Source of the DNA: a virus
Taxonomy: Duplodnaviria > Caudoviricetes
IMG/VR virus record: IMGVR_UViG_3300049781_000043
Coordinates: 1-45,765 of that record
Reading direction: 5' to 3' (one strand)
DNA: 45,765 nucleotides
The position numbers and the translations under genes are program-made. The notes beneath the pieces are model-generated. The model saw only the letters and a list, made by a program, of their open reading frames with translations, had not been told where the DNA came from and ran no database searches. Position 1 is the stretch's first letter; every line of letters starts with the position of its first letter. Positions 1-45,765 of the stretch are shown here, in pieces.

Positions 1-42
1 CCTCCGCTTCAAGCGGATCGCCTGACCCCAGGAAGGGACCCC

Positions 43-525
43 ATGTCTGGAACCAGCGGAAGCGTCTCGGCGGCAGCCGCGGCCGATGCCGAGTACGAGA
101 TCCTGTGCGACGTCCAGGCCGACGGCAGCAGCACGCCGTTCCTGCGGCACTACACCACCACCGGCACGGGCGCGCCGTCCTTCACGGACACCGCGCTCGA
201 CGGGACGACGCCGTACGCGCCGACAGGCACCGTCGCGCGATGCGGCGTCACCCCCAACCCGCAGATCGACAGCAAGGCGCAGCGGCAGACCGGCGCAGGC
301 GCGGTCACCATCGCGGCCGGCGCCCGGTCCGTGACGCTGCTCGTGTTCTCCGGCTCGCCGACCGCGGCCATCGGCGGGGACCCGGCCGTCGCCTTCCCCG
401 CAGGCAGCACCGGCACGTGGTCGGTCGACCAGGGCGGCAAGAACGGCGAGAAGCTGGCGGACGCCTTCGTGTTCACCGGCGTTGCGGGGTCGGACTTCCT
501 CGTCCTGTCTACGCGCGAGATCTGA
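43..525 (+). CDS. Putative virion structural protein
   Basis: GGAAGG RBS, high GC3, Thr/Gly/Ala-rich, in late module. Confidence 0.7.
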   Translation: MSGTSGSVSAAAAADAEYEILCDVQADGSSTPFLRHYTTTGTGAPSFTDTALDGTTPYAPTGTVARCGVTPNPQIDSKAQRQTGAGAVTIAAGARSVTLLVFSGSPTAAIGGDPAVAFPAGSTGTWSVDQGGKNGEKLADAFVFTGVAGSDFLVLSTREI

Positions 526-830
526 TGGCCACCAGCGGCGACTACACGGCGCCCACGCCCCACGTGGAGCGGGCGACCGCCGTCACGGACTCCAACGGCG
601 TGGCCACCTTCAATTGGCCCGCTGGTGCCTTCCCGGCGCCGCCGGTCGTCACCGTCGCCCTGGAAGCTGGTGCAGGATTCCGATCCTCTCGGATCTCGGC
701 GAACACCGCGGCGCAGACACAGGTCACCGTGCTCGCCTCGGCCGGGGTGACCGTCCTCGGTATCGGCGTGCTCGCGGTCGGCACGCCGGCGGCCGGCGTC
801 ACCGTCCACGCTCACGCCGTGGCGCCCTGA
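525..830 (+). CDS. Putative virion protein (small beta-rich domain)
   Basis: TGATG overlap with upstream stop; MATSGDY...; TDSNGVATFNWPAGAFPAPPVVTV resembles SGEDGRARLDFPALYGRVPAVTAV of 16499-16954. Confidence 0.7.
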   Translation: MATSGDYTAPTPHVERATAVTDSNGVATFNWPAGAFPAPPVVTVALEAGAGFRSSRISANTAAQTQVTVLASAGVTVLGIGVLAVGTPAAGVTVHAHAVAP

Positions 831-836
831 CCTCCC

Positions 837-874
837 TAAACTCGAACACTGACGCCGCTGGTTATGGGCCGGGC
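837..874 (+). promoter_or_regulatory. Late-leader element copy 1 (854-874) with upstream -10-like TAAACT (837-842)
   Basis: GCCGCTGGTTATGGGCCGGGC; one of nine copies. Confidence 0.85.
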
Positions 875-907
875 GACTCCTCCGACCTCATATGAGGAGC
901 CCTGCCC

Positions 908-1915
908 ATGGCGAAGTGCTGCGGCGCCCGCTCCTGCTTCTGCACCGTGACGGCCGGGCCCGGCGTCACGGTCGACGGGAACGGCTCGCCCACCAACCCC
1001 TACGTCGTCAGCTCGGACGCGGCGGCCACGCCCACCCCGCTCGGTGTCACCGACACCCCGACCGTCGACCTCACCCTCACCGGCACGGGCACGGCCGGCG
1101 ACCCCTACGACGTCCACGCGGACGTGATCCTCGACCCGACGCCGCCCGGCGGGGGCTCGAACCTGCTTCAGGCCGGTCCCGAGGGCCTGTTCGTCGAGTG
1201 CGCCGACGTCCGGACCTGCTTCAGCGCAGGCGACGGCGCCGGGTACGACCCGGCCACCGGGGAGATCACGGCGCGCCTGTCGACCGACCCGGGCAACGCC
1301 GCGGTGTTCGGTACGGACGGCGGCCTCTACGCCCCGGTCGGGGGCAGCGCGGCCGTGCAGACCGCGTGCGGCCTCACCGGGGACGGCACGGCCGGGACGC
1401 CCCTCGCCGCCGAGGTGGCCGCCTGGCCGTACCCGTGCGACGTCGACGCGAACGCGGGCCGGGTGTTCTGCGACAACACGGGGCAGTTGCGCTCCGAGCC
1501 CCGCGGCTCCATCACGTTCATGCAGGATCAGCAGACCTTGGACGCCGCCGACCTGGTGGTCCCCACACCCGAGGACACGGAGGTTGCCACCCACGTCCTC
1601 AACGTGCCCAACCCGGATCCGTGCCGCTCGGCGTTCGTGATCATGGAGGCGGAGGTCGACGCGGATTTCAACCTCCCCCCGGGGGCCGGTGCCGCGCTCG
1701 GTATCAGCACGGATGAGATGTCCTACCTGGGCAACTCGGGGGCCACGCCGATCCTCGACACCCACGTCCAGAGCACGAAGGTCGTGAACGGCGGCACGAT
1801 CGCGCCGGGCGGAACGCTCACTTACACCCTCTCCATCCGCATGGGCCGGGGGTCCGCGGGCGCGACCTACAACCGCGTTCAATCCTTCCTCCGTGCCTTC
1901 GTCGTCGTCCTGTAA
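908..1915 (+). CDS. Cys-rich fibre-like virion protein, paralog A
   Basis: GAGGAG RBS; MAKCCGARSCFC N-terminus, GxGTxxxPY repeats; similar along its length to 17943-18779. Confidence 0.75.
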   Translation: MAKCCGARSCFCTVTAGPGVTVDGNGSPTNPYVVSSDAAATPTPLGVTDTPTVDLTLTGTGTAGDPYDVHADVILDPTPPGGGSNLLQAGPEGLFVECADVRTCFSAGDGAGYDPATGEITARLSTDPGNAAVFGTDGGLYAPVGGSAAVQTACGLTGDGTAGTPLAAEVAAWPYPCDVDANAGRVFCDNTGQLRSEPRGSITFMQDQQTLDAADLVVPTPEDTEVATHVLNVPNPDPCRSAFVIMEAEVDADFNLPPGAGAALGISTDEMSYLGNSGATPILDTHVQSTKVVNGGTIAPGGTLTYTLSIRMGRGSAGATYNRVQSFLRAFVVVL

Positions 1916-1926
1916 GGAGCGCCCCC

Positions 1927-2217
1927 ATGACAGATCTGTACTACCGCACCGCTGGCGGGGTCCTGGCGTCCCGGACGGCGACCGGTGACCACCCGGAGAC
2001 CCCGGCGCTCCCCGAGGGAGCTACGGCCCTCACAGAGGGCGAGTACGCCGACGCCCTCGCCGATGTCGAGGCGCAGCGCGCGAGCTACACGCAGCAGCTC
2101 AAGCAGGAGACCGAGACGAACCAGCAGGCCGATTACGAGGCGCTGCGGACGGCCGGCATCCCCGAGGCCAGCGCGCGCCGCCTGTCCGGCTACACCGGCC
2201 CTGGCGACGGCGCCTGA
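1927..2217 (+). CDS. Small partner of fibre A (putative fibre assembly chaperone)
   Basis: AAGGAG RBS; C-terminal YEALRTAGIPEASARRLSGYTGP matches 18791-19156. Confidence 0.7.
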   Translation: MTDLYYRTAGGVLASRTATGDHPETPALPEGATALTEGEYADALADVEAQRASYTQQLKQETETNQQADYEALRTAGIPEASARRLSGYTGPGDGA

Positions 2218-2247
2218 CCGGCCCTCACGAGACGGAGCACTCCCTTC

Positions 2248-3231
2248 ATGGCTAACTGCTGCGGCGCGGCGCGCTGCACCTGCCGCGTCATCGCCGGCCC
2301 CGGCATCACGGTCGACGGCAACGGCGCACCCGGCGCGCCCTACGTCATCAGCGGACAGGCGGCGGCCGGGACCGTCGTGCAGGCCGCCGACACCTCGACC
2401 CTCGACGCCCACGTCACCGGCACAGGGGCCGCAGGAGACCCGTACATCGTCTCTGGGGACGTCATCGTCGCCCCGGAGCCCAACGGCGTCGAGGCGGCCG
2501 CAAACGGCCTCCTCGTCGCTCCCAGCGCCGACGCGGGGAACCGTCTGGCGTTCGGTGGCGACGGGCGCCTCTACGTCCCCCCGGCGCCCCCGCCCGAGGT
2601 CGGGTGTGGCCTCCGGGGCGACGGGACTGCGGCCTCCCCGCTCGCGGCGTACCCGATTGGCGGTTCGGACGCGTGGGCCGATCACTGGAACTGCACCGAC
2701 ACCGCGCACTCGACGCTGAAGTGCGACCCTGCCACTGGGGCCCTGTGGACGCCGCCGGAGCACTACACGGCGGCTGACCACCTGTATCAGGAGCACATGA
2801 GCCCGTCGATCGCGTCCATGGGTCCCACGAGCGGATGGGCGGTCCTCCAGCCGGGCGGCGTCCCGGCGTTCTTCCGCTTCGACGTGCCGGCGAACTTCCT
2901 CGGGAACGACTGCCGCCTGTGGACGTGGGACAGCCAGGTCAACGGCTCGATGGATATCAATTGGTCATCCACGGCCACGTTCGAAGTCGGGTACGTCGTG
3001 CAGAAGGACGGCGGCCCGGCGATGGTGCGCCCGCTGTGGAGCATCCTCACCGCCACCGGGTCGGCCCGCCGGGAGCGGCGTGCCGGTGGCGTCTGCGAAG
3101 CGATGTTCAACCTCCCGGCTGGCAGCGGGAGCACGGTGGTGTACTTCCCGGCTGTCAACGTGCTCACCGGGACGATCGGCATCAACTCGTGGACGTCGGA
3201 CGGCACGATCCACACCACCACTCAGGCGTGA
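2248..3231 (+). CDS. Cys-rich fibre-like virion protein, paralog B
   Basis: MANCCGAARCTC; N-terminal half similar to paralog A, different C-terminal domain. Confidence 0.75.
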   Translation: MANCCGAARCTCRVIAGPGITVDGNGAPGAPYVISGQAAAGTVVQAADTSTLDAHVTGTGAAGDPYIVSGDVIVAPEPNGVEAAANGLLVAPSADAGNRLAFGGDGRLYVPPAPPPEVGCGLRGDGTAASPLAAYPIGGSDAWADHWNCTDTAHSTLKCDPATGALWTPPEHYTAADHLYQEHMSPSIASMGPTSGWAVLQPGGVPAFFRFDVPANFLGNDCRLWTWDSQVNGSMDINWSSTATFEVGYVVQKDGGPAMVRPLWSILTATGSARRERRAGGVCEAMFNLPAGSGSTVVYFPAVNVLTGTIGINSWTSDGTIHTTTQA

Positions 3232-3244
3232 CCGGAGGGCACCT

Positions 3245-3496
3245 ATGCCGCGCTATTTCGCATCCCCCGACGGTTCGGCCGTCGCCATGGCCGAGGACGG
3301 CCCTGTCGCCTCCTCGTCGCTCCCGCCGGACTGGACGGAGATCACCGCCGAGGAGTACGCCACGAAGCAGGAGGAGCACCGCCAGGCGGCCGACGCGCTC
3401 GCCGCGGACTTCATCGCCAGCGACGGGCAGCTCCCCCCGCCGGACGAGGGCACACCGCCGCCCGTCGAGGATCCGCCCCTCGACGGCGGGAAGTAG
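3245..3496 (+). CDS. Small partner of fibre B (putative chaperone)
   Basis: GGAGG RBS before ATG 3245; LPPDWTEITAEEYA resembles LPEGATALTEGEYA and IPEGAKLVTQEEYE. Confidence 0.7.
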   Translation: MPRYFASPDGSAVAMAEDGPVASSSLPPDWTEITAEEYATKQEEHRQAADALAADFIASDGQLPPPDEGTPPPVEDPPLDGGK

Positions 3497-3501
3497 GCGG
3501 C

Positions 3502-5493
3502 GTGCGCGTCCTGTTCCTGCTCCCGTATTACGGGACCGCCACGCCCACGGGGGCGTTCATCACGAGCCGGGAGTACGCCCTCGGCCTGGTGGCGGCCGGG
3601 CACACGGTCGACGTCGTCCTGACGCGCCGTGAGCCCGGCACCGTGCACGTCGAGGACGGTGTACGGGTGTGGCCCGAGCGGGAATGGTGGAGCGCCGTCC
3701 GCACGGTGCGGCCGGAGCTGGTGATCTCCCACCACGGCGACCGCCGGGCCCCTCAGATGGTGCAGCACCTCCGGGCGGTGCCCCACCTGCTGATGGTGCA
3801 CGGCCTGACCGGACGGCCCCGGCTCGGGGCGCCGGCGCTCGCCTGGTTCCCCTCGCACGCCTGCCGCGACCACTACCGCGACTATCGGGGCCGGGCCCTG
3901 GTCCTGCCTCCTCCGGTCGACCCGGGGCTCTACCGCACCCGGCCGGGGACGCTGGTCACGATGAACGGGACCGCGCCGGAGAAAGGCCCTGGCGTCCTTG
4001 CTGAGGTGGCCGCCCGGATGCCCGACGAGCGGTTCCTCCTCGTCGAGTCCTACGGCTACTCGGCCGCCGTCGACCTGCCGAACGTCGAGATCGCCGGACG
4101 GATGGACCCGCGCGCCCTGTACGCCCGCACCCGGCTGCTGCTGATGCCCTCGACGACGGAGTCCTACGGGCGGGTCGGCGTCGAGGCGATGCTGTCGGGG
4201 ATCCCCGTGATCGCCTCCCCGTTGCCTGGTATCCGCGAAGCCCTCGGGGACGCCGCGGTGTACGTGCCCCGCGACCGGGCGGACAGGTGGGTCGAGGAGG
4301 TCCGGCGCCTGTCTGCCCCGGCGGCCTACGCGGCGGCCTCCGGCCGCGCCCTGGCGCACGCCGAGGGCTTGGACCACGCGGCCACCGTCGCCGCGTTCAC
4401 CGCGGCGTGCGAACGCCTCGCCCGGCCCGTGGCCCCGGTGCGGGCGCGCCGCCCGGCCGTCCCGCCGCCCGTCGAGGACGCCGACGTTGTGGCGTGGGTC
4501 CACTTCGGGGTGCCCTACCGGAGGGCCGGGTCGGAGACCATGCTTCACACGATGATGCGCGCCCTCGTCGAGGCCGGGCTGTCGGGGCTGGTGGTCTGCT
4601 CCGACATGCGCGAGGCGCCCGCCGGATGGGACGTCGACGGCGTCCCGTACCGGCACCTCGCCCCGGCCGCGGCCGCCGACCTCGTCCGGGCGCTGCGGCC
4701 GAAGGTCGTCGTCACACACCACGACTTCGCCGAGCAGGCGATCATCCTGTCCCACGAGACCGGCGCCCGCTCGCTGCTGCTGGTACACAACGACTTCGAC
4801 CGCTCCGCGCGCGCCCTCGCGGCCGGCCCCGACCTGGCGGTCTACAACACCCGGTGGGTCCTGGAGTCGCTGACCGGCCGGTACCCGGAGCAGGTCCGCG
4901 CGGCCGGCGCCCTGGTCGTGCACCCCCCAGTTCTCCCCGACGAGCACCGGGCGCCCCGGCCGGGGACACACGTGACGCTCGTGAACCTCAGCAGGCACAA
5001 GGGCGTGGACACCTGGCGGGCGGTCGCCGGGCTGCGCCGCGACCTGCCGTTCCTCGGCGTCATGGGAGCGCACGGCGAGCAGGTCGCCCGGATCACACAG
5101 CCGAACATGCGGATCGCGCGGCCGACGTCGGACATGCGGCGGGACGTGTGGGCGCGTACGCGGGTGCTGATGGTCCCGAGCGTCTACGAGTCGTATGGCA
5201 TGGCTGCCGTCGAGGCCCTGGCGTCGGGGCTCCCCGTCATCGCGCACCCCACCCCGGGCCTGCGTGAAGCCCTCGGCGAGGCCGGGACGTTCGTCGACCG
5301 GGCCGACTGCCGGGCGTGGGCGGCCACTGTCCGGGGCCTGTACCGCAACGGGCCGCGCCGCGAGGAGGCCACCGCCGCGGCGGTCGAGCGCAGCGCGTTC
5401 CTCGCCGACCAGACCCGCCACGAGCTGAAGCTGTGGACGGCCGCGGTCCAGGATCTCGCACACGCAACGGTGCGGAAGCCTGGCCACAGCTAG
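3502..5493 (+). CDS. Tandem (two-domain) GT-B/GT4-family glycosyltransferase
   Basis: Two GT4 motifs: LMPSTTESYGRVGVEAMLSGIPVIAS and MVPSVYESYGMAAVEALASGLPVIAH. Confidence 0.92.
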   Translation: MRVLFLLPYYGTATPTGAFITSREYALGLVAAGHTVDVVLTRREPGTVHVEDGVRVWPEREWWSAVRTVRPELVISHHGDRRAPQMVQHLRAVPHLLMVHGLTGRPRLGAPALAWFPSHACRDHYRDYRGRALVLPPPVDPGLYRTRPGTLVTMNGTAPEKGPGVLAEVAARMPDERFLLVESYGYSAAVDLPNVEIAGRMDPRALYARTRLLLMPSTTESYGRVGVEAMLSGIPVIASPLPGIREALGDAAVYVPRDRADRWVEEVRRLSAPAAYAAASGRALAHAEGLDHAATVAAFTAACERLARPVAPVRARRPAVPPPVEDADVVAWVHFGVPYRRAGSETMLHTMMRALVEAGLSGLVVCSDMREAPAGWDVDGVPYRHLAPAAAADLVRALRPKVVVTHHDFAEQAIILSHETGARSLLLVHNDFDRSARALAAGPDLAVYNTRWVLESLTGRYPEQVRAAGALVVHPPVLPDEHRAPRPGTHVTLVNLSRHKGVDTWRAVAGLRRDLPFLGVMGAHGEQVARITQPNMRIARPTSDMRRDVWARTRVLMVPSVYESYGMAAVEALASGLPVIAHPTPGLREALGEAGTFVDRADCRAWAATVRGLYRNGPRREEATAAAVERSAFLADQTRHELKLWTAAVQDLAHATVRKPGHS

Positions 5494-5571
5494 ACTCCTT
5501 GATCGTAGGTATGCCGCTGGTTCTGGGCCGGGCTCCCCACCACGTATGACGCTGCTGGTTGTGGGCCGAGC
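5491..5571 (+). promoter_or_regulatory. Late-leader element copies 2a (5513-5533) and 2b (5551-5571) with -10-like TAGACT (5491-5496)
   Basis: GCCGCTGGTTCTGGGCCGGGC and GCTGCTGGTTGTGGGCCGAGC. Confidence 0.85.
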
Positions 5572-5602
5572 CACCACACGCCATTCGTGTTGGAGGGCCC
5601 CA

Positions 5603-6307
5603 GTGACTTGCCCCCTGATCGCAAACCTCGACACCGTCCGCGTCACCAGAGTCGACAACTGTGGTCGGCCTGTCTGTGGCGACGACAACGGTTTCGTCTT
5701 CGACTGCCTCGCCAGCGTCGCCATGAACCCGAACACGGACGACGGCGACGATGTGAGCTACAAGGCCGCCAACGGGAAGCAGTGCGGTTTCAAGCGCGGC
5801 TGCCCGACGTTCAACGGCTACGACGTCGAGATCAACTTCTTTAGCGTCAGCCCGGAGTTCCTGGAGATCACCACCGGTAACCCGGTCGTGTTCGACTACG
5901 CGGGCAAGCCCATCGGCTACGACGACTGCTCGCTCCAGTGCAACAGCGGTTTCGCGCTGGAGCTGTGGGCCGAGGTGCTGGGCTCCGACGCCTGCGCCGC
6001 CGACGCCTCGGGCGACGGCGCATGGATCTACTTCTTGCTCCCGTGGGTGACGAACGGAATCCTCGGGGACCTCGAAGTCGGCTCGGAGGCCGTGACGCTC
6101 CAGCTGACCGGCGCGACCCGCTCCGGTGGCGGCTGGGGTGTCGGACCGTACGACGTCATCGCGAAGGACGCGGCCGGCACCCCGAGCCCGCTCCTCACCC
6201 CGCTCGGCTCGACCTGCCACCGCAGGACGATGGTCACGACCATCGCGCCCCCAGCGCCGGTCTGCGACTACGTCCCGGTCACCGGCGGCCTGTGCCTGGC
6301 CTCCTGA
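5603..6307 (+). CDS. Major tail (tube) protein
   Basis: GGAGG RBS before GTG 5603; RVTRVDNCGRP, KAANGKQC, FALELW, YFLLPWV and WGVGPYDV motifs of actinophage tail tube proteins. Confidence 0.8.
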   Translation: MTCPLIANLDTVRVTRVDNCGRPVCGDDNGFVFDCLASVAMNPNTDDGDDVSYKAANGKQCGFKRGCPTFNGYDVEINFFSVSPEFLEITTGNPVVFDYAGKPIGYDDCSLQCNSGFALELWAEVLGSDACAADASGDGAWIYFLLPWVTNGILGDLEVGSEAVTLQLTGATRSGGGWGVGPYDVIAKDAAGTPSPLLTPLGSTCHRRTMVTTIAPPAPVCDYVPVTGGLCLAS

Positions 6308-6320
6308 CGCCGTGACGGAC

Positions 6321-7019
6321 ATGGACCTCGTCGTGCCGGTGCGGCAAGGCGCGGTGAATCAGCAGCTCAGGTTCGCCCTGCGCAGTTGGGCCGCGCACCT
6401 GCCGCACCGGCGCGTGTGGCTCGTGGGGTACCGGCCGCCCTGGACCGAGGGCGTCCGGTACCTGTCGACCCCTCAGACCGGCACGAAGTACGTCAACACC
6501 ACCCGGGCGGTCGCAGCGGCGTGCCGCAACCAGGGCGTCAGCGACCCGTTCGTCCTCATGAATGACGACTTCTTCACCATGGAGCCGCTGCCCGGCGGGG
6601 TGCCGGTGCTGCATCGCGGCCCGGTCCGCGAGGTCGAGGCGTACTACGCGACCCGCGGGAACGGCTCCTATCTCCAGGGGCTCCGGTCGACGAGGGACCT
6701 CCTCGTCGACCTCGGTCACGAGGACCCGGTGTCCTACGAGCTTCACGTCCCCCTGGTCGTCCACAAAGAGGGGATGTTCCACGCCCTCGACGTCGGTCGG
6801 CACCTGCCTGTGCTGCACAAGCGGACGGCGTACGGGAACCTCGCGAAGATCGGCGGCGAGCAGGTCGAGGACGTCAAAGTCATGTGGCGCGGCCCCCGCT
6901 TCCCGGCCGGGCCGTTCCTGTCGACCATGCCGGACGCGTTCGACAACGGCATGGTCGGCGCACACGTCCGGCGCACCTTCGCCGAGCCGGGCCCGTACGA
7001 GCAGGGAGGCGGCCGGTGA
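6321..7019 (+). CDS. Stealth-family-like (hexose-phosphotransferase/glycosyltransferase-like) protein
   Basis: QLRFALRSW...VWLVGYRPPW, FVLMNDDFF and YELHVP resemble Stealth conserved regions; alternative start GTG 6312. Confidence 0.7.
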   Translation: MDLVVPVRQGAVNQQLRFALRSWAAHLPHRRVWLVGYRPPWTEGVRYLSTPQTGTKYVNTTRAVAAACRNQGVSDPFVLMNDDFFTMEPLPGGVPVLHRGPVREVEAYYATRGNGSYLQGLRSTRDLLVDLGHEDPVSYELHVPLVVHKEGMFHALDVGRHLPVLHKRTAYGNLAKIGGEQVEDVKVMWRGPRFPAGPFLSTMPDAFDNGMVGAHVRRTFAEPGPYEQGGGR

Positions 7020-7816
7020 CGCCCCAGGTGGCCCCGTGTGACCCGTGGCCGTTCGAGCCGTGCTGTGACATCTCGCAGTACGACGAGGAGACCGTCGCCC
7101 GGTGGGTGAGCGTGGCCTCGTCCATCCTGTGGCGCCTGTCGGGGATGCGGTGGGGGCCGTGTCCGGTGACCGTACGACCGTGCCGCAGGGCGTGCCTGGA
7201 AGGCTCCCCCTTCCTCGTCCGGTGGGGTGCGACGGCCGGACCATGGGTGCCATACCTCGGCGCTGACGGGCAGTGGCGCAACGCGAGCGTCTGCGGCTGC
7301 AAGTCGTCCTGCTCGTGCGGGGAGCTGTGCGAGATCTACCTCCCCGGCCCGGTCTACGACGTGCCGGAGGTGAACCTCGACGGCCAGGTGCTCGCGCCCG
7401 GTCTGGAGTATCGGGTCGACGCCCCCGGGCGCCTGGTCCGTCTCGGCGGCGGCTGCTGGCCCACCTGCCAGGACATGGCGGCCGCACCCGGCCAGCCCAA
7501 CACCCTCACCGTCACGTACCGGTGGGGCCTTCCCCTCGACGAGGCAGCGGTCGCCGCGGTGTCGGAGCTGGCCTGTCACTTCCTGCGCGGCTGCGCGCCG
7601 GGCTCGTGCGGCTGCAAGGCGTCCAGCAACGTCACCCGGTACCAGCGTCAGGGCGTCGAGATCGAGATCGACCCGACGCTCCTCTATGCCGAGGGCCGCA
7701 CGGGTCTGCCCACCACCGACCTGTGGCTGACCGCCGTGAACCCTGGGCGGCTCAGCTCTCCGAGCCGGGTCTACTCGCCGGACTTCAAGCGCCCGAGGGT
7801 GACGCAATGGCCCTGA
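7016..7816 (+). CDS. Head-to-tail adaptor (Cys-rich)
   Basis: GTGA overlap; ASSILWRLSG, TVRPC, RQGVEIE and GRTGLP motifs; position in neck module. Confidence 0.7.
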   Translation: MTPQVAPCDPWPFEPCCDISQYDEETVARWVSVASSILWRLSGMRWGPCPVTVRPCRRACLEGSPFLVRWGATAGPWVPYLGADGQWRNASVCGCKSSCSCGELCEIYLPGPVYDVPEVNLDGQVLAPGLEYRVDAPGRLVRLGGGCWPTCQDMAAAPGQPNTLTVTYRWGLPLDEAAVAAVSELACHFLRGCAPGSCGCKASSNVTRYQRQGVEIEIDPTLLYAEGRTGLPTTDLWLTAVNPGRLSSPSRVYSPDFKRPRVTQWP

Positions 7817-8391
7817 CACCGTTCGCACTTCACGACCTGGCGGAGGACGTCCTCGGCTGCGTGTGCGCCGCCCTCGACGCCGTGGCGGCCGACGAGGAGG
7901 ACGTCCTCGGCTGCCCCGCCCGCGCCTGCGTCGTCCCTGGCGCGCCCGCGTGGGACTCCTGTGACAACCCCTGCGGGGGCGGCACCCCCGGGCAGCTCAC
8001 CGTGAACGTCGCCCGGATCTACCCGTCCACCAGCTTCCCGACCGAGGACCGCGAGGTACGCGGTGTGCGCGGCTGCCCGCCGCCGGCGACGACCGCGGCC
8101 GAGCTGGTCGTCACGCTCCTGCGGTGCGCGCCGACGCCCGACGGGAACAGCTGCCCGCCGTCGTGCGAGGAGCTGGCGGCCTCGGCCCGGCAACTCCACG
8201 TCGACGCCACCACGGTCTACAACGCGCTCTATTGCTGCCTGCCCCAGACCGGCAACGGCCGGCGCGGGCCGCGGTTTCTCCTCGGCGCACAGCGCACCGT
8301 GGGCCCGGAGGGCGGGTGCGTGGGCATCGAGCAGCGGGTCACCGTCGCCCTCCCCGGATGCGGCAGGTGCCCCGGAGAGGCGGTGTCGTGA
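7807..8391 (+). CDS. Putative tail terminator/neck protein (Cys-rich)
   Basis: ATG 7807 overlapping upstream gene; GPEGGCVG motif; gene order. Confidence 0.6.
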   Translation: MALTPFALHDLAEDVLGCVCAALDAVAADEEDVLGCPARACVVPGAPAWDSCDNPCGGGTPGQLTVNVARIYPSTSFPTEDREVRGVRGCPPPATTAAELVVTLLRCAPTPDGNSCPPSCEELAASARQLHVDATTVYNALYCCLPQTGNGRRGPRFLLGAQRTVGPEGGCVGIEQRVTVALPGCGRCPGEAVS

Positions 8392-8765
8392 CCGTAACGA
8401 TCCGAGTCGACCAGGGAGCCATCCGGCGCCTCCTGCGGTCCCGTAGCGGCCCGGCACGGCGCAAGCTGGAGGCGAAGGTCGAGCGGGTCGCCGACATCGC
8501 CCGCGCCGAGGCCCCCGGCCACATGGGCGAGTACATCGACACCCGGATCGAGGAGGGGCCGCGCGGCCTCCAGGGCGTCATCACCTGTGACCATCCGGCC
8601 GTGCGCTACGTCCTCGACGGCACACGGCCGCACATCATCGTGCCCCGCCGGGCGAAGGCGCTGCGGTTCGAGGCGGGCGGGTCCATCGTGTTCGCGAAGC
8701 GGGTCAGGCATCCGGGGACCAGGCCGAACAACTTCCTTGCCCGTGCTCTGCGTCTCGGCCGCTAG
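8388..8765 (+). CDS. HK97 gp10-like neck/tail completion protein
   Basis: GTGA overlap; basic protein with GTRPHII...VRHPGTRPNNFL. Confidence 0.7.
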   Translation: MTVTIRVDQGAIRRLLRSRSGPARRKLEAKVERVADIARAEAPGHMGEYIDTRIEEGPRGLQGVITCDHPAVRYVLDGTRPHIIVPRRAKALRFEAGGSIVFAKRVRHPGTRPNNFLARALRLGR

Positions 8766-8779
8766 CAGCCGGGGGCGGT

Positions 8780-8814
8780 TACCCTACGGTCACGCCGCTG
8801 GTTCTGGGCCGGGC
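8780..8814 (+). promoter_or_regulatory. Late-leader element copy 3 (8794-8814) with -10-like TACCCT (8780-8785)
   Basis: GCCGCTGGTTCTGGGCCGGGC. Confidence 0.85.
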
Positions 8815-8843
8815 GAGGAGCGCGGGAGACAAGGACACGACCC

Positions 8844-9395
8844 GTGGCACGTAAGAAGATCACGCTCAACACGGAGCCCCACGTCGTCGAGATCGGCGAC
8901 ACCGAGCTTCTGTTCCTCCCCGAGGTCATGGGGGACGAGTTCGTCGACGCGTTCGGCGAGCTGAAGGAGGCGCAGAAGGCCGCCAGCGGTATCGACCTCG
9001 ACGACCTCTCGACGCTCGACCAGTCCATGATCCGGGGCGCCGCCCGCGCGATGCGCGCCTTCCTGGCGCGGCTCATGCTGCCTGAGTCGGCCGACCTGTT
9101 CACCCGGATCAACGTCGTCGACACCGCCGGGACGATGCTGGAGTCCTTCCACGACCAGGACGAGGCGAAGGCGTACGCCGAGCAGCACAAGGGCTCGCGG
9201 ACCGTGGACGCCTTCCCGCTGCCGGACCGGGTCCTCGTCGACATCATGGAGTTCGTCGTCCAGCTGTACGGGGCCGGTGCCGACGAGCGCCCTCCTACGT
9301 CGTCCTCCGCCTCGTCGAAGCCATCGCCGAAGGGTGGGAGGCGTGGGATGGGAGTCTCGCCCTCCAGGGCGTCAACCCCCGCGAGTGGCCGCTGA
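8844..9395 (+). CDS. Tail assembly chaperone (gpG-like)
   Basis: Upstream of tape measure; acidic helical protein with low-complexity tail after ERPPT. Confidence 0.8.
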   Translation: MARKKITLNTEPHVVEIGDTELLFLPEVMGDEFVDAFGELKEAQKAASGIDLDDLSTLDQSMIRGAARAMRAFLARLMLPESADLFTRINVVDTAGTMLESFHDQDEAKAYAEQHKGSRTVDAFPLPDRVLVDIMEFVVQLYGAGADERPPTSSSASSKPSPKGGRRGMGVSPSRASTPASGR

Positions 9396-9640
9396 GGCGG
9401 ATGCTCGCCGCCGCCGAGGCGGCGATCGACGCCGCCGCCGAGGACGAGAACGAGCGGAAGCGCACCCGGGCCAAGCTGTACGCCCCACCGAAGGCCGAGA
9501 TCGCCCGCCGCCGTGCGGCCGTCGAGGCGGGGGAGCGGCCCCGGCCGGCCGGGGGCGGGATGACCCTGGACGGTGCGCAGGCGCTCATGGCGCAGATGGC
9601 GGCGCAAGACGCACAGCTCACGGGCGGGCGCAGCGGCTAG
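9290..9640 (+). CDS. Tail assembly chaperone -1 frame extension (gpT-like)
   Basis: The -1 frame is open with high GC3 from ~9296 (YVVLRLVEAIAEGWEAWDG...MLAAAE) to TAG 9640. Confidence 0.7.
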   Translation, partial: PSYVVLRLVEAIAEGWEAWDGSLALQGVNPREWPLRRMLAAAEAAIDAAAEDENERKRTRAKLYAPPKAEIARRRAAVEAGERPRPAGGGMTLDGAQALMAQMAAQDAQLTGGRSG

Positions 9641-9718
9641 GCTGAGATCAGCCGGGCCGTGTGCCCGCCTGCTGCCGACTGGTTTTGGGCCGGGCACACC
9701 GCTGGTTCTGGGCCGGGT
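9638..9718 (+). promoter_or_regulatory. Late-leader element copies 4a (9674-9695) and 4b (9698-9718) with -10-like TAGGCT (9638-9643)
   Basis: GCCGACTGGTTTTGGGCCGGGC and ACCGCTGGTTCTGGGCCGGGT. Confidence 0.85.
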
Positions 9719-9747
9719 AACACCACTCACTCACGTGGGGTTGCCCG

Positions 9748-12700
9748 ATGGCCGGCGAGGAAGAGGATTACGGATCCGCCCGGATCACCATTGATCTGGA
9801 CGACGCTGACGCCGTCGCGGATGCCCGGGAGCTCGGCCTCCGTATCGCCCGCGCCCTGGACCGCGCCACCCGCACTATCGGTGCGCAGATCCGCCGCAAC
9901 ATCCAACGGGGCATCACGGCGGCCGGGGCCGTCAAGGTCAAGGTCGAGCCCGACCTCAGCGGCTTCAACGACGCGCTACTCACCGAGCTCCGGTCACGTC
10001 TCGACGCGATCCGTATTCCCGTCGAGCCGGACTTGCGCCGGTTCAACCGGGGGCTGATCCAGGGGCTAAGCGACCTGGACGGGATCAACATCCCGATCAT
10101 CCCGGACCTGCGGCGGTTCGAGACGCTGCTTCGCAACGGGCTCCGTGGCCTAGAGGTCCGTATCCCGGTCGTCCCGGACCTTGACGGTTTGGATGCTCGT
10201 ATCCGGGCGCACCGGCCGCCGGACATCAACGTCCGGGTCAACGCGGACGTCGACAACGACCGGCTGTCGCGCGCCCTGTCCGGCGTGGGCGGGATCGCTG
10301 GCCGGGTTGTCAGGGCGCTGCGTGGCCTGCTGGTCTTCGGTGCTGTCGGCATCGCCGCGGCGAGCGCCGCTCAGGGCGTGGGCGCGCTGCTGGCGGCGCT
10401 CGCTCCGGCGGGCGGCATCATCGCCGCACTCCCGGCCGTCATCGCCACCACACAGGTCGCCCTGGGCACGCTCAAGCTGGCCGTCCTCGGCGTCGGGGAT
10501 GCCCTCTCCGCTGCGTTTGCCGGGGACGCGAAGAAGTTCAGCGAGGCCCTGGAGAAGCTGTCACCGGCGGCGCAGAAGGCGGTGCTGGCGGTCAAGGCGC
10601 TGGGGCCGGAACTCCGCAACGTGCAGCAAGGCATCCAGCAGTCATTTTTCAAGCAGTTCTCCGGGGACATCACCAACGCGATCAAGAATTTGCTGCCGCT
10701 GAAAACGCAGCTCAACCAGGTCGCGACCGAGTTCGGCAAGGCTGCCTCCGAGGGACTGAAGTTCGCGGCGAGCGAGCAGGCCACCGCCCCCCTCAAGACG
10801 ATCATTCAGGGCACGGCGCAGGCCGCCTCCGGGCTCCAGTCCGCTATCGCCCCGCTCGTGAAGGGGTTCCTGGACGTTGCGGCCGCGGTCACCCAGGCGT
10901 TCGGCAAGCAGGTCGGCGACCGGATCGGGCAGGTCGGCGCGCAGGTCGGCACCTTCCTGTCCGCGTTCGCCGCTTCCGGGCGGGCCGTGGAAGTCGTGCG
11001 CGGCGCGCTGGCCGTCTTCCGTCAGCTGGGCGCCATCGCCAAGAACGTGGGCGGCATCCTCCGCGGCGTCTTCGCTGCCGCCGATGCTTCTGGCGGCGGG
11101 CTGCTGAACAACCTCCAGCAGATCACCGGTTCGTTCCGGGAGTTCGTCAACAGCGCGCGGGGCCAGGAGGCAATTCAGAACCTGTTCGGGACGGTCGCCA
11201 CCATCGCGGCGCAGCTCGGCCCCATTCTGTCGTCCCTGGTCACGCAGGTCGGGCGTATCGCACCGGCCTTGGGCCCGGTCTTTGAAGAGCTCGGCCCAGC
11301 CATCACCGGGCTGATCGACGCGCTCGGTCCGGCGGTCGCCAAGATCGCTCCGAGTCTGCAAGACGTGGCGCGCGGCCTGGGCGAGGCGTTCAAGGCGATC
11401 GGCCCGTCGCTGGAGCCGCTGGGAGCGTCGATCGGCAAGGTCCTGGAGGCGCTGTCACCGCTGCTGCCTTTGGCCGGGGAGATCGCGGCCACCCTCGCCG
11501 ACGTACTCGGCCCTGTCCTGGATGATCTGGTCGCCTTGTTCCGGCCGATCATCGACGCGGTAGCGGACTCGCTGATCCCCGTCTTGCCGGAACTCGGCGA
11601 AGCCTTCAAGGGGGTCGCCAAGGCCCTGGAGCCTCTTGCGGCAGCTCTGGGGCAGGGCCTCGGTGACGCGATCCGGGAGATCCTGCCGCCCCTGGCGAAG
11701 CTGCTGCCGAAAGCGATCAAGGACATGACGCCAGCCCTGGAGAAGCTGGTGGACGCGGTCTCGCCGCTGATCCCGCAGCTGATCGACCTGGCCAAAGAGG
11801 CGATCAAGCCGCTCCTTCCCGAACTGCCCAAGCTCGTACGGCTGTCGGCCGACATGGCGAAGACCTTCGCGGACCTCGCCGTCAAGCTCAAGCCCATCCT
11901 CCCGCCGCTGCTCAAGCTCACCGCCGCGCTCCTGAAGTTCGCCACCAGCAAGATCGTCGTTCCGCTGCTCAAGAAGATCATCAGCGGCCTGACCGGGCTG
12001 GCCCGCATCACCGAGAAAGTCCTCGGCAAGATCGGCGACTTCGTCGACGACGTCATCGGCTTCTTCCGGAAGCTGTACGACGTCCTCGTCGGCCACAGCA
12101 TTATCCCGGACTTGATCAACGGCATCGTCGGTTGGTTCCAGCGGCTGCCGGAACAAGTCGGCCAAGTCGTATCCAGCATGGTCGACTCGGTGATCGGCTG
12201 GTTCCAGAGCCTTCCCGGGAAGGTCGGCGAGGCCCTTACCGCCCTGGGCCAGTTCCTGCTGACGAAGTTGGGTGAGGCGTTCGGGCAGGGGAAGGCGGCG
12301 GCGTCGTCCTTTGTGGATGCGACGGTTGCCCTTCTGGCTGGCCTGCCTGCCAAGGCTTTCGGAGCGCTGGCTGGGCTGGGCCAGTTCCTGCTGACGAAGT
12401 TGGGTGAGGCGTTCACGCAGGGGAAGGCGGCGGCGTCGTCCTTCGTGGACGCGACGGTTGCCCTTCTGGCTGGCCTGCCTGCCAAGGCCCTCGGAGCGCT
12501 GGCCGGGCTGGGCCAGCTCATCCTGAGCAAGCTGGGTGAGGCGTTCGGGCAGGGGAAGGCGGCGGCGTCGTCCTTCGTGGGTGCGACTGTCGCCGTTCTG
12601 GCTGGCCTGCCTGGCAAGGCCCTCGGGGCGCTGTCCTCGCTCGGCTCCCGCTTGGCCGGTGTCCTCCGCAGTGCGGGTAACTCTGCCTTGGGCGCGGCCC

Positions 12701-14136
12701 GGTCGGCAGGCTCCTCCATCGTGTCCTTCTTCGGCGGGCTGCCCGGCCGTGTCCGCAGCGCGGTGTCCTCGCTCGGCTCGCGTGTCGCCGGTGTCTTCCG
12801 CAGTGCCGGATCGGCCGCGCTCGGCGCGGCCCGGTCGGCAGGCGCCAGCATCGTGTCCTACTTCAACGGCCTGCCCGGCCGGGTGAGGGGGGCCCTGTCC
12901 GGGGCCGGGTCGGCGCTGGTGGGTGTCGGTCGGGACCTGATCCGCGGCATGATCAGCGGCGTCTCGTCCATGGCGGGCTCCATCGCCTCGAAAGCGCGAA
13001 GTGTGGTGAGCGGGGCGATCTCCGCGGCTAAGAGCGCGCTGGGCATCAACAGCCCTTCCAAGGTGTTCGCAGCGATCGGCCGGGACACCGGGCGCGGTTT
13101 CATCCAGGGCCTCACCGGCACTGCCTCCAAGATCAAGGCAACGACGGACAAGCTCGCGCGAGACATCATCAAGGCATTCCAGGGCCGGAAGACCCGGCTA
13201 GACGATCGCCTCGTGGCCCTGGTCGACTCGGGGAACAAGAGGCTGACCAAGCTCGCGGCGCAGCGGGACAAGCTCGCGCAGCGGATCGCGGACGCCCAGA
13301 AGTTCGCCACGGACACCACGAAGGCGGCGCTCGCAGCGTTCAGCCTTCAGAGCCTCACGCAGGGGGACGAGGCGGTCACGAGGAAGGGGATCGCGGCCGG
13401 GCTCCAGGACGCCGTGAAGCGGGTGAAGTCGTTCACGGCGCAGATCAACACCCTCGCCCGCAAGGGGCTCCGTAAGGACCTGCTACAGCAGATCATCGGG
13501 CTCGGTCCGGAGCAGGGCGCCGAGATCGCGTCGGTCCTCGCGTCGTCGACGAAGGACTCCCTCAAGAGGATCAACTCGCTTCAGGGGCAGCTCGCGAAGG
13601 CGTCCGGGACCCTAGGCAAGTCCAGCGCCGACATCTTGTTCGATGCCGGGAAGAACGCCGGGAAAGGCTTCCTCGCCGGTCTCCAGGGCCAGCGCAAGGC
13701 GATCGAAAAGCTCATGCTCACCATCGCCAAGGGAATGCAGTCGGCTATCCGTAAGGCGCTGCGCATCAAGTCCCCGAGCCGGGTGTTCATGCGCATCGGC
13801 GACATGACCGGCCTCGGGCTTCACCTCGGTCTGCTCAACCGGCTCGGCGCGCTCCAGGACGAAAGCGCCACGGCGGCCCGCGCCCTCGCCGACGGTGTCC
13901 GCGCACAGCTGACCGGGCTCGGCTCCAGCCTGCCAGACGGCGGGGTCGTGATCCCGCTGACGAAGGCGCAGCGCGCCCGCCAGGGCGGAGCCGACGGCAC
14001 CGGCCGGGGCCGCGCGGCGGCCGGCACCGGAACCACGATGATCAACAACTTTCATATCCGGGAGGTCGGCGACGGGCACGTCACAGCTCAGCGCGTGATC
14101 AACCGGCTCGTACTCGCGGCGGGAGTGGGTGGCTGA
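9748..14136 (+). CDS. Tape measure protein
   Basis: 1462 aa Ala/Leu/Gly-rich helical repeats; GHSIIPDL and two I(N/K)SPS(K/R)VF motifs; follows chaperones. Confidence 0.95.
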   Translation: MAGEEEDYGSARITIDLDDADAVADARELGLRIARALDRATRTIGAQIRRNIQRGITAAGAVKVKVEPDLSGFNDALLTELRSRLDAIRIPVEPDLRRFNRGLIQGLSDLDGINIPIIPDLRRFETLLRNGLRGLEVRIPVVPDLDGLDARIRAHRPPDINVRVNADVDNDRLSRALSGVGGIAGRVVRALRGLLVFGAVGIAAASAAQGVGALLAALAPAGGIIAALPAVIATTQVALGTLKLAVLGVGDALSAAFAGDAKKFSEALEKLSPAAQKAVLAVKALGPELRNVQQGIQQSFFKQFSGDITNAIKNLLPLKTQLNQVATEFGKAASEGLKFAASEQATAPLKTIIQGTAQAASGLQSAIAPLVKGFLDVAAAVTQAFGKQVGDRIGQVGAQVGTFLSAFAASGRAVEVVRGALAVFRQLGAIAKNVGGILRGVFAAADASGGGLLNNLQQITGSFREFVNSARGQEAIQNLFGTVATIAAQLGPILSSLVTQVGRIAPALGPVFEELGPAITGLIDALGPAVAKIAPSLQDVARGLGEAFKAIGPSLEPLGASIGKVLEALSPLLPLAGEIAATLADVLGPVLDDLVALFRPIIDAVADSLIPVLPELGEAFKGVAKALEPLAAALGQGLGDAIREILPPLAKLLPKAIKDMTPALEKLVDAVSPLIPQLIDLAKEAIKPLLPELPKLVRLSADMAKTFADLAVKLKPILPPLLKLTAALLKFATSKIVVPLLKKIISGLTGLARITEKVLGKIGDFVDDVIGFFRKLYDVLVGHSIIPDLINGIVGWFQRLPEQVGQVVSSMVDSVIGWFQSLPGKVGEALTALGQFLLTKLGEAFGQGKAAASSFVDATVALLAGLPAKAFGALAGLGQFLLTKLGEAFTQGKAAASSFVDATVALLAGLPAKALGALAGLGQLILSKLGEAFGQGKAAASSFVGATVAVLAGLPGKALGALSSLGSRLAGVLRSAGNSALGAARSAGSSIVSFFGGLPGRVRSAVSSLGSRVAGVFRSAGSAALGAARSAGASIVSYFNGLPGRVRGALSGAGSALVGVGRDLIRGMISGVSSMAGSIASKARSVVSGAISAAKSALGINSPSKVFAAIGRDTGRGFIQGLTGTASKIKATTDKLARDIIKAFQGRKTRLDDRLVALVDSGNKRLTKLAAQRDKLAQRIADAQKFATDTTKAALAAFSLQSLTQGDEAVTRKGIAAGLQDAVKRVKSFTAQINTLARKGLRKDLLQQIIGLGPEQGAEIASVLASSTKDSLKRINSLQGQLAKASGTLGKSSADILFDAGKNAGKGFLAGLQGQRKAIEKLMLTIAKGMQSAIRKALRIKSPSRVFMRIGDMTGLGLHLGLLNRLGALQDESATAARALADGVRAQLTGLGSSLPDGGVVIPLTKAQRARQGGADGTGRGRAAAGTGTTMINNFHIREVGDGHVTAQRVINRLVLAAGVGG
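12244..12630 (+). repeat. Three tandem 132-bp (44-aa) repeats within tape measure gene
   Basis: Units start at 12244, 12376 and 12508 (LGQFLLTKLGEAFGQGKAAASSFV...). Confidence 0.9.
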
Positions 14137-15455
14137 TGGCGGCCGAGTGGTACATGAACTTCGGCGGCGTGGAGGTGGCGAACCACTCCCGCCTGACCAC
14201 CTACCTACAGACGGTGGGCTCCCCGCTCACCGACTTCAGCGGGTGCGGCTGCCCGACGTTCGGCGCCGAGATGCTGGAGGAACTGCCGTACACCACGCCG
14301 GACGACGAGGACAGCCCCGCGCCCTGGTACGACGCCGACGTCCCGCAGAGCACGGAGTTCGCGGGGATCATGGTCCTCGACGTCGCGGGCCTGGACGACT
14401 ACCCGGTCCAGCGGTCCGTGACCGGAGGGATCGCCGGCGGCGGGGCGCTCGGCCCTTCCCGGGCGCTGCCGCGCACGATCACGGTCACGGCCCTGGTCCT
14501 CGGCTCGACCTGTTGCGGGGTGGACTACGGGCGCCACTGGCTCGGGCAGGTGCTCCAGGGCTGCACTTCGGGGGAGTGCGACGGGGACTGTCTCCAGGTG
14601 TTCAACTGCTGCCCCGGCGAGGAGATGACCGCGGCTGAGTTCCAGGCGAACCACCGGCGCACGCTGCGCCGGGTCGCCCTCGTCGAGGGCCCTCGGGTCA
14701 TCGCGCGGGCGGGCGATGGGTGCGGCACCGGCCGGTGCCAGAGCGGCGCGGACATTCTCACCGTCGAGTGGGTGATGACCGCGGCCGTGCCGTGGCTGTG
14801 GACGGACCCGACGCCGGTGATCGAGGTCACCCCGCCCATGGACCTCGACAACTCCTGTGTCGAGTGGTGCGTCCACCCGGCCGGGAACGCCGGGTGTCCT
14901 GGCGGCTGCCGGTTCGCCGACTGCCCGGATCCCACGGCGGCGTGCGCGGACACCCGGTGCGCGACCGACCTGCCTCCGCTGCCAGGCCAGCCGCTCAACA
15001 CCTGCTACTGCCTGCCGCTGGCGTCGGAGCGGGCCTGTTACGAGATGGACCTGACCGGCCGGCCGAACTGGTCGTCGGACGTGCCGGTCATCACGGTCCG
15101 GTCGGGCTCCTCCGACCTGCGGAACGTGACGATCGAGATCTATGAGCAGAACGACCCCACGCTGACGTGCGAGGAGACCGCCGACCTCGACCGGTGCGCG
15201 CCTCACTCGTTCTGGCACGTCACGTACGTCCCGGCCGGGGGCGCGGTCACGATCGACGGGCAGACCGGGCGCGCCACGGTGGAGTGCGGCGGGGTGTGCG
15301 AGTCGTCCCCGGACGTCTACGGGAAGGACGGGATGCCCCCGACGTACAACCTCCTCGAATGCGCCTCGTACTGCGTCTGCATTTCTACGGATCTTCAGAG
15401 CCCGCCGGCGCTCGACGCCGTGGTCACGGTCAACGTCTCAGGCAGGGGGCTCTAG
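14136..15455 (+). CDS. Minor tail protein (distal-tail-like), Cys-rich
   Basis: TGATG-coupled to tape measure; 28 Cys in 439 aa by my count. Confidence 0.75.
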   Translation: MAAEWYMNFGGVEVANHSRLTTYLQTVGSPLTDFSGCGCPTFGAEMLEELPYTTPDDEDSPAPWYDADVPQSTEFAGIMVLDVAGLDDYPVQRSVTGGIAGGGALGPSRALPRTITVTALVLGSTCCGVDYGRHWLGQVLQGCTSGECDGDCLQVFNCCPGEEMTAAEFQANHRRTLRRVALVEGPRVIARAGDGCGTGRCQSGADILTVEWVMTAAVPWLWTDPTPVIEVTPPMDLDNSCVEWCVHPAGNAGCPGGCRFADCPDPTAACADTRCATDLPPLPGQPLNTCYCLPLASERACYEMDLTGRPNWSSDVPVITVRSGSSDLRNVTIEIYEQNDPTLTCEETADLDRCAPHSFWHVTYVPAGGAVTIDGQTGRATVECGGVCESSPDVYGKDGMPPTYNLLECASYCVCISTDLQSPPALDAVVTVNVSGRGL

Positions 15456-16499
15456 ATGGCGGTCGCGGGGTGCGGTACCCATACCGCCGCGGTGCTCGAC
15501 AGGAACGGCGCGACGGTCGCGGTCGCCGAGGTGCTGACCGAGGTGGAGTGGTCCAGGGTCCTGGACGGGGTCTCGACGGCGCGGGCGTTGATCCAGCCCG
15601 ATGGCGACTGCTGCAACCGGCTCGGCCGTGTTGGGACGTGGCGGAACCGGCTGGTGATCTTCCGTGATGGTCAGTACGTGTGGGACGGCCCGATCACCGG
15701 GATCTCGTGGTCCCTCGGTGAGGTGGAGCTGTCCGCCTCGGATGTCCTGGCCTGGCTCGACAACCGCGTCCCCCACGAAGCCCGGACGTTCACGAGCGTC
15801 GACCTCTCCGAGGTCGCGTCATGGCTGATCGAGGACGGCTACGCCCCCGACGACCCCGGGCACACGGTCCAGATCATCGACAAAGCCGGGGTCACCGGGT
15901 CGCGGACGTACTCGATCGGCATCGGCCAGACCGGGGACCACCTCCGCCAGCTCGCCGAAGCCGGGATCGACTTCACGGCCATCGGCTCGAAAATCCTGCT
16001 CCTGCCGGAAACGCACATGGCGAGCGTCGGCCGCCTCTCCGACGCCGACCTCCCCGACGGCCTCCAGGTTGCCGAGGACGGCGCGGCCCTCGTCACCCGG
16101 TGGGTTGTCGCCGGATCCGAGAACAGCGGCGCCATCGGGTCGTTCGGGGGCGTCGATCCCTACTACGGGCTGCATGAGCGGTACGTCGAAATGAGCGAGA
16201 TCACCGACAACGCCTCGGCGACGGAGGCCGCGAAGGCGCGGCAGCGGGTGAGCGGCGTGGTGCCGGTGTACGTGGACACCCAGCAGGTCACCATCAGTCC
16301 CCTCGCCGCGATCAACGTCCCCGCGCTGGTACCCGGCTGGTGCCTTGACGTCACCTCGGCCGGCACCTGCCGGACCGTGTCGCAGCGGCTGAAGATCACC
16401 GGTCTCAAAGTCGCTGAGACCGGCGGCGACGACAGCAGCCCCGGCGCGGAGAGCGTGCAAGTCCAGGTAGCGGCAAGCGGAGCGGAGGCGGCGGTCTGA
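15456..16499 (+). CDS. Minor tail protein (tail-tip hub/Gp37-like)
   Basis: EWSRVLDGVSTA and LVIFRDGQYVWDGPI motifs; second gene after tape measure. Confidence 0.75.
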   Translation: MAVAGCGTHTAAVLDRNGATVAVAEVLTEVEWSRVLDGVSTARALIQPDGDCCNRLGRVGTWRNRLVIFRDGQYVWDGPITGISWSLGEVELSASDVLAWLDNRVPHEARTFTSVDLSEVASWLIEDGYAPDDPGHTVQIIDKAGVTGSRTYSIGIGQTGDHLRQLAEAGIDFTAIGSKILLLPETHMASVGRLSDADLPDGLQVAEDGAALVTRWVVAGSENSGAIGSFGGVDPYYGLHERYVEMSEITDNASATEAAKARQRVSGVVPVYVDTQQVTISPLAAINVPALVPGWCLDVTSAGTCRTVSQRLKITGLKVAETGGDDSSPGAESVQVQVAASGAEAAV

Positions 16500-16954
16500 T
16501 GGCCATGCGTGGGAGCCCGGCCCGGCGGGTGCCGGGGAACCCTCTGGCGGGGGTACTGGTCCACCTCGACCAGCGCGCGAGGATCGGCGGCCGCAAACGG
16601 TCCCCCAGTGCCCCGGCGTTGGGCGAGGACACGTCGGCCCCGGCCGCGCCCGTGGCGGCGCCTGGCGCGCCCCTGGCGGCCGTTCTGACGTCCGGGGAGG
16701 ACGGGCGTGCCCGGCTCGACTTCCCGGCCCTGTACGGCCGCGTCCCGGCCGTCACCGCGGTCGCCGTCGACCCCGATCCCGGGGACGACGAACGCACCGT
16801 GTGGGCGGTGCTGGAGGAGGTCACCGGCTGGTACGCGACCGTCCGCGTGTGGCGGACCCGGGCGCGTCGAGGGTCGGGGGTCGCTGAGTCGGCCGGGCCG
16901 GGGGTGCGCGTCCACGTGATGGTGGCCCCCGTGGCAGGCGGCGAGGACGGTTAA
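16499..16954 (+). CDS. Putative minor tail protein
   Basis: TGATG overlap; resembles 525-830. Confidence 0.65.
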   Translation: MAMRGSPARRVPGNPLAGVLVHLDQRARIGGRKRSPSAPALGEDTSAPAAPVAAPGAPLAAVLTSGEDGRARLDFPALYGRVPAVTAVAVDPDPGDDERTVWAVLEEVTGWYATVRVWRTRARRGSGVAESAGPGVRVHVMVAPVAGGEDG

Positions 16955-16987
16955 CCTGCTGCTCGCGCCGCTGGTTGTGGGCCGGGC
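16952..16987 (+). promoter_or_regulatory. Late-leader element copy 5 (16967-16987) with -10-like TAACCT (16952-16957)
   Basis: GCCGCTGGTTGTGGGCCGGGC. Confidence 0.85.
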
Positions 16988-17014
16988 CGATCCTCCTGTG
17001 TCTGGAGTGCTCCC

Positions 17015-17737
17015 GTGGCCGCAGTGTGCGTAGATGACGACTACTTCGACGTCGGTCCGGACGGCCGACTCACGATGGTTCCGGGGTCCATGGGCCTGCG
17101 GGACATCCTGTACTTCAAGACCCCGGGGAGCTTCACGTTCGAGAAGGGTGACTACCCCTGGCTCTCGCGCATCTTCGTCCAGGTCCAGGCGGGCGGGGGA
17201 GGCGCGGCCGGCGCCCGCGCGAGCGCCAATTCGCTCGTGGCGCAGCCGGGCGGTTCGGGCGGCGGGTACGCGGAGCGGTTGGTCGAAGCCTCGACGTTGG
17301 GCGCCACGGAGTCGATCGTCGTCGGTGCGGGCGGCGACGCCGGGACGCCGACGGTCGACGGCGGTGCCGGTGGTGGCTCGTCCTTCGGTGGTCTGTGCAC
17401 GGCGCTGGGCGGCAACCCGGGCAACGCCGTCATGCCCTCGGGGGCGACGCCGATGTGCCTGTCCGGCACCTCGGGGCCCCTCGCGGGGGTGGGTGACTGG
17501 GCACAGGGTGGCGGCCCTGGTGGCGGCGCACTGCGGATCAACGGCAGCGATGGGCAGAGCGGCGAGGGCGGTGACTCCCACCTCGGTCACGGCGGCTGGC
17601 AGCGCGCCTCCAGCGGGGCGGGCGGCGCCACCCGCGGCTACGGCGCAGGCGCGGCCGGCGCCCTCGCCCGCGACGGTGACAGCGTCAACGGGACCGTTGG
17701 ATCGTCCGGGCTCGTCGTCGTCTGGCTCTTTGCCTGA
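17015..17737 (+). CDS. Glycine-rich domain tail fibre/spike protein
   Basis: VQVQAGGGG, GGSGGGYAE, VGAGG, SSFG and terminal GSSGLVVVW pattern of phage polyglycine-II domains. Confidence 0.8.
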   Translation: MAAVCVDDDYFDVGPDGRLTMVPGSMGLRDILYFKTPGSFTFEKGDYPWLSRIFVQVQAGGGGAAGARASANSLVAQPGGSGGGYAERLVEASTLGATESIVVGAGGDAGTPTVDGGAGGGSSFGGLCTALGGNPGNAVMPSGATPMCLSGTSGPLAGVGDWAQGGGPGGGALRINGSDGQSGEGGDSHLGHGGWQRASSGAGGATRGYGAGAAGALARDGDSVNGTVGSSGLVVVWLFA

Positions 17738-17744
17738 CCCCTCG

Positions 17745-17870
17745 GGCGGAGGGCCGTCCGCCCTGTCGTCCGCCCCTGGCGGACGGTGCGTCCCCGCAGG
17801 CCAGGAGCGCCGTCCGCCCTCGGCGTCCGCCGTCCGTCCGCGCGGTCGTCCGCACCCGGACGGGCGGGGC
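17745..17870. repeat. Intergenic cluster of CGTCCG/CGGACG short repeats
   Basis: Multiple G(C/T)CGTCCGC units and inverted CGGACGG copies. Confidence 0.65.
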
Positions 17871-17875
17871 GTCGA

Positions 17876-17913
17876 TAGACTCGACGACGCACGCCGCTGG
17901 TTATGGGCCGGGT
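17876..17913 (+). promoter_or_regulatory. Late-leader element copy 6 (17893-17913) with -10-like TAGACT (17876-17881)
   Basis: GCCGCTGGTTATGGGCCGGGT. Confidence 0.85.
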
Positions 17914-17942
17914 CGTTGCAAGTCCGCGAGGACGGTGACTCA

Positions 17943-18779
17943 GTGGCGCGATGCGGCTGCGCGGGCGGTCAATGCGACTGCAAGGTAGAGCCCGGTACGA
18001 ACGTGTCGGTGAGCGGCAGCGGCTCCCCGGCGAACCCCTATGTGATCTCGGCGGAGGTCCCGTGCGAGGACGTCCGCGCGTGCCTGTCGGCCGGGCCCGG
18101 GATCACCTTCGATGCGGCGACCGGACAGATCTCCGGCCACCTCTCCAGCCAGGCCGGTAACAACATCACGGTCGGCCCGGACGGCGGTCTCATGGTGCCG
18201 ACGGCCGGGGGCCAGGTGCTCACCGGCTGCGGCCTGACCGGCAACGGCTCGGCCTCCGCGCCGGTCGCGGCGAACACGCAGGCGTGGCCGTACGGGTGCG
18301 CCGTCGACACCTACGCGGGCGGGGTCTACTGCGACACCCAAGGGAGGCTGCGGTCCGAGCCGCGGGGGAACCTCTCGTTCATCAGCTACTTCGACAACCG
18401 GGACTACAACGACATCGCCGTCCCAGCCGCACAGAACACCGTGCTCGACTCCTTCACGGTCAACGTGACCAACCCGGATCCCTGTCGTCAGGCGATGGTT
18501 CTGACGGAGCGAGAGGTCGACGTCTACGTGGCGCTTCCGGCCGGGGCCGCCGCGGGCACCGGGCAGGGCTCCGATGAGATGTTCTACATGCGCAACACCG
18601 GCACCTCGACGATCGTCGGAGTGCATGCGCAGAGCACGAAGTTCATCTCGGAGTCGTCCCTCCTCCCGCCCGGGGCGACGATGCCGGTGACGCTGAACGC
18701 GACCGGTGGCCGCGGTGCGGGCGGCGCCTACTACTACCAAATCAACTTCATCCTGCGGACCATGATCATCAGCCTGTGA
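17943..18779 (+). CDS. Cys-rich fibre-like virion protein, paralog C
   Basis: GTG 17943 (MARCGCAGGQCDC); shares AWPYxCxVD..G.V.CD..G.LRSEPRG and NPDPCR with 908-1915. Confidence 0.75.
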   Translation: MARCGCAGGQCDCKVEPGTNVSVSGSGSPANPYVISAEVPCEDVRACLSAGPGITFDAATGQISGHLSSQAGNNITVGPDGGLMVPTAGGQVLTGCGLTGNGSASAPVAANTQAWPYGCAVDTYAGGVYCDTQGRLRSEPRGNLSFISYFDNRDYNDIAVPAAQNTVLDSFTVNVTNPDPCRQAMVLTEREVDVYVALPAGAAAGTGQGSDEMFYMRNTGTSTIVGVHAQSTKFISESSLLPPGATMPVTLNATGGRGAGGAYYYQINFILRTMIISL

Positions 18780-18790
18780 GGAGCGCTGCC

Positions 18791-19156
18791 ATGTCCACTG
18801 GTTCCCCTGGTCTGCTCGGTTGGCCGTGGCCCTGGCCGGGCGGTGATGGCGAGGACCCGCCGGCGCCGCCGGAGCCGGTCACGAGCTACCTCCACCTCGC
18901 GGACGGCACCCTCTCCCAGATCACCGTGACCGGCACGGACCCGGTGATCCCCGAGGGCGCGAAGCTGGTGACGCAAGAGGAGTACGAGCAGCTGCGCGGG
19001 GCGATGCTCGAAGCCCGCGAGGCCCGTATCGCCGAGCTGATGGCCGCCGAGGAGGAGTCGATGCGCACGCAGTACGCCGACCTGAAGGCGGCCGGTATCC
19101 CCGAGGCGACCGCGCGGGCCCTGTCCCGCTACGAGGGCCCGGCGGAGGGGGCGTAA
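18791..19156 (+). CDS. Small partner of fibre C (putative chaperone)
   Basis: GAGGAG RBS before ATG 18791; YADLKAAGIPEATARALSRYEGP. Confidence 0.7.
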   Translation: MSTGSPGLLGWPWPWPGGDGEDPPAPPEPVTSYLHLADGTLSQITVTGTDPVIPEGAKLVTQEEYEQLRGAMLEAREARIAELMAAEEESMRTQYADLKAAGIPEATARALSRYEGPAEGA

Positions 19157-19159
19157 AGC

Positions 19160-19197
19160 TACACTCCAGGCACGACGCCGCTGGTTCTGGGCCGGGC
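19160..19197 (+). promoter_or_regulatory. Late-leader element copy 7 (19177-19197) with -10-like TACACT (19160-19165)
   Basis: GCCGCTGGTTCTGGGCCGGGC. Confidence 0.85.
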
Positions 19198-19223
19198 AGA
19201 CCCCCTCCTCGGGAGCAGAGCCC

Positions 19224-19535
19224 ATGTCCCCTCGCGGCGCGCCCTCCGCACCGCCCCGGCCGTCTGTCGGCCGGATCGTCCATTACCGCAGCCACGGCAC
19301 GCCCGTCCGCGAGGACGGCAGCCAGGCGCACCCGCCGCGGTGCCGGGCCGCGATCATCACCGACGTCTACGACGAGACCAACCCGCACCCCGACCCCGAG
19401 GTTGTCACCGGGGTCGAGGGCGCGGAGTGGGTCGCCCTCGCCGTGCTCAACCCACGCGGCACCTTCCACGACGACGCCTGTCACGACGAGACGACGAAGC
19501 TCGGCGGCACGTGGCACTGGCCGGAGGTGGTCTAG
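19224..19535 (+). CDS. Conserved phage hypothetical protein (PSVGRIVHY...GTWHWP type)
   Basis: PSVGRIVHY, RAAIIT and GTWHWP motifs recurrent in actinophages. Confidence 0.8.
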   Translation: MSPRGAPSAPPRPSVGRIVHYRSHGTPVREDGSQAHPPRCRAAIITDVYDETNPHPDPEVVTGVEGAEWVALAVLNPRGTFHDDACHDETTKLGGTWHWPEVV

Positions 19536-20639
19536 GTGTCCGACCCGATGACCCCGGCCGAGTGGCGGGCGGCGCTCAAGACCGAAGGCGTGCGGTTCAC
19601 CGAGCTGTCGGGGTGGACCAGCCGCGGCCGCGACCAGGCGACGGGGAAGATCTTCGGGCCGGTCCACGGCTCCCTGAACCACCACACAGCCGGGTCCGAC
19701 TCCCTCCAGTCCATCGCCTACCAGGGGCAGAGCGCAGCCGTTCCCGCGCCGCTCGCTCACGCCTACCTGCCCAAGACGGGCGTCCTGGTCCTCGTCGCCG
19801 ACGGCCGCGCGAACCATGCCGGGCTCGCGGCGCGGAACTCGTGGGACGCGATCGTCGCCGAGAAGCCGATCCCCAAGCCGAGCAAGGCGAGCGGCACCGT
19901 CGACGGCAATGACGGCCTCTATGGGATCGAGGTCGAAAACGTCGGCACCGGCCGGGACACGTACACCCGCGAGCAGTACGACACATGGGTCCGGTACAAC
20001 GCCGCGATCTGCCGTCACCACGGCTGGACCGAGGGCAGCGTCGCCGGGCACCTGGAGACCTCGGTCGAGGGCAAGATCGACCCGGCCGGGCCCGTCGAGG
20101 GCTACGGACGGCGCGGTCGCTTCACGTTCACCATGGCGCAGCTGCGCGCCGACGTCCGCGAGCGCCTGGCGCACCAGGCGTCATGGAGCCCGCCCACCGC
20201 CGAGGAGGCACCCCCCACCATGACGCCCGCGTACGTGAACTTGGGGCTCGTCCACTCCTACCGTCTCGCCCCCGGGACGTGGGGCGACGTCGAGTTCACG
20301 CAGGAGTGGACCGACGAGCCGGGTGACCACGCCGCGAACAGCGCGGTGTTCGTCCAGGGCGCGGCCCGCTTCACCGGCACCCTCAGCCTTCGGTTCGAGG
20401 GCCTGCCGGAGGGTGACGTCGTCCAGGTCCGGCAAGCCGAATACGAGGGCACCACGCTCAAGACGAACCACCCGATCACGGAGGTGATCAGCACCCCGGG
20501 CGGCACGTACGGCACCGTCGCCCTGGTGAACCGGCTGGGCGCCGGCCGCTCGATGCGGCTCCGGCTGCTGAACCAGTCGACCGAGGACGTCGAGGTCGCC
20601 AGCGCCGTCCTCAAGGCGCTCGTATGGAAGGAGAGTTGA
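19536..20639 (+). CDS. Endolysin, N-acetylmuramoyl-L-alanine amidase (Amidase_2)
   Basis: HHTAG, RANHAG, GIEVEN, GHLE and KIDP Zn-amidase motifs. Confidence 0.92.
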   Translation: MSDPMTPAEWRAALKTEGVRFTELSGWTSRGRDQATGKIFGPVHGSLNHHTAGSDSLQSIAYQGQSAAVPAPLAHAYLPKTGVLVLVADGRANHAGLAARNSWDAIVAEKPIPKPSKASGTVDGNDGLYGIEVENVGTGRDTYTREQYDTWVRYNAAICRHHGWTEGSVAGHLETSVEGKIDPAGPVEGYGRRGRFTFTMAQLRADVRERLAHQASWSPPTAEEAPPTMTPAYVNLGLVHSYRLAPGTWGDVEFTQEWTDEPGDHAANSAVFVQGAARFTGTLSLRFEGLPEGDVVQVRQAEYEGTTLKTNHPITEVISTPGGTYGTVALVNRLGAGRSMRLRLLNQSTEDVEVASAVLKALVWKES

Positions 20640-20642
20640 GCC

Positions 20643-20867
20643 ATGGCAGCAAGGCACGTGGTAGAGAGCAAGGTGAAGTGGTCGACGGCCGGGGCTTACC
20701 TGGCGTCGTCCGGGGTCCTCGGGGTCCTCGGCGCGGTCGAGGACTCCCACATCGTCGACGGGATGCCCGACAGCGTCAGCGCCCTCGTCCTGTCCCTCGT
20801 CCCCGCCCTGGTGACGTTCGTCGCCGGGTGGAAGGCCAAGCACACCCCGCGCCCCGGGGCCGGGTGA
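20643..20867 (+). CDS. Holin
   Basis: 74 aa, two hydrophobic segments, VESKVK and GWKAKHTPR, directly after endolysin. Confidence 0.85.
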   Translation: MAARHVVESKVKWSTAGAYLASSGVLGVLGAVEDSHIVDGMPDSVSALVLSLVPALVTFVAGWKAKHTPRPGAG

Positions 20868-20871
20868 GCGC

Positions 20872-21276
20872 ATGGACGTGACCACCGGTATCCCGGCCCT
20901 CGACGCCGCGCTCGTGTGGGGCGGAGTCATCTCCGTCCTCGGCACCGTCGGCACGGTCGTGTGGCGAGCGGGCCGGTCGGTGCACCGGGTGGTCGGCCGT
21001 ACGGGGCAGTTCCTCGACGACTGGTACGGGGAGGACGGCCGGCCGGGTGTCCCTGCCCGGCCGGGCGTGATGATGCGCCTCGCGTCGCTGGAGGACGGAC
21101 TCGACCACGTCCGTCACGAGGTGCGCCCGAACAGCGGGAGCAGCCTGCGGGACGCCGTCGACCTGGCGAACCAGCGGCTCGCCCGCATGTGCCCGGACCC
21201 GGAGCCGAACGGCCCGCCACCGGGCGACGAGCCACCTCCTGACGCGCTGCCCGGTGATCCGCCGGCGGCGCCGTAG
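20872..21276 (+). CDS. Lysis-cassette membrane protein
   Basis: One TM segment, FLDDWYGE and PNSGSSLRDAVD motifs typical of actinophage lysis-region proteins. Confidence 0.75.
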   Translation: MDVTTGIPALDAALVWGGVISVLGTVGTVVWRAGRSVHRVVGRTGQFLDDWYGEDGRPGVPARPGVMMRLASLEDGLDHVRHEVRPNSGSSLRDAVDLANQRLARMCPDPEPNGPPPGDEPPPDALPGDPPAAP

Positions 21277-21278
21277 AC

Positions 21279-21318
21279 CAGGACCCCACCCTCTCTGTGT
21301 CCGGAGGGTGGGGTCCTG
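21279..21318 (+). terminator. Intrinsic terminator hairpin ending late/lysis operon
   Basis: 15-bp stem CAGGACCCCACCCTC/GAGGGTGGGGTCCTG just after stop. Confidence 0.85.
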
Positions 21319-21357
21319 CTGTGGGATCCTGTCGGGCGCACGAGACGGAGGACACCC

Positions 21358-21879
21358 GTGACCGCTGCTGACCACGACATTGACGCCATCCTCGCCGCGC
21401 TGCCGAAGCCGGACCCCTGGCAGATATGGGAGGAGGTCCAGGCCGCGCGCCGTGCGGCCGCCGCGGCTCCGCCCCCGGAGCCGGGCATCATCCCCGAGCC
21501 TGAGCACGTCTATCCGCCCGGTCACCGCTGGTGGTGGCGGTTCCTCGCCTTCCCCTGCGCGCACCGGTGCGGGTGGGCGCACATGGAGGATCTGCTCCTC
21601 AACGACTTGGAGGACGCGGCCCAGCCGTTCGTGATCAAGGCCGGGACACCGGAGGACGTCACCCGGTCGATCACGGCCCGCGCGGACGCCCGCGCTGAGG
21701 AGCAGCGGCGCCGGATCGAGGACGCGATCCTCGAACATCTGCGTACCGTTCATTCAGATCACGAGGTCGTGTGCACACTAGGGGCGGGTCCGCTGCCCTC
21801 CCCGTCAGCAGGCCCGCCCGTGGCCCCGCCGTCTTCCCCCCCGATGGCGGGGCCTCAACATGCCCGAGGAGAGTCGTGA
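21358..21879 (+). CDS. Hypothetical protein
   Basis: GGAGG RBS, high GC3, CxxxCxxxH motif. Confidence 0.7.
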   Translation: MTAADHDIDAILAALPKPDPWQIWEEVQAARRAAAAAPPPEPGIIPEPEHVYPPGHRWWWRFLAFPCAHRCGWAHMEDLLLNDLEDAAQPFVIKAGTPEDVTRSITARADARAEEQRRRIEDAILEHLRTVHSDHEVVCTLGAGPLPSPSAGPPVAPPSSPPMAGPQHARGES

Positions 21880-22154
21880 CCGACCAGAGCGAGACGGCCG
21901 GGTGTCCGTGGTGTGGGCACGCCATCGAGGGGCACGAGATCCAGGCCGGGCACCCGGTGTGCACGCGAGGACGTGAACGGCCGTCATGCCGGGCCTGTGC
22001 GGGGATCCGTGACGCGCTGGCCGAGGCGCGTCCGCTGACGTTCGCCGGGGTGATGAGGCACCCGCCGAGCGTGCAGCCCTGGCCGCTGGTGTACGGGCGC
22101 CCCCTCCGCGCGGGAGTAACGCACCCCCCGGCTACGGTCCCCGACGTCAGATAG
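21876..22154 (+). CDS. Hypothetical Cys/His (Zn-finger-like) protein
   Basis: GTGA overlap; CPWCGH...H...C...CRAC. Confidence 0.65.
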   Translation: MTDQSETAGCPWCGHAIEGHEIQAGHPVCTRGRERPSCRACAGIRDALAEARPLTFAGVMRHPPSVQPWPLVYGRPLRAGVTHPPATVPDVR

Positions 22155-22395
22155 CAGCTGCTGCTACTCGACACCGACGCCCGCCCGGCGACTCGACTCC
22201 CAGGCGGGCGCTGGTCATTTCATGCGACGCGCCCTCGACGCTCTCGGGGTCGGCGGCGGCCCACTCGACGAGGAGGCGATGCCACCGCGCGGTGCGTGCG
22301 GGGCTGGCGGGCTCGTCCATGAGCTGTCGGATCGCTTCGTTGACGCGGGCCCGATCAGGACGCACCGGGCCGGGAGACCACGCTCGGGAGGGCAT
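22147..22395 (-). CDS. Small hypothetical protein divergent from XRE regulator
   Basis: MPSRAW...VNEAIRQLM...WHRLLVEWAAA resembles small Streptomyces prophage proteins found next to XRE genes. Confidence 0.6.
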   Translation of the reverse strand: MPSRAWSPGPVRPDRARVNEAIRQLMDEPASPARTARWHRLLVEWAAADPESVEGASHEMTSARLGVESPGGRRCRVAAAAI

Positions 22396-22531
22396 AACCG
22401 TCACCGTACGAGAGGCGTCTGACACCGCGCGTAGGGTGGGCAGAACAACGCCCCCACCGCAGCTCGGGGGCGCGGCGGGGGCGCTGTTCGGAGTAGCGTT
22501 CTGAGTGTCTAGGTCAGAACGGAGCACCAGT

Positions 22532-23776
22532 ATGCCCCTCAGCAGTGACGAGCACATCGGTACCCGCGTCCGCATCGCCCGCAATGCCGCCGGTTTGACC
22601 CAAGTTGAGCTAGCGGATTTCCTCACGAAGTCGAGCGATTGGGTCGCTGGCGTCGAGAACGGGCGTCTACCACTCGACCGATTCAGCGTCATAACCGCGA
22701 TTGCTGAACGCTGTGATGTTGACGTGGTCTGGCTCCTCGGCCAGCCCTACCGCCTCAAGCGCAACGGCGGTTCCCTGGCGCACGCTCACATCCCGGCCCT
22801 GCGTACCGGTCTGCGCCGGTCCGGGCTCATCCTGTCCGGTCACCCGGGCCTCGTCCCGACGGGCGCGCCGGTCGACCTGGTGACGCTGCGCCGGCGCTCC
22901 GCCGAGGCCAACAGTGCGCGCCAGGCGGCGAACCTGCCGAAGGTCGCCACCCTCCTCCCGCCGCTCGTCGAGGACTTGAACACCGCGCTCCTCGTCGCCG
23001 ACGGCCTCGCCCGCGAGGGCGCGTTCCGGCTCCTGGCGGACGCCGCCCGCACCGCGCGCATGTGCCTCAACCAATTGGGTTACCCCGATTTGGCGTGGTT
23101 GTCGGCGGAGGTCGCGGCCGGCGCGGCGACGCAGCTCGGCGACCCGGTCACGAAGGCGGCTGTTGCGTGGGACCGGTGCGGTGCCCTGCTGCACCAAGCC
23201 ACCCTGCGGGAGGCCGTCGCTGTCGCCGATGCCGCGCTGAGGGACCTGGAGCCGTACGCGAGCGCCCGGGGCGCCGACGAGCGGGCCGTGTCCCTGCGGG
23301 GTGCGCTGCACCTGCGGGCGTCGATCGGGTACGCCCGCGGGGGTCGTGCCACCGATGCGTGGGCCCGCATTGACGCCGCGTTGGAGGATGCCGACCGGCT
23401 CGGCCCGACCTGGTACGACCTGGACGCACAGACGGTGTTCGGGAGGGGCGTGGTCGCCGTCCACGCCGCCGAGGCTGGGGTCGAGGTCGACCAGCCCGAT
23501 ACGGGGCTGAAGCGAGTCCCGAACGCGGACGTCAGCAACATCCCGAGCAAGGAACGCAAGACGCATTTCGCGATCGACGAGGCTCGTGCTCTGCACCGCA
23601 TGGGGCGCAGCGCCTCGGCCGTGGTGAAGCTGCGCGAGGCGGCCGGGCAGGCGCCGTACTACGTCTACGCCGACCCCATGTCGAGGGCGTTGGTGTCGGA
23701 CCTGGCTCGGGTCGGCGTGCCGTCGCAGGCGTCGACCCTGTCCGGGCTCATTCGGAACATGGAACTCGTCAGCTGA
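22532..23776 (+). CDS. XRE-family HTH regulator with long helical (TPR-like) C-terminal domain
   Basis: IGTRVRIARNAAGLTQVELA...WVAGVENG; alternative start GTG 22505. Confidence 0.88.
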   Translation: MPLSSDEHIGTRVRIARNAAGLTQVELADFLTKSSDWVAGVENGRLPLDRFSVITAIAERCDVDVVWLLGQPYRLKRNGGSLAHAHIPALRTGLRRSGLILSGHPGLVPTGAPVDLVTLRRRSAEANSARQAANLPKVATLLPPLVEDLNTALLVADGLAREGAFRLLADAARTARMCLNQLGYPDLAWLSAEVAAGAATQLGDPVTKAAVAWDRCGALLHQATLREAVAVADAALRDLEPYASARGADERAVSLRGALHLRASIGYARGGRATDAWARIDAALEDADRLGPTWYDLDAQTVFGRGVVAVHAAEAGVEVDQPDTGLKRVPNADVSNIPSKERKTHFAIDEARALHRMGRSASAVVKLREAAGQAPYYVYADPMSRALVSDLARVGVPSQASTLSGLIRNMELVS

Positions 23777-23817
23777 CGAGGGGGCGCACAACGGGGGCGC
23801 GCCGGTGACCGGAGTGC

Positions 23818-23836
23818 CCCTGAGAATTTCTCAGGG
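23818..23836. promoter_or_regulatory. Perfect palindrome CCCTGAGAA-T-TTCTCAGGG, putative operator
   Basis: 9-bp arms with 1-nt centre between XRE gene and downstream operon. Confidence 0.6.
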
Positions 23837-23909
23837 TCGGCCGCCTCCCCGCGCGCAAACCTAGGTAGGTCACTGTTCGTACCGACGTGATCACCTGGGG
23901 GTATCGGCA

Positions 23910-24482
23910 ATGGAGCCGGTCAACACCCGAGATTCGGCCGCCGCGGCGAGGGCGTACCTCGCGTTGGAGTGGCCCCTCGCATTGGGCCACCGGTACCGGC
24001 CCAAGCAGGGCTGCACGTGCGGCCGGTCCACCAACTGCGCCATCCCTGGCGCGCATCCGGTGCTGGGCGCCGGCCGCCTGGACGAGACGTCCGTGTCGGA
24101 GGCGCTGGAGTCCTCGCCGGGTGCCGGGCTCATCGCCTGGACCGAGCGGTTCGACGCTGTCCTCGTTCCGCGTCAGATCGGCATGGCGGCCATGGTCCTC
24201 CTCGACCGCGAGAAGCCGGTCACCTGCCTGATCGCCAGCCCCGACACGTACGCCCTCCTCGTCATGCCGTCGACGGGGCGTTACGCCGCGGTTGACCCGG
24301 CCGTCATGGTCTGCACCGGCGAGGACGGGTGGATCGCCCTCCCGCCGAGCCGGGGCGTGCGGTGGGACACCCCGCCGTGGATCGAGGGCACCACCGAGCC
24401 GCGGGGCCTGATCCATGGCGAAGAGATCCGCCACGCACTCGCCGACTGCTTCACCACCGTCCAGACCGGAGCGGGGCGGTGA
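23910..24482 (+). CDS. Bifunctional DNA primase/polymerase N-terminal-like protein (probably degenerate)
   Basis: CTCG...C..PGAHP, FDAVLVP and GWIALPPS motifs; expected DxD/H catalytic residues not intact. Confidence 0.7.
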   Translation: MEPVNTRDSAAAARAYLALEWPLALGHRYRPKQGCTCGRSTNCAIPGAHPVLGAGRLDETSVSEALESSPGAGLIAWTERFDAVLVPRQIGMAAMVLLDREKPVTCLIASPDTYALLVMPSTGRYAAVDPAVMVCTGEDGWIALPPSRGVRWDTPPWIEGTTEPRGLIHGEEIRHALADCFTTVQTGAGR

Positions 24483-24973
24483 TCTCCCCGCCCGTCATGA
24501 CCCCAGACGAGGAGGCCGTCGCCGAGTGGCTGCTGACCTTCGCGGCGTGGGGCAAGGAGCAGGCCGAGGAGGAGTGGCGCACCGAGGGCGTCGCCCTGCT
24601 CCAGTGGTGTAAGGAATTCGATGCGATCCGGCTGCCCCGTCCGCTCGTTCTCGCCGCGGCCGGCCGCCGGGTCCCGGCCGACGTGGACGACTACCTCGCG
24701 GCGGCGCTGCACGGCGCGCCCGTGTTCCGGGGGGCCAATGGCCAGTGGTTCTACGTCCTCGTCGAGCCCACCCTGACGGTCGACGGGCTCGACTACATCC
24801 GCGACCAGGTGCTCGGCGTGCCGCGCCCGGACTTGGTTGGGAATCGCGGCCGTTGGGGCTCGTACTGGTCGGTCCCCCTGACGAAGCCCGGTGCGCTGGG
24901 CAAGGTGGCCGCCGTGTCACAGCTCGTCGCGCACGGCCGTCTGATCATGGCGGAGCAGGAGGAGACGCCGTGA
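24479..24973 (+). CDS. Hypothetical protein (Prim-Pol-related actinobacterial family)
   Basis: GTGA overlap; FDAIRLP, FYVLV and LGVP motifs. Confidence 0.65.
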   Translation: MISPPVMTPDEEAVAEWLLTFAAWGKEQAEEEWRTEGVALLQWCKEFDAIRLPRPLVLAAAGRRVPADVDDYLAAALHGAPVFRGANGQWFYVLVEPTLTVDGLDYIRDQVLGVPRPDLVGNRGRWGSYWSVPLTKPGALGKVAAVSQLVAHGRLIMAEQEETP

Positions 24974-25350
24974 CGCCGACCGAGGAGCGGGCGGTCGCGG
25001 CCGGGGCCGTGCGCCGCGCGTACCTCGCCGGGCTCAACGCCGCAACCGCCGAGCGGGCCGAGGAGCTGCGCGAGCCCTTGGCGGAGCACGTCCGCGGTCT
25101 GGTCCCGTTGGTGCGCGACCTGGTCCCGTTCATGGACCCGTACCGGCGCCGGCAGTCCGAGCACTGCCTGACCCGGGCGGCCGAGACGCTGGAAGGCGCT
25201 CAGGAGGCCCGGGGGGCGGTCGCCTACACCTACGACCTCGCGGTGTCCGCTCGCGCCCTGCTGGCTCTGTACCGCCGTCCCCGGCCTCATGCCGAGGACG
25301 ACACGACTCCCGTCGGTGCGTGCCTGGGGACGGCGCACCGACGGGGCTGA
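24970..25350 (+). CDS. Hypothetical helical protein (DUF6415-like)
   Basis: GTGA overlap, GGAGG RBS; LAEHVRGLVPLV...LAVSARALL. Confidence 0.55.
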   Translation: MTPTEERAVAAGAVRRAYLAGLNAATAERAEELREPLAEHVRGLVPLVRDLVPFMDPYRRRQSEHCLTRAAETLEGAQEARGAVAYTYDLAVSARALLALYRRPRPHAEDDTTPVGACLGTAHRRG

Positions 25351-25522
25351 TCCTCCGGCCGTCCGCCTCCCCCGACGGGCGGCCGGAGCCAGACGCCCGC
25401 CCGTTCCCCGCTGCTCACACACACCAGGGAGCGGGCGGGCCCTAAGCCCCCGTCCCCGGCCGCGGTGCTCTTCCCGCCGCCGGGGCGGGCCAACCAACCA
25501 GAGCTACGAGAGGTCACCCACC

Positions 25523-25741
25523 ATGCCCGTACAGGAGACCGGCGGCGAGGGCGCGCGGCCCGTGCAGCACACGTCGATCACAGTGAGCGCGCTCGGCGTG
25601 CGCGTGCGGGCGGACGGCAGGACCGGGCTGGAAGCGTGGCGGGTCATCCGGCGTCGTCAGCCGCTGCTCGCCTGGGCAACCGTTGGGTACGTCGTGCTCC
25701 TCGTCGTGGGCGTCGTCGGGCTACTGGTGGCTGTCCAGTAA
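25523..25741 (+). CDS. Small membrane protein
   Basis: GAGAGG RBS; C-terminal TM segment. Confidence 0.6.
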   Translation: MPVQETGGEGARPVQHTSITVSALGVRVRADGRTGLEAWRVIRRRQPLLAWATVGYVVLLVVGVVGLLVAVQ

Positions 25742-25765
25742 GAGCAGACCCCGCCAAGTGCCGCT

Positions 25766-26197
25766 GTGTGCCGTCGTGGAAGGGGTGCCGCACCCGTGCA
25801 ACGGCAATGGACCAACGGAACCTGCTGGCTGTGGTGCGAGCGCAGCGACGTCGTAGTCCTGTGGCTCGGCCCGGTCCAGTGGGAGGGCGGGCACGCCCCG
25901 CTGTACGCGTGCCAGCAGTGCATTCGCTACCTGGAGAGAAAGCTCCTGGCGTGGCTGATAAGGGGCGGAGACAGGCCGGACCCCGGGCGGCTGCGCTGGG
26001 CCCGCTCCTCATGCTGGCTGTGGTGTCAGCGGCTCGACGTCCCCACGCTGCGGCTCGGCGCGGTGGAACGGGAGGGCCAGGCGGCTCCGCTCCACGTCTG
26101 CAACTCGTGCATACGCCGCCTGGAGGACAAGGCGCGCGCTGACTTCCGCTCAGCCATCCCTGGCCGGGCCGCAGGCCAACCGGAGGTCATCAGATGA
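25766..26197 (+). CDS. Protein with two tandem CWLWC...CxxC repeats
   Basis: Internal duplication visible in translation; start uncertain. Confidence 0.65.
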   Translation: MCRRGRGAAPVQRQWTNGTCWLWCERSDVVVLWLGPVQWEGGHAPLYACQQCIRYLERKLLAWLIRGGDRPDPGRLRWARSSCWLWCQRLDVPTLRLGAVEREGQAAPLHVCNSCIRRLEDKARADFRSAIPGRAAGQPEVIR

Positions 26198-27186
26198 CCG
26201 CACGTCCGATCATCAACAATCGATCACGGGAAGGTGCTTTGACTAGTCAACCGTCACGCAGTCCGCTGTCTCCCAACGAGCGGGAGGCCGTCGATCTCGT
26301 CGCGCACGACTCAACTCCCTCGGCGGCGGCCTTGGAGGTGGGGACCGTCCGGGTGGGTACGTACAACTTGCTCAACGGCGGCGGAGGCGACCGGTGGGGG
26401 GCCCAGATGGACCTCCTGGCCAGCCTGGATCTGGATGTGCTGTGTATCCAGGAAGCGAAGCACTGGGACCGTCGCCGCCTCGCCAAGGTGTTCGGCACCG
26501 CGAATGCGCTCGAGATGCAGCCGCTGTTCGCCCCGTCAGCCCACCACGGTTGCCACCTGGTCACGCTGTACCGGTGGCCGCGGGTGCGGTGCGAGGGCTT
26601 CGACCCCGACATGGCGTGCGGCAACTTTCACCACACGGCATCTCGCGCCGAACTCTCCGTCGATGGCCTCAGCTTGCAGGTAATTAACACCCACCTTGAT
26701 CCATTCAGCGGTCAGGACAGACTGGACGAGACGGCCTGGTTGACCGAGTACGCCGCGCCCGGTCAGAGGACGCTGCTCGTCGGTGACCTGAACACTGTGG
26801 GCCTCACGGACCAGGAACCCGCCGACTGGGACCAGTTCCCCGCCCATCTGCACTCTCGACACCGTCAGATTCGGGAGAACGGCACTTACGGTGACACGGA
26901 TCGTCGAGCGATGGCGGCCCTGATCTCGGCTGGCTACGTGGACCCACCGGTTCAGCTCGGGATTCCCGCGCAACGGACCGCCGGCTACTGGTCCCCTGAG
27001 GAACTGTGGGACCACCGATCGGACTACGTGCTGGTCGCTCCGGTCCTGGCTCCCTCTCTGTGCGCCTATGAGGTGGTGGACACGGCGGCCGCCCGGGCCC
27101 TAGCCGATCACCTGCCTGTGGTGGCCACGCTCGATCTGCACACGCCACCCCTTACCGGCGGTAGGCATTGGCCTAGACATGACTGA
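26194..27186 (+). CDS. Endonuclease/exonuclease/phosphatase (EEP) family protein
   Basis: TYNLLNGG, DVLCIQE, NTHL, GDLN, DYVL and DHLPV motifs. Confidence 0.92.
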   Translation: MTARPIINNRSREGALTSQPSRSPLSPNEREAVDLVAHDSTPSAAALEVGTVRVGTYNLLNGGGGDRWGAQMDLLASLDLDVLCIQEAKHWDRRRLAKVFGTANALEMQPLFAPSAHHGCHLVTLYRWPRVRCEGFDPDMACGNFHHTASRAELSVDGLSLQVINTHLDPFSGQDRLDETAWLTEYAAPGQRTLLVGDLNTVGLTDQEPADWDQFPAHLHSRHRQIRENGTYGDTDRRAMAALISAGYVDPPVQLGIPAQRTAGYWSPEELWDHRSDYVLVAPVLAPSLCAYEVVDTAAARALADHLPVVATLDLHTPPLTGGRHWPRHD

Positions 27187-27437
27187 TCGTCACTGTGTGT
27201 AATTCGCCTTGGCCAGACATCTAGTCAGCGCCCGGCATGGGGGGTTAAATGAGGCTCGCCGCGTTTCAGCCAAGATCGGCAACGCGCGGGTAGAGCTCGC
27301 CGCTCCCACGGGGAGCGGCGACCGCAGGGTTTCGGACAGGAGACCCAGGCCGAAAGACGCCGCCGCCCGTCCGCGGGCGCGCGGCCGGCGCCGCCGTTCC
27401 ATGCTCCGCAAGCTGAGACGGTGGCGTCCGAAACGGC

Positions 27438-27468
27438 GTGGGCCCGGCAGTCTTATTGCCGGGCCCAC
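27438..27468. terminator. Strong hairpin between convergent genes
   Basis: GTGGGCCCGGCAGT-CTT-ATTGCCGGGCCCAC. Confidence 0.7.
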
Positions 27469-27614
27469 TGCCTCTGTATACGGGCCCGGAGGTCGGTCGG
27501 CTCATCGAAGGCCCGGACACCTCCCCTTCGCGCCCCCTCGGTGCCCCAAAGCGCCGCAACACGGAAGCCCCGAGGGGGTCGTCCAGGTGCGGCGCCGGGC
27601 CCCGGCGGAGTTGG

Positions 27615-27785
27615 CTACGCCGCGCGGACGTAGAAGTGCGGAGCGAAGCGCCGCCCGCGCAGCGGACGCCGCAGGTCCCAGGCCATCTGGCAGGCGTGCT
27701 CGCGGTCGTCAGTGGTCGCGACGACGCGGCCCGGCAGGATTGCGAGGATGCCGCGGCGCTTCATGACGATCTCCCACACGGCCAT
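27615..27785 (-). CDS. Small basic 56-aa protein (absent from ORF track)
   Basis: AAGGGAG RBS; MAVWEIVMKRRGILAILPGRVVATTDDREHACQMAWDLRRPLRGRRFAPHFYVRAA; own promoter. Confidence 0.7.
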   Translation of the reverse strand: MAVWEIVMKRRGILAILPGRVVATTDDREHACQMAWDLRRPLRGRRFAPHFYVRAA

Positions 27786-27832
27786 GACCTGACTCCCTTG
27801 TCCTGTTGAGCGGTTCCTGTTTCGCTCGATCT

Positions 27833-27867
27833 GAGTACAGAGTATGCGTACTCTGTACTCGCGTCAA
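27833..27867 (-). promoter_or_regulatory. Sigma70/HrdB-type promoter TTGACG-N17-TACTCT overlapped by a 28-bp palindrome
   Basis: -35 at 27867-27862, -10 at 27844-27839; GAGTACAGAGTA-TGCG-TACTCTGTACTC at 27833-27860. Confidence 0.75.
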
Positions 27868-27937
27868 CTTGGGACGGACACGCGAGGGCCCGGCGAGGAT
27901 CGTCCTCGCCGGGCCTCTACTTGCCGAGGGGGTCGCG

Positions 27938-28180
27938 TCAGCTCGCCGCGGCCTGCTCGCCGCCCTCCAGGTCCAGGACACGCCGCAGGTCGGCAGTCAC
28001 GACCCGCCAGCCCCCTCCGGCCCGGACCACCTTGCACGGGAACTGTCCCTGGCGGACGAGTCGGTAGGAGGTCGTACGGCCGAGGCCGAACGCCTTCCCG
28101 CCGGTCTCGACATCGATGGTCGGCGGCAGCGTCAGCAAGTCGGCCGTCGTGAGGTTCGTGGAGTCCATGGATTGTGTCAT
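27938..28180 (-). CDS. xis: Excisionase / recombination directionality factor
   Basis: LPPTIDVETGGKAFGLGRTTSYRLVRQGQFPCKVVRAG winged HTH; next to integrase. Confidence 0.8.
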   Translation of the reverse strand: MTQSMDSTNLTTADLLTLPPTIDVETGGKAFGLGRTTSYRLVRQGQFPCKVVRAGGGWRVVTADLRRVLDLEGGEQAAAS

Positions 28181-28199
28181 GGCGGCGCAACTCCCTAGC

Positions 28200-28280
28200 T
28201 GTCATCCCAGATTATGTGACACCGCTGCGCACGATACGACACGGGTTGTCACAGCACAACATCTTCCCTAAGTTGTGCTG
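28200..28280. promoter_or_regulatory. Divergent control region; rightward promoter TTGTCA-N17-TAAGTT with inverted repeats
   Basis: -35 28246-28251, -10 28269-28274, GTG at 28283 (likely leaderless); CAGCACAAC/GTTGTGCTG inverted repeat and TGTGACA/TGTCACA sites. Confidence 0.65.
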
Positions 28281-28282
28281 CT

Positions 28283-28855
28283 GTGGAGCAAACGGATTGG
28301 GCGTCCGGGATGAGCCGCACGATCGCGGGCGAGGTGCGCCGTCATCGGCGGGCCCGCGGCATGAGCGCGCAGAACCTCGCCGACCGGTGCGCCGAGCTGG
28401 GCATCACGTCCCTGCCGCGCTCGGTCATCGCCAACCTGGAGAACGGCCGCCGCGGGAACGTCACCTTCGCCGAGGTGCTGGTCCTGGCGGCCGCGCTCGA
28501 CGTCCCTCCGGCTGTCCTCGTCTTCCCCGTCGGCCACGCCGAGGCGGTCGAGTACCTGCCCGGTGAGAGTGCGCCGCCGCTGGACGCCCTCGACTGGTTC
28601 AACGGCGCCAGCCGGGACGATGACAGCGCCCTCGCCCTGCTGCTCCAACACCGAAACCTTGAGCAACGTATCCGCGGGCACTACCGCCGGATCTGGGACA
28701 CGGCCAAGCACGGGGAGCCGGACGGCCCCGAGGCGCAGGCGGCCCGCGAGGTCGCCGAGGAGCTGACGGAGCAGTTGCGCGAGGTCCGCGCCGAGATCCG
28801 GGCGCGCGGCCTGGTGCTGCCGTCCTCGGCCGGTCTGGACGTCGACGGGGAGTAA
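28283..28855 (+). CDS. XRE-family HTH regulator upstream of integrase
   Basis: VRRHRRARGMSAQNLADRC...RSVIANLENGRR...LAAALDVPP. Confidence 0.9.
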   Translation: MEQTDWASGMSRTIAGEVRRHRRARGMSAQNLADRCAELGITSLPRSVIANLENGRRGNVTFAEVLVLAAALDVPPAVLVFPVGHAEAVEYLPGESAPPLDALDWFNGASRDDDSALALLLQHRNLEQRIRGHYRRIWDTAKHGEPDGPEAQAAREVAEELTEQLREVRAEIRARGLVLPSSAGLDVDGE

Positions 28856-28864
28856 GGGGGAGGC

Positions 28865-30457
28865 ATGGCCGCAGCACGGCGGGCCGGGAGCATCACGAAG
28901 CGCTGCGAGTGCCGGGGGGAGGGCGGGAAGCGGCTCGGTAAGGACTGCCCCCTGCTCGCGAAGAAGAATCACGGCACCTACCAGGTACAGCAGGAGATCC
29001 CGCCGAAGGCGGACGGGACGCGGCGCATCTGGCGGCGCGTCGGCTACGCCATGGTCAAGGACGCACAGAACGACCTCGACAAGGTCCGGGCGATCCTCGA
29101 CCTGATCGAGGAGGGCGACGACGAGGAGCAGCGGGCGACGCAGATCGGTGACCTCCTCGGGCAGGTGAGCAGCGAGCGGGCGCCGATCCCGGAGGCGGCC
29201 GAGGTGAAGCGTCGGCTGTCGGCCGGGGTGGAGCTCGTAGGCACCATGACCGTCGGGGAGTGGCTTGACTCGTGGGTCGTGGCGAAGAAGACGAAGCGGC
29301 TGACGACCAAGGGTTACGAATCGCACATTCGCGTTCACCTGAAGCCGGGGCTCGGGCGGCGGCGCCTGGACCGGTTGAACATCACACACTGTCAGCAGTT
29401 CTTCGACGCGATCGACGAGGCGAACGAGGTGATCGCCGCCGAGAACCAGCAGCGTCGGGAGCAGGAGGCGCGGTGCCGGTGGGGGAAGAACGGCCGGCCG
29501 TCGAGGGCGGAGTCCGAGCGCCTGGCGGCGGAGCGCGAGAAGCTGGCCGCCATGCCTCCGTACCGGAAGATCACCGGTCCGGCGACGAAGCAGCGGATCC
29601 GGGCGACGCTCCGGGCCGCGCTCAACGGGGCGATCCGGAAGCAGCTGATCACGTTCAACCCGGCCGAGTGGGTCGACCTGGAGTCGGGGAAGCGGCCGAA
29701 GGCGAAGCTCTGGACGGCCGCGCACGTCGCCTACTGGGAGCAGACCGGGGAGAAGCCGAGCCCGGTCATGGTCTGGACGCCCGAGCAGGCTGGGGCGTTC
29801 CTCGACGAGGCCGAGGCGTCGCGGCTCTATGCGTTCTTTCACCTGCTGATGTTCCGCGGCCTGCGCCGGGGCGAGGGCGTCGGTCAGGACTGGGTTCACG
29901 TCGACCTCGACGCCGGGCTCATCACGCCCACGCGGGAGCTGGTCGTCGACGACTGGCAGGTGTTCGAGGACGACCTGAAGACCGAGGAGTCCGTCGCGAC
30001 GATCGCCCTCGACAACGAGAGCGTCGCCGTGCTGCGGGAGCACCGCGCGCGGCAGCTCGCCGAACGCGCCTCGTGGAACCGGTACGCGGCCGAGGAGCGG
30101 GCGAAGGGTGAGGACGTCGCGGACTGGGTGGACACGGGGAAGGTGTTCACGGAGCCTGACGGGACGTGGCTGCACCCGGAGAAGGTGAGCGATGAGTTCC
30201 GCCGGATCCGGGACCGGGCGGGCCTGCCCCCGGTGAACCTGCGGGACTGTCGGCACGTCGCCGGGACCCTCGTCCACGCGGGCGGCGGGGACATCTTCGC
30301 CGTGCAGAAGACGTTGCGGCACGCGACGAGCCAGCTCACCGCGGACACGTATACCGAGCTGCTGGAGGAGGTCGACCGGGACATTGCGGAGAAGGCCGCG
30401 GCCCTCGTCCCGCGCGCCCGCAGGAGCCGGGAGGACGTCGTCCAGGCCGAGGAGTAG
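28865..30457 (+). CDS. int: Tyrosine integrase
   Basis: GLRRGE, LKT, LRDCRH, TLRH and DTYT catalytic motifs; SAM-like domain; adjacent attP. Confidence 0.95.
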   Translation: MAAARRAGSITKRCECRGEGGKRLGKDCPLLAKKNHGTYQVQQEIPPKADGTRRIWRRVGYAMVKDAQNDLDKVRAILDLIEEGDDEEQRATQIGDLLGQVSSERAPIPEAAEVKRRLSAGVELVGTMTVGEWLDSWVVAKKTKRLTTKGYESHIRVHLKPGLGRRRLDRLNITHCQQFFDAIDEANEVIAAENQQRREQEARCRWGKNGRPSRAESERLAAEREKLAAMPPYRKITGPATKQRIRATLRAALNGAIRKQLITFNPAEWVDLESGKRPKAKLWTAAHVAYWEQTGEKPSPVMVWTPEQAGAFLDEAEASRLYAFFHLLMFRGLRRGEGVGQDWVHVDLDAGLITPTRELVVDDWQVFEDDLKTEESVATIALDNESVAVLREHRARQLAERASWNRYAAEERAKGEDVADWVDTGKVFTEPDGTWLHPEKVSDEFRRIRDRAGLPPVNLRDCRHVAGTLVHAGGGDIFAVQKTLRHATSQLTADTYTELLEEVDRDIAEKAAALVPRARRSREDVVQAEE

Positions 30458-30475
30458 GTCTGCCACGATGGGCCG

Positions 30476-30703
30476 ATGGTTCACCGTCTGCGTCGGCTCC
30501 TCCGTCTGGGCCCCACGGTTGCTGAGCGCCAGCGCGCGGCCCTCCTCGCCCTCGGGAGCGCGATGGCCGAGGGCCTGGCGGAAGGTGTCCGGGACCCGCG
30601 CCCTCTCACGGCGGAGGAGACCGATCACCTCATGGCCTACGCCGGCCACGTCGCCCGGCGGTCGTTCTCGGTGCTGTATGACGGCGAGGATCGGCTCCCG
30701 TAG
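30476..30703 (+). CDS. Hypothetical protein between int and attP
   Basis: 75-aa ORF with high GC3, followed by a hairpin. Confidence 0.5.
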   Translation: MVHRLRRLLRLGPTVAERQRAALLALGSAMAEGLAEGVRDPRPLTAEETDHLMAYAGHVARRSFSVLYDGEDRLP

Positions 30704-30723
30704 GGTCGGAGCGAGCAGTCGTC

Positions 30724-30756
30724 AGGGGCCTCGTCATTGCAGGTGGCGGGGCCCTT
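30724..30756 (+). terminator. Hairpin after integrase operon
   Basis: AGGGGCCTCGTCA/TGGCGGGGCCCTT. Confidence 0.6.
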
Positions 30757-30926
30757 CTGCTCGCTCTTTGCTCGCTCGGAGGATCCGTAACGGACTGACA
30801 GGATGCGTCAGGATGCGACAGCGGAGCCGGGTGGACGAGGGTCCGGATAGGCTGCTGACCAGCACGATCCGACCCGCGTCGACACGCGCTGACAGAATCC
30901 GTCACAGGGCATACCTGGCCACCCGG

Positions 30927-30974
30927 GGACTCATAATCCGTCGGCCGTGGGTTCGAGTCCCACCCGCCCCACCA
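30927..30974 (+). other. attP common core: 3' half of a tRNA with CAT anticodon (Met/Ile2)
   Basis: GGACTCATAATCCGTCGGCCGTGGGTTCGAGTCCCACCCGCCCCACCA: anticodon loop, T arm, acceptor 3' strand and CCA; no D arm or 5' acceptor strand. Confidence 0.9.
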
Positions 30975-31165
30975 CGCGCTAAGCGGGCAGAAACCTTCTC
31001 ACCTGCGGCGGAGCCGGATCCCTCGCCACACCGAGAGGGTCGCTCGACCGGCCCAAGGTCGTCTGCTCGCTCTTTGCTCGCTCGAAGCGCCAACGATCTT
31101 GGTTGGTGCCTGGAGACGCCTCTCCGGCCGCACGGTGACCGTCCCGGCCGGGACGTGCCGATCAT

Positions 31166-31196
31166 GACGAAGGGGCCCCATAGGGCCCCTGTCGTC
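31166..31196 (-). terminator. Hairpin terminating repressor operon
   Basis: GACGAAGGGGCCC-CATA-GGGCCCCTGTCGTC downstream of leftward genes. Confidence 0.7.
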
Positions 31197-31212
31197 TCTC
31201 GGCGAGTGGCGG

Positions 31213-31833
31213 TCAGCCTTCGGCTGGTCGTGCGTGGTCCGGCTCGGGCTGCGTCTGGCGTCCGATGCACGACACGGTGGGCGGATCGGGCGTCCCGCGC
31301 TCCCGGTGGCGGTCACGGCTGCCACCCGGCCGCGGCCGGCGCGGACGGGTGAACTGGGCGGCCCGCTCGTCGACCTCGCCGAGGATCATGCCGTTGTACT
31401 CGGCCGCGAGGGCGTCGAAGTCGGTCCGGAGTTGGTCGCGTTCGGCGACCGCCTCGTCCCGCTCGGCTCTCGCCTCACGTAATTGGTCGACGAGCGTGCG
31501 GTATTGCCCCTGGTTGAGTTCGGAGTGACGATTCAGCAGCTCCTCGCGTTCGCGTAGCTCGGCCGCCCGCCGCGCGAACTCCTCGCCAAGCAGCCGACGG
31601 GACTCAGCGAGGTGCTCGATTTCTCGGCGTGTGCGCTCCTCGTGCGCGGCGATCCATTGGTGCAGCGTGGCGAGGGAAATGACGGTGACGAGGATGACCG
31701 GGAAGAGCCTGACGGCTATCAGCATCAGTAGGCCGGGGAGGTCGTCTGTCGAGATCTCGTCGACGCCCGCCACGGTCAGCGTGATCCCTGCCGCGAGTCC
31801 GCTGACTGCGCCGATCGTCGTCCTGCCCGGCAT
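31213..31833 (-). CDS. Membrane protein with coiled coil
   Basis: Two N-terminal hydrophobic segments, then E/R-rich coiled coil; directly follows repressor. Confidence 0.7.
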   Translation of the reverse strand: MPGRTTIGAVSGLAAGITLTVAGVDEISTDDLPGLLMLIAVRLFPVILVTVISLATLHQWIAAHEERTRREIEHLAESRRLLGEEFARRAAELREREELLNRHSELNQGQYRTLVDQLREARAERDEAVAERDQLRTDFDALAAEYNGMILGEVDERAAQFTRPRRPRPGGSRDRHRERGTPDPPTVSCIGRQTQPEPDHARPAEG

Positions 31834-31838
31834 CCCCG

Positions 31839-32315
31839 TTACCCCCTAGCTGCGGCACCCCCGTCGACGCCGCTCCGTGCGTTCTCTTCCGCCTGCATGG
31901 CAAGCGCGTTCTCGATGCTGGCGATCAGGCCGCGACGGATGATCGGGTTGGTGATCTGCCAGGAGTCGGCTGCAGCGTCAGGTGTCAGCACCTGGTGGGG
32001 GGCCGCATGCCCCGAGGGTACAACCGGAGCCCCCTCTTCGGGCCAGTCCTCGGCTCCGATGACTCCCGACTCGACCATAAGGTTGCGCAGGGGGTAGTCC
32101 AGAACTTTCGCCCACTTGGCGAACTGCCAGATCTGGGGGAGGACGTCGCCGTCGAGGGCGCGGCTGACCATGGACACGTTGATGTCCAGCTTCCGGGCAA
32201 GCTCCTTGCGGCCGCCGGCGCCGGACTCAATCGCGATCCCCTTGTCTCTGGCTAGCTGTGTGACCAGCGCGCCGAAGCGCCTCGCCACTTCTTTTCGTTC
32301 TTCCATGCTCCGCAT
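31839..32315 (-). CDS. Immunity repressor (cI-like XRE HTH)
   Basis: GGRKELARKLDINVSMVSRALDGDVLP HTH; divergent from cro-like gene; start 32315 or 32306. Confidence 0.8.
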   Translation of the reverse strand: MRSMEERKEVARRFGALVTQLARDKGIAIESGAGGRKELARKLDINVSMVSRALDGDVLPQIWQFAKWAKVLDYPLRNLMVESGVIGAEDWPEEGAPVVPSGHAAPHQVLTPDAAADSWQITNPIIRRGLIASIENALAMQAEENARSGVDGGAAARG

Positions 32316-32331
32316 GTCTAACGACGGTAGC

Positions 32332-32541
32332 GCGCTCGCAAGCGACGCGCTATCGCTTGCCCGCGAGCAAACTGCCAGGTCAGGCCATATGGAGAGGGTT
32401 CCTGCTGGTCCGGGCAGGGGTTCGTCCACTTCCCTTTACGAAAAAGACACACCATCTGATCCACTCAAGATGGTTGCTTGCGAGCAAGCGACCATCTACG
32501 TTTGCTCGTGAGCAAGCGAGCGACTAGCTCGCGAGCAAGCG
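32332..32541. promoter_or_regulatory. Immunity operators (consensus TTGCTCGCGAGCAA) and rightward promoter TTGCTT-N17-TACGTT
   Basis: Palindromes at 32357-32370, 32474-32487, 32502-32515 and 32525-32538, degenerate copy at 32332-32345; -35 32474-32479, -10 32497-32502. Confidence 0.85.
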
Positions 32542-32562
32542 CACGAGTGGAGGAGTGACCGC

Positions 32563-32874
32563 GTGTCCATGCGCAGTCGGAGCCCCGGAGGACGGGGCGC
32601 GAAGCTGCACCGGTACCGCCTCAACGCCGCCGTCCTACGCAAGAAGGCGAAGGCGGCTGGCGACACCGAACAGCGGGAGATCGCCCGGCGGACCGGCCTC
32701 GACGAGGGCGCCCTGTCCCGGCTGCTGGCCGGGACCAGGAGCCCGAGCCTCGAAACGGTCGTCGCCCTCGCGGCGGCCTACGGAGGCCCGATCGAGGACC
32801 TGCTGACCAACCCGGACGGCACCCCGCTCCGGATCCCCGCACAGGCCGTACGGACGGTCGCCGCCGTCGTCTGA
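32563..32874 (+). CDS. Cro-like HTH regulator
   Basis: GGAGGAG RBS; QREIARRTGLDEGALSRLLAGTRSPSLET. Confidence 0.85.
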   Translation: MSMRSRSPGGRGAKLHRYRLNAAVLRKKAKAAGDTEQREIARRTGLDEGALSRLLAGTRSPSLETVVALAAAYGGPIEDLLTNPDGTPLRIPAQAVRTVAAVV

Positions 32875-32959
32875 CGGCGACCGGGGCCGCCGAGACCCTG
32901 CACGGTCCCGACAGCCCCGAATCACCCAGGCACCTCAAAACCGAGATTCGAGGTCCCCA

Positions 32960-33313
32960 TTGAGCAAGCACTGTAACCCCCAGGGATCGCCCGCCCAGAC
33001 CCTCGCGGCCCTGTTGGTGGCCCACCCCGAGGTCGTCGGGCTCACGTGGTCGATCGACCCGTCCGGCGTCATCCACGGCGCCAACCCGGAGGACGACGGC
33101 CGCACGGTCGCCCGCCTCGCCCACATCCTCGGCGGGACCCCGCTGACCCGGACCACGACCAACCCGGTCGGCGACCGGCTCGCCCTGACCGAGCTTGTCA
33201 CCGTGTGGCACGGCGCGCACTTCACGATCTGGACCACGCACGAGACCCCCGTCGAGACCGAGGGCGTCCGTCCCCTCGGCGCGGTCGTCCCGGCCCTGAC
33301 GGGAGCCCGGTAA
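32960..33313 (+). CDS. Hypothetical early protein
   Basis: GAGG RBS, TTG start, high GC3. Confidence 0.65.
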   Translation: MSKHCNPQGSPAQTLAALLVAHPEVVGLTWSIDPSGVIHGANPEDDGRTVARLAHILGGTPLTRTTTNPVGDRLALTELVTVWHGAHFTIWTTHETPVETEGVRPLGAVVPALTGAR

Positions 33314-33426
33314 TGGAGACCGCGCGCACGGTCGTCCTCCTGCTCATCGCCGTCTGCGTCGACCTCCTGCCCGTCTACTTCGTGGCCCGCCGTCAGGACG
33401 AGGCCGCCGAGCGGGGTGAGCAGTAG
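33313..33426 (+). CDS. 37-aa membrane peptide
   Basis: TAATG overlap; METARTVVLLLIAVCVDLLPVYFVARR. Confidence 0.6.
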   Translation: METARTVVLLLIAVCVDLLPVYFVARRQDEAAERGEQ

Positions 33427-33569
33427 TGGCCAAGCACGATCACCGCGCCTGCCGTCTGTGCGGCCTCCAGCGCCACCCGGCCCGAGCTAAGGACGCCGCC
33501 GTCGTGCGCCGTCTCCTCGTCCTCCAGGCGCCGGCCGACCGCAGCCAGCAGCAGGGAGACCAGGCGTGA
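33426..33569 (+). CDS. 47-aa hypothetical protein (HxxCxxCxxxxH)
   Basis: TAGTG overlap; MAKHDHRACRLCGLQRHP. Confidence 0.55.
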   Translation: MAKHDHRACRLCGLQRHPARAKDAAVVRRLLVLQAPADRSQQQGDQA

Positions 33570-33618
33570 AGACCCGTCAGGCCCTCACCACCCATGACCA
33601 GCCGGAAGGCGGTGCCCG

Positions 33619-33846
33619 ATGAGACCGATGCAGGACCACGAACGCGTGCTCGCTCAGATCGAGCGGGGCGAAGTCCTCGCGGGTCCCGAGGCCGCCCGGC
33701 GGATCGCCGCCGCCCATGAGGCCGCGTACGGCGACGCCTGGAAGCGCCCGGCCCCGGCCGCGCCCGTCGCGTCGGTCGCCGCTGACGACGCCTGGACCGA
33801 CGCCATCCGCTCCCTCGACGAGACCGCCGGAGGTATCGCCGCATGA
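33619..33846 (+). CDS. Hypothetical protein
   Basis: Coupled (ATGA) to downstream exonuclease. Confidence 0.65.
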   Translation: MRPMQDHERVLAQIERGEVLAGPEAARRIAAAHEAAYGDAWKRPAPAAPVASVAADDAWTDAIRSLDETAGGIAA

Positions 33847-34898
33847 CCACGATGACCGCGCCCGTCGACGCCTCGGCCGCCGGTCGGCCGGACGCGCCGA
33901 CCGCCCGCCTCATCCTTCCCGTTGGCGCCTCCCGCGAGGAGTGGCTGACCGTCCGCCGTGCCGGTATCGGCGGCTCCGACGTCGCCCGGATCCTCGGCCT
34001 CGACGACTACCACGGCCCGCTCCGCGTGTGGGAGGAGAAGGCCGGTTACGAGGAGCCGTCGAACGACCGGATGAAGTGGGGGACGCGCCTGGAGGGCGTG
34101 ATCGCCGAGGGCTTCGAGGAGGAGACCGGTCTCGTCACCGCCGTCCCGGCCGGGACGTTCGCCCACCTCGACCACCCTTGGGCCCTGGCGAACATCGACC
34201 GTCACGTCCTGGAGGACGGGCTCGTCGTCGCCCCGCTGGAGCTGAAGAACAAGAGCGAGTACGTCGCGCGGAAGTGGGAGGGCTCCGAGGAGGCGCCCGA
34301 CTCCCCGGCGATCCAGGCGCATTGGTACACCGCCGTTGGCGGTTACTCGCACTCGTACGTGGCAGCCCTCCTCGGCGGTAACCGGCTGACGATCTTCCGG
34401 CAGGAGCGGAACGAGGAGCTGATCGCCGAGCTGTTCCGCATCTGCGGCGAGTGGTGGCAGCGCCACATCGTCGAGGGCGTCCGGCCGAATGCCGACGGAC
34501 TGAAGGGCACGAAGGATCTCCTCGCCGCCCTCTACGACGTCAAGCCCGAGGCGGTCAAGGAGATCCCCCTCGACGAGGCGAAGGCGCTGCGCGCCCGTTA
34601 CGCCTCCCTGTCGGACCAGACGAAGGAGCTGGAGCGACAGCTCGAAGAGGTCAAGAACCAGATGCGCGACCGCGCGGGCAACGACGCGATCGTCAAGGCC
34701 GGTAAGGGCGTGGCCTGGAAGTGGGCGCCCACCGGCAAGTTCATCGAGAAGACGTTCCGCAAGGAGCACCCGGCCCTCGTCGCCGAGTACACGACCACCG
34801 TCGAGGTCATCGACACCGCCCGGCTCAAGGCCGAGAAGCCCGAGATCCACACGAAGTGCCGTGCGCGCGTGCTGACCGTGCCGGACAAGGAGATCTGA
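33843..34898 (+). CDS. YqaJ/lambda-exonuclease-family recombination nuclease
   Basis: EWLTVRRAGIGGSD, WGTRLE, ANIDR and ELKN motifs. Confidence 0.93.
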   Translation: MTTMTAPVDASAAGRPDAPTARLILPVGASREEWLTVRRAGIGGSDVARILGLDDYHGPLRVWEEKAGYEEPSNDRMKWGTRLEGVIAEGFEEETGLVTAVPAGTFAHLDHPWALANIDRHVLEDGLVVAPLELKNKSEYVARKWEGSEEAPDSPAIQAHWYTAVGGYSHSYVAALLGGNRLTIFRQERNEELIAELFRICGEWWQRHIVEGVRPNADGLKGTKDLLAALYDVKPEAVKEIPLDEAKALRARYASLSDQTKELERQLEEVKNQMRDRAGNDAIVKAGKGVAWKWAPTGKFIEKTFRKEHPALVAEYTTTVEVIDTARLKAEKPEIHTKCRARVLTVPDKEI

Positions 34899-34901
34899 TC
34901 C

Positions 34902-35897
34902 ATGAGCACTGACCTGCTTGCCCGCGTGCGGGCAGCGGCGGCCGGTACCCCCTCGGGGGCCGGCCGCCCGGCCGGGGCCGACGCCGACGAGGCGCCGGCC
35001 GGGACCGTCCCGACCGCACCCGGCAACGCCGAGACCGTCGAGGCGCTGCACACCTGGCTGACCCGGTACGAGGGCCACATCGCCCGCCGTCTGCCCTCGC
35101 ACGTCGAGGCTGGGGCGTTCCTGGCGGCCGTCCGTGACCGGCTCCCGGCGCTGGAAGGGTGCTCTCCGGCGAGCATCCTGGACGCGGTCCTCGCCTGCGC
35201 GTCGTTCGGCTTCGTGCCCGATGGCCGTGAGGCGGTCCTGACCCGGGACGGTGCCCTCGCGGTGTTCATCCCGACGTACCGCGGCTTCGTCAAGGCGATG
35301 CACAACTCGGGTGTCGTCACCTCGGTCCGGGTCGAGTTCGTCTACGAGGGCGAGGAGTTCGTCTACGAGCCGACGGCCCCGGCCCCGCTCGACCTCACGC
35401 ACCGGCCGAACCTGTCCGTGCCGAAGGCCAAGAGGGGCGAGCCGAAGTTCGCGTACGCCTTCGCCTGGCTGCGCGGCGGGGACCGGTCTCAGCCGGTCAT
35501 CCTGTCCCGCGAAGACGCCGAGGAGATCCGCGACAAGTACAGCCGGGCGTATCAGCGGGCCGTCGACGCGGGCCGCGAGGATTCGTTCTGGCACACGGAC
35601 TTCTGGGCCATGGCCCGGAAGTCGTGCATCCGGCGCCTGGTCAAGGTGGTGCCGACGTCGGCCGAGCTGCGCGCCCTGGAGGCGGTCGACGACGCGGCCG
35701 ACGAGCGTCGCCCCCAGCTCGACCACGCCCCGGACCCGGAGGCCGCCGCGCTGGTCGCCGAGGCCGAGCGTGCCGCGAAGGCCGCTGAGGGGTCGCAGGA
35801 CGTTTCCCCGGCCCGGCTGCCGGTCAAGGCCAAGGGACGCCGGTCGAAGCCGAAGAAGCAGCGCGGCGGGCGCCGTGGTGCTCGGGGTCGTGCGTGA
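34902..35897 (+). CDS. recT: RecT-family ssDNA annealing protein
   Basis: CSPASILDAV, YRGFV, VYEGEEF and W.TDF.AMARKS motifs; follows YqaJ. Confidence 0.9.
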   Translation: MSTDLLARVRAAAAGTPSGAGRPAGADADEAPAGTVPTAPGNAETVEALHTWLTRYEGHIARRLPSHVEAGAFLAAVRDRLPALEGCSPASILDAVLACASFGFVPDGREAVLTRDGALAVFIPTYRGFVKAMHNSGVVTSVRVEFVYEGEEFVYEPTAPAPLDLTHRPNLSVPKAKRGEPKFAYAFAWLRGGDRSQPVILSREDAEEIRDKYSRAYQRAVDAGREDSFWHTDFWAMARKSCIRRLVKVVPTSAELRALEAVDDAADERRPQLDHAPDPEAAALVAEAERAAKAAEGSQDVSPARLPVKAKGRRSKPKKQRGGRRGARGRA

Positions 35898-36622
35898 TGA
35901 GCTGGCTGAACCTGCCATTCGTCGGCCTCGACTTCGAGACAACCGGGGTGGACCCGGAGTCCGATCGGGTCGTGTCGGCCGCCGTCGTCCTTCGGGGCGG
36001 CGGTCGGCCGACCGTCCGGCGGACCTGGCTCGCTGACCCGGGCGTCGAGATCCCGGCCGAGGCCACGGCGGTGCACGGCATCACGACCGAGCACGCCCGT
36101 ACGGCCGGCCGTCCGGCCGCCGAGGTCGTCGAGGAGGTGGCCGCCTCCGTGACGGAGGCGGTCGCCGCCGGGTCGCCGCTGGTCGTGATGAACGCGCCGT
36201 TCGACCTGACCATGCTGGACCGGGAACTCCGCCGGTACAGCCTGACCCCGCTTGTCGACCGGTGCACGCCGTACGTCCTCGACCCGCGCGTCCTGGACAA
36301 GCGGGTCAGCCGCCGTCGTGGCTCGCGGACGCTGACCGACCTCGCTCGGCACTACGTGGTGCCGCTGTACGGTGCGCACTCGGCCGAGGCCGATGCTGTC
36401 GCCGCCTGCGCGGTCACCTACAAGATCGCCCACCGGTACCGGTTCCTCGCCGACACCTCGCTCCCGCGGCTCCACGCCGAACAGATCAAGTGGGCCGCAA
36501 GCCAGCAAGAGGGGTTGCGCGAGTACTTCGCGCGGACGCCCGGCAAGGAGCACCAGGCCCCCGGCGTGCGCCTGGACTGGCCGATGATCCCGGTTCCCGT
36601 GGCGACGGGCAGCAGCCGGTGA
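35894..36622 (+). CDS. DnaQ-like DEDDh 3'-5' exonuclease
   Basis: DFETTG, VHGIT, NAPFD and HSAEADA motifs. Confidence 0.93.
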   Translation: MMSWLNLPFVGLDFETTGVDPESDRVVSAAVVLRGGGRPTVRRTWLADPGVEIPAEATAVHGITTEHARTAGRPAAEVVEEVAASVTEAVAAGSPLVVMNAPFDLTMLDRELRRYSLTPLVDRCTPYVLDPRVLDKRVSRRRGSRTLTDLARHYVVPLYGAHSAEADAVAACAVTYKIAHRYRFLADTSLPRLHAEQIKWAASQQEGLREYFARTPGKEHQAPGVRLDWPMIPVPVATGSSR

Positions 36623-36795
36623 CCGCGGCCCTGTTGGGCGTCCTCGTCGGGGTGGGCGGCGCCGGGCTCGGCGTCGTCGCCCCGGCCGTCCTGGCGGGCG
36701 CGATCGAGCGCGCCCTCTCCTTTCTGTCTCTCTCGGGTGTCGATCGTGCTGAGGCCACGATCGCCGCCCCTGTCCGCCCCGAGGTGCCGCGATGA
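36619..36795 (+). CDS. Small membrane protein
   Basis: GTGA and ATGA overlaps at both ends; hydrophobic. Confidence 0.55.
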   Translation: MTAALLGVLVGVGGAGLGVVAPAVLAGAIERALSFLSLSGVDRAEATIAAPVRPEVPR

Positions 36796-37508
36796 CTGAC
36801 GACGAATTCCCCCAGCCCTTTGGTCCGCTGTACGAGCGGCCCAAGTCCAAGGAATGCCCCAACTGCTCGTGCTGCTCGGAGAAGCTGTGCGAGCACGGCG
36901 CGCGGTCCACGATGCGGTGCTCCGGCCTGACGGACACCGACACCATGCAGCTCGTCTCCGGCTGCCCGTGCTCAGCGGAGACGACGGAGGGCACGCACGC
37001 GTGGCGGGCCGCCCGGATCCGCATCACGAGGCACGCCACCGAGCGGCCTCTCCGGGCCTCGGTCGCGCTGTTGCTGCGCGTCCTGGAGCGCGCCGAGGGC
37101 GGGCCGGTCGAGGACCCGGAGGACATGCTCAGGAGGCTCACGGCGTACGGGTACGCCGCGGTGACCGAGGACGGCCGTCCGGTGATCACTGCGTTCGGCC
37201 GGCGCTACCTGGAGGCCCGCACCGAGCAGCGGTTCGCCACCCCCGTCCAGGTCGAGACCGTCGACCACCAGGCGCGCACCGCACAGGTCATCGTCGTCGG
37301 CTGGGACCTGGGGCGCGCGGTCACCGTGCTCCTGGACCAGCTCGTCACCGAGACCGGCCTGAAGGCCGAGGAGCTGCCCGGGACGTTCCTGGAGGCGGAT
37401 GCCAACTGCCGTGCCGCGACGGCCGACGAGATCGTCCTGACGAAGGTCCGCCTCGCGCCCGACCTGCCTGACGGATGGATGGACGGGAGCGTCACCAGTG
37501 CCGATTGA
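36792..37508 (+). CDS. Hypothetical multidomain protein (Cys cluster, wHTH-like segment, C-terminal domain)
   Basis: CPNCSCC...C...C...CPC; ITAFGRRYL. Confidence 0.7.
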   Translation: MTDDEFPQPFGPLYERPKSKECPNCSCCSEKLCEHGARSTMRCSGLTDTDTMQLVSGCPCSAETTEGTHAWRAARIRITRHATERPLRASVALLLRVLERAEGGPVEDPEDMLRRLTAYGYAAVTEDGRPVITAFGRRYLEARTEQRFATPVQVETVDHQARTAQVIVVGWDLGRAVTVLLDQLVTETGLKAEELPGTFLEADANCRAATADEIVLTKVRLAPDLPDGWMDGSVTSAD

Positions 37509-38340
37509 CAAGCCGCTGAAGACGGTCATCACCGTCCTCGACGTCGAGCCGAACACCCGGCTCGGATGCTGTGACGTGGACGGCCCGGCCGTGTGGGTCA
37601 AGGTGACTGCCTGGACGCCGCGGCGGGCGTTCCTGACGGACGCGTTGCCGTTCATGGAGGTCTCGGGGAAGGCGGCTGAGGATCTGCCCGGCCTGCGGTT
37701 CTTCGCGGACCTCGACGTGAACAACCCCCCGGGCAACGACGACACCTCGGGTGAACACCTGGTGTGGCCCGAGCTGGGCCTGTGCCCGCCGGTGCCGCGC
37801 GAGTGGCTGCCCGAGGGGGAGCAGGGCCCGGCGCCGTTCGGGCTGACGTACCCGACGCCCGCGCTCACCGTGGCCGTGCTCGGTGACCCGGGCCCACAGG
37901 GCAGTAAGACGCACGTCGGAGGCGGCCGCATGGTCGAGTCCTCGGCGAAGGTCCGCCCCTGGCGGGACACGGTCGCCTGGACCGCGATCCGGGAGCGGAA
38001 CCGGGTCCGCGGCTGGCAGCCCTTGACGGGGGCCGTGGCGCTCGGGCTCACCTTCACCGTGGTCCGGCCGAAGTCGCATTACGGGACCGGCCGCAACGCC
38101 ACCCGGATCCGCCCCTCGGCCCCGGCGCGGCCGATCTCGACGCCGGACCTGGACAAGCTGATCCGGTCGACTCAGGACGCGCTGAAGACCGCGCGGATCC
38201 TGCGCGATGACTCCCTCGTCGTCGAGTACCGGGACACCGGCAAGTGGTACGACACCGACCACGGCGTGCCCGGCGTCCTCGACGCGGCCGGGTGCACCAT
38301 CCGCGTGTGGTCCCTGGAGCCCCCGGGGGCCGACCGGTGA
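37498..38340 (+). CDS. rusA: RusA-family Holliday junction resolvase with N-terminal extension
   Basis: GDPGPQGSK, PDLDKLIRSTQDAL and DDSLV motifs. Confidence 0.9.
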   Translation: MPIDKPLKTVITVLDVEPNTRLGCCDVDGPAVWVKVTAWTPRRAFLTDALPFMEVSGKAAEDLPGLRFFADLDVNNPPGNDDTSGEHLVWPELGLCPPVPREWLPEGEQGPAPFGLTYPTPALTVAVLGDPGPQGSKTHVGGGRMVESSAKVRPWRDTVAWTAIRERNRVRGWQPLTGAVALGLTFTVVRPKSHYGTGRNATRIRPSAPARPISTPDLDKLIRSTQDALKTARILRDDSLVVEYRDTGKWYDTDHGVPGVLDAAGCTIRVWSLEPPGADR

Positions 38341-38786
38341 CCGCCGTGAGCTACGAGGCGATTGCCCGCGCGTTCGCGGCCGGGGACCCGCGAGAGCTGT
38401 CGGACCGGGGCCTCGCGGACCGGTTCGGGTGCAAGGTCGAGTTTGTCGCCCGGGTGCGCCGCGAGGCCGGTCTCCCCCGGTACACGCGCCGCGCCCGGTC
38501 GATCAGGGAGCGGGTCGAGGTGAAGGTCCGGGAGCTGTCCCGGCCGGTCGGCGATGGTCACCAGGAGTGGGCCGGGCAGGTCTCCGGCGACGGCGTTCCT
38601 GTGGTCCGTGTCCCCGGGCTCTGCACGACGGTCGGCCGGGTCGCCTTTCAGATGGCGAACGGCCGGCCGCCCGAGGGGAACGTCAAGCCCGGTTGCGCGC
38701 TGGCGCATTGCGTGGCCCCCGGGTGCCAGACGGACCGGCCGATAAGAGCGGCGCTGCGCGCACCCGTGGCGGGGGTGGGGGCGTGA
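38337..38786 (+). CDS. HTH plus degenerate HNH-like protein
   Basis: SDRGLADRFG...VARVRR; GHQEWAG...RVAF...C....CVAP. Confidence 0.55.
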   Translation: MTAVSYEAIARAFAAGDPRELSDRGLADRFGCKVEFVARVRREAGLPRYTRRARSIRERVEVKVRELSRPVGDGHQEWAGQVSGDGVPVVRVPGLCTTVGRVAFQMANGRPPEGNVKPGCALAHCVAPGCQTDRPIRAALRAPVAGVGA

Positions 38787-39067
38787 GGACGGATCTCGCG
38801 AACGCCCGGCTCCCGCGCGCGGTGCTGCTGCCGGGGGCGTCGTGGCACGGACACATCGACCTCGTGGCCGTGGACCTGGTCCTCGCCGGGCGTCGGCCCG
38901 CGTCGATCCTCGACGACGACCACCGGCTCTACGCCATCGCCATGCGCCCGGGGACGATCCGGGGCAAGGCGCGGATCCTCGGCCTCGCCGAGCTGACCGT
39001 CGCCCGGTACACGCCCGAGGGCCAGGTCGAGGACGGTCCCGCCCGGGACGGCGGTGGTTCGCCGTGA
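38783..39067 (+). CDS. Hypothetical HTH-like protein
   Basis: GTGA overlap; IDLVAVD...ARILGLAELTVARY. Confidence 0.6.
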   Translation: MRTDLANARLPRAVLLPGASWHGHIDLVAVDLVLAGRRPASILDDDHRLYAIAMRPGTIRGKARILGLAELTVARYTPEGQVEDGPARDGGGSP

Positions 39068-39408
39068 ACGTGCTGGACGTCCTGATCGGCATTGCCGAGG
39101 TGGTCGAGACGGTGGGCGACACCGGCGACGTGTGGGGTCCCGCGCTGCTCGGCGCGGGCCTCGCCGTCGGCCTGTGGCGTATGCGCCCCCGGGGCGGACG
39201 GCACCGGACGCCGTCCGCCCGCTGGGCGTCCGTACGGACGACCGGGCGGACGGTGACGCGGACGGTCGCGGGGACCGTCCGGGCTGCCCTCGTCCGTCTC
39301 CGTCCGTCCTCCCCGGACGCGCCCCCTGTGAGCTGCGCGGACGGCCGTCCGGCCGTGCCCGCGGACGGTCGTCCGCCCGAGGGCGGACGCGAGGACGGGA
39401 GTGGCTGA
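39064..39408 (+). CDS. Putative membrane protein
   Basis: GTGA overlap; one TM segment; GGRHR; repeat-rich 3' half. Confidence 0.55.
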   Translation: MNVLDVLIGIAEVVETVGDTGDVWGPALLGAGLAVGLWRMRPRGGRHRTPSARWASVRTTGRTVTRTVAGTVRAALVRLRPSSPDAPPVSCADGRPAVPADGRPPEGGREDGSG

Positions 39409-39740
39409 TGCTCGACAACTCCGTGTTTCGTCGCCCCAATCTGGCGCCCGACACCCTCCCTCGCCCCGAGCACTGGGGGAGGCACGCCGCGTGCCGCAAC
39501 GCCGAGAAGGGCCTGTTCTTCCCCGAGGACCAGGGGGCGGCCGAGTCGCTGATCGCGGAGCAGGCCAAGAGCTACTGCCGGCGCTGCCCGGCCGTGGACG
39601 ACTGCCTCGCGGAGGCGCTGCAACGCGGCGAGAGGTTCGGCGTGTGGGGAGGGATGACCGCCCCCGAGCGCCGCGCGCTGCTGCGCCGTCGACGCGAGGA
39701 GGCGAAGCGTGGGCCGGAGCCAGCCCAAGCGGCGGCCTGA
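39408..39740 (+). CDS. whiB: WhiB-family Fe-S transcription factor
   Basis: AAC...LFF...AKSYCRRCPAVDDC...FGVWGG...ER. Confidence 0.95.
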   Translation: MLDNSVFRRPNLAPDTLPRPEHWGRHAACRNAEKGLFFPEDQGAAESLIAEQAKSYCRRCPAVDDCLAEALQRGERFGVWGGMTAPERRALLRRRREEAKRGPEPAQAAA

Positions 39741-39957
39741 CTGGACCCCGGGGCGGCTCCTGGACTGGACCGCCTCGAAGCACTGGGACCGCCAAGGACC
39801 CCGGCCGTGCCGGTACTGCGGCGGTCCGACACAGCTACGCGACAGCGACAGGAAGCCAGCGCACAAGACGTGCGCGGAGGCGGCCCTCGACCAGCAGGCC
39901 GAGGACGCCCAAGCCGCCTACTACAACGCGGGAGGCCGTGAATGGCAGTCCAGATGA
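39709..39957 (+). CDS. Zn-finger-like hypothetical protein
   Basis: GGAGG RBS; HWD..PRPCRYC..PT.LRD...AHKTC. Confidence 0.7.
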   Translation: MGRSQPKRRPDWTPGRLLDWTASKHWDRQGPRPCRYCGGPTQLRDSDRKPAHKTCAEAALDQQAEDAQAAYYNAGGREWQSR

Positions 39958-40151
39958 CCGGGCTCGGGCCCGGCGACTACTCGGAGATCGTCGATTGCCT
40001 GCTGCTGGGCTCGGCCGTGTGCGCGGAGACCTCGCCCGAGCTGTGCGCGTACCGGCAGCGCCTCGCCGACCAGATCGGCGACGCCCTCGACACCCTCCCC
40101 GACCGGCGCCGCACCAGGACCGTCCCGGCCACCGTGCCGGCCGCTGCATGA
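39942..40151 (+). CDS. Hypothetical protein
   Basis: GGAGG RBS, high GC3. Confidence 0.65.
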   Translation: MAVQMTGLGPGDYSEIVDCLLLGSAVCAETSPELCAYRQRLADQIGDALDTLPDRRRTRTVPATVPAAA

Positions 40152-40165
40152 GAGGAGCCGCCCCG

Positions 40166-40402
40166 ATGACGACCGCTGTGCGCGACGGCCGCCGCGTCAC
40201 CTACCGGCCGCGCATGAACCCCGCCGAGCGCGCCCGCACGGCCGCCCGGCTCCGCGAGGAGTACGACCAGGGCAGCTCTGTGCGGAGTGTCGCCGACGGT
40301 GCCGGGCTGTCGTACGGCACCGCGTACCGGCTGCTCCTGTCGGCCGGGACGACGCTGCGCGACCGCGCCGGCCGACTGCCCGGCGCCCCGACCACCTCCT
40401 GA
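40166..40402 (+). CDS. Small HTH DNA-binding protein
   Basis: GAGGAG RBS; YDQGSSVRSVADGAGLSYGTAYRLL..AGTTLR. Confidence 0.8.
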   Translation: MTTAVRDGRRVTYRPRMNPAERARTAARLREEYDQGSSVRSVADGAGLSYGTAYRLLLSAGTTLRDRAGRLPGAPTTS

Positions 40403-40423
40403 CCCACGGAACGGACACCACCC

Positions 40424-40765
40424 ATGCACAAGCGCTCCAGACCGAGCCCGTCCATGGTCCTCGGCGCCCTCGCGCTCGTGGTCCTCCTCGTCGTCGCGGC
40501 ATGCGCCCGCATCCAGGGCGACGACGACGGTCCCTGTGACGACGTCGGGACGTCGGCCGCCGTGGCGGGGACCTTCAAGCCCCGGCCGCCCGCCAGGCCC
40601 GCGGCTCCGGCCGCGCCGCCGCGCGTGTCGGTGAGCAAGGCCCCGGCCGCTCCGCCCCGGTCGGTGAGCAAGGTGCCGGCCGCCACGGCGACCCGCACGG
40701 TCACCGCCAAGCCCGGACACGGCAGCAGCCACGGTCACGTGGACGTGGACCTCGATTGCGGCTGA
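40424..40765 (+). CDS. Secreted/lipoprotein-like Pro-Ala-rich protein
   Basis: Basic N-terminus, hydrophobic stretch ending VAAC; repeated APPRxVSK. Confidence 0.6.
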   Translation: MHKRSRPSPSMVLGALALVVLLVVAACARIQGDDDGPCDDVGTSAAVAGTFKPRPPARPAAPAAPPRVSVSKAPAAPPRSVSKVPAATATRTVTAKPGHGSSHGHVDVDLDCG

Positions 40766-40779
40766 AGGAGACACCTCTC

Positions 40780-40929
40780 ATGACCTGGCCTCGGTTCTGG
40801 TGGGGGCTCGTTGCTGGAGCAGCCGCGGGCGCCATCACCTACGCCATCCCGCCGTTCCGCGTGTACGCGCCCCTCGTGGCTCTCGTCGTGTTCGTCCTGG
40901 TCTGGCTCGGCGAGTACATCGGCGACTGA
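40780..40929 (+). CDS. 49-aa two-TM membrane protein (absent from ORF track)
   Basis: AAGGAG RBS; MTWPRFWWGLVAGAAAGAITYAIPPFRVYAPLVALVVFVLVWLGEYIGD. Confidence 0.7.
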   Translation: MTWPRFWWGLVAGAAAGAITYAIPPFRVYAPLVALVVFVLVWLGEYIGD

Positions 40930-41026
40930 CCAGGCCGCGCGGGTCCGGGCGATTCCCCCATGGCGACCGGACCCGCGCCCCCTCATGTCCCCCTGCATCC
41001 CTCGGGCGTTCGGAAGGAGATGACCG

Positions 41027-41329
41027 ATGCCCCAACCCTCGTACTGCCGGGTCTGTGGTGCCCCGATCCGCTGGACCCTCACCAAGGCTCACAAGCGGCT
41101 CGCCGTCGACCTGGAGCCCGACCCGAGCGGCAACACGGCCGTCAGCCGGAACGGCCTCGGGACGTGGCTGTCGCGTCGGCCGACGGAGGAGCTGCCCGTC
41201 GCGCCCCATGAGAAGCTGCACACGCCCCACGCGGCCACCTGCAAGCGCCCGGAGCCCAAGCCCACCACCCGGCGCCTCGGCGTGGTCAACCTCGCCGACG
41301 CGCGACGGCGGCGGGGCGGCAGCCGATGA
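41027..41329 (+). CDS. Zn-finger-like hypothetical protein
   Basis: CRVCGAPIRW...VDLEPDPSGN...HAATC. Confidence 0.75.
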   Translation: MPQPSYCRVCGAPIRWTLTKAHKRLAVDLEPDPSGNTAVSRNGLGTWLSRRPTEELPVAPHEKLHTPHAATCKRPEPKPTTRRLGVVNLADARRRRGGSR

Positions 41330-41553
41330 CCCCGGCCTTCGTGCCCCCGGCCGGCCTGTGCGCCCTGTGCGGGCACGAGCGGCACCTGTCCGCGCACCGG
41401 TCGACGCGCGACGGGCTCCGCCGTCTGCTGTGCACGCCGTGCTACTCCTCCGCGACCCTCGCCGAGGAGTCCGGCCACCCCGTCGACTGGCAGCAGGCCG
41501 CGGCGACGGGCGGCGACGACGACCTCCTCCGCTGGCTCGGTGGAGAGCTGTGA
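41326..41553 (+). CDS. Zn-finger-like hypothetical protein
   Basis: ATGA overlap; CALC...LCTPCY. Confidence 0.65.
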   Translation: MTPAFVPPAGLCALCGHERHLSAHRSTRDGLRRLLCTPCYSSATLAEESGHPVDWQQAAATGGDDDLLRWLGGEL

Positions 41554-41571
41554 CCCGCCGGACGAACGGAA

Positions 41572-41596
41572 GGAGGGCGGCACACGGCCGCCCTCC
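41572..41596. terminator. Hairpin between convergent operons
   Basis: GGAGGGCGGC-ACACG-GCCGCCCTCC. Confidence 0.75.
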
Positions 41597-41615
41597 GTTT
41601 CGCTGCGCGCTGCCC

Positions 41616-42056
41616 TCAGCCGCGCATCTGTCGTTCGATCACCTCCACCGGCTCACCGAGCCATTCGGCAAGCTCCTCGGCGTCGACCTTGCTCTCCAGC
41701 CACTCGACCAGCGCCTCACACAGGCTTTCGGGGATGCCGTCGATCGGCTCCGGCTCGGCGGGCTCCCGGTCCAGCGCGTCGACGTTCACCCACCGGCCTT
41801 CGGGGTCGGCCTCCTTGAGGGCCACAGCGAAGCCCTCGACGTCGTCTCGACCGGAGGCCAGCAGCTCGCCCATGAGGTTGTCACGGACCTCCCAGTCCGC
41901 TTTGCCATCGTCGCCGTAGGAGCCGACCTGCCCCATGGTGACGATGATCTTCCCTGCGGCTTTCAGGCGCGCGGCCGCCGTGTCGTATGCGTCTTGCACC
42001 TGTTCATTGGCGGCGAGCCACTTGCGGACGTACGCCTTGACGAGGTCGTCGGACAT
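41616..42056 (-). CDS. Acidic hypothetical protein
   Basis: GGGAG RBS, high GC3 on minus strand. Confidence 0.7.
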   Translation of the reverse strand: MSDDLVKAYVRKWLAANEQVQDAYDTAAARLKAAGKIIVTMGQVGSYGDDGKADWEVRDNLMGELLASGRDDVEGFAVALKEADPEGRWVNVDALDREPAEPEPIDGIPESLCEALVEWLESKVDAEELAEWLGEPVEVIERQMRG

Positions 42057-42101
42057 GCAGGTCTCTCCCGGTGGTATCGAGCGGTCGGATGGGGCTGGCT
42101 G

Positions 42102-42587
42102 TCAGCCGAGACGGGCCGCCATGTCCCGCAGGCTGGCGATCTCGGCGCGCTCGGCGTTGCTGACCGGGAACACCTCGTCGACCCCGGGAACGGGCGCCAC
42201 AGGACCGATCCGGTCCTCCTCGACCCACAACACCCCGGCCGCCGCGAGGAGGTCGAGGAGGTCGGCGCACGTGCGCACCGGGCCGCGGTCGTACGCCGCG
42301 GCGTACCGGTCGAGCGTGGCGACCTGGTCCGCGTCCTCATCGAGGCTGTACCAGCAGGGCGCCGCCCAGCGGTCGCCGTCGACGGGCTCGACGGGCAGGA
42401 CCCCGCCGAGCTCGGCGCGGGTGACCGCGCGGCCCCGGTTCGCTACCGCACCGAGGACCTGGGCACCGGCCGAGGGCAGCGCCCGCAGCCAGCCGCCGGC
42501 GAGCTGCTGGCGCGCCATTCGGTCGGCGATGTCCGGCGCCCACTCCTCCAGCCGGGCCCGGTGCGGCTCCTCGGGGATCGTCGTCAT
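42102..42587 (-). CDS. Hypothetical protein
   Basis: AGGAG RBS, high GC3 on minus strand. Confidence 0.7.
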   Translation of the reverse strand: MTTIPEEPHRARLEEWAPDIADRMARQQLAGGWLRALPSAGAQVLGAVANRGRAVTRAELGGVLPVEPVDGDRWAAPCWYSLDEDADQVATLDRYAAAYDRGPVRTCADLLDLLAAAGVLWVEEDRIGPVAPVPGVDEVFPVSNAERAEIASLRDMAARLG

Positions 42588-42623
42588 CGTCGTGCGTCTC
42601 CTAGTCGGTCACAGGACGGCGGG

Positions 42624-42836
42624 TCAGGCGCTCTTGTCCCTCAGTGCCTTTACCACTGCGTCGTACCACTCGGGCGTAACCAGCATGATCTTTCGCTTCC
42701 CCCGGACGGTGAAGGCGCTCACCCGGTCTCGTTCGCGTGCGTCCTCGATGAGGGACGTCAGCAGCGCGCGGGCGTCGGTGAGGCGGACCTCCTGTACGCC
42801 GTCGGGGGCGATTCGAGTCTCGGGCTTCGCGGTCAT
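42624..42836 (-). CDS. Phd/YefM-like antitoxin-fold protein
   Basis: EVRLTDARALLTSLIEDA...FTVRGKRKIMLVTPEWY; TACACT 6 nt before ATG (leaderless). Confidence 0.7.
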   Translation of the reverse strand: MTAKPETRIAPDGVQEVRLTDARALLTSLIEDARERDRVSAFTVRGKRKIMLVTPEWYDAVVKALRDKSA

Positions 42837-42965
42837 GGCAAGAGTGTAAGACATTGCCACTCTCGAAAGAGTGGTGAGAGTTGCAAAACTTTAAAGTTCG
42901 CGGTTGGATGTCGACCACGAGCCACCGCGGCTCGAACTCCCCACCAGTACGACGAGGAGCGCCAC

Positions 42966-44072
42966 TTGAGCACCGAGGATCAGGAGCAGCGGACCGGCGG
43001 GGTCGCCCACGCCTTCGGCAACCGCCTCGCGTGGAAGTGGACGGACGAGATGCCCGCGTACCTCAAGCAGGGCTTTCTCACGATGCTCTACTCGCTGCGG
43101 CAGCACGCCGCGCCGTCCGGTGAGCTGCGGTTCAACGGGGGCAATCACAGACCGATCAAGATGGACCGGCTGTCCCGTTCGGCTGGGTGCCGGGAGCAGG
43201 ACGGCCGCCGGTACATCGAGGCGGCGATCCGGGCCGGGCTCGTCACGGTCGTCGGTGAGCGCCGCCGGGGAGTGACCCCTCTCTTCTGTCTCGTCATGAG
43301 CCCCTGGCCCGACTGGAAGGCCGCCGAGGACTACCTCCGCGGAACGTCCCGGGGCGCGGGGCGGAAGTTCCCGAAGCTGGAGCAGGAGGCCGAGACCTCG
43401 GCCCACGGTGGTCCGAGCGAACTCGAGGTTTCCGGCACCGAGGAGGCCGAGGAGGTTCGGCCCACGCTGGATCGACCGACCTCGGACCACCGTGGCTCGA
43501 CCAGTTCGGACCACCGTGGGCCCCACAAACCAGGTGTCTTCCATGCGGGTTACCACGACGGTGCTGAGGTAGTTCCTGAACCTGAGGTGGTTGGGGGCTC
43601 GGCGAGCGAAACGAACGAGCTTCCGATCAGCGAGGAGGAGGAGCAGGCCAGCGGCGGCCAGCAGCAGGAGCAGCCGGGCGAGGACTCCGACAAGGCGTTC
43701 GGCGGTCGGTGCGAGGTCTGCCGTATCCCGCTGGTGCGACCGGGGAAGCGCTGCGCCGGACACCGCGAGGAGGCCGTCCCCGGACATCGCGGTCGGAAGG
43801 CGTCTGCGCGCCGAGGACGGGCGATCCAACCGCCGCTGCTGGCTCCGGTCCCCGACGCTCCCGACGCGCCGTCACCGGCCGCACAGGCCCCCTCCCGGCC
43901 CGCCCGGGAGATCACCGACCCGTTCGCCCCCGTCCGCGTCTGCGACTGCGGCCGCCAGTTCCGCGACCGCGACCCGGCGGCCCGCTGCCCCGACTGCCTC
44001 CAAGCCGAGCAGGACGAGACCGCGCGCCTCACCGCCCGCCGGGGGCTCCACCAGGAAGCGAGCAACCAGTGA
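42966..44072 (+). CDS. Putative phage replication initiator (N-terminal wHTH, C-terminal Cys knuckles)
   Basis: GAGGAG RBS before TTG 42966; wHTH-like segment ...YIEAAIRAGLV; internal iteron-like repeats. Confidence 0.65.
   Translation: MSTEDQEQRTGGVAHAFGNRLAWKWTDEMPAYLKQGFLTMLYSLRQHAAPSGELRFNGGNHRPIKMDRLSRSAGCREQDGRRYIEAAIRAGLVTVVGERRRGVTPLFCLVMSPWPDWKAAEDYLRGTSRGAGRKFPKLEQEAETSAHGGPSELEVSGTEEAEEVRPTLDRPTSDHRGSTSSDHRGPHKPGVFHAGYHDGAEVVPEPEVVGGSASETNELPISEEEEQASGGQQQEQPGEDSDKAFGGRCEVCRIPLVRPGKRCAGHREEAVPGHRGRKASARRGRAIQPPLLAPVPDAPDAPSPAAQAPSRPAREITDPFAPVRVCDCGRQFRDRDPAARCPDCLQAEQDETARLTARRGLHQEASNQ
43398..43524. repeat. Four 19-bp imperfect palindromic iterons (putative ori)
   Basis: TCGGCCCACGGTGGTCCGA 43398, TCGGCCCACGCTGGATCGA 43457, TCGGACCACCGTGGCTCGA 43482, TCGGACCACCGTGGGCCCC 43506. 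Confidence 0.7.
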
Positions 44073-44374
44073 CCACCCCGACCACGACGAGGACCACGAC
44101 GTCGGTGACGGGCTCACCTGGCCCCGCGAGGACTGACCCGGTGACCGACACGACCGAGGCCGCGCCGTGCCGGGTCCAGCTGGAGGAGGACCGGCTCGTC
44201 GAGATCCGGCTCCTCGTCCAGCAGCTCGGCGACCGGCCGGACCCGGCCGAGGCGCCCCAGCTCCTCGCCGACGCCCGTACCGCCCTCGTCGACCTCCTCG
44301 ACGACCGCGACGACCTCGTCCGCGCCAACGCCGAGGCGGCCGAGGAGCTGGCCTGCTGGCTCGGCCACATCTGA
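44069..44374 (+). CDS. Hypothetical helical protein
   Basis: GTGA overlap at 44069 (alternative GTG 44141 with GAGG RBS). Confidence 0.6.
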   Translation: MTTPTTTRTTTSVTGSPGPARTDPVTDTTEAAPCRVQLEEDRLVEIRLLVQQLGDRPDPAEAPQLLADARTALVDLLDDRDDLVRANAEAAEELACWLGHI

Positions 44375-44420
44375 AGACTTCCGGCCCCGCCCGGGGCCGG
44401 AGCAACTGAGAGGACACACC

Positions 44421-45728
44421 ATGCAGTTCGAGAACGCCGACCAGCTCCGCGCCTTCCTGCGCACGTGCATCGACCCCGGTCCCGGCCGCGACAAGCGGAC
44501 CCCGACCCGGCTCGTCGAGGCGCTGCCCCACCAGTACGCGGCGGCGCTGACGGAGTTCGCCCCGCCCTACCTCGGTGCGTTCGGCCGCACGGCCGCCGAG
44601 CTGACCGCCCGCGCCGAGGACATGCACCACGCCTACGCCGCAACCCTCCTCGCCTGGATCCGCGACGAGCAGCCCAGCGACCGCCTCCTCGAACTCGCGC
44701 AGGAAGCCACCGCGCACGTCCGCGCCTGCTCCTGGTGCACCACGAACGGCGTGCTGTCCGCCTCCTGCGCCGACGGTCGGCGCCTGGCGGACGCGCTCCT
44801 CGCCCCCGCCAAGGAGGCGCCGGCCGAGGACCGGGCCCCGGGGTCGTGCATCTGCTCGTTCGCGCCGCACGCCCTGAAGCGTCCGCACGTCGAGGAGTGC
44901 CCGGCCGCCGCGGAGGCGTGCGGTCACGAGTCGTGGGACGTCACCAGCGAGTACCCGGCCCCGGACGGTACCGGGTGGGTGAAGTTCCGCACCTGCCATT
45001 GCGGCGCGCTCCTGGACTCCGTGACCGAGCCGGAACCGCACTTCGAGACCAACCGCGCGGCCGCCGCGGCGGCGGCCGGGCACGCCACCGCCGAGGAGAC
45101 CGCCGCGGCGTACCTCGGCGAGAACGTCCAGGCGCCGGCCGACCCGGCGGTCCTGCCCTGGACGGAACTCCTGCGGGGCGCCGAGCCGCACGGGCTGATC
45201 GACGAGATCGCCTTCGCGCTGCACAACACCGACGGCCGCCTGCGCAGCGAGGACGAGACGAAAGAGCAGCGCGCCCGCCGGATCCTCGCCGACATCGAGC
45301 ACGTCCTCACCGCATGGCGGGACGCGGTCGAGCACCGGCGCCCGCCGGTCTACCTGACCCCCGACGGCCGGGTGTGGACGTACCGGGGCGAGCACGTCGC
45401 GCACGACGGCCCGGCCGTCTACAAGTCGCCCTCGTCGCCGAAGGCCTTCACCGTCGCCCAGCTCAAGGACATGTACGGCTGGGTCGCCACGGTCGACGGG
45501 ACGACGCCGACCGAGGGCGAGGGTGTCCCGACCGCGTTGCAGGACTACGCGCGCACCTGCCGCGCCTCCGGCCTCCTGCCGTACACCACGGTCCTCGTCC
45601 AGAGCTCTGTGAGCCGTGAGGTCCACGCGGCCGTTCACGTCTCCCTGGACCCGCACCTCGAACTCAGCACCGGCGCCGTCGACGAGGTCCGTACCGCGAT
45701 CTGCGACGACCTCACCGTCCGCGAGTGA
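44421..45728 (+). CDS. Mosaic hypothetical protein
   Basis: GAGAGG RBS, high GC3, several Cys/His clusters. Confidence 0.75.
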   Translation: MQFENADQLRAFLRTCIDPGPGRDKRTPTRLVEALPHQYAAALTEFAPPYLGAFGRTAAELTARAEDMHHAYAATLLAWIRDEQPSDRLLELAQEATAHVRACSWCTTNGVLSASCADGRRLADALLAPAKEAPAEDRAPGSCICSFAPHALKRPHVEECPAAAEACGHESWDVTSEYPAPDGTGWVKFRTCHCGALLDSVTEPEPHFETNRAAAAAAAGHATAEETAAAYLGENVQAPADPAVLPWTELLRGAEPHGLIDEIAFALHNTDGRLRSEDETKEQRARRILADIEHVLTAWRDAVEHRRPPVYLTPDGRVWTYRGEHVAHDGPAVYKSPSSPKAFTVAQLKDMYGWVATVDGTTPTEGEGVPTALQDYARTCRASGLLPYTTVLVQSSVSREVHAAVHVSLDPHLELSTGAVDEVRTAICDDLTVRE

Positions 45729-45765
45729 CCACCCCGCCCCTGGCCCGTCCCGCCGGTACCGGGAC

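Follow-up and report, generated by a model that had tools for sequence, protein, structure and literature searches.

A bulged, covarying RNA hairpin in the late-gene leaders of a Streptomyces-type phage and a rival helix near the start codon

The stretch of DNA analysed here (the window) is a whole record of 45,765 nt, from which about half of the genome is absent. The phage is temperate and of the Streptomyces type, and it carries nine copies of a 21-nt bulged hairpin with a conserved 14-nt core, located in seven leaders as follows.

837..842, +: -10-like hexamer TAAACT, 11 nt before copy 1; the family-wide form is TAnnCT
854..874, +: hairpin copy 1, outer stem GCC/GGC, loop A; pattern and covariance model
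875..910, +: leader 1; CUCCUC (877-882) is complementary to the Shine-Dalgarno site GAGGAG (894-899); GCCC-ATG at 908
ATG 908, +: gene after leader 1, encoding 335 aa, Cys-rich at the N-terminus, without family match
5491..5496, +: -10-like TAGACT, whose TAG doubles as the stop codon of 3502-5493; distance to copy 2, 16 nt
5513..5533, +: hairpin copy 2, leading a tandem pair
5551..5571, +: hairpin copy 3, which completes this pair, compensated GCU/AGC; the tandem is also present in TurkishDelight
5572..5605, +: leader of the major tail gene (phrog_792, 7.5e-92), with a local hairpin, Shine-Dalgarno site GGAGG (5592-5596) and GTG at 5603
8780..8785, +: -10-like TACCCT, 8 nt before copy 4
8794..8814, +: hairpin copy 4; pattern and covariance model
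8815..8846, +: leader of a tail assembly chaperone homologue that matches TurkishDelight gp26; GTG at 8844
9674..9695, +: hairpin copy 5, first of a tandem, with the 3-nt bulge GAC, a variant that recurs in the tape-measure leaders of relatives
9698..9718, +: hairpin copy 6, compensated ACC/GGU
9719..9750, +: tape-measure leader, ATG at 9748; 31 orthologous leaders compared
16952..16957, +: -10-like TAACCT, whose TAA doubles as the stop codon of 16499-16954; distance to copy 7, 9 nt
16967..16987, +: hairpin copy 7; pattern and covariance model
16988..17017, +: leader of a glycine-rich tail fibre-like gene; CUCC (16993-16996), GGAG (17004-17007), CCC-GTG at 17015
17876..17881, +: -10-like TAGACT, 11 nt before copy 8
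17893..17913, +: hairpin copy 8, GCC/GGU with a wobble
17914..17945, +: leader of a 278-aa gene without family match, N-terminus VARCGC; GTG at 17943
19160..19165, +: -10-like TACACT, 11 nt before copy 9
19177..19197, +: hairpin copy 9; pattern and covariance model
19198..19226, +: lysis-block leader; CUCCUC (19205-19210), GGGAG (19211-19215), CCC-ATG at 19224; encoded further on are an endolysin of the amidase type (19536-20639) and a holin-like protein

The exact pattern RCYGCTGGTTNTGGGCCGRGC has eight matches (854, 5513, 5551, 8794, 9698, 16967, 17893 and 19177), all on the + strand, compared with none in 100 shuffles. The ninth copy, at 9674-9695, has an extra bulge base (GAC) and was found as a core match with one mismatch. 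Over the whole record, the tally is nine forward and no reverse copies, with none for the reversed-pattern control. When two or three mismatches were allowed, the extra matches fell on both strands at about the chance level (18 in total versus 9.0 +/- 3.0 expected). A covariance model built from 141 copies and run on the window gave eight matches of 33-41 bits; that listing omits the copy at 9674, which overlaps the 9698 match. The next-best scores were only 14.1 bits (22079, E 1.9) and 11.8 bits (15011), and we therefore place no copy right of 19.2 kb. The nine copies of the sequence-only reading, their single orientation and their confinement to the left of that point are thus confirmed.

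GC3 frame analysis and homology likewise bear out the intergenic placement of all copies. The copy at 17893 falls within a mechanically open frame (17034..18779); the coding frame switches at this point and the homologous gene begins at GTG 17943, which makes this copy intergenic too. The names 'fibre A' and 'fibre C' proposed for two of the downstream genes could not be verified, because their proteins match no family. The idea that the element marks a late regulon agrees with its distribution, as only late (virion and lysis) genes follow it in the window and in the complete genome of Streptomyces phage TurkishDelight.

The same core is present in TurkishDelight, in 32/32 related IMG/VR records and in prophages from at least seven actinomycete genera. 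The 32 records contain 229 core matches (14 nt, at most one mismatch), nearly all of them exact, whereas the coding DNA is ~72% identical. These copies are confined to late regions, with 225 on one strand versus 4 on the other and 15 matches for the reversed-pattern control; related genomes carry up to 13 copies. A search of the whole window against Rfam 15 gave no match at the gathering score, consistent with the claim that the element belongs to no described family, and at E up to 5 the 1-20 kb region yielded two archaeal snoRNA chance matches, both off the motif.

For covariation analyses, 144 copies were picked by context and not by fold. Their outer stem most commonly reads GCC/GGC (94 copies), GCU/GGC (20), GCU/AGC (6) or ACC/GGU (6), and more rarely GUC/GAC (4), GCC/GGU (3), ACU/GGU (2), GUU/AGC (1) or GUU/AAC (1); it is mismatched in 2 of the 144, and 5 more have a 3-nt bulge. 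Changes on both sides occur at all three outer-stem pairs, in 22 cells compared with 2.8 +/- 1.5 after shuffling (0/500 reach 22). Altogether, 99.4% of the outer-stem cells are able to pair, and the one-sided changes are wobble-compatible in 25 of the counted copies versus one A-C mismatch. The covariation, with one-sided changes that are nearly all G-U wobbles, supports an RNA structure of the transcribed strand.

In rare variants of the inner stem, U-G is replaced by C-G at pair 9-15 in genuine leaders (L367:5719, L383:12467 and L190:18851) and at pair 10-14 in one such context (L176:2323). No inner-stem pair with changes on both sides was found among the copies analysed, in which the 14-nt core was fixed by the search pattern and its variation is constrained by this selection; the invariance of the inner core could also stem from recognition at the DNA level. 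RNAalifold recovered the bulged hairpin unprompted from 18 capsid leaders, with a consensus pentaloop closed by U9-G15. Of the fold initially proposed, the triloop closed by U10-G14 is the weakest part. At least 8 copies, found in 4 prophages, show a joint change of loop positions 10 and 13 from U,G to G,A. The isolated hairpin has a predicted energy of -5.3 kcal/mol, not better than that of shuffled sequence (z +0.1 to +1.0).

Upstream of the hairpin, a TAnnCT hexamer ends 6-13 nt before it in 115/144 copies, for a background of 0.0056 per position. When 116 copies were aligned on a hexamer located 5-14 nt upstream, the fifth base of the hexamer was C in 103 and the base two positions ahead of it was G in 70, with no -35 signal; by its sequence, the hexamer looks like a -10 element devoid of a -35 partner, and might belong to a host-type -10-only promoter (TAnnnT). 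With its A/U bases it stands out in this 71% G+C DNA, where such spots are few. Downstream, the start codon lies 24-33 nt from the hairpin, with a mode of 28, and there is no Shine-Dalgarno site within the element itself. A scan of the + strand from 1 to 20 kb for intrinsic terminators found none.

The 3' arm of the hairpin (GGGCCGGGC) can alternatively pair with the spacer that separates the Shine-Dalgarno site from the start codon. Among 31 distinct tape-measure leaders, GGUUGCCC directly ahead of the start codon pairs with eight nucleotides, namely hairpin positions 18-21 and the 4 nt after them. Standard pairs are seen at six of the eight positions in 31/31 leaders and at the remaining two in 30/31 and 25/31, and two of the eight show changes on both sides. 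In the tape-measure leader of the window, GGGUAAC, which runs from the G of hairpin position 18 through C 9722, is able to pair with GUUGCCC at 9740-9746, and this pairing would bury the Shine-Dalgarno site. Covarying forms of this rival helix include GGGC/GCCC, GAGC/GCUC, GGAC/GUCC and GGGU/ACCC. The whole rival structure, including a local helix, has 10 both-side cells versus 3.6 +/- 1.6 after shuffling (0/500). The same three columns of the 3' arm pair 100% with hairpin positions 1-3; since both the outer stem and the rival helix covary, a single arm has two mutually exclusive partners. This is illustrated by a three-way change in L286, where G19 has become A, C3 has become U and GCCC reads GCUC. 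Of 20 copies with a non-GGGC arm, 7 carry the complement of their own arm in the spacer ahead of the start codon, downstream of the Shine-Dalgarno site, and the four 4-mers concerned are present in ~6% of 202 GGGC copies. No description of the hairpin element was found in the literature, and its -10-like hexamer, its near-fixed distance to the start codon and its covarying long-range rival helix are new points.

Folding of the leaders is consistent with such a competition. Start codons were chosen by a simple rule, and 33-35 of the 144 copies were dropped because they had no clear Shine-Dalgarno site or start codon or were the first of a tandem pair. In 109 leaders, the ribosome-binding site (RBS, taken as the Shine-Dalgarno site through the start codon) has a predicted accessibility of 0.26, compared with 0.35 for shuffled spacers (p 1e-11). 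This value rises to 0.45 when the hairpin is enforced, a gain of 0.19 versus 0.12 in shuffled spacers (p 3e-7), and pairing of the 3' half with the spacer before the start codon is 0.39 versus 0.25 (p 5e-9). Perfect complements of at least 5 nt are found in 32/111 leaders versus 8.8 for shuffled sequences, and in 31/111 versus 12/94 for other TurkishDelight genes. Since many leaders are orthologous, the counts overstate the number of independent events. CCC is found at -3..-1 in 26/111 motif leaders versus 17/94 other TurkishDelight genes, and within -5..-1 in 47/111 versus 21/94. The enrichment in complementarity over other TurkishDelight genes is moderate. Within full leaders, the hairpin is predicted to form with a probability of just 0.01-0.04, and the mean cost of enforcing it is 10.7 kcal/mol; an ON state would therefore need kinetics or a binder.

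Our favoured reading, to which we give about even chances, is a regulon-wide two-state translational switch in which the hairpin is the ON arm, probably locked ON by a putative binder. Host RNA polymerase would start at TAnnCT, so that the mRNA would begin at the hairpin or close to it, and the hairpin would fold first. In the OFF state, the more stable long-range helix and the local anti-Shine-Dalgarno helix would take over and hide the RBS. In the ON state, a sequence-specific binder of the bulged hairpin would keep it closed and the RBS open, turning on all late genes together. This binder might be a protein of the head module that has a single classical C2H2 zinc finger (in 15/16 complete records, missing in 1), a 66-aa CxxC...CxxC protein whose gene adjoins the portal gene (in 14/16, missing in 2), or a host factor. 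Both zinc-protein genes lie outside the window, which covers only part of the genome, and their co-occurrence with the motif proves little, because both ride in the motif-carrying module. In a more ambitious version, which we hold tentatively and deem somewhat unlikely, one invariant hairpin would serve as the ON/OFF handle of the whole late regulon across a large actinomycete phage family, a single zinc-finger protein of the head module would bind it and free every late RBS simultaneously, and unrelated prophages would have borrowed the cassette to sense the signal. One such prophage would be G032, in which the cassette precedes a gene for a 36-aa membrane peptide.

The switch might also work without a binder, the hairpin folding first and only delaying the closing helix, which would grant ribosomes brief access to the nascent RNA. 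It would then tune or limit the yield per transcript, with timing set by promoters, for instance through the phage WhiB. We consider this unlikely, even though several observations fit it. The weakness of the hairpin is that expected of a transient structure, and G032 has a tandem motif pair and lacks both candidate zinc proteins. The window, TurkishDelight and G027 have in common only the structural module and WhiB, the endolysin being common to the window and G027 alone; among these three genomes, no shared regulator other than WhiB, and no conserved candidate binder, was found outside that module. However, the inner stem and the loop of a purely structural timer would be expected to drift, contrary to the near-exact conservation of the core against the divergence of the coding DNA, and the conserved tandem pairs are hard to account for.

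A nut- or put-like site, where the nascent hairpin, with or without a protein, makes RNA polymerase resist pausing or Rho and read through long late genes, is quite unlikely in our view. The promoter-proximal position on the transcribed strand only, the small bulged hairpin with a conserved loop, the joint changes at positions 10 and 13 and the tandem copies ahead of the 4.4-kb tape-measure gene all agree with it. Nevertheless, the + strand between 1 and 20 kb has no intrinsic terminator-like site, the fixed distance of ~28 nt to the start codon and the covarying helix close to it are both unexpected for an antitermination site, and no N-, Q- or NusG-like gene was seen by Pfam and PHROG scans in the window, which lacks half of the genome.

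We find it very unlikely that the cassette is a 5'-end stabiliser or processing module, with TAnnCT as a cleavage or start site and the hairpin keeping RNase J or RNase E off the newly made 5' end. The predicted 5' end within a few nt of the hairpin and the rarity of A/U-containing spots such as the hexamer would suit this role, but the hairpin has no stability beyond that of shuffled sequence, its sequence, unlike that of a generic stabiliser, is invariant, the second copy of each tandem is internal and the rival helix is left unaccounted for. A DNA site, either an asymmetric stoperator-type operator or part of a phage-specific promoter, would explain the invariant 14-bp core, single orientation and short intergenic gaps, but it is highly improbable given the wobble-compatible one-sided changes, the covariation of the 3' arm with an RNA partner 25 nt away, the lack of copies near the immunity/early region (28-33 kb) or elsewhere right of 19.2 kb, and the variable hexamer-hairpin spacing of 6-13 nt.

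Returning to the two-state switch, we compared the element with known systems. Like lambda N/boxB (nut) and HK022 put sites, it is a short, conserved, promoter-proximal hairpin on the transcribed strand, and its tandem copies and jointly changing loop positions suggest a specific binder. Unlike them, it has a fixed start-codon distance, pairs with the region before the start codon, and has no terminators to read through in the + strand region scanned; no boxA or arginine-rich N-like gene as in lambda was noticed in this half of the genome.

The stoperators of mycobacteriophage L5 are intergenic DNA sites for the repressor, in one orientation, found in the two arms of the genome as well as at the early promoter. 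The hairpin copies are similarly numerous, asymmetric, oriented with transcription and placed in intergenic gaps, but they are restricted to the late region and their variation obeys RNA pairing rules. An L5-type stoperator was rejected, since the window has no copy right of 19.2 kb, including the integrase and helix-turn-helix regulator region, and all nine copies in the complete TurkishDelight genome lie at 12.9-30.6 kb. In PMC3203893, the stoperators are 13-bp sites acting in transcription regulation.

The SAS of Cluster K mycobacteriophages is a 13-bp repeat at the RBS position, 3-7 bp from the start, which contains AGGAG and belongs to the non-structural arm; for ESAS, RNA pairing received little support from the authors' analysis (PMC3203893). 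Repeated intergenic motifs are described in Microbacterium phage clusters EC, EF and EG, that of EC lying 21-30 bp ahead of start codons and starting with TAGaCT (PMC7302621). Like the hairpin element, all are short asymmetric one-orientation repeats that occupy small intergenic gaps before the starts of some actinobacteriophage genes and are conserved between gene families (PMC3203893, PMC7302621). Identity with SAS/ESAS was rejected, as the hairpin ends 24-33 nt before the start without a Shine-Dalgarno site; it also differs in marking virion and lysis genes, in its RNA covariation and in its unrelated sequence.

Of the two analogies drawn by the sequence-only reading, the Mu Com target fits better than lambda boxB, because each leader carries an RBS-hiding structure that competes with the hairpin. 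In the mom gene of phage Mu, a small hairpin adjoins a structure in which the Shine-Dalgarno site and start codon are hidden. Com, a small zinc-finger protein, is said to open the mom RBS on binding the hairpin. Mu has a single target gene as opposed to seven leaders here and up to 13 copies in relatives, there is no sequence likeness with mom, and the competing helix here uses the hairpin's own 3' arm. As in Mu mom, a hairpin appears to compete with an RBS-hiding structure, as supported computationally by covariation and folding, and the two small zinc proteins encoded by related phages are candidates for a Com-like part.

The window, an IMG/VR record of 45,765 bases with a G+C content of ~71%, is rated ~49% complete, and gene calls based on third-position G+C and family scans identify it as a temperate siphovirus. 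Head genes are absent from it. Its main features are the following:

0-21 kb, + strand: tail and lysis genes (third-position G+C, family scans), namely major tail protein, head-tail adaptor, tail chaperone, tape measure, minor tail proteins, glycine-rich fibre-like protein, amidase endolysin and a holin-like gene
right of the tail and lysis region: integrase, helix-turn-helix regulators, RecT/YqaJ, RusA and WhiB (family scans)
22505-23776, adjoining the lysis block on its right side: 423-aa protein whose N-terminus carries a helix-turn-helix domain (Pfam HTH_31; phrog_5823, 'transcriptional regulator'), with no homologue found in the phage TurkishDelight or in the complete related genome G027

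The sequence-only reading had described nine intergenic copies of a bulged RNA hairpin at 854, 5513, 5551, 8794, 9674, 9698, 16967, 17893 and 19177. All nine were recovered at these positions. Eight fit the full 21-nt pattern exactly, all on the + strand, where chance would give none, and the ninth (9674-9695) does have an altered bulge, with one additional base. Every copy lies within a short gap between genes. The open frame that spans 17893 is non-coding there, as the frame with high third-position G+C switches and alignment to the homologous gene in a relative begins at the GTG at 17943. The reported lack of copies right of 19.2 kb also held: a covariance model trained on 141 copies scores eight copies at 33-41 bits and nothing else in the window above 14.1 bits. 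Several products of genes led by the motif (window 908 and 17943, and many related leaders) share a Cys-rich N-terminus (M-A-x-C-C-G or M-A-R-C-G-C-G); these proteins matched no known family.

Among cultured phages, the sole near relative of the window is Streptomyces phage TurkishDelight (93.6 kb, temperate), with 72.6% identity across 29% of the first 20 kb. It also harbours nine copies, all on the + strand and confined to 12.9-30.6 kb; those ahead of the major tail and tape-measure genes are tandem, and the remaining ones precede the capsid gene, the chaperone gene and three tail or fibre genes. Scanning viral contigs yielded 161 stretches, of ~590 estimated across the collection, many of the single matches being chance occurrences in unrelated coding DNA. 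In 32 records, picked because one locus appeared genuine, the 14-nt core was found with at most one mismatch in all 32, 225 times on one strand versus 4 on the other (15 for a reversed-pattern control), and the covariance model gave 239 matches at E ≤0.05. The 21-mer also occurs in prophage-like clusters of reference genomes of Streptomyces, Kitasatospora, Embleya, Nonomuraea, Planomonospora, Planotetraspora and Sphaerisporangium. Matches in Rhodobacterales, one exact copy in each of several genomes (stretches L195, L200, L203, L211, L236, L241 and L263), all fall within one conserved coding gene and were rejected as coincidental.

Two observations concern copies in other settings. The G032 prophage, whose structural module is unrelated, has one tandem motif pair downstream of a TAGAAT hexamer (stretch L364, 10400-10560, minus strand); the pair heads a 36-aa hydrophobic ORF, after which comes a perfect 17-bp inverted repeat rich in G+C, with the integrase and a tRNA-Val adjoining. 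This arrangement might represent a moron or a borrowed cassette, or it might sense the same late signal. In addition, lone variant copies with U9 or U10 changed to C are opposite in strand to the late genes in L176 (2323-2349; G027, 81.9 kb), L383 (12467-12493; genome G031) and G026 (42851), where they occupy a normal leader ahead of a gene beginning M-P. The cassette is thus not strictly limited to the virion module.

The claim that the element is a structured RNA whose substitutions keep the fold was borne out on 144 unique copies, which we picked by context (multi-copy contigs, the window, TurkishDelight and selected late regions) to prevent circularity. All three outer-stem pairs covary: 22 cells change on both sides versus 2.8 ± 1.5 after shuffling (0 of 500 shuffles reach this value), and sliding the partner abolishes the signal. 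GCC/GGC forms the outer stem in 94 of the 144 copies, and the others pair through U-A, A-U or wobble, except for two mismatched copies and five that are out of register owing to a 3-nt bulge. G-to-A changes are seen almost only with a compensating C-to-U; among the copies listed, a change on one side only leaves G-U or U-G in 25 and A-C in one. RNAalifold yielded the bulged hairpin unprompted from 18 capsid leaders, and the reverse strand folds less well (-3.2 kcal/mol). In isolation the hairpin is weak (-5.3 kcal/mol), not better than shuffled sequence.

The search pattern held the inner stem constant, but covariance-model searches of selected regions uncovered variants. In true leader contexts, U9 is changed to C, giving a C-G pair, at L367:5719, L383:12467 and L190:18851, and U10 to C at L176:2323; loop U12 is changed to A or G in four copies, and the outer stem is GAC/GUC at L378:171. 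A class B form, CUGGUG-YUA-GGCCG, combines changes at positions 10 and 13 in at least eight copies from four prophages, and their outer stems still covary:

L190: 13796, 14658 and 18851
L183: 12751
L367: 6516 and 13511
L366: 2470
L372: 3252 and 3281

Class B coexists with canonical copies in these four prophages, and one class B copy has two additional loop bases. It could reflect binding with a different, second specificity or a loop pair resembling that of a tetraloop. A match in Rfam would have removed the novelty of the element; no family matched, even at E ≤5. We dropped pairing of loop position N11 with the start codon (N is G in 61 copies, C in 44, U in 27 and A in 12), as well as tRNA T-arm, sigma-54-like and single-subunit-polymerase readings, which were discarded by eye for wrong spacing or non-conserved positions.

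The leaders have a constrained geometry. The hairpin lies 24-33 nt from the start codon (mode 28), and in 115 of the 144 copies a TAnnCT hexamer ends 6-13 nt upstream of it, against a background of 0.0056 per position. An alignment of 116 copies by a hexamer located 5-14 nt upstream showed C as its fifth base in 103 and G two positions 5' of it in 70, with no conservation around -35. Scanning 1-20 kb of the window with a simple sigma-70 model revealed no promoter with two hexamers. Copies lacking the hexamer are mostly second members of tandem pairs or tape-measure leaders, and in some leaders its TAG or TAA doubles as the stop codon of the upstream gene. We infer a -10-only promoter that would set the hairpin at, or a few bases from, the 5' end; the alternative is a processing site. 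Under either reading the transcript must contain position 1, since the hairpin arms covary with RNA partners.

When whole leaders are folded to minimum energy, another structure usually takes the place of the hairpin. The consensus fold of orthologous tape-measure leaders (14, then 31) pairs the eight bases that begin at hairpin position 18 (positions 18-21 plus four more, GGGC-AACC) with GGUU-GCCC directly before the start codon, and this long-range helix surrounds a local helix containing the Shine-Dalgarno site. Six of its eight pairs are standard in all 31 leaders and the other two in 30 and 25; two pairs show changes on both sides, and the loss of one A is matched by that of one U (AACC/GGUU versus ACC/GGU). 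Including the local helix, the whole rival structure has 10 both-sided cells versus 3.6 ± 1.6 after shuffling (0 of 500 reach it). In these leaders, three columns of the 3' arm also pair in all cases with hairpin positions 1-3, so that one arm has two conserved, mutually exclusive partners. Stretch L286 illustrates a three-way change, with G19 to A, C3 to U and GCCC to GCUC.

We retained 222 of 423 unique core matches as usable leaders, the others being chance matches, first tandem copies or sequences without a clear Shine-Dalgarno site. In some of these leaders the 3' arm meets its own complement before the start codon:

Complement of the hairpin 3' arm between the Shine-Dalgarno site and the start codon
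GGGC arm, complement GCCC: 57 of 202 copies
GGGU arm, complement ACCC: 4 of 9 copies
GAGC arm, complement GCUC: 2 of 8 copies
GGAC arm, complement GUCC: 1 of 1 copy (more GGAC/GUCC cases exist)

The non-GCCC complements occur in just 2-9% of GGGC copies. Across 109 leaders, the predicted accessibility of the ribosome-binding site is 0.26 versus 0.35 with shuffled spacers (p = 1e-11); forcing the hairpin raises it to 0.45, a larger gain than in shuffles (p = 3e-7), at a cost of 10.7 versus 7.8 kcal/mol. The 3' half of the hairpin pairs chiefly with the pre-start spacer (0.39 versus 0.25 shuffled, p = 5e-9) and the start-codon region, and the spacer adjoining the hairpin pairs with the Shine-Dalgarno site. 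Perfect complements of at least 5 nt are present in 32 of 111 leaders versus 8.8 in shuffles; counted within an identical 12-nt span, motif leaders have them in 31 of 111 cases and other TurkishDelight genes in 12 of 94. These enrichments in complementarity and hiding are real but moderate, as G+C-rich RNA pairs easily and many leaders are orthologous. Shuffles and other TurkishDelight genes served as controls because the arm is nearly self-complementary, which invalidates a reversed-arm control.

The most likely reading, which we hold with middling confidence, is that the element is a two-state translational switch. In the OFF state, a nested structure would bury the Shine-Dalgarno site and the pre-start stretch; in the ON state, the bulged hairpin would remove the base of that structure. 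Although transcribed first, the hairpin is thermodynamically the less stable fold and must therefore be held in place by something. That the 14-nt core is nearly invariant, although the phage genes are only ~72% identical, points to a sequence-specific binder, and sets the switch with a binder apart from its first rival, a kinetic switch that would exploit the same two folds binder-free. The hairpin might otherwise be a nut- or put-like modifier of the polymerase; no intrinsic terminator-like site was found on the + strand in 1-20 kb of the window. It might also be a 5' stabiliser or processing module. A DNA operator fits worst, since the substitutions follow the rules of RNA pairing to a partner 25 nt distant.

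No late activator is annotated in the phage family carrying the hairpin, and gene sharing revealed no early-gene regulator: the window, TurkishDelight and G027 have in common only the structural module and WhiB, beyond which the window and G027 share an endolysin. Two zinc proteins, whose function was not assigned by Pfam or PHROG scans, are encoded in the head module, which is missing from the window:

10016-10417 of L174 (G027): C2H2 candidate binder (phrog_30321), with homologues such as TurkishDelight gp19 (L010, 11092-11889); found in 15 of 16 complete records, TurkishDelight and G010, a close relative of the window
adjoining the portal gene: 66-aa CxxC...CxxC candidate binder, homologous to TurkishDelight gp12; found in 14 of 16 complete records

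In the former, a conserved N-domain of ~70 aa is joined by a variable linker, acidic or rich in proline, to one classical, eukaryote-style finger (C-x2-C-x12-H-x4-H) with a conserved basic helix. The latter is not universal, as it is missing from G023, a record with seven model matches, and from G032. Co-occurrence with the motif is weak evidence for both, because they ride in the motif's own module, and the tandem pair of the unrelated G032 prophage is found without either. A host factor, or no factor whatever, is a possible alternative to a phage binder.

To our knowledge, late-gene activation in temperate actinophages is largely unexplained, and the hairpin would offer a testable handle on it: a 21-nt signal of two-state design that many Streptomyces phages and prophages, and those of related genera, carry ahead of nearly every virion or lysis gene block. 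If the proposed switch is correct, it would represent a rare case of regulon-wide post-transcriptional control in a DNA phage. The hairpin could also mark late regions in prophage annotation and provide a compact expression part responsive to phage infection in Streptomyces. Our literature searches found no paper on the motif or on TurkishDelight, and none that deals with late promoters in phages of Streptomyces.

In its logic, the hairpin presumably most resembles the Com/mom system of phage Mu. In genomic pattern, its nearest counterparts are repeats found between genes of actinobacteriophages and still lacking an explanation, namely SAS/ESAS of Cluster K and the motifs of Microbacterium clusters EC, EF and EG (PMC3203893, PMC7302621). 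As far as these accounts describe the motifs, none of them has the sequence, position or RNA evidence of the hairpin, nor does Com/mom; the switch, if true, would account for one member of this class of actinobacteriophage repeats.

Follow-up and report, generated by a model that had tools for sequence, protein, structure and literature searches.

The window that we have analysed, i.e. a stretch of 45,765 nucleotides from an actinomycete phage, raises the question of what is done by the 21-base RNA hairpin that heads seven of its gene units, all concerned with the tail or with lysis. The original prediction was a translational switch, which we find plausible on the basis of predicted folds: the late units have an invariant 21-nt hairpin, the Shine-Dalgarno sequence (SD) is buried in a variable helix that comes after it, the two folds likely compete for a GGGC strand, and translation would follow the state of the hairpin; to this reading as a whole we give somewhat less than an even chance. 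The architecture itself, in which the 3' strand of an invariant hairpin is alternatively able to close a helix that occludes the ribosome-binding site (RBS), is supported by the comparison with relatives and controls.

The 21-nt motif occurs in the window in nine copies located in seven leaders, all of them on the + strand, where 0.59 copies are expected. The 3' end of the last copy lies 33, 31, 29, 29, 27, 29 and 26 nt before the starts at 908, 5603, 8844, 9748, 17015, 17943 and 19224, respectively; all seven spacings of the original prediction are thereby reproduced, and its 14 quoted stem words are all found where it had placed them. Hundreds of copies occur in phages of several actinomycete genera and orders, and the copies in the window and its relatives all head tail, capsid or lysis units. 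For the comparative analysis, we have gathered 169 unique related leaders from about a dozen gene families by means of an exact 18-nt core, and positions 3-20 are therefore invariant in this set by construction; 104 starts of the Streptomyces phage TurkishDelight that lack the motif have served as controls. All energies are ViennaRNA predictions for G+C-rich RNA.

As judged from its covariation, the conserved motif is a bulged RNA hairpin. In an alignment of copies from the window, TurkishDelight and five prophages (43 copies, 14 distinct rows), three of the eight pairs have changed on both sides, in a compensatory manner, with 100% of the cells pairing, and none of 500 shuffles reaches the observed covariation score. 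It is the lower stem that covaries: positions 1 and 21 are occupied by GC in 164 of 181 unique copies, by AU in 12, by GU in three, and by AC and GA in one each, and a U2-A20 variant is present in two genomes. The hairpin also has two bulges that are conserved, as well as tandem G.U pairs. The covariance models of Rfam give no match at the gathering score on either strand of the 45,765-base window, and the element is without counterpart in the literature searched.

Upstream of the hairpin, the sequence gcTAnnCT occurs within 30 nt in 152 of the 169 leaders, with the -10 box ending 6 to 14 nt before G1, and no -35 consensus is found. The expectation that the spacing to the start codon would be much tighter than the spacing to the -10 box is borne out within the window, with -10 gaps of 8 to 31 nt, but not in the family, where the hairpin-to-start distance (mean 27.65 nt, sd 2.66) is no tighter than the -10-to-hairpin distance (sd 2.48 nt). 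The features of the seven leaders are listed in Table 1.

Table 1. Features of the seven motif-bearing leaders of the window, with the predicted folding of the spacer (energies in kcal/mol; state B is the closed state)
Leader	Feature	Position	Strand	Details	Spacer prediction
1	-10-like box TAAACT	837..842	+	11 nt 5' of hairpin	
1	Hairpin, 21 nt	854..874	+	gene 908 (Cys-rich tail-fibre-like protein)	
1	RBS-occluding helix	871..907	+	GGGCG 871-875/UGCCC 903-907; CUCCUC 877-882/GAGGAG 894-899; ATG 908	MFE -16.6, z -3.33; state B favoured by 1.5; locking relief 11.4
2	-10-like box TAGACT	5491..5496	+		
2	Hairpin copy 1	5513..5533	+	gene at GTG 5603, major tail protein (phrog_792)	
2	Hairpin copy 2	5551..5571	+	variant GCU...GAGC, pair 3-19 U-A not C-G	
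2	Helix	5570..5598	+	5570-5572/5596-5598; 5574-5580/5586-5593; SD GGAGG partly inside	MFE -11.9, z -1.26
3	-10-like box TACCCT	8780..8785	+		
3	Hairpin	8794..8814	+	tail-assembly chaperone; start GTG 8844; without convincing RBS-occluding fold	z -0.21; hairpin state favoured by 6.2; locking relief 0.32
4	Hairpin copy 1	9674..9695	+	bulge one base longer (GA)	
4	Hairpin copy 2	9698..9718	+	closing pair A1-U21 variant	
4	Helix	9715..9746	+	GGGUAAC 9715-9721/GUUGCCC 9740-9746; CCAC 9723-9726/GUGG 9735-9738; SD GGGG 9737-9740 inside; ATG 9748 (tape measure)	MFE -17.9, z -3.68; state B favoured by 6.5
5	-10-like box TAACCT	16952..16957	+		
5	Hairpin	16967..16987	+	tail fibre	
5	Weak helix	16984..17014	+	GGG 16984-16986/CCC 17012-17014; CUCC 16993-16996/GGAG 17004-17007; GTG 17015	MFE -8.5, z -0.64; hairpin state favoured by 2.9
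6	-10-like box TAGACT	17876..17881	+		
6	Hairpin	17893..17913	+	G1.U21 wobble variant; second Cys-rich protein	
6	Helix	17910..17941	+	GGGUC 17910-17914/GACUC 17937-17941; GUCC 17922-17925/GGAC 17930-17933; GTG 17943	MFE -12.2, z -1.40
7	-10-like box TACACT	19160..19165	+		
7	Hairpin	19177..19197	+	ahead of lysis cassette (endolysin at 19536)	
7	Helix	19194..19223	+	GGGC 19194-19197/GCCC 19220-19223 round small inner stem; ATG 19224	MFE -11.9, z -0.77; two states 0.4 apart

An occluding structure located directly 3' of the hairpin, over the SD and the start codon, is predicted in most leaders and is enriched over the controls. For the segment from the 3' GGGC of the hairpin to the start, the MFE averages -13.4 kcal/mol across the 169 leaders and the z against shuffles averages -1.77 (48.5% below -2, 17.8% above 0); the median z is below -1 in 11 of 15 gene families and below 0 in 14 of them, and the cognate 5' and 3' halves fold better than swapped halves (-13.4 vs -10.6, p = 2e-17). 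Compared with the 104 TurkishDelight starts, the motif leaders are more structured (MFE -12.4 vs -8.1; z -1.37 vs 0.01) and their SD is more deeply buried (unpaired 0.27 vs 0.41). Folding beyond chance thus holds for the family, but the proposal that each leader has an RBS-sequestering fold is too strong. In the window only the spacers of 908 and 9748 (two of seven) beat shuffles on their own, and the whole-leader folds of three of the seven are no better than shuffles (z 0.65, 0.54, 0.73). A helix of the type found in leader 4 is retained in 18 tape-measure leaders. The leader of 8844 (8814-8844), singled out beforehand as the weakest, is indeed weak, but a convincing fold is absent from it altogether, and likewise from 18 relatives, i.e. 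the tail-chaperone leaders of families 3 and 9 (median z 0.26 and -0.19, respectively); since the hairpin is retained in these leaders although they have no occluding fold, it should have a role that is independent of the competition.

The two folds would compete because the helix often borrows the GGGC strand, which is also part of the lower stem of the hairpin. Among the 16 G/C tetramers, GGGC stabilises the downstream arm the most (-6.36 kcal/mol), ranking first in 54 of 154 leaders, and GCCC occurs within positions -8 to -1 in 53 of 169 motif leaders vs nine of 104 controls. When position 21 is masked, the base that faces it in the rival helix is G in 66 of 101 C21 leaders, while the ten U21 leaders have A in six cases and G in four (p = 1e-4); the U21-A cases all belong to capsid-type leaders and may represent one or two evolutionary events. 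According to the predictions, the two states have almost the same energy: the difference between state B and state A (the hairpin state), B minus A, averages -0.06 kcal/mol, vs +2.87 in grafted controls. A preference for the closed state that exceeds 1 kcal/mol is seen in 74 of 166 leaders vs five of 104 controls, and the predicted barriers between the states range from 3.4 to 11.4 kcal/mol. In 76 of the 104 grafted controls, GGGC also pairs downstream, and it is therefore the energy gap alone that discriminates. The shared GGGC and the near-equal energies, relative to the controls, speak for the mutually exclusive folds that had been proposed, but one gene family, that of the tail-chaperone, keeps the hairpin without any occluding fold. 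The further proposal that translation is off by default does not fit 66 of 166 leaders, in which the hairpin state is already favoured by more than 1 kcal/mol.

The predicted cost of opening the RBS is 17.1 kcal/mol in the free leader and 9.75 kcal/mol with the hairpin locked; this relief of 7.4 kcal/mol, compared with 2.4 in the controls (p = 1e-19 for all controls, 1e-12 for intergenic controls), agrees with the notion that a stabilised hairpin frees the RBS, but SD pairing is almost unchanged: forcing the hairpin raises the unpaired probability of the SD by a median of 0.02 (mean 0.065), and that of the start codon by more, from 0.37 to 0.53. Because the former barely rises, the inner anti-SD stem is taken to survive the locking; GGGC has no part in this inner stem, in which the SD usually remains.

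This pairing of the SD with or without the locked hairpin is also what would be seen if there were no switch, a reading that we consider unlikely but that retains appreciable weight: the hairpin would be a 5'-terminal tag, either stabilising the mRNA against 5'-end-dependent RNases or offering the ribosome a docking or standby site, with an independent RBS helix and an incidental overlap at GGGC. Given the position of the -10 box, the transcript would begin right at the hairpin, the tail-chaperone leaders dispense with the occluding fold, and in many leaders with a TTG start the helix closes after C21 (CAAGG/CCUUG type), being compatible with the hairpin. However, an invariant upper stem and loop are unnecessary for a stabiliser, the complementarity of the motif to 16S rRNA is no greater than that of shuffled motifs, and the GGGC-specific fit, the base facing position 21 and the near-isoenergetic states, absent from controls, would be left unexplained.

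A transcriptional element is improbable as well. Promoter-proximal phage stem-loops such as HK022 put and lambda nut act in cis, with RNA polymerase as their target, and are not known to keep a fixed distance from an RBS; by analogy with put and with boxB of nut, the nascent hairpin would modify or pause the polymerase, or else the extended helix would be a U-less attenuator that the hairpin blocks. The location directly 3' of bare -10 promoters, the two consecutive stem-loops, the failure to find a phage regulator common to the phages compared, and the invariance over phages of several actinomycete orders, as expected of a very conserved target, e.g. RNA polymerase, all suit this explanation. 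Unlike put and nut, however, the element stands at a fixed distance from the start codon, and it shares neither sequence nor an Rfam match with them; its second helix is made of the SD and the start context, a composition not required of an element directed at the polymerase. An intrinsic terminator or attenuator was rejected: no U-tract follows the helices, the start codon and coding sequence come next, and a single terminator-like site, not located at a leader, is present in 20 kb vs 4.6 expected.

Slightly less probable still is a processing site, at which cleavage within or next to the hairpin, by an RNase of the host or the phage, would remove the 5' strand or the GGGC strand and irreversibly open or close the RBS helix. 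The conserved bulges and tandem G.U pairs typify recognition by proteins or RNases, and the tandem copies of the major-tail and tape-measure leaders would permit stepwise trimming, but the helices are short for RNase III and the energy balance of the two states is left without explanation. That the motif is an operator in the double-stranded DNA, bound by a repressor or by a late activator, is very improbable, although its place just 3' of the -10 box would suit a roadblock repressor, given that the copies all lie on the coding strand, that their changes are compensatory or G.U wobbles, preserving RNA pairing and not DNA symmetry, that the start codon is at as fixed a distance as the -10 box, and that no DNA-binding protein common to the phages compared was found.

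Under the preferred reading, i.e. the translational switch, each late transcription unit would open with the invariant hairpin, the variable helix directly 3' of it would bury the SD and the bases beside the start codon, and the two would likely exchange the GGGC strand; the translation of the virion and lysis genes would then depend on whatever keeps the hairpin closed. A trans-acting reader may bind the hairpin and tip the balance towards translation, as Com of phage Mu does on the mom mRNA, and the strand common to both helices would likely let such a putative reader set the amount of virion protein. Our search has found no phage protein, ligand or antisense RNA that might act on the hairpin: in a window that lacks the head end of the genome, Pfam reveals no small zinc-finger RNA-binding activator among 30 proteins, the only sub-threshold hit being Zn_ribbon_12 at 25796-26197, and no non-virion protein is common to the window, TurkishDelight and the five prophages. 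Since no early protein is common to the motif-bearing phages compared either, the reader may come from the host, as a conserved component. The most extensive form of the proposal, a strand-exchange riboregulon across the phage family, in which one host-read 21-nt sensor would gate every virion and lysis unit through near-isoenergetic, gene-specific RBS helices, is rather doubtful.

Translational riboswitches and RNA thermometers have a strand that is common to the sensor helix and the RBS-occluding helix and pairs in one or the other, with states of balanced energy. The predicted shared strand and balanced states of the leaders resemble such expression platforms; unlike riboswitches, the 21-nt sensor is far smaller than known aptamers, is identical across genes with differing platforms, and matches no Rfam family.

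A close likeness is to the mom mRNA of Mu, where a translation-inhibition structure hides the start and has a short hairpin directly on its 5' side, binding of Com to the hairpin activates translation, and a conformational change of the RNA contributes to control (PMC6483171). In the present leaders too, with the exception of those of the tail-chaperone, the hairpin adjoins a predicted start-hiding structure. In contrast to Mu, where a zinc-finger protein of the phage is dedicated to a single target gene, at least seven units per genome are concerned here, no Com-like or other common regulator was found, and the elements have no sequence relation.

The SAS repeats of Cluster K mycobacteriophages consist of a 13-bp GGGATAGGAGCCC that contains the SD, at a distance of 3 to 7 bp from the start codon; they occur in the non-structural half of the genome with a bias for ATG, and the authors judged the ESAS repeats not supportive of RNA pairing (PMC3203893). 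Like these, the present element is a short, asymmetric repeat that occurs in one orientation at many actinobacteriophage gene starts and is suspected of a part in translation initiation. Membership in SAS/ESAS is nevertheless rejected on motif sequence, distance, SD content, gene class and ATG bias: the element has another sequence, ends 26 to 33 nt 5' of the start, does not include the SD, stands before virion and lysis genes, and shows RNA covariation and an enrichment of TTG. The start codons of the 169 leaders are ATG in 72, GTG in 66, TTG in 28 and ATC in three, and weak starts are enriched, TTG occurring in only one of the 104 controls.

The motif (G)CCGCTGGTTNTGGGCCGGG(C), numbered 1-21 from G1, occurs in nine copies at seven leaders of the window, all of them on the + strand, against an expectation of 0.59 copies. 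The ViennaRNA fold of the 21-mer pairs G1-C21, C2-G20, C3-G19, C5-G18, G7-C17, G8-C16, U9.G15 and U10.G14, with G4 and U6 as bulged bases and N11-U12-G13 as the loop. The comparison of 43 copies (14 distinct rows) from the window, the temperate Streptomyces phage TurkishDelight and five prophages (Streptomyces, Embleya, Kitasatospora, Planomonospora and Nonomuraea), leaving out one reverse-strand match with three mismatches that is probably due to chance, has revealed that the pairing is kept in all cells, with both-sided changes in three of the eight pairs; the covariation score is reached by none of 500 shuffles. Among 181 unique copies from IMG/VR and the window, positions 1/21 are occupied by GC (164), AU (12), GU (3), AC (1) or GA (1), and U3-A19 and U3.G19 variants are found, with no C3/A19. 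Positions 3-20 are invariant in our large leader set because it was collected with the exact 18-nt core; a fairer view of the variation is offered by a scan of 16 genomes with two mismatches allowed, where a U2-A20 variant occurs in one Streptomyces and one Planomonospora genome, and where 12 of the 13 variant copies in prophage clusters, as read by eye, change the lower stem only. The wobble intermediates, the strand bias and the position of the motif argue for an element that would act as an RNA hairpin, and not as a DNA operator. The hairpin is doubled in tandem in two window leaders (see the table), an arrangement shared with TurkishDelight and several relatives in IMG/VR.

The exact core is present at no fewer than 187 IMG/VR loci and at least 139 loci among species-representative genomes; among the matches listed for the latter, the copies are multiple and clustered in Streptomyces, Kitasatospora, Embleya, Nonomuraea and Planomonospora, and lone matches in unrelated phyla look like chance. 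TurkishDelight, which among 50,697 phage records is the sole relative that has been isolated, shares about 73% nucleotide identity with the window across the tail genes and carries nine copies at seven leaders. The element in the window has no match in Rfam, its 14-nt sequence words are absent from the literature searched, a search for TurkishDelight with Streptomyces returned no literature, and nothing relevant was found among the papers listed for late promoters and stem-loops of Streptomyces phages.

The window contig (45,765 bases, 72% G+C), which comes from a soil metagenome and is the full assembly of its genome, represents a temperate phage genome that is either incomplete or permuted, since the terminase, portal and capsid genes were not found in it and the integrase gene lies mid-contig; the hairpin copy of the capsid leader, present in relatives, is accordingly not visible here. 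ARAGORN found no tRNA in the window. Three paralogous genes encode proteins with Cys-rich N-termini, and paralogous small ORFs follow two of them.

Location of the motif-carrying leaders and of other features (window positions, leaders by start codon, unless L188, i.e. TurkishDelight, is given; relief is the predicted drop in the cost of opening the start region with the hairpin enforced)
Feature	Position	Relief (kcal/mol)	Remarks
Tail genes	1-19 kb		also include head-tail adaptor, minor tail/fibre genes
Cys-rich paralogue, leader 908	908-2217	11.4	
80-nt repeat, paralogous small ORFs	2134-2213 / 19073-19152		73% identical
Cys-rich paralogue, start 2248	2248-3231		no leader hairpin
Tandem hairpins, major-tail leader	5513-5571		
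Major tail, leader 5603	5603		not scored for relief: last copy is a U3-A19 variant
Tail assembly chaperone, leader 8844	8844	0.3	
Tandem hairpins, tape-measure leader	9674-9718		bulge of upstream copy longer by one base
Tape measure, leader 9748	9748	12.0	
Tandem repeats in tape-measure gene	12209-12867		five of 132 nt, 77 to 87% identity
Leader 17015	17015	6.2	
Degenerate GTCCG/CGGAC repeats	17830-17881		
Cys-rich paralogue, leader 17943	17943-19156	3.5	
Leader 19224	19224	4.7	
Endolysin (lysis cassette)	19536		
Holin-like (lysis cassette)	20872		
Integrase	28865		
Repressor/Cro-like genes, RecE/RecT, DnaQ, RusA, WhiB	downstream of lysis cassette		
TurkishDelight motif leaders			capsid, major tail (2 copies), chaperone, tape measure (2 copies), minor tail gp30, gp32, tailspike gp33
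TurkishDelight gp33, annotated start	L188:30557		falls within the 21-nt hairpin (L188:30547-30567)
TurkishDelight gp33, start that looks likelier	within L188:30547-30600		ATG about 23 nt past hairpin; ARCGC-type N-terminal peptide as in related genes

For the analysis of the region between the hairpin and the start codon, the collected loci were oriented and starts were chosen by open frame, GC3 and Shine-Dalgarno (SD) sequence; 185 of 189 leaders, those whose spacer measures 22 to 35 nt, were kept, 169 of them unique, and the start is ATC in three. In the 169 unique leaders, the segment from the GGGC at the 3′ end of the hairpin (G18-C21) to the start codon folds with an MFE averaging -13.4 kcal/mol; its z relative to dinucleotide shuffles averages -1.77 (z < -2 in 48.5%, z > 0 in 17.8%). 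Exchanging the 5′ and 3′ halves between dissimilar leaders gives weaker folds than the cognate combination (-10.6 vs -13.4, p = 2e-17), and the cognate pair surpasses all 10 swaps in 44 of the 169. As element-less controls we have used 104 curated TurkishDelight starts that lack the motif, 50 of which have an upstream gap of at least 30 nt (intergenic); over the segment -32..+3, motif leaders differ from them in MFE (-12.4 vs -8.1, or -6.3 for the intergenic controls), in z (-1.37 vs 0.01) and in the unpaired probability of the SD (0.27 vs 0.41), each with p < 1e-5, so that the leaders with the motif are indeed the more structured and their SD the more buried.

By gene family, the median z is below -1 in 11 of 15 families and below 0 in 14 of 15; it is near 0 in the two tail-chaperone families (18 leaders). 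The original prediction, which ascribed a fold that buries the ribosome-binding site (RBS) and excludes the hairpin to each leader of the window, is largely right as an observation, all 14 of its quoted sequence words being located where it placed them, but too general: two leaders, 908 (z of -3.33) and 9748 (z of -3.68), are convincing by themselves, the remaining five have z between -1.40 and -0.21, and three of the seven, taken as whole leaders, fail to beat their shuffles. The mutually exclusive fold is real and statistically enriched in most of the families that carry the tag, not in all.

The two folds are predicted to share a strand: G18-C21 belong to the lower stem of the hairpin, and in many leaders the occluding helix is closed by this very tetramer. 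Of the 16 G/C tetramers substituted at this place in turn, GGGC is the most stabilising (-6.36 kcal/mol, followed by GGGG at -5.54), and it ranks first in 54 of 154 leaders; its complement GCCC occurs within -8..-1 in 53/169 leaders vs 9/104 controls. With position 21 masked, the base that faces it is G in 66 of the 101 leaders with C21, and A (6) or G (4) in the 10 with U21 (p = 1e-4), though the U-A cases represent few independent events, because they all come from capsid-type leaders.

The balance between the two states has been estimated by enforcing the hairpin (state A) or by blocking positions 1-17 (state B, the closed, RBS-occluding helix). Across 166 leaders, the mean difference B minus A is -0.06 kcal/mol, with more than 1 kcal/mol in favour of B in 74, in favour of A in 66, and a difference within 1 kcal/mol in 26. 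Grafted controls, in which the motif was placed 28 nt upstream of each TurkishDelight control start, average +2.87, and 5 of 104 favour B (p = 4e-8). The closed state is predicted to be favoured by 3 to 6 kcal/mol in tape-measure, capsid and major-tail leaders, and the hairpin state in the chaperone leaders and two Cys-rich families. The estimated barriers in the window leaders are 3.4 to 11.4 kcal/mol, at which the states would equilibrate.

Stabilisation of the hairpin had been proposed to free the RBS, and the predictions bear this out in part. The predicted cost of opening -14..+5 falls from 17.1 kcal/mol in the free ensemble to 9.75 with the hairpin enforced, a relief of 7.4 vs 2.4 in the grafted controls (p = 1e-19; 2.41 in the intergenic subset, p = 1e-12), but the unpaired probability rises from 0.27 to just 0.34 at the SD (median change +0.02) and from 0.37 to 0.53 at the start codon. 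In terms of these models, a locked hairpin would weaken the helix and undo a clamp beside the start codon, without exposing the SD outright.

A translational switch that is off by default and opened by stabilisation of the hairpin is plausible but unproven, and we would place its chances slightly below even. Its main rival is a 5′-terminal tag that functions without any switching. In unconstrained folds the hairpin has a probability of just 0.01 to 0.04 and the motif also pairs with coding sequence, the controls behaving much alike. Six window leaders have a -10-like box, TAnnCT, 8 to 16 nt before the first hairpin copy; in the tape-measure leader this gap is 31 nt. gcTAnnCT is found within 30 nt upstream in 152 of the 169 leaders, its end falling 6 to 14 nt before G1, so that the RNA would carry the hairpin at its very 5′ terminus. 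The hairpin-to-start distances of 33, 31, 29, 29, 27, 29 and 26 nt in the window are correct, but the claim that this spacing is the tighter one, which holds inside the window, does not extend to the related leaders: there the standard deviation is 2.66 nt from hairpin to start and 2.48 nt from -10 box to hairpin, i.e. equally tight. No -35 consensus was detected among the 169 leaders, a scan for sigma-70-type promoters returned 0 sites, and 20 kb scanned for terminators contained one terminator-like site. In many relatives, two or three copies of a TGTCCGGACA-like palindrome precede the -10 box of the unit that encodes the Cys-rich tail protein, where the window carries degenerate repeats; the palindromes may be the operator for a DNA-binding regulator of this one promoter.

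Regarding a factor that would act on the hairpin in such a switch, we infer a conserved host component or a virion-module protein, or else that the RNA acts alone. A shared phage regulator is disfavoured: in tblastn searches with 60 window proteins, only virion-module ones recur in prophages of four other genera and the early genes recur only in TurkishDelight and, in part, in one Streptomyces prophage, and clustering of all ORFs from seven genomes yields only virion-module families in five or more of them. Pfam and PHROGs scans of the window proteins gave no RNA-binding candidate. An antisense or sRNA reader was rejected, with no reverse-strand copy in the window (up to 3 mismatches), TurkishDelight (up to 4) or five prophage regions (up to 2), and so was pairing with Streptomyces 16S rRNA, which is no better than in shuffles (5% of 300 as good; 31 to 76% for sub-motifs). 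Kissing between the loop and the start codon is dismissed, the free base N11 being variable within every family and unrelated to start context or codon, as is pairing of the 5′ strand GCCGC with NUG-GC, A1 variants lacking a matching change at +4; the enrichment of GCN as second codon (101/169 motif leaders vs 19/104 controls) is read as gene-family bias.

The functionally closest system is Com/mom of phage Mu, in which, according to the accessible part of the source, a hairpin adjoins a translation-inhibition structure and binding activates translation; the small zinc-finger activator that defines it was not found here (PMC6483171). The SAS/ESAS of Cluster K mycobacteriophages, as far as the available portion of their description extends, have a similar genomic pattern and differ from our element in sequence, distance, gene class, start-codon bias and RNA covariation (PMC3203893). 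The element belongs to neither system, nor to any Rfam family.

To our knowledge, translational control of late genes in phages of Actinomycetota is poorly known. Were the competition functional, these temperate actinomycete phages would jointly regulate how much capsid, tail and lysis protein is made, post-transcriptionally and through one shared RNA tag, with a gene-specific gain set by the RBS helix of each unit. Being short, modular and invariant across Streptomyces, Kitasatospora, Embleya, Nonomuraea and Planomonospora prophages, the tag could become a portable expression switch in Streptomyces engineering, or serve as bait for its hypothetical RNA-binding factor; since TurkishDelight is cultured and carries the tag, the idea can be tested directly.

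Lastly, TTG starts are strongly enriched in motif leaders (28/169 vs 1/104 TurkishDelight controls). An apparent ATC start, where relatives have GTG or ATG, occurs in three "VASVCVC" tail-fibre orthologues from IMG/VR (L050, L133 and L143), at the usual distance from the hairpin of about 28 nt.
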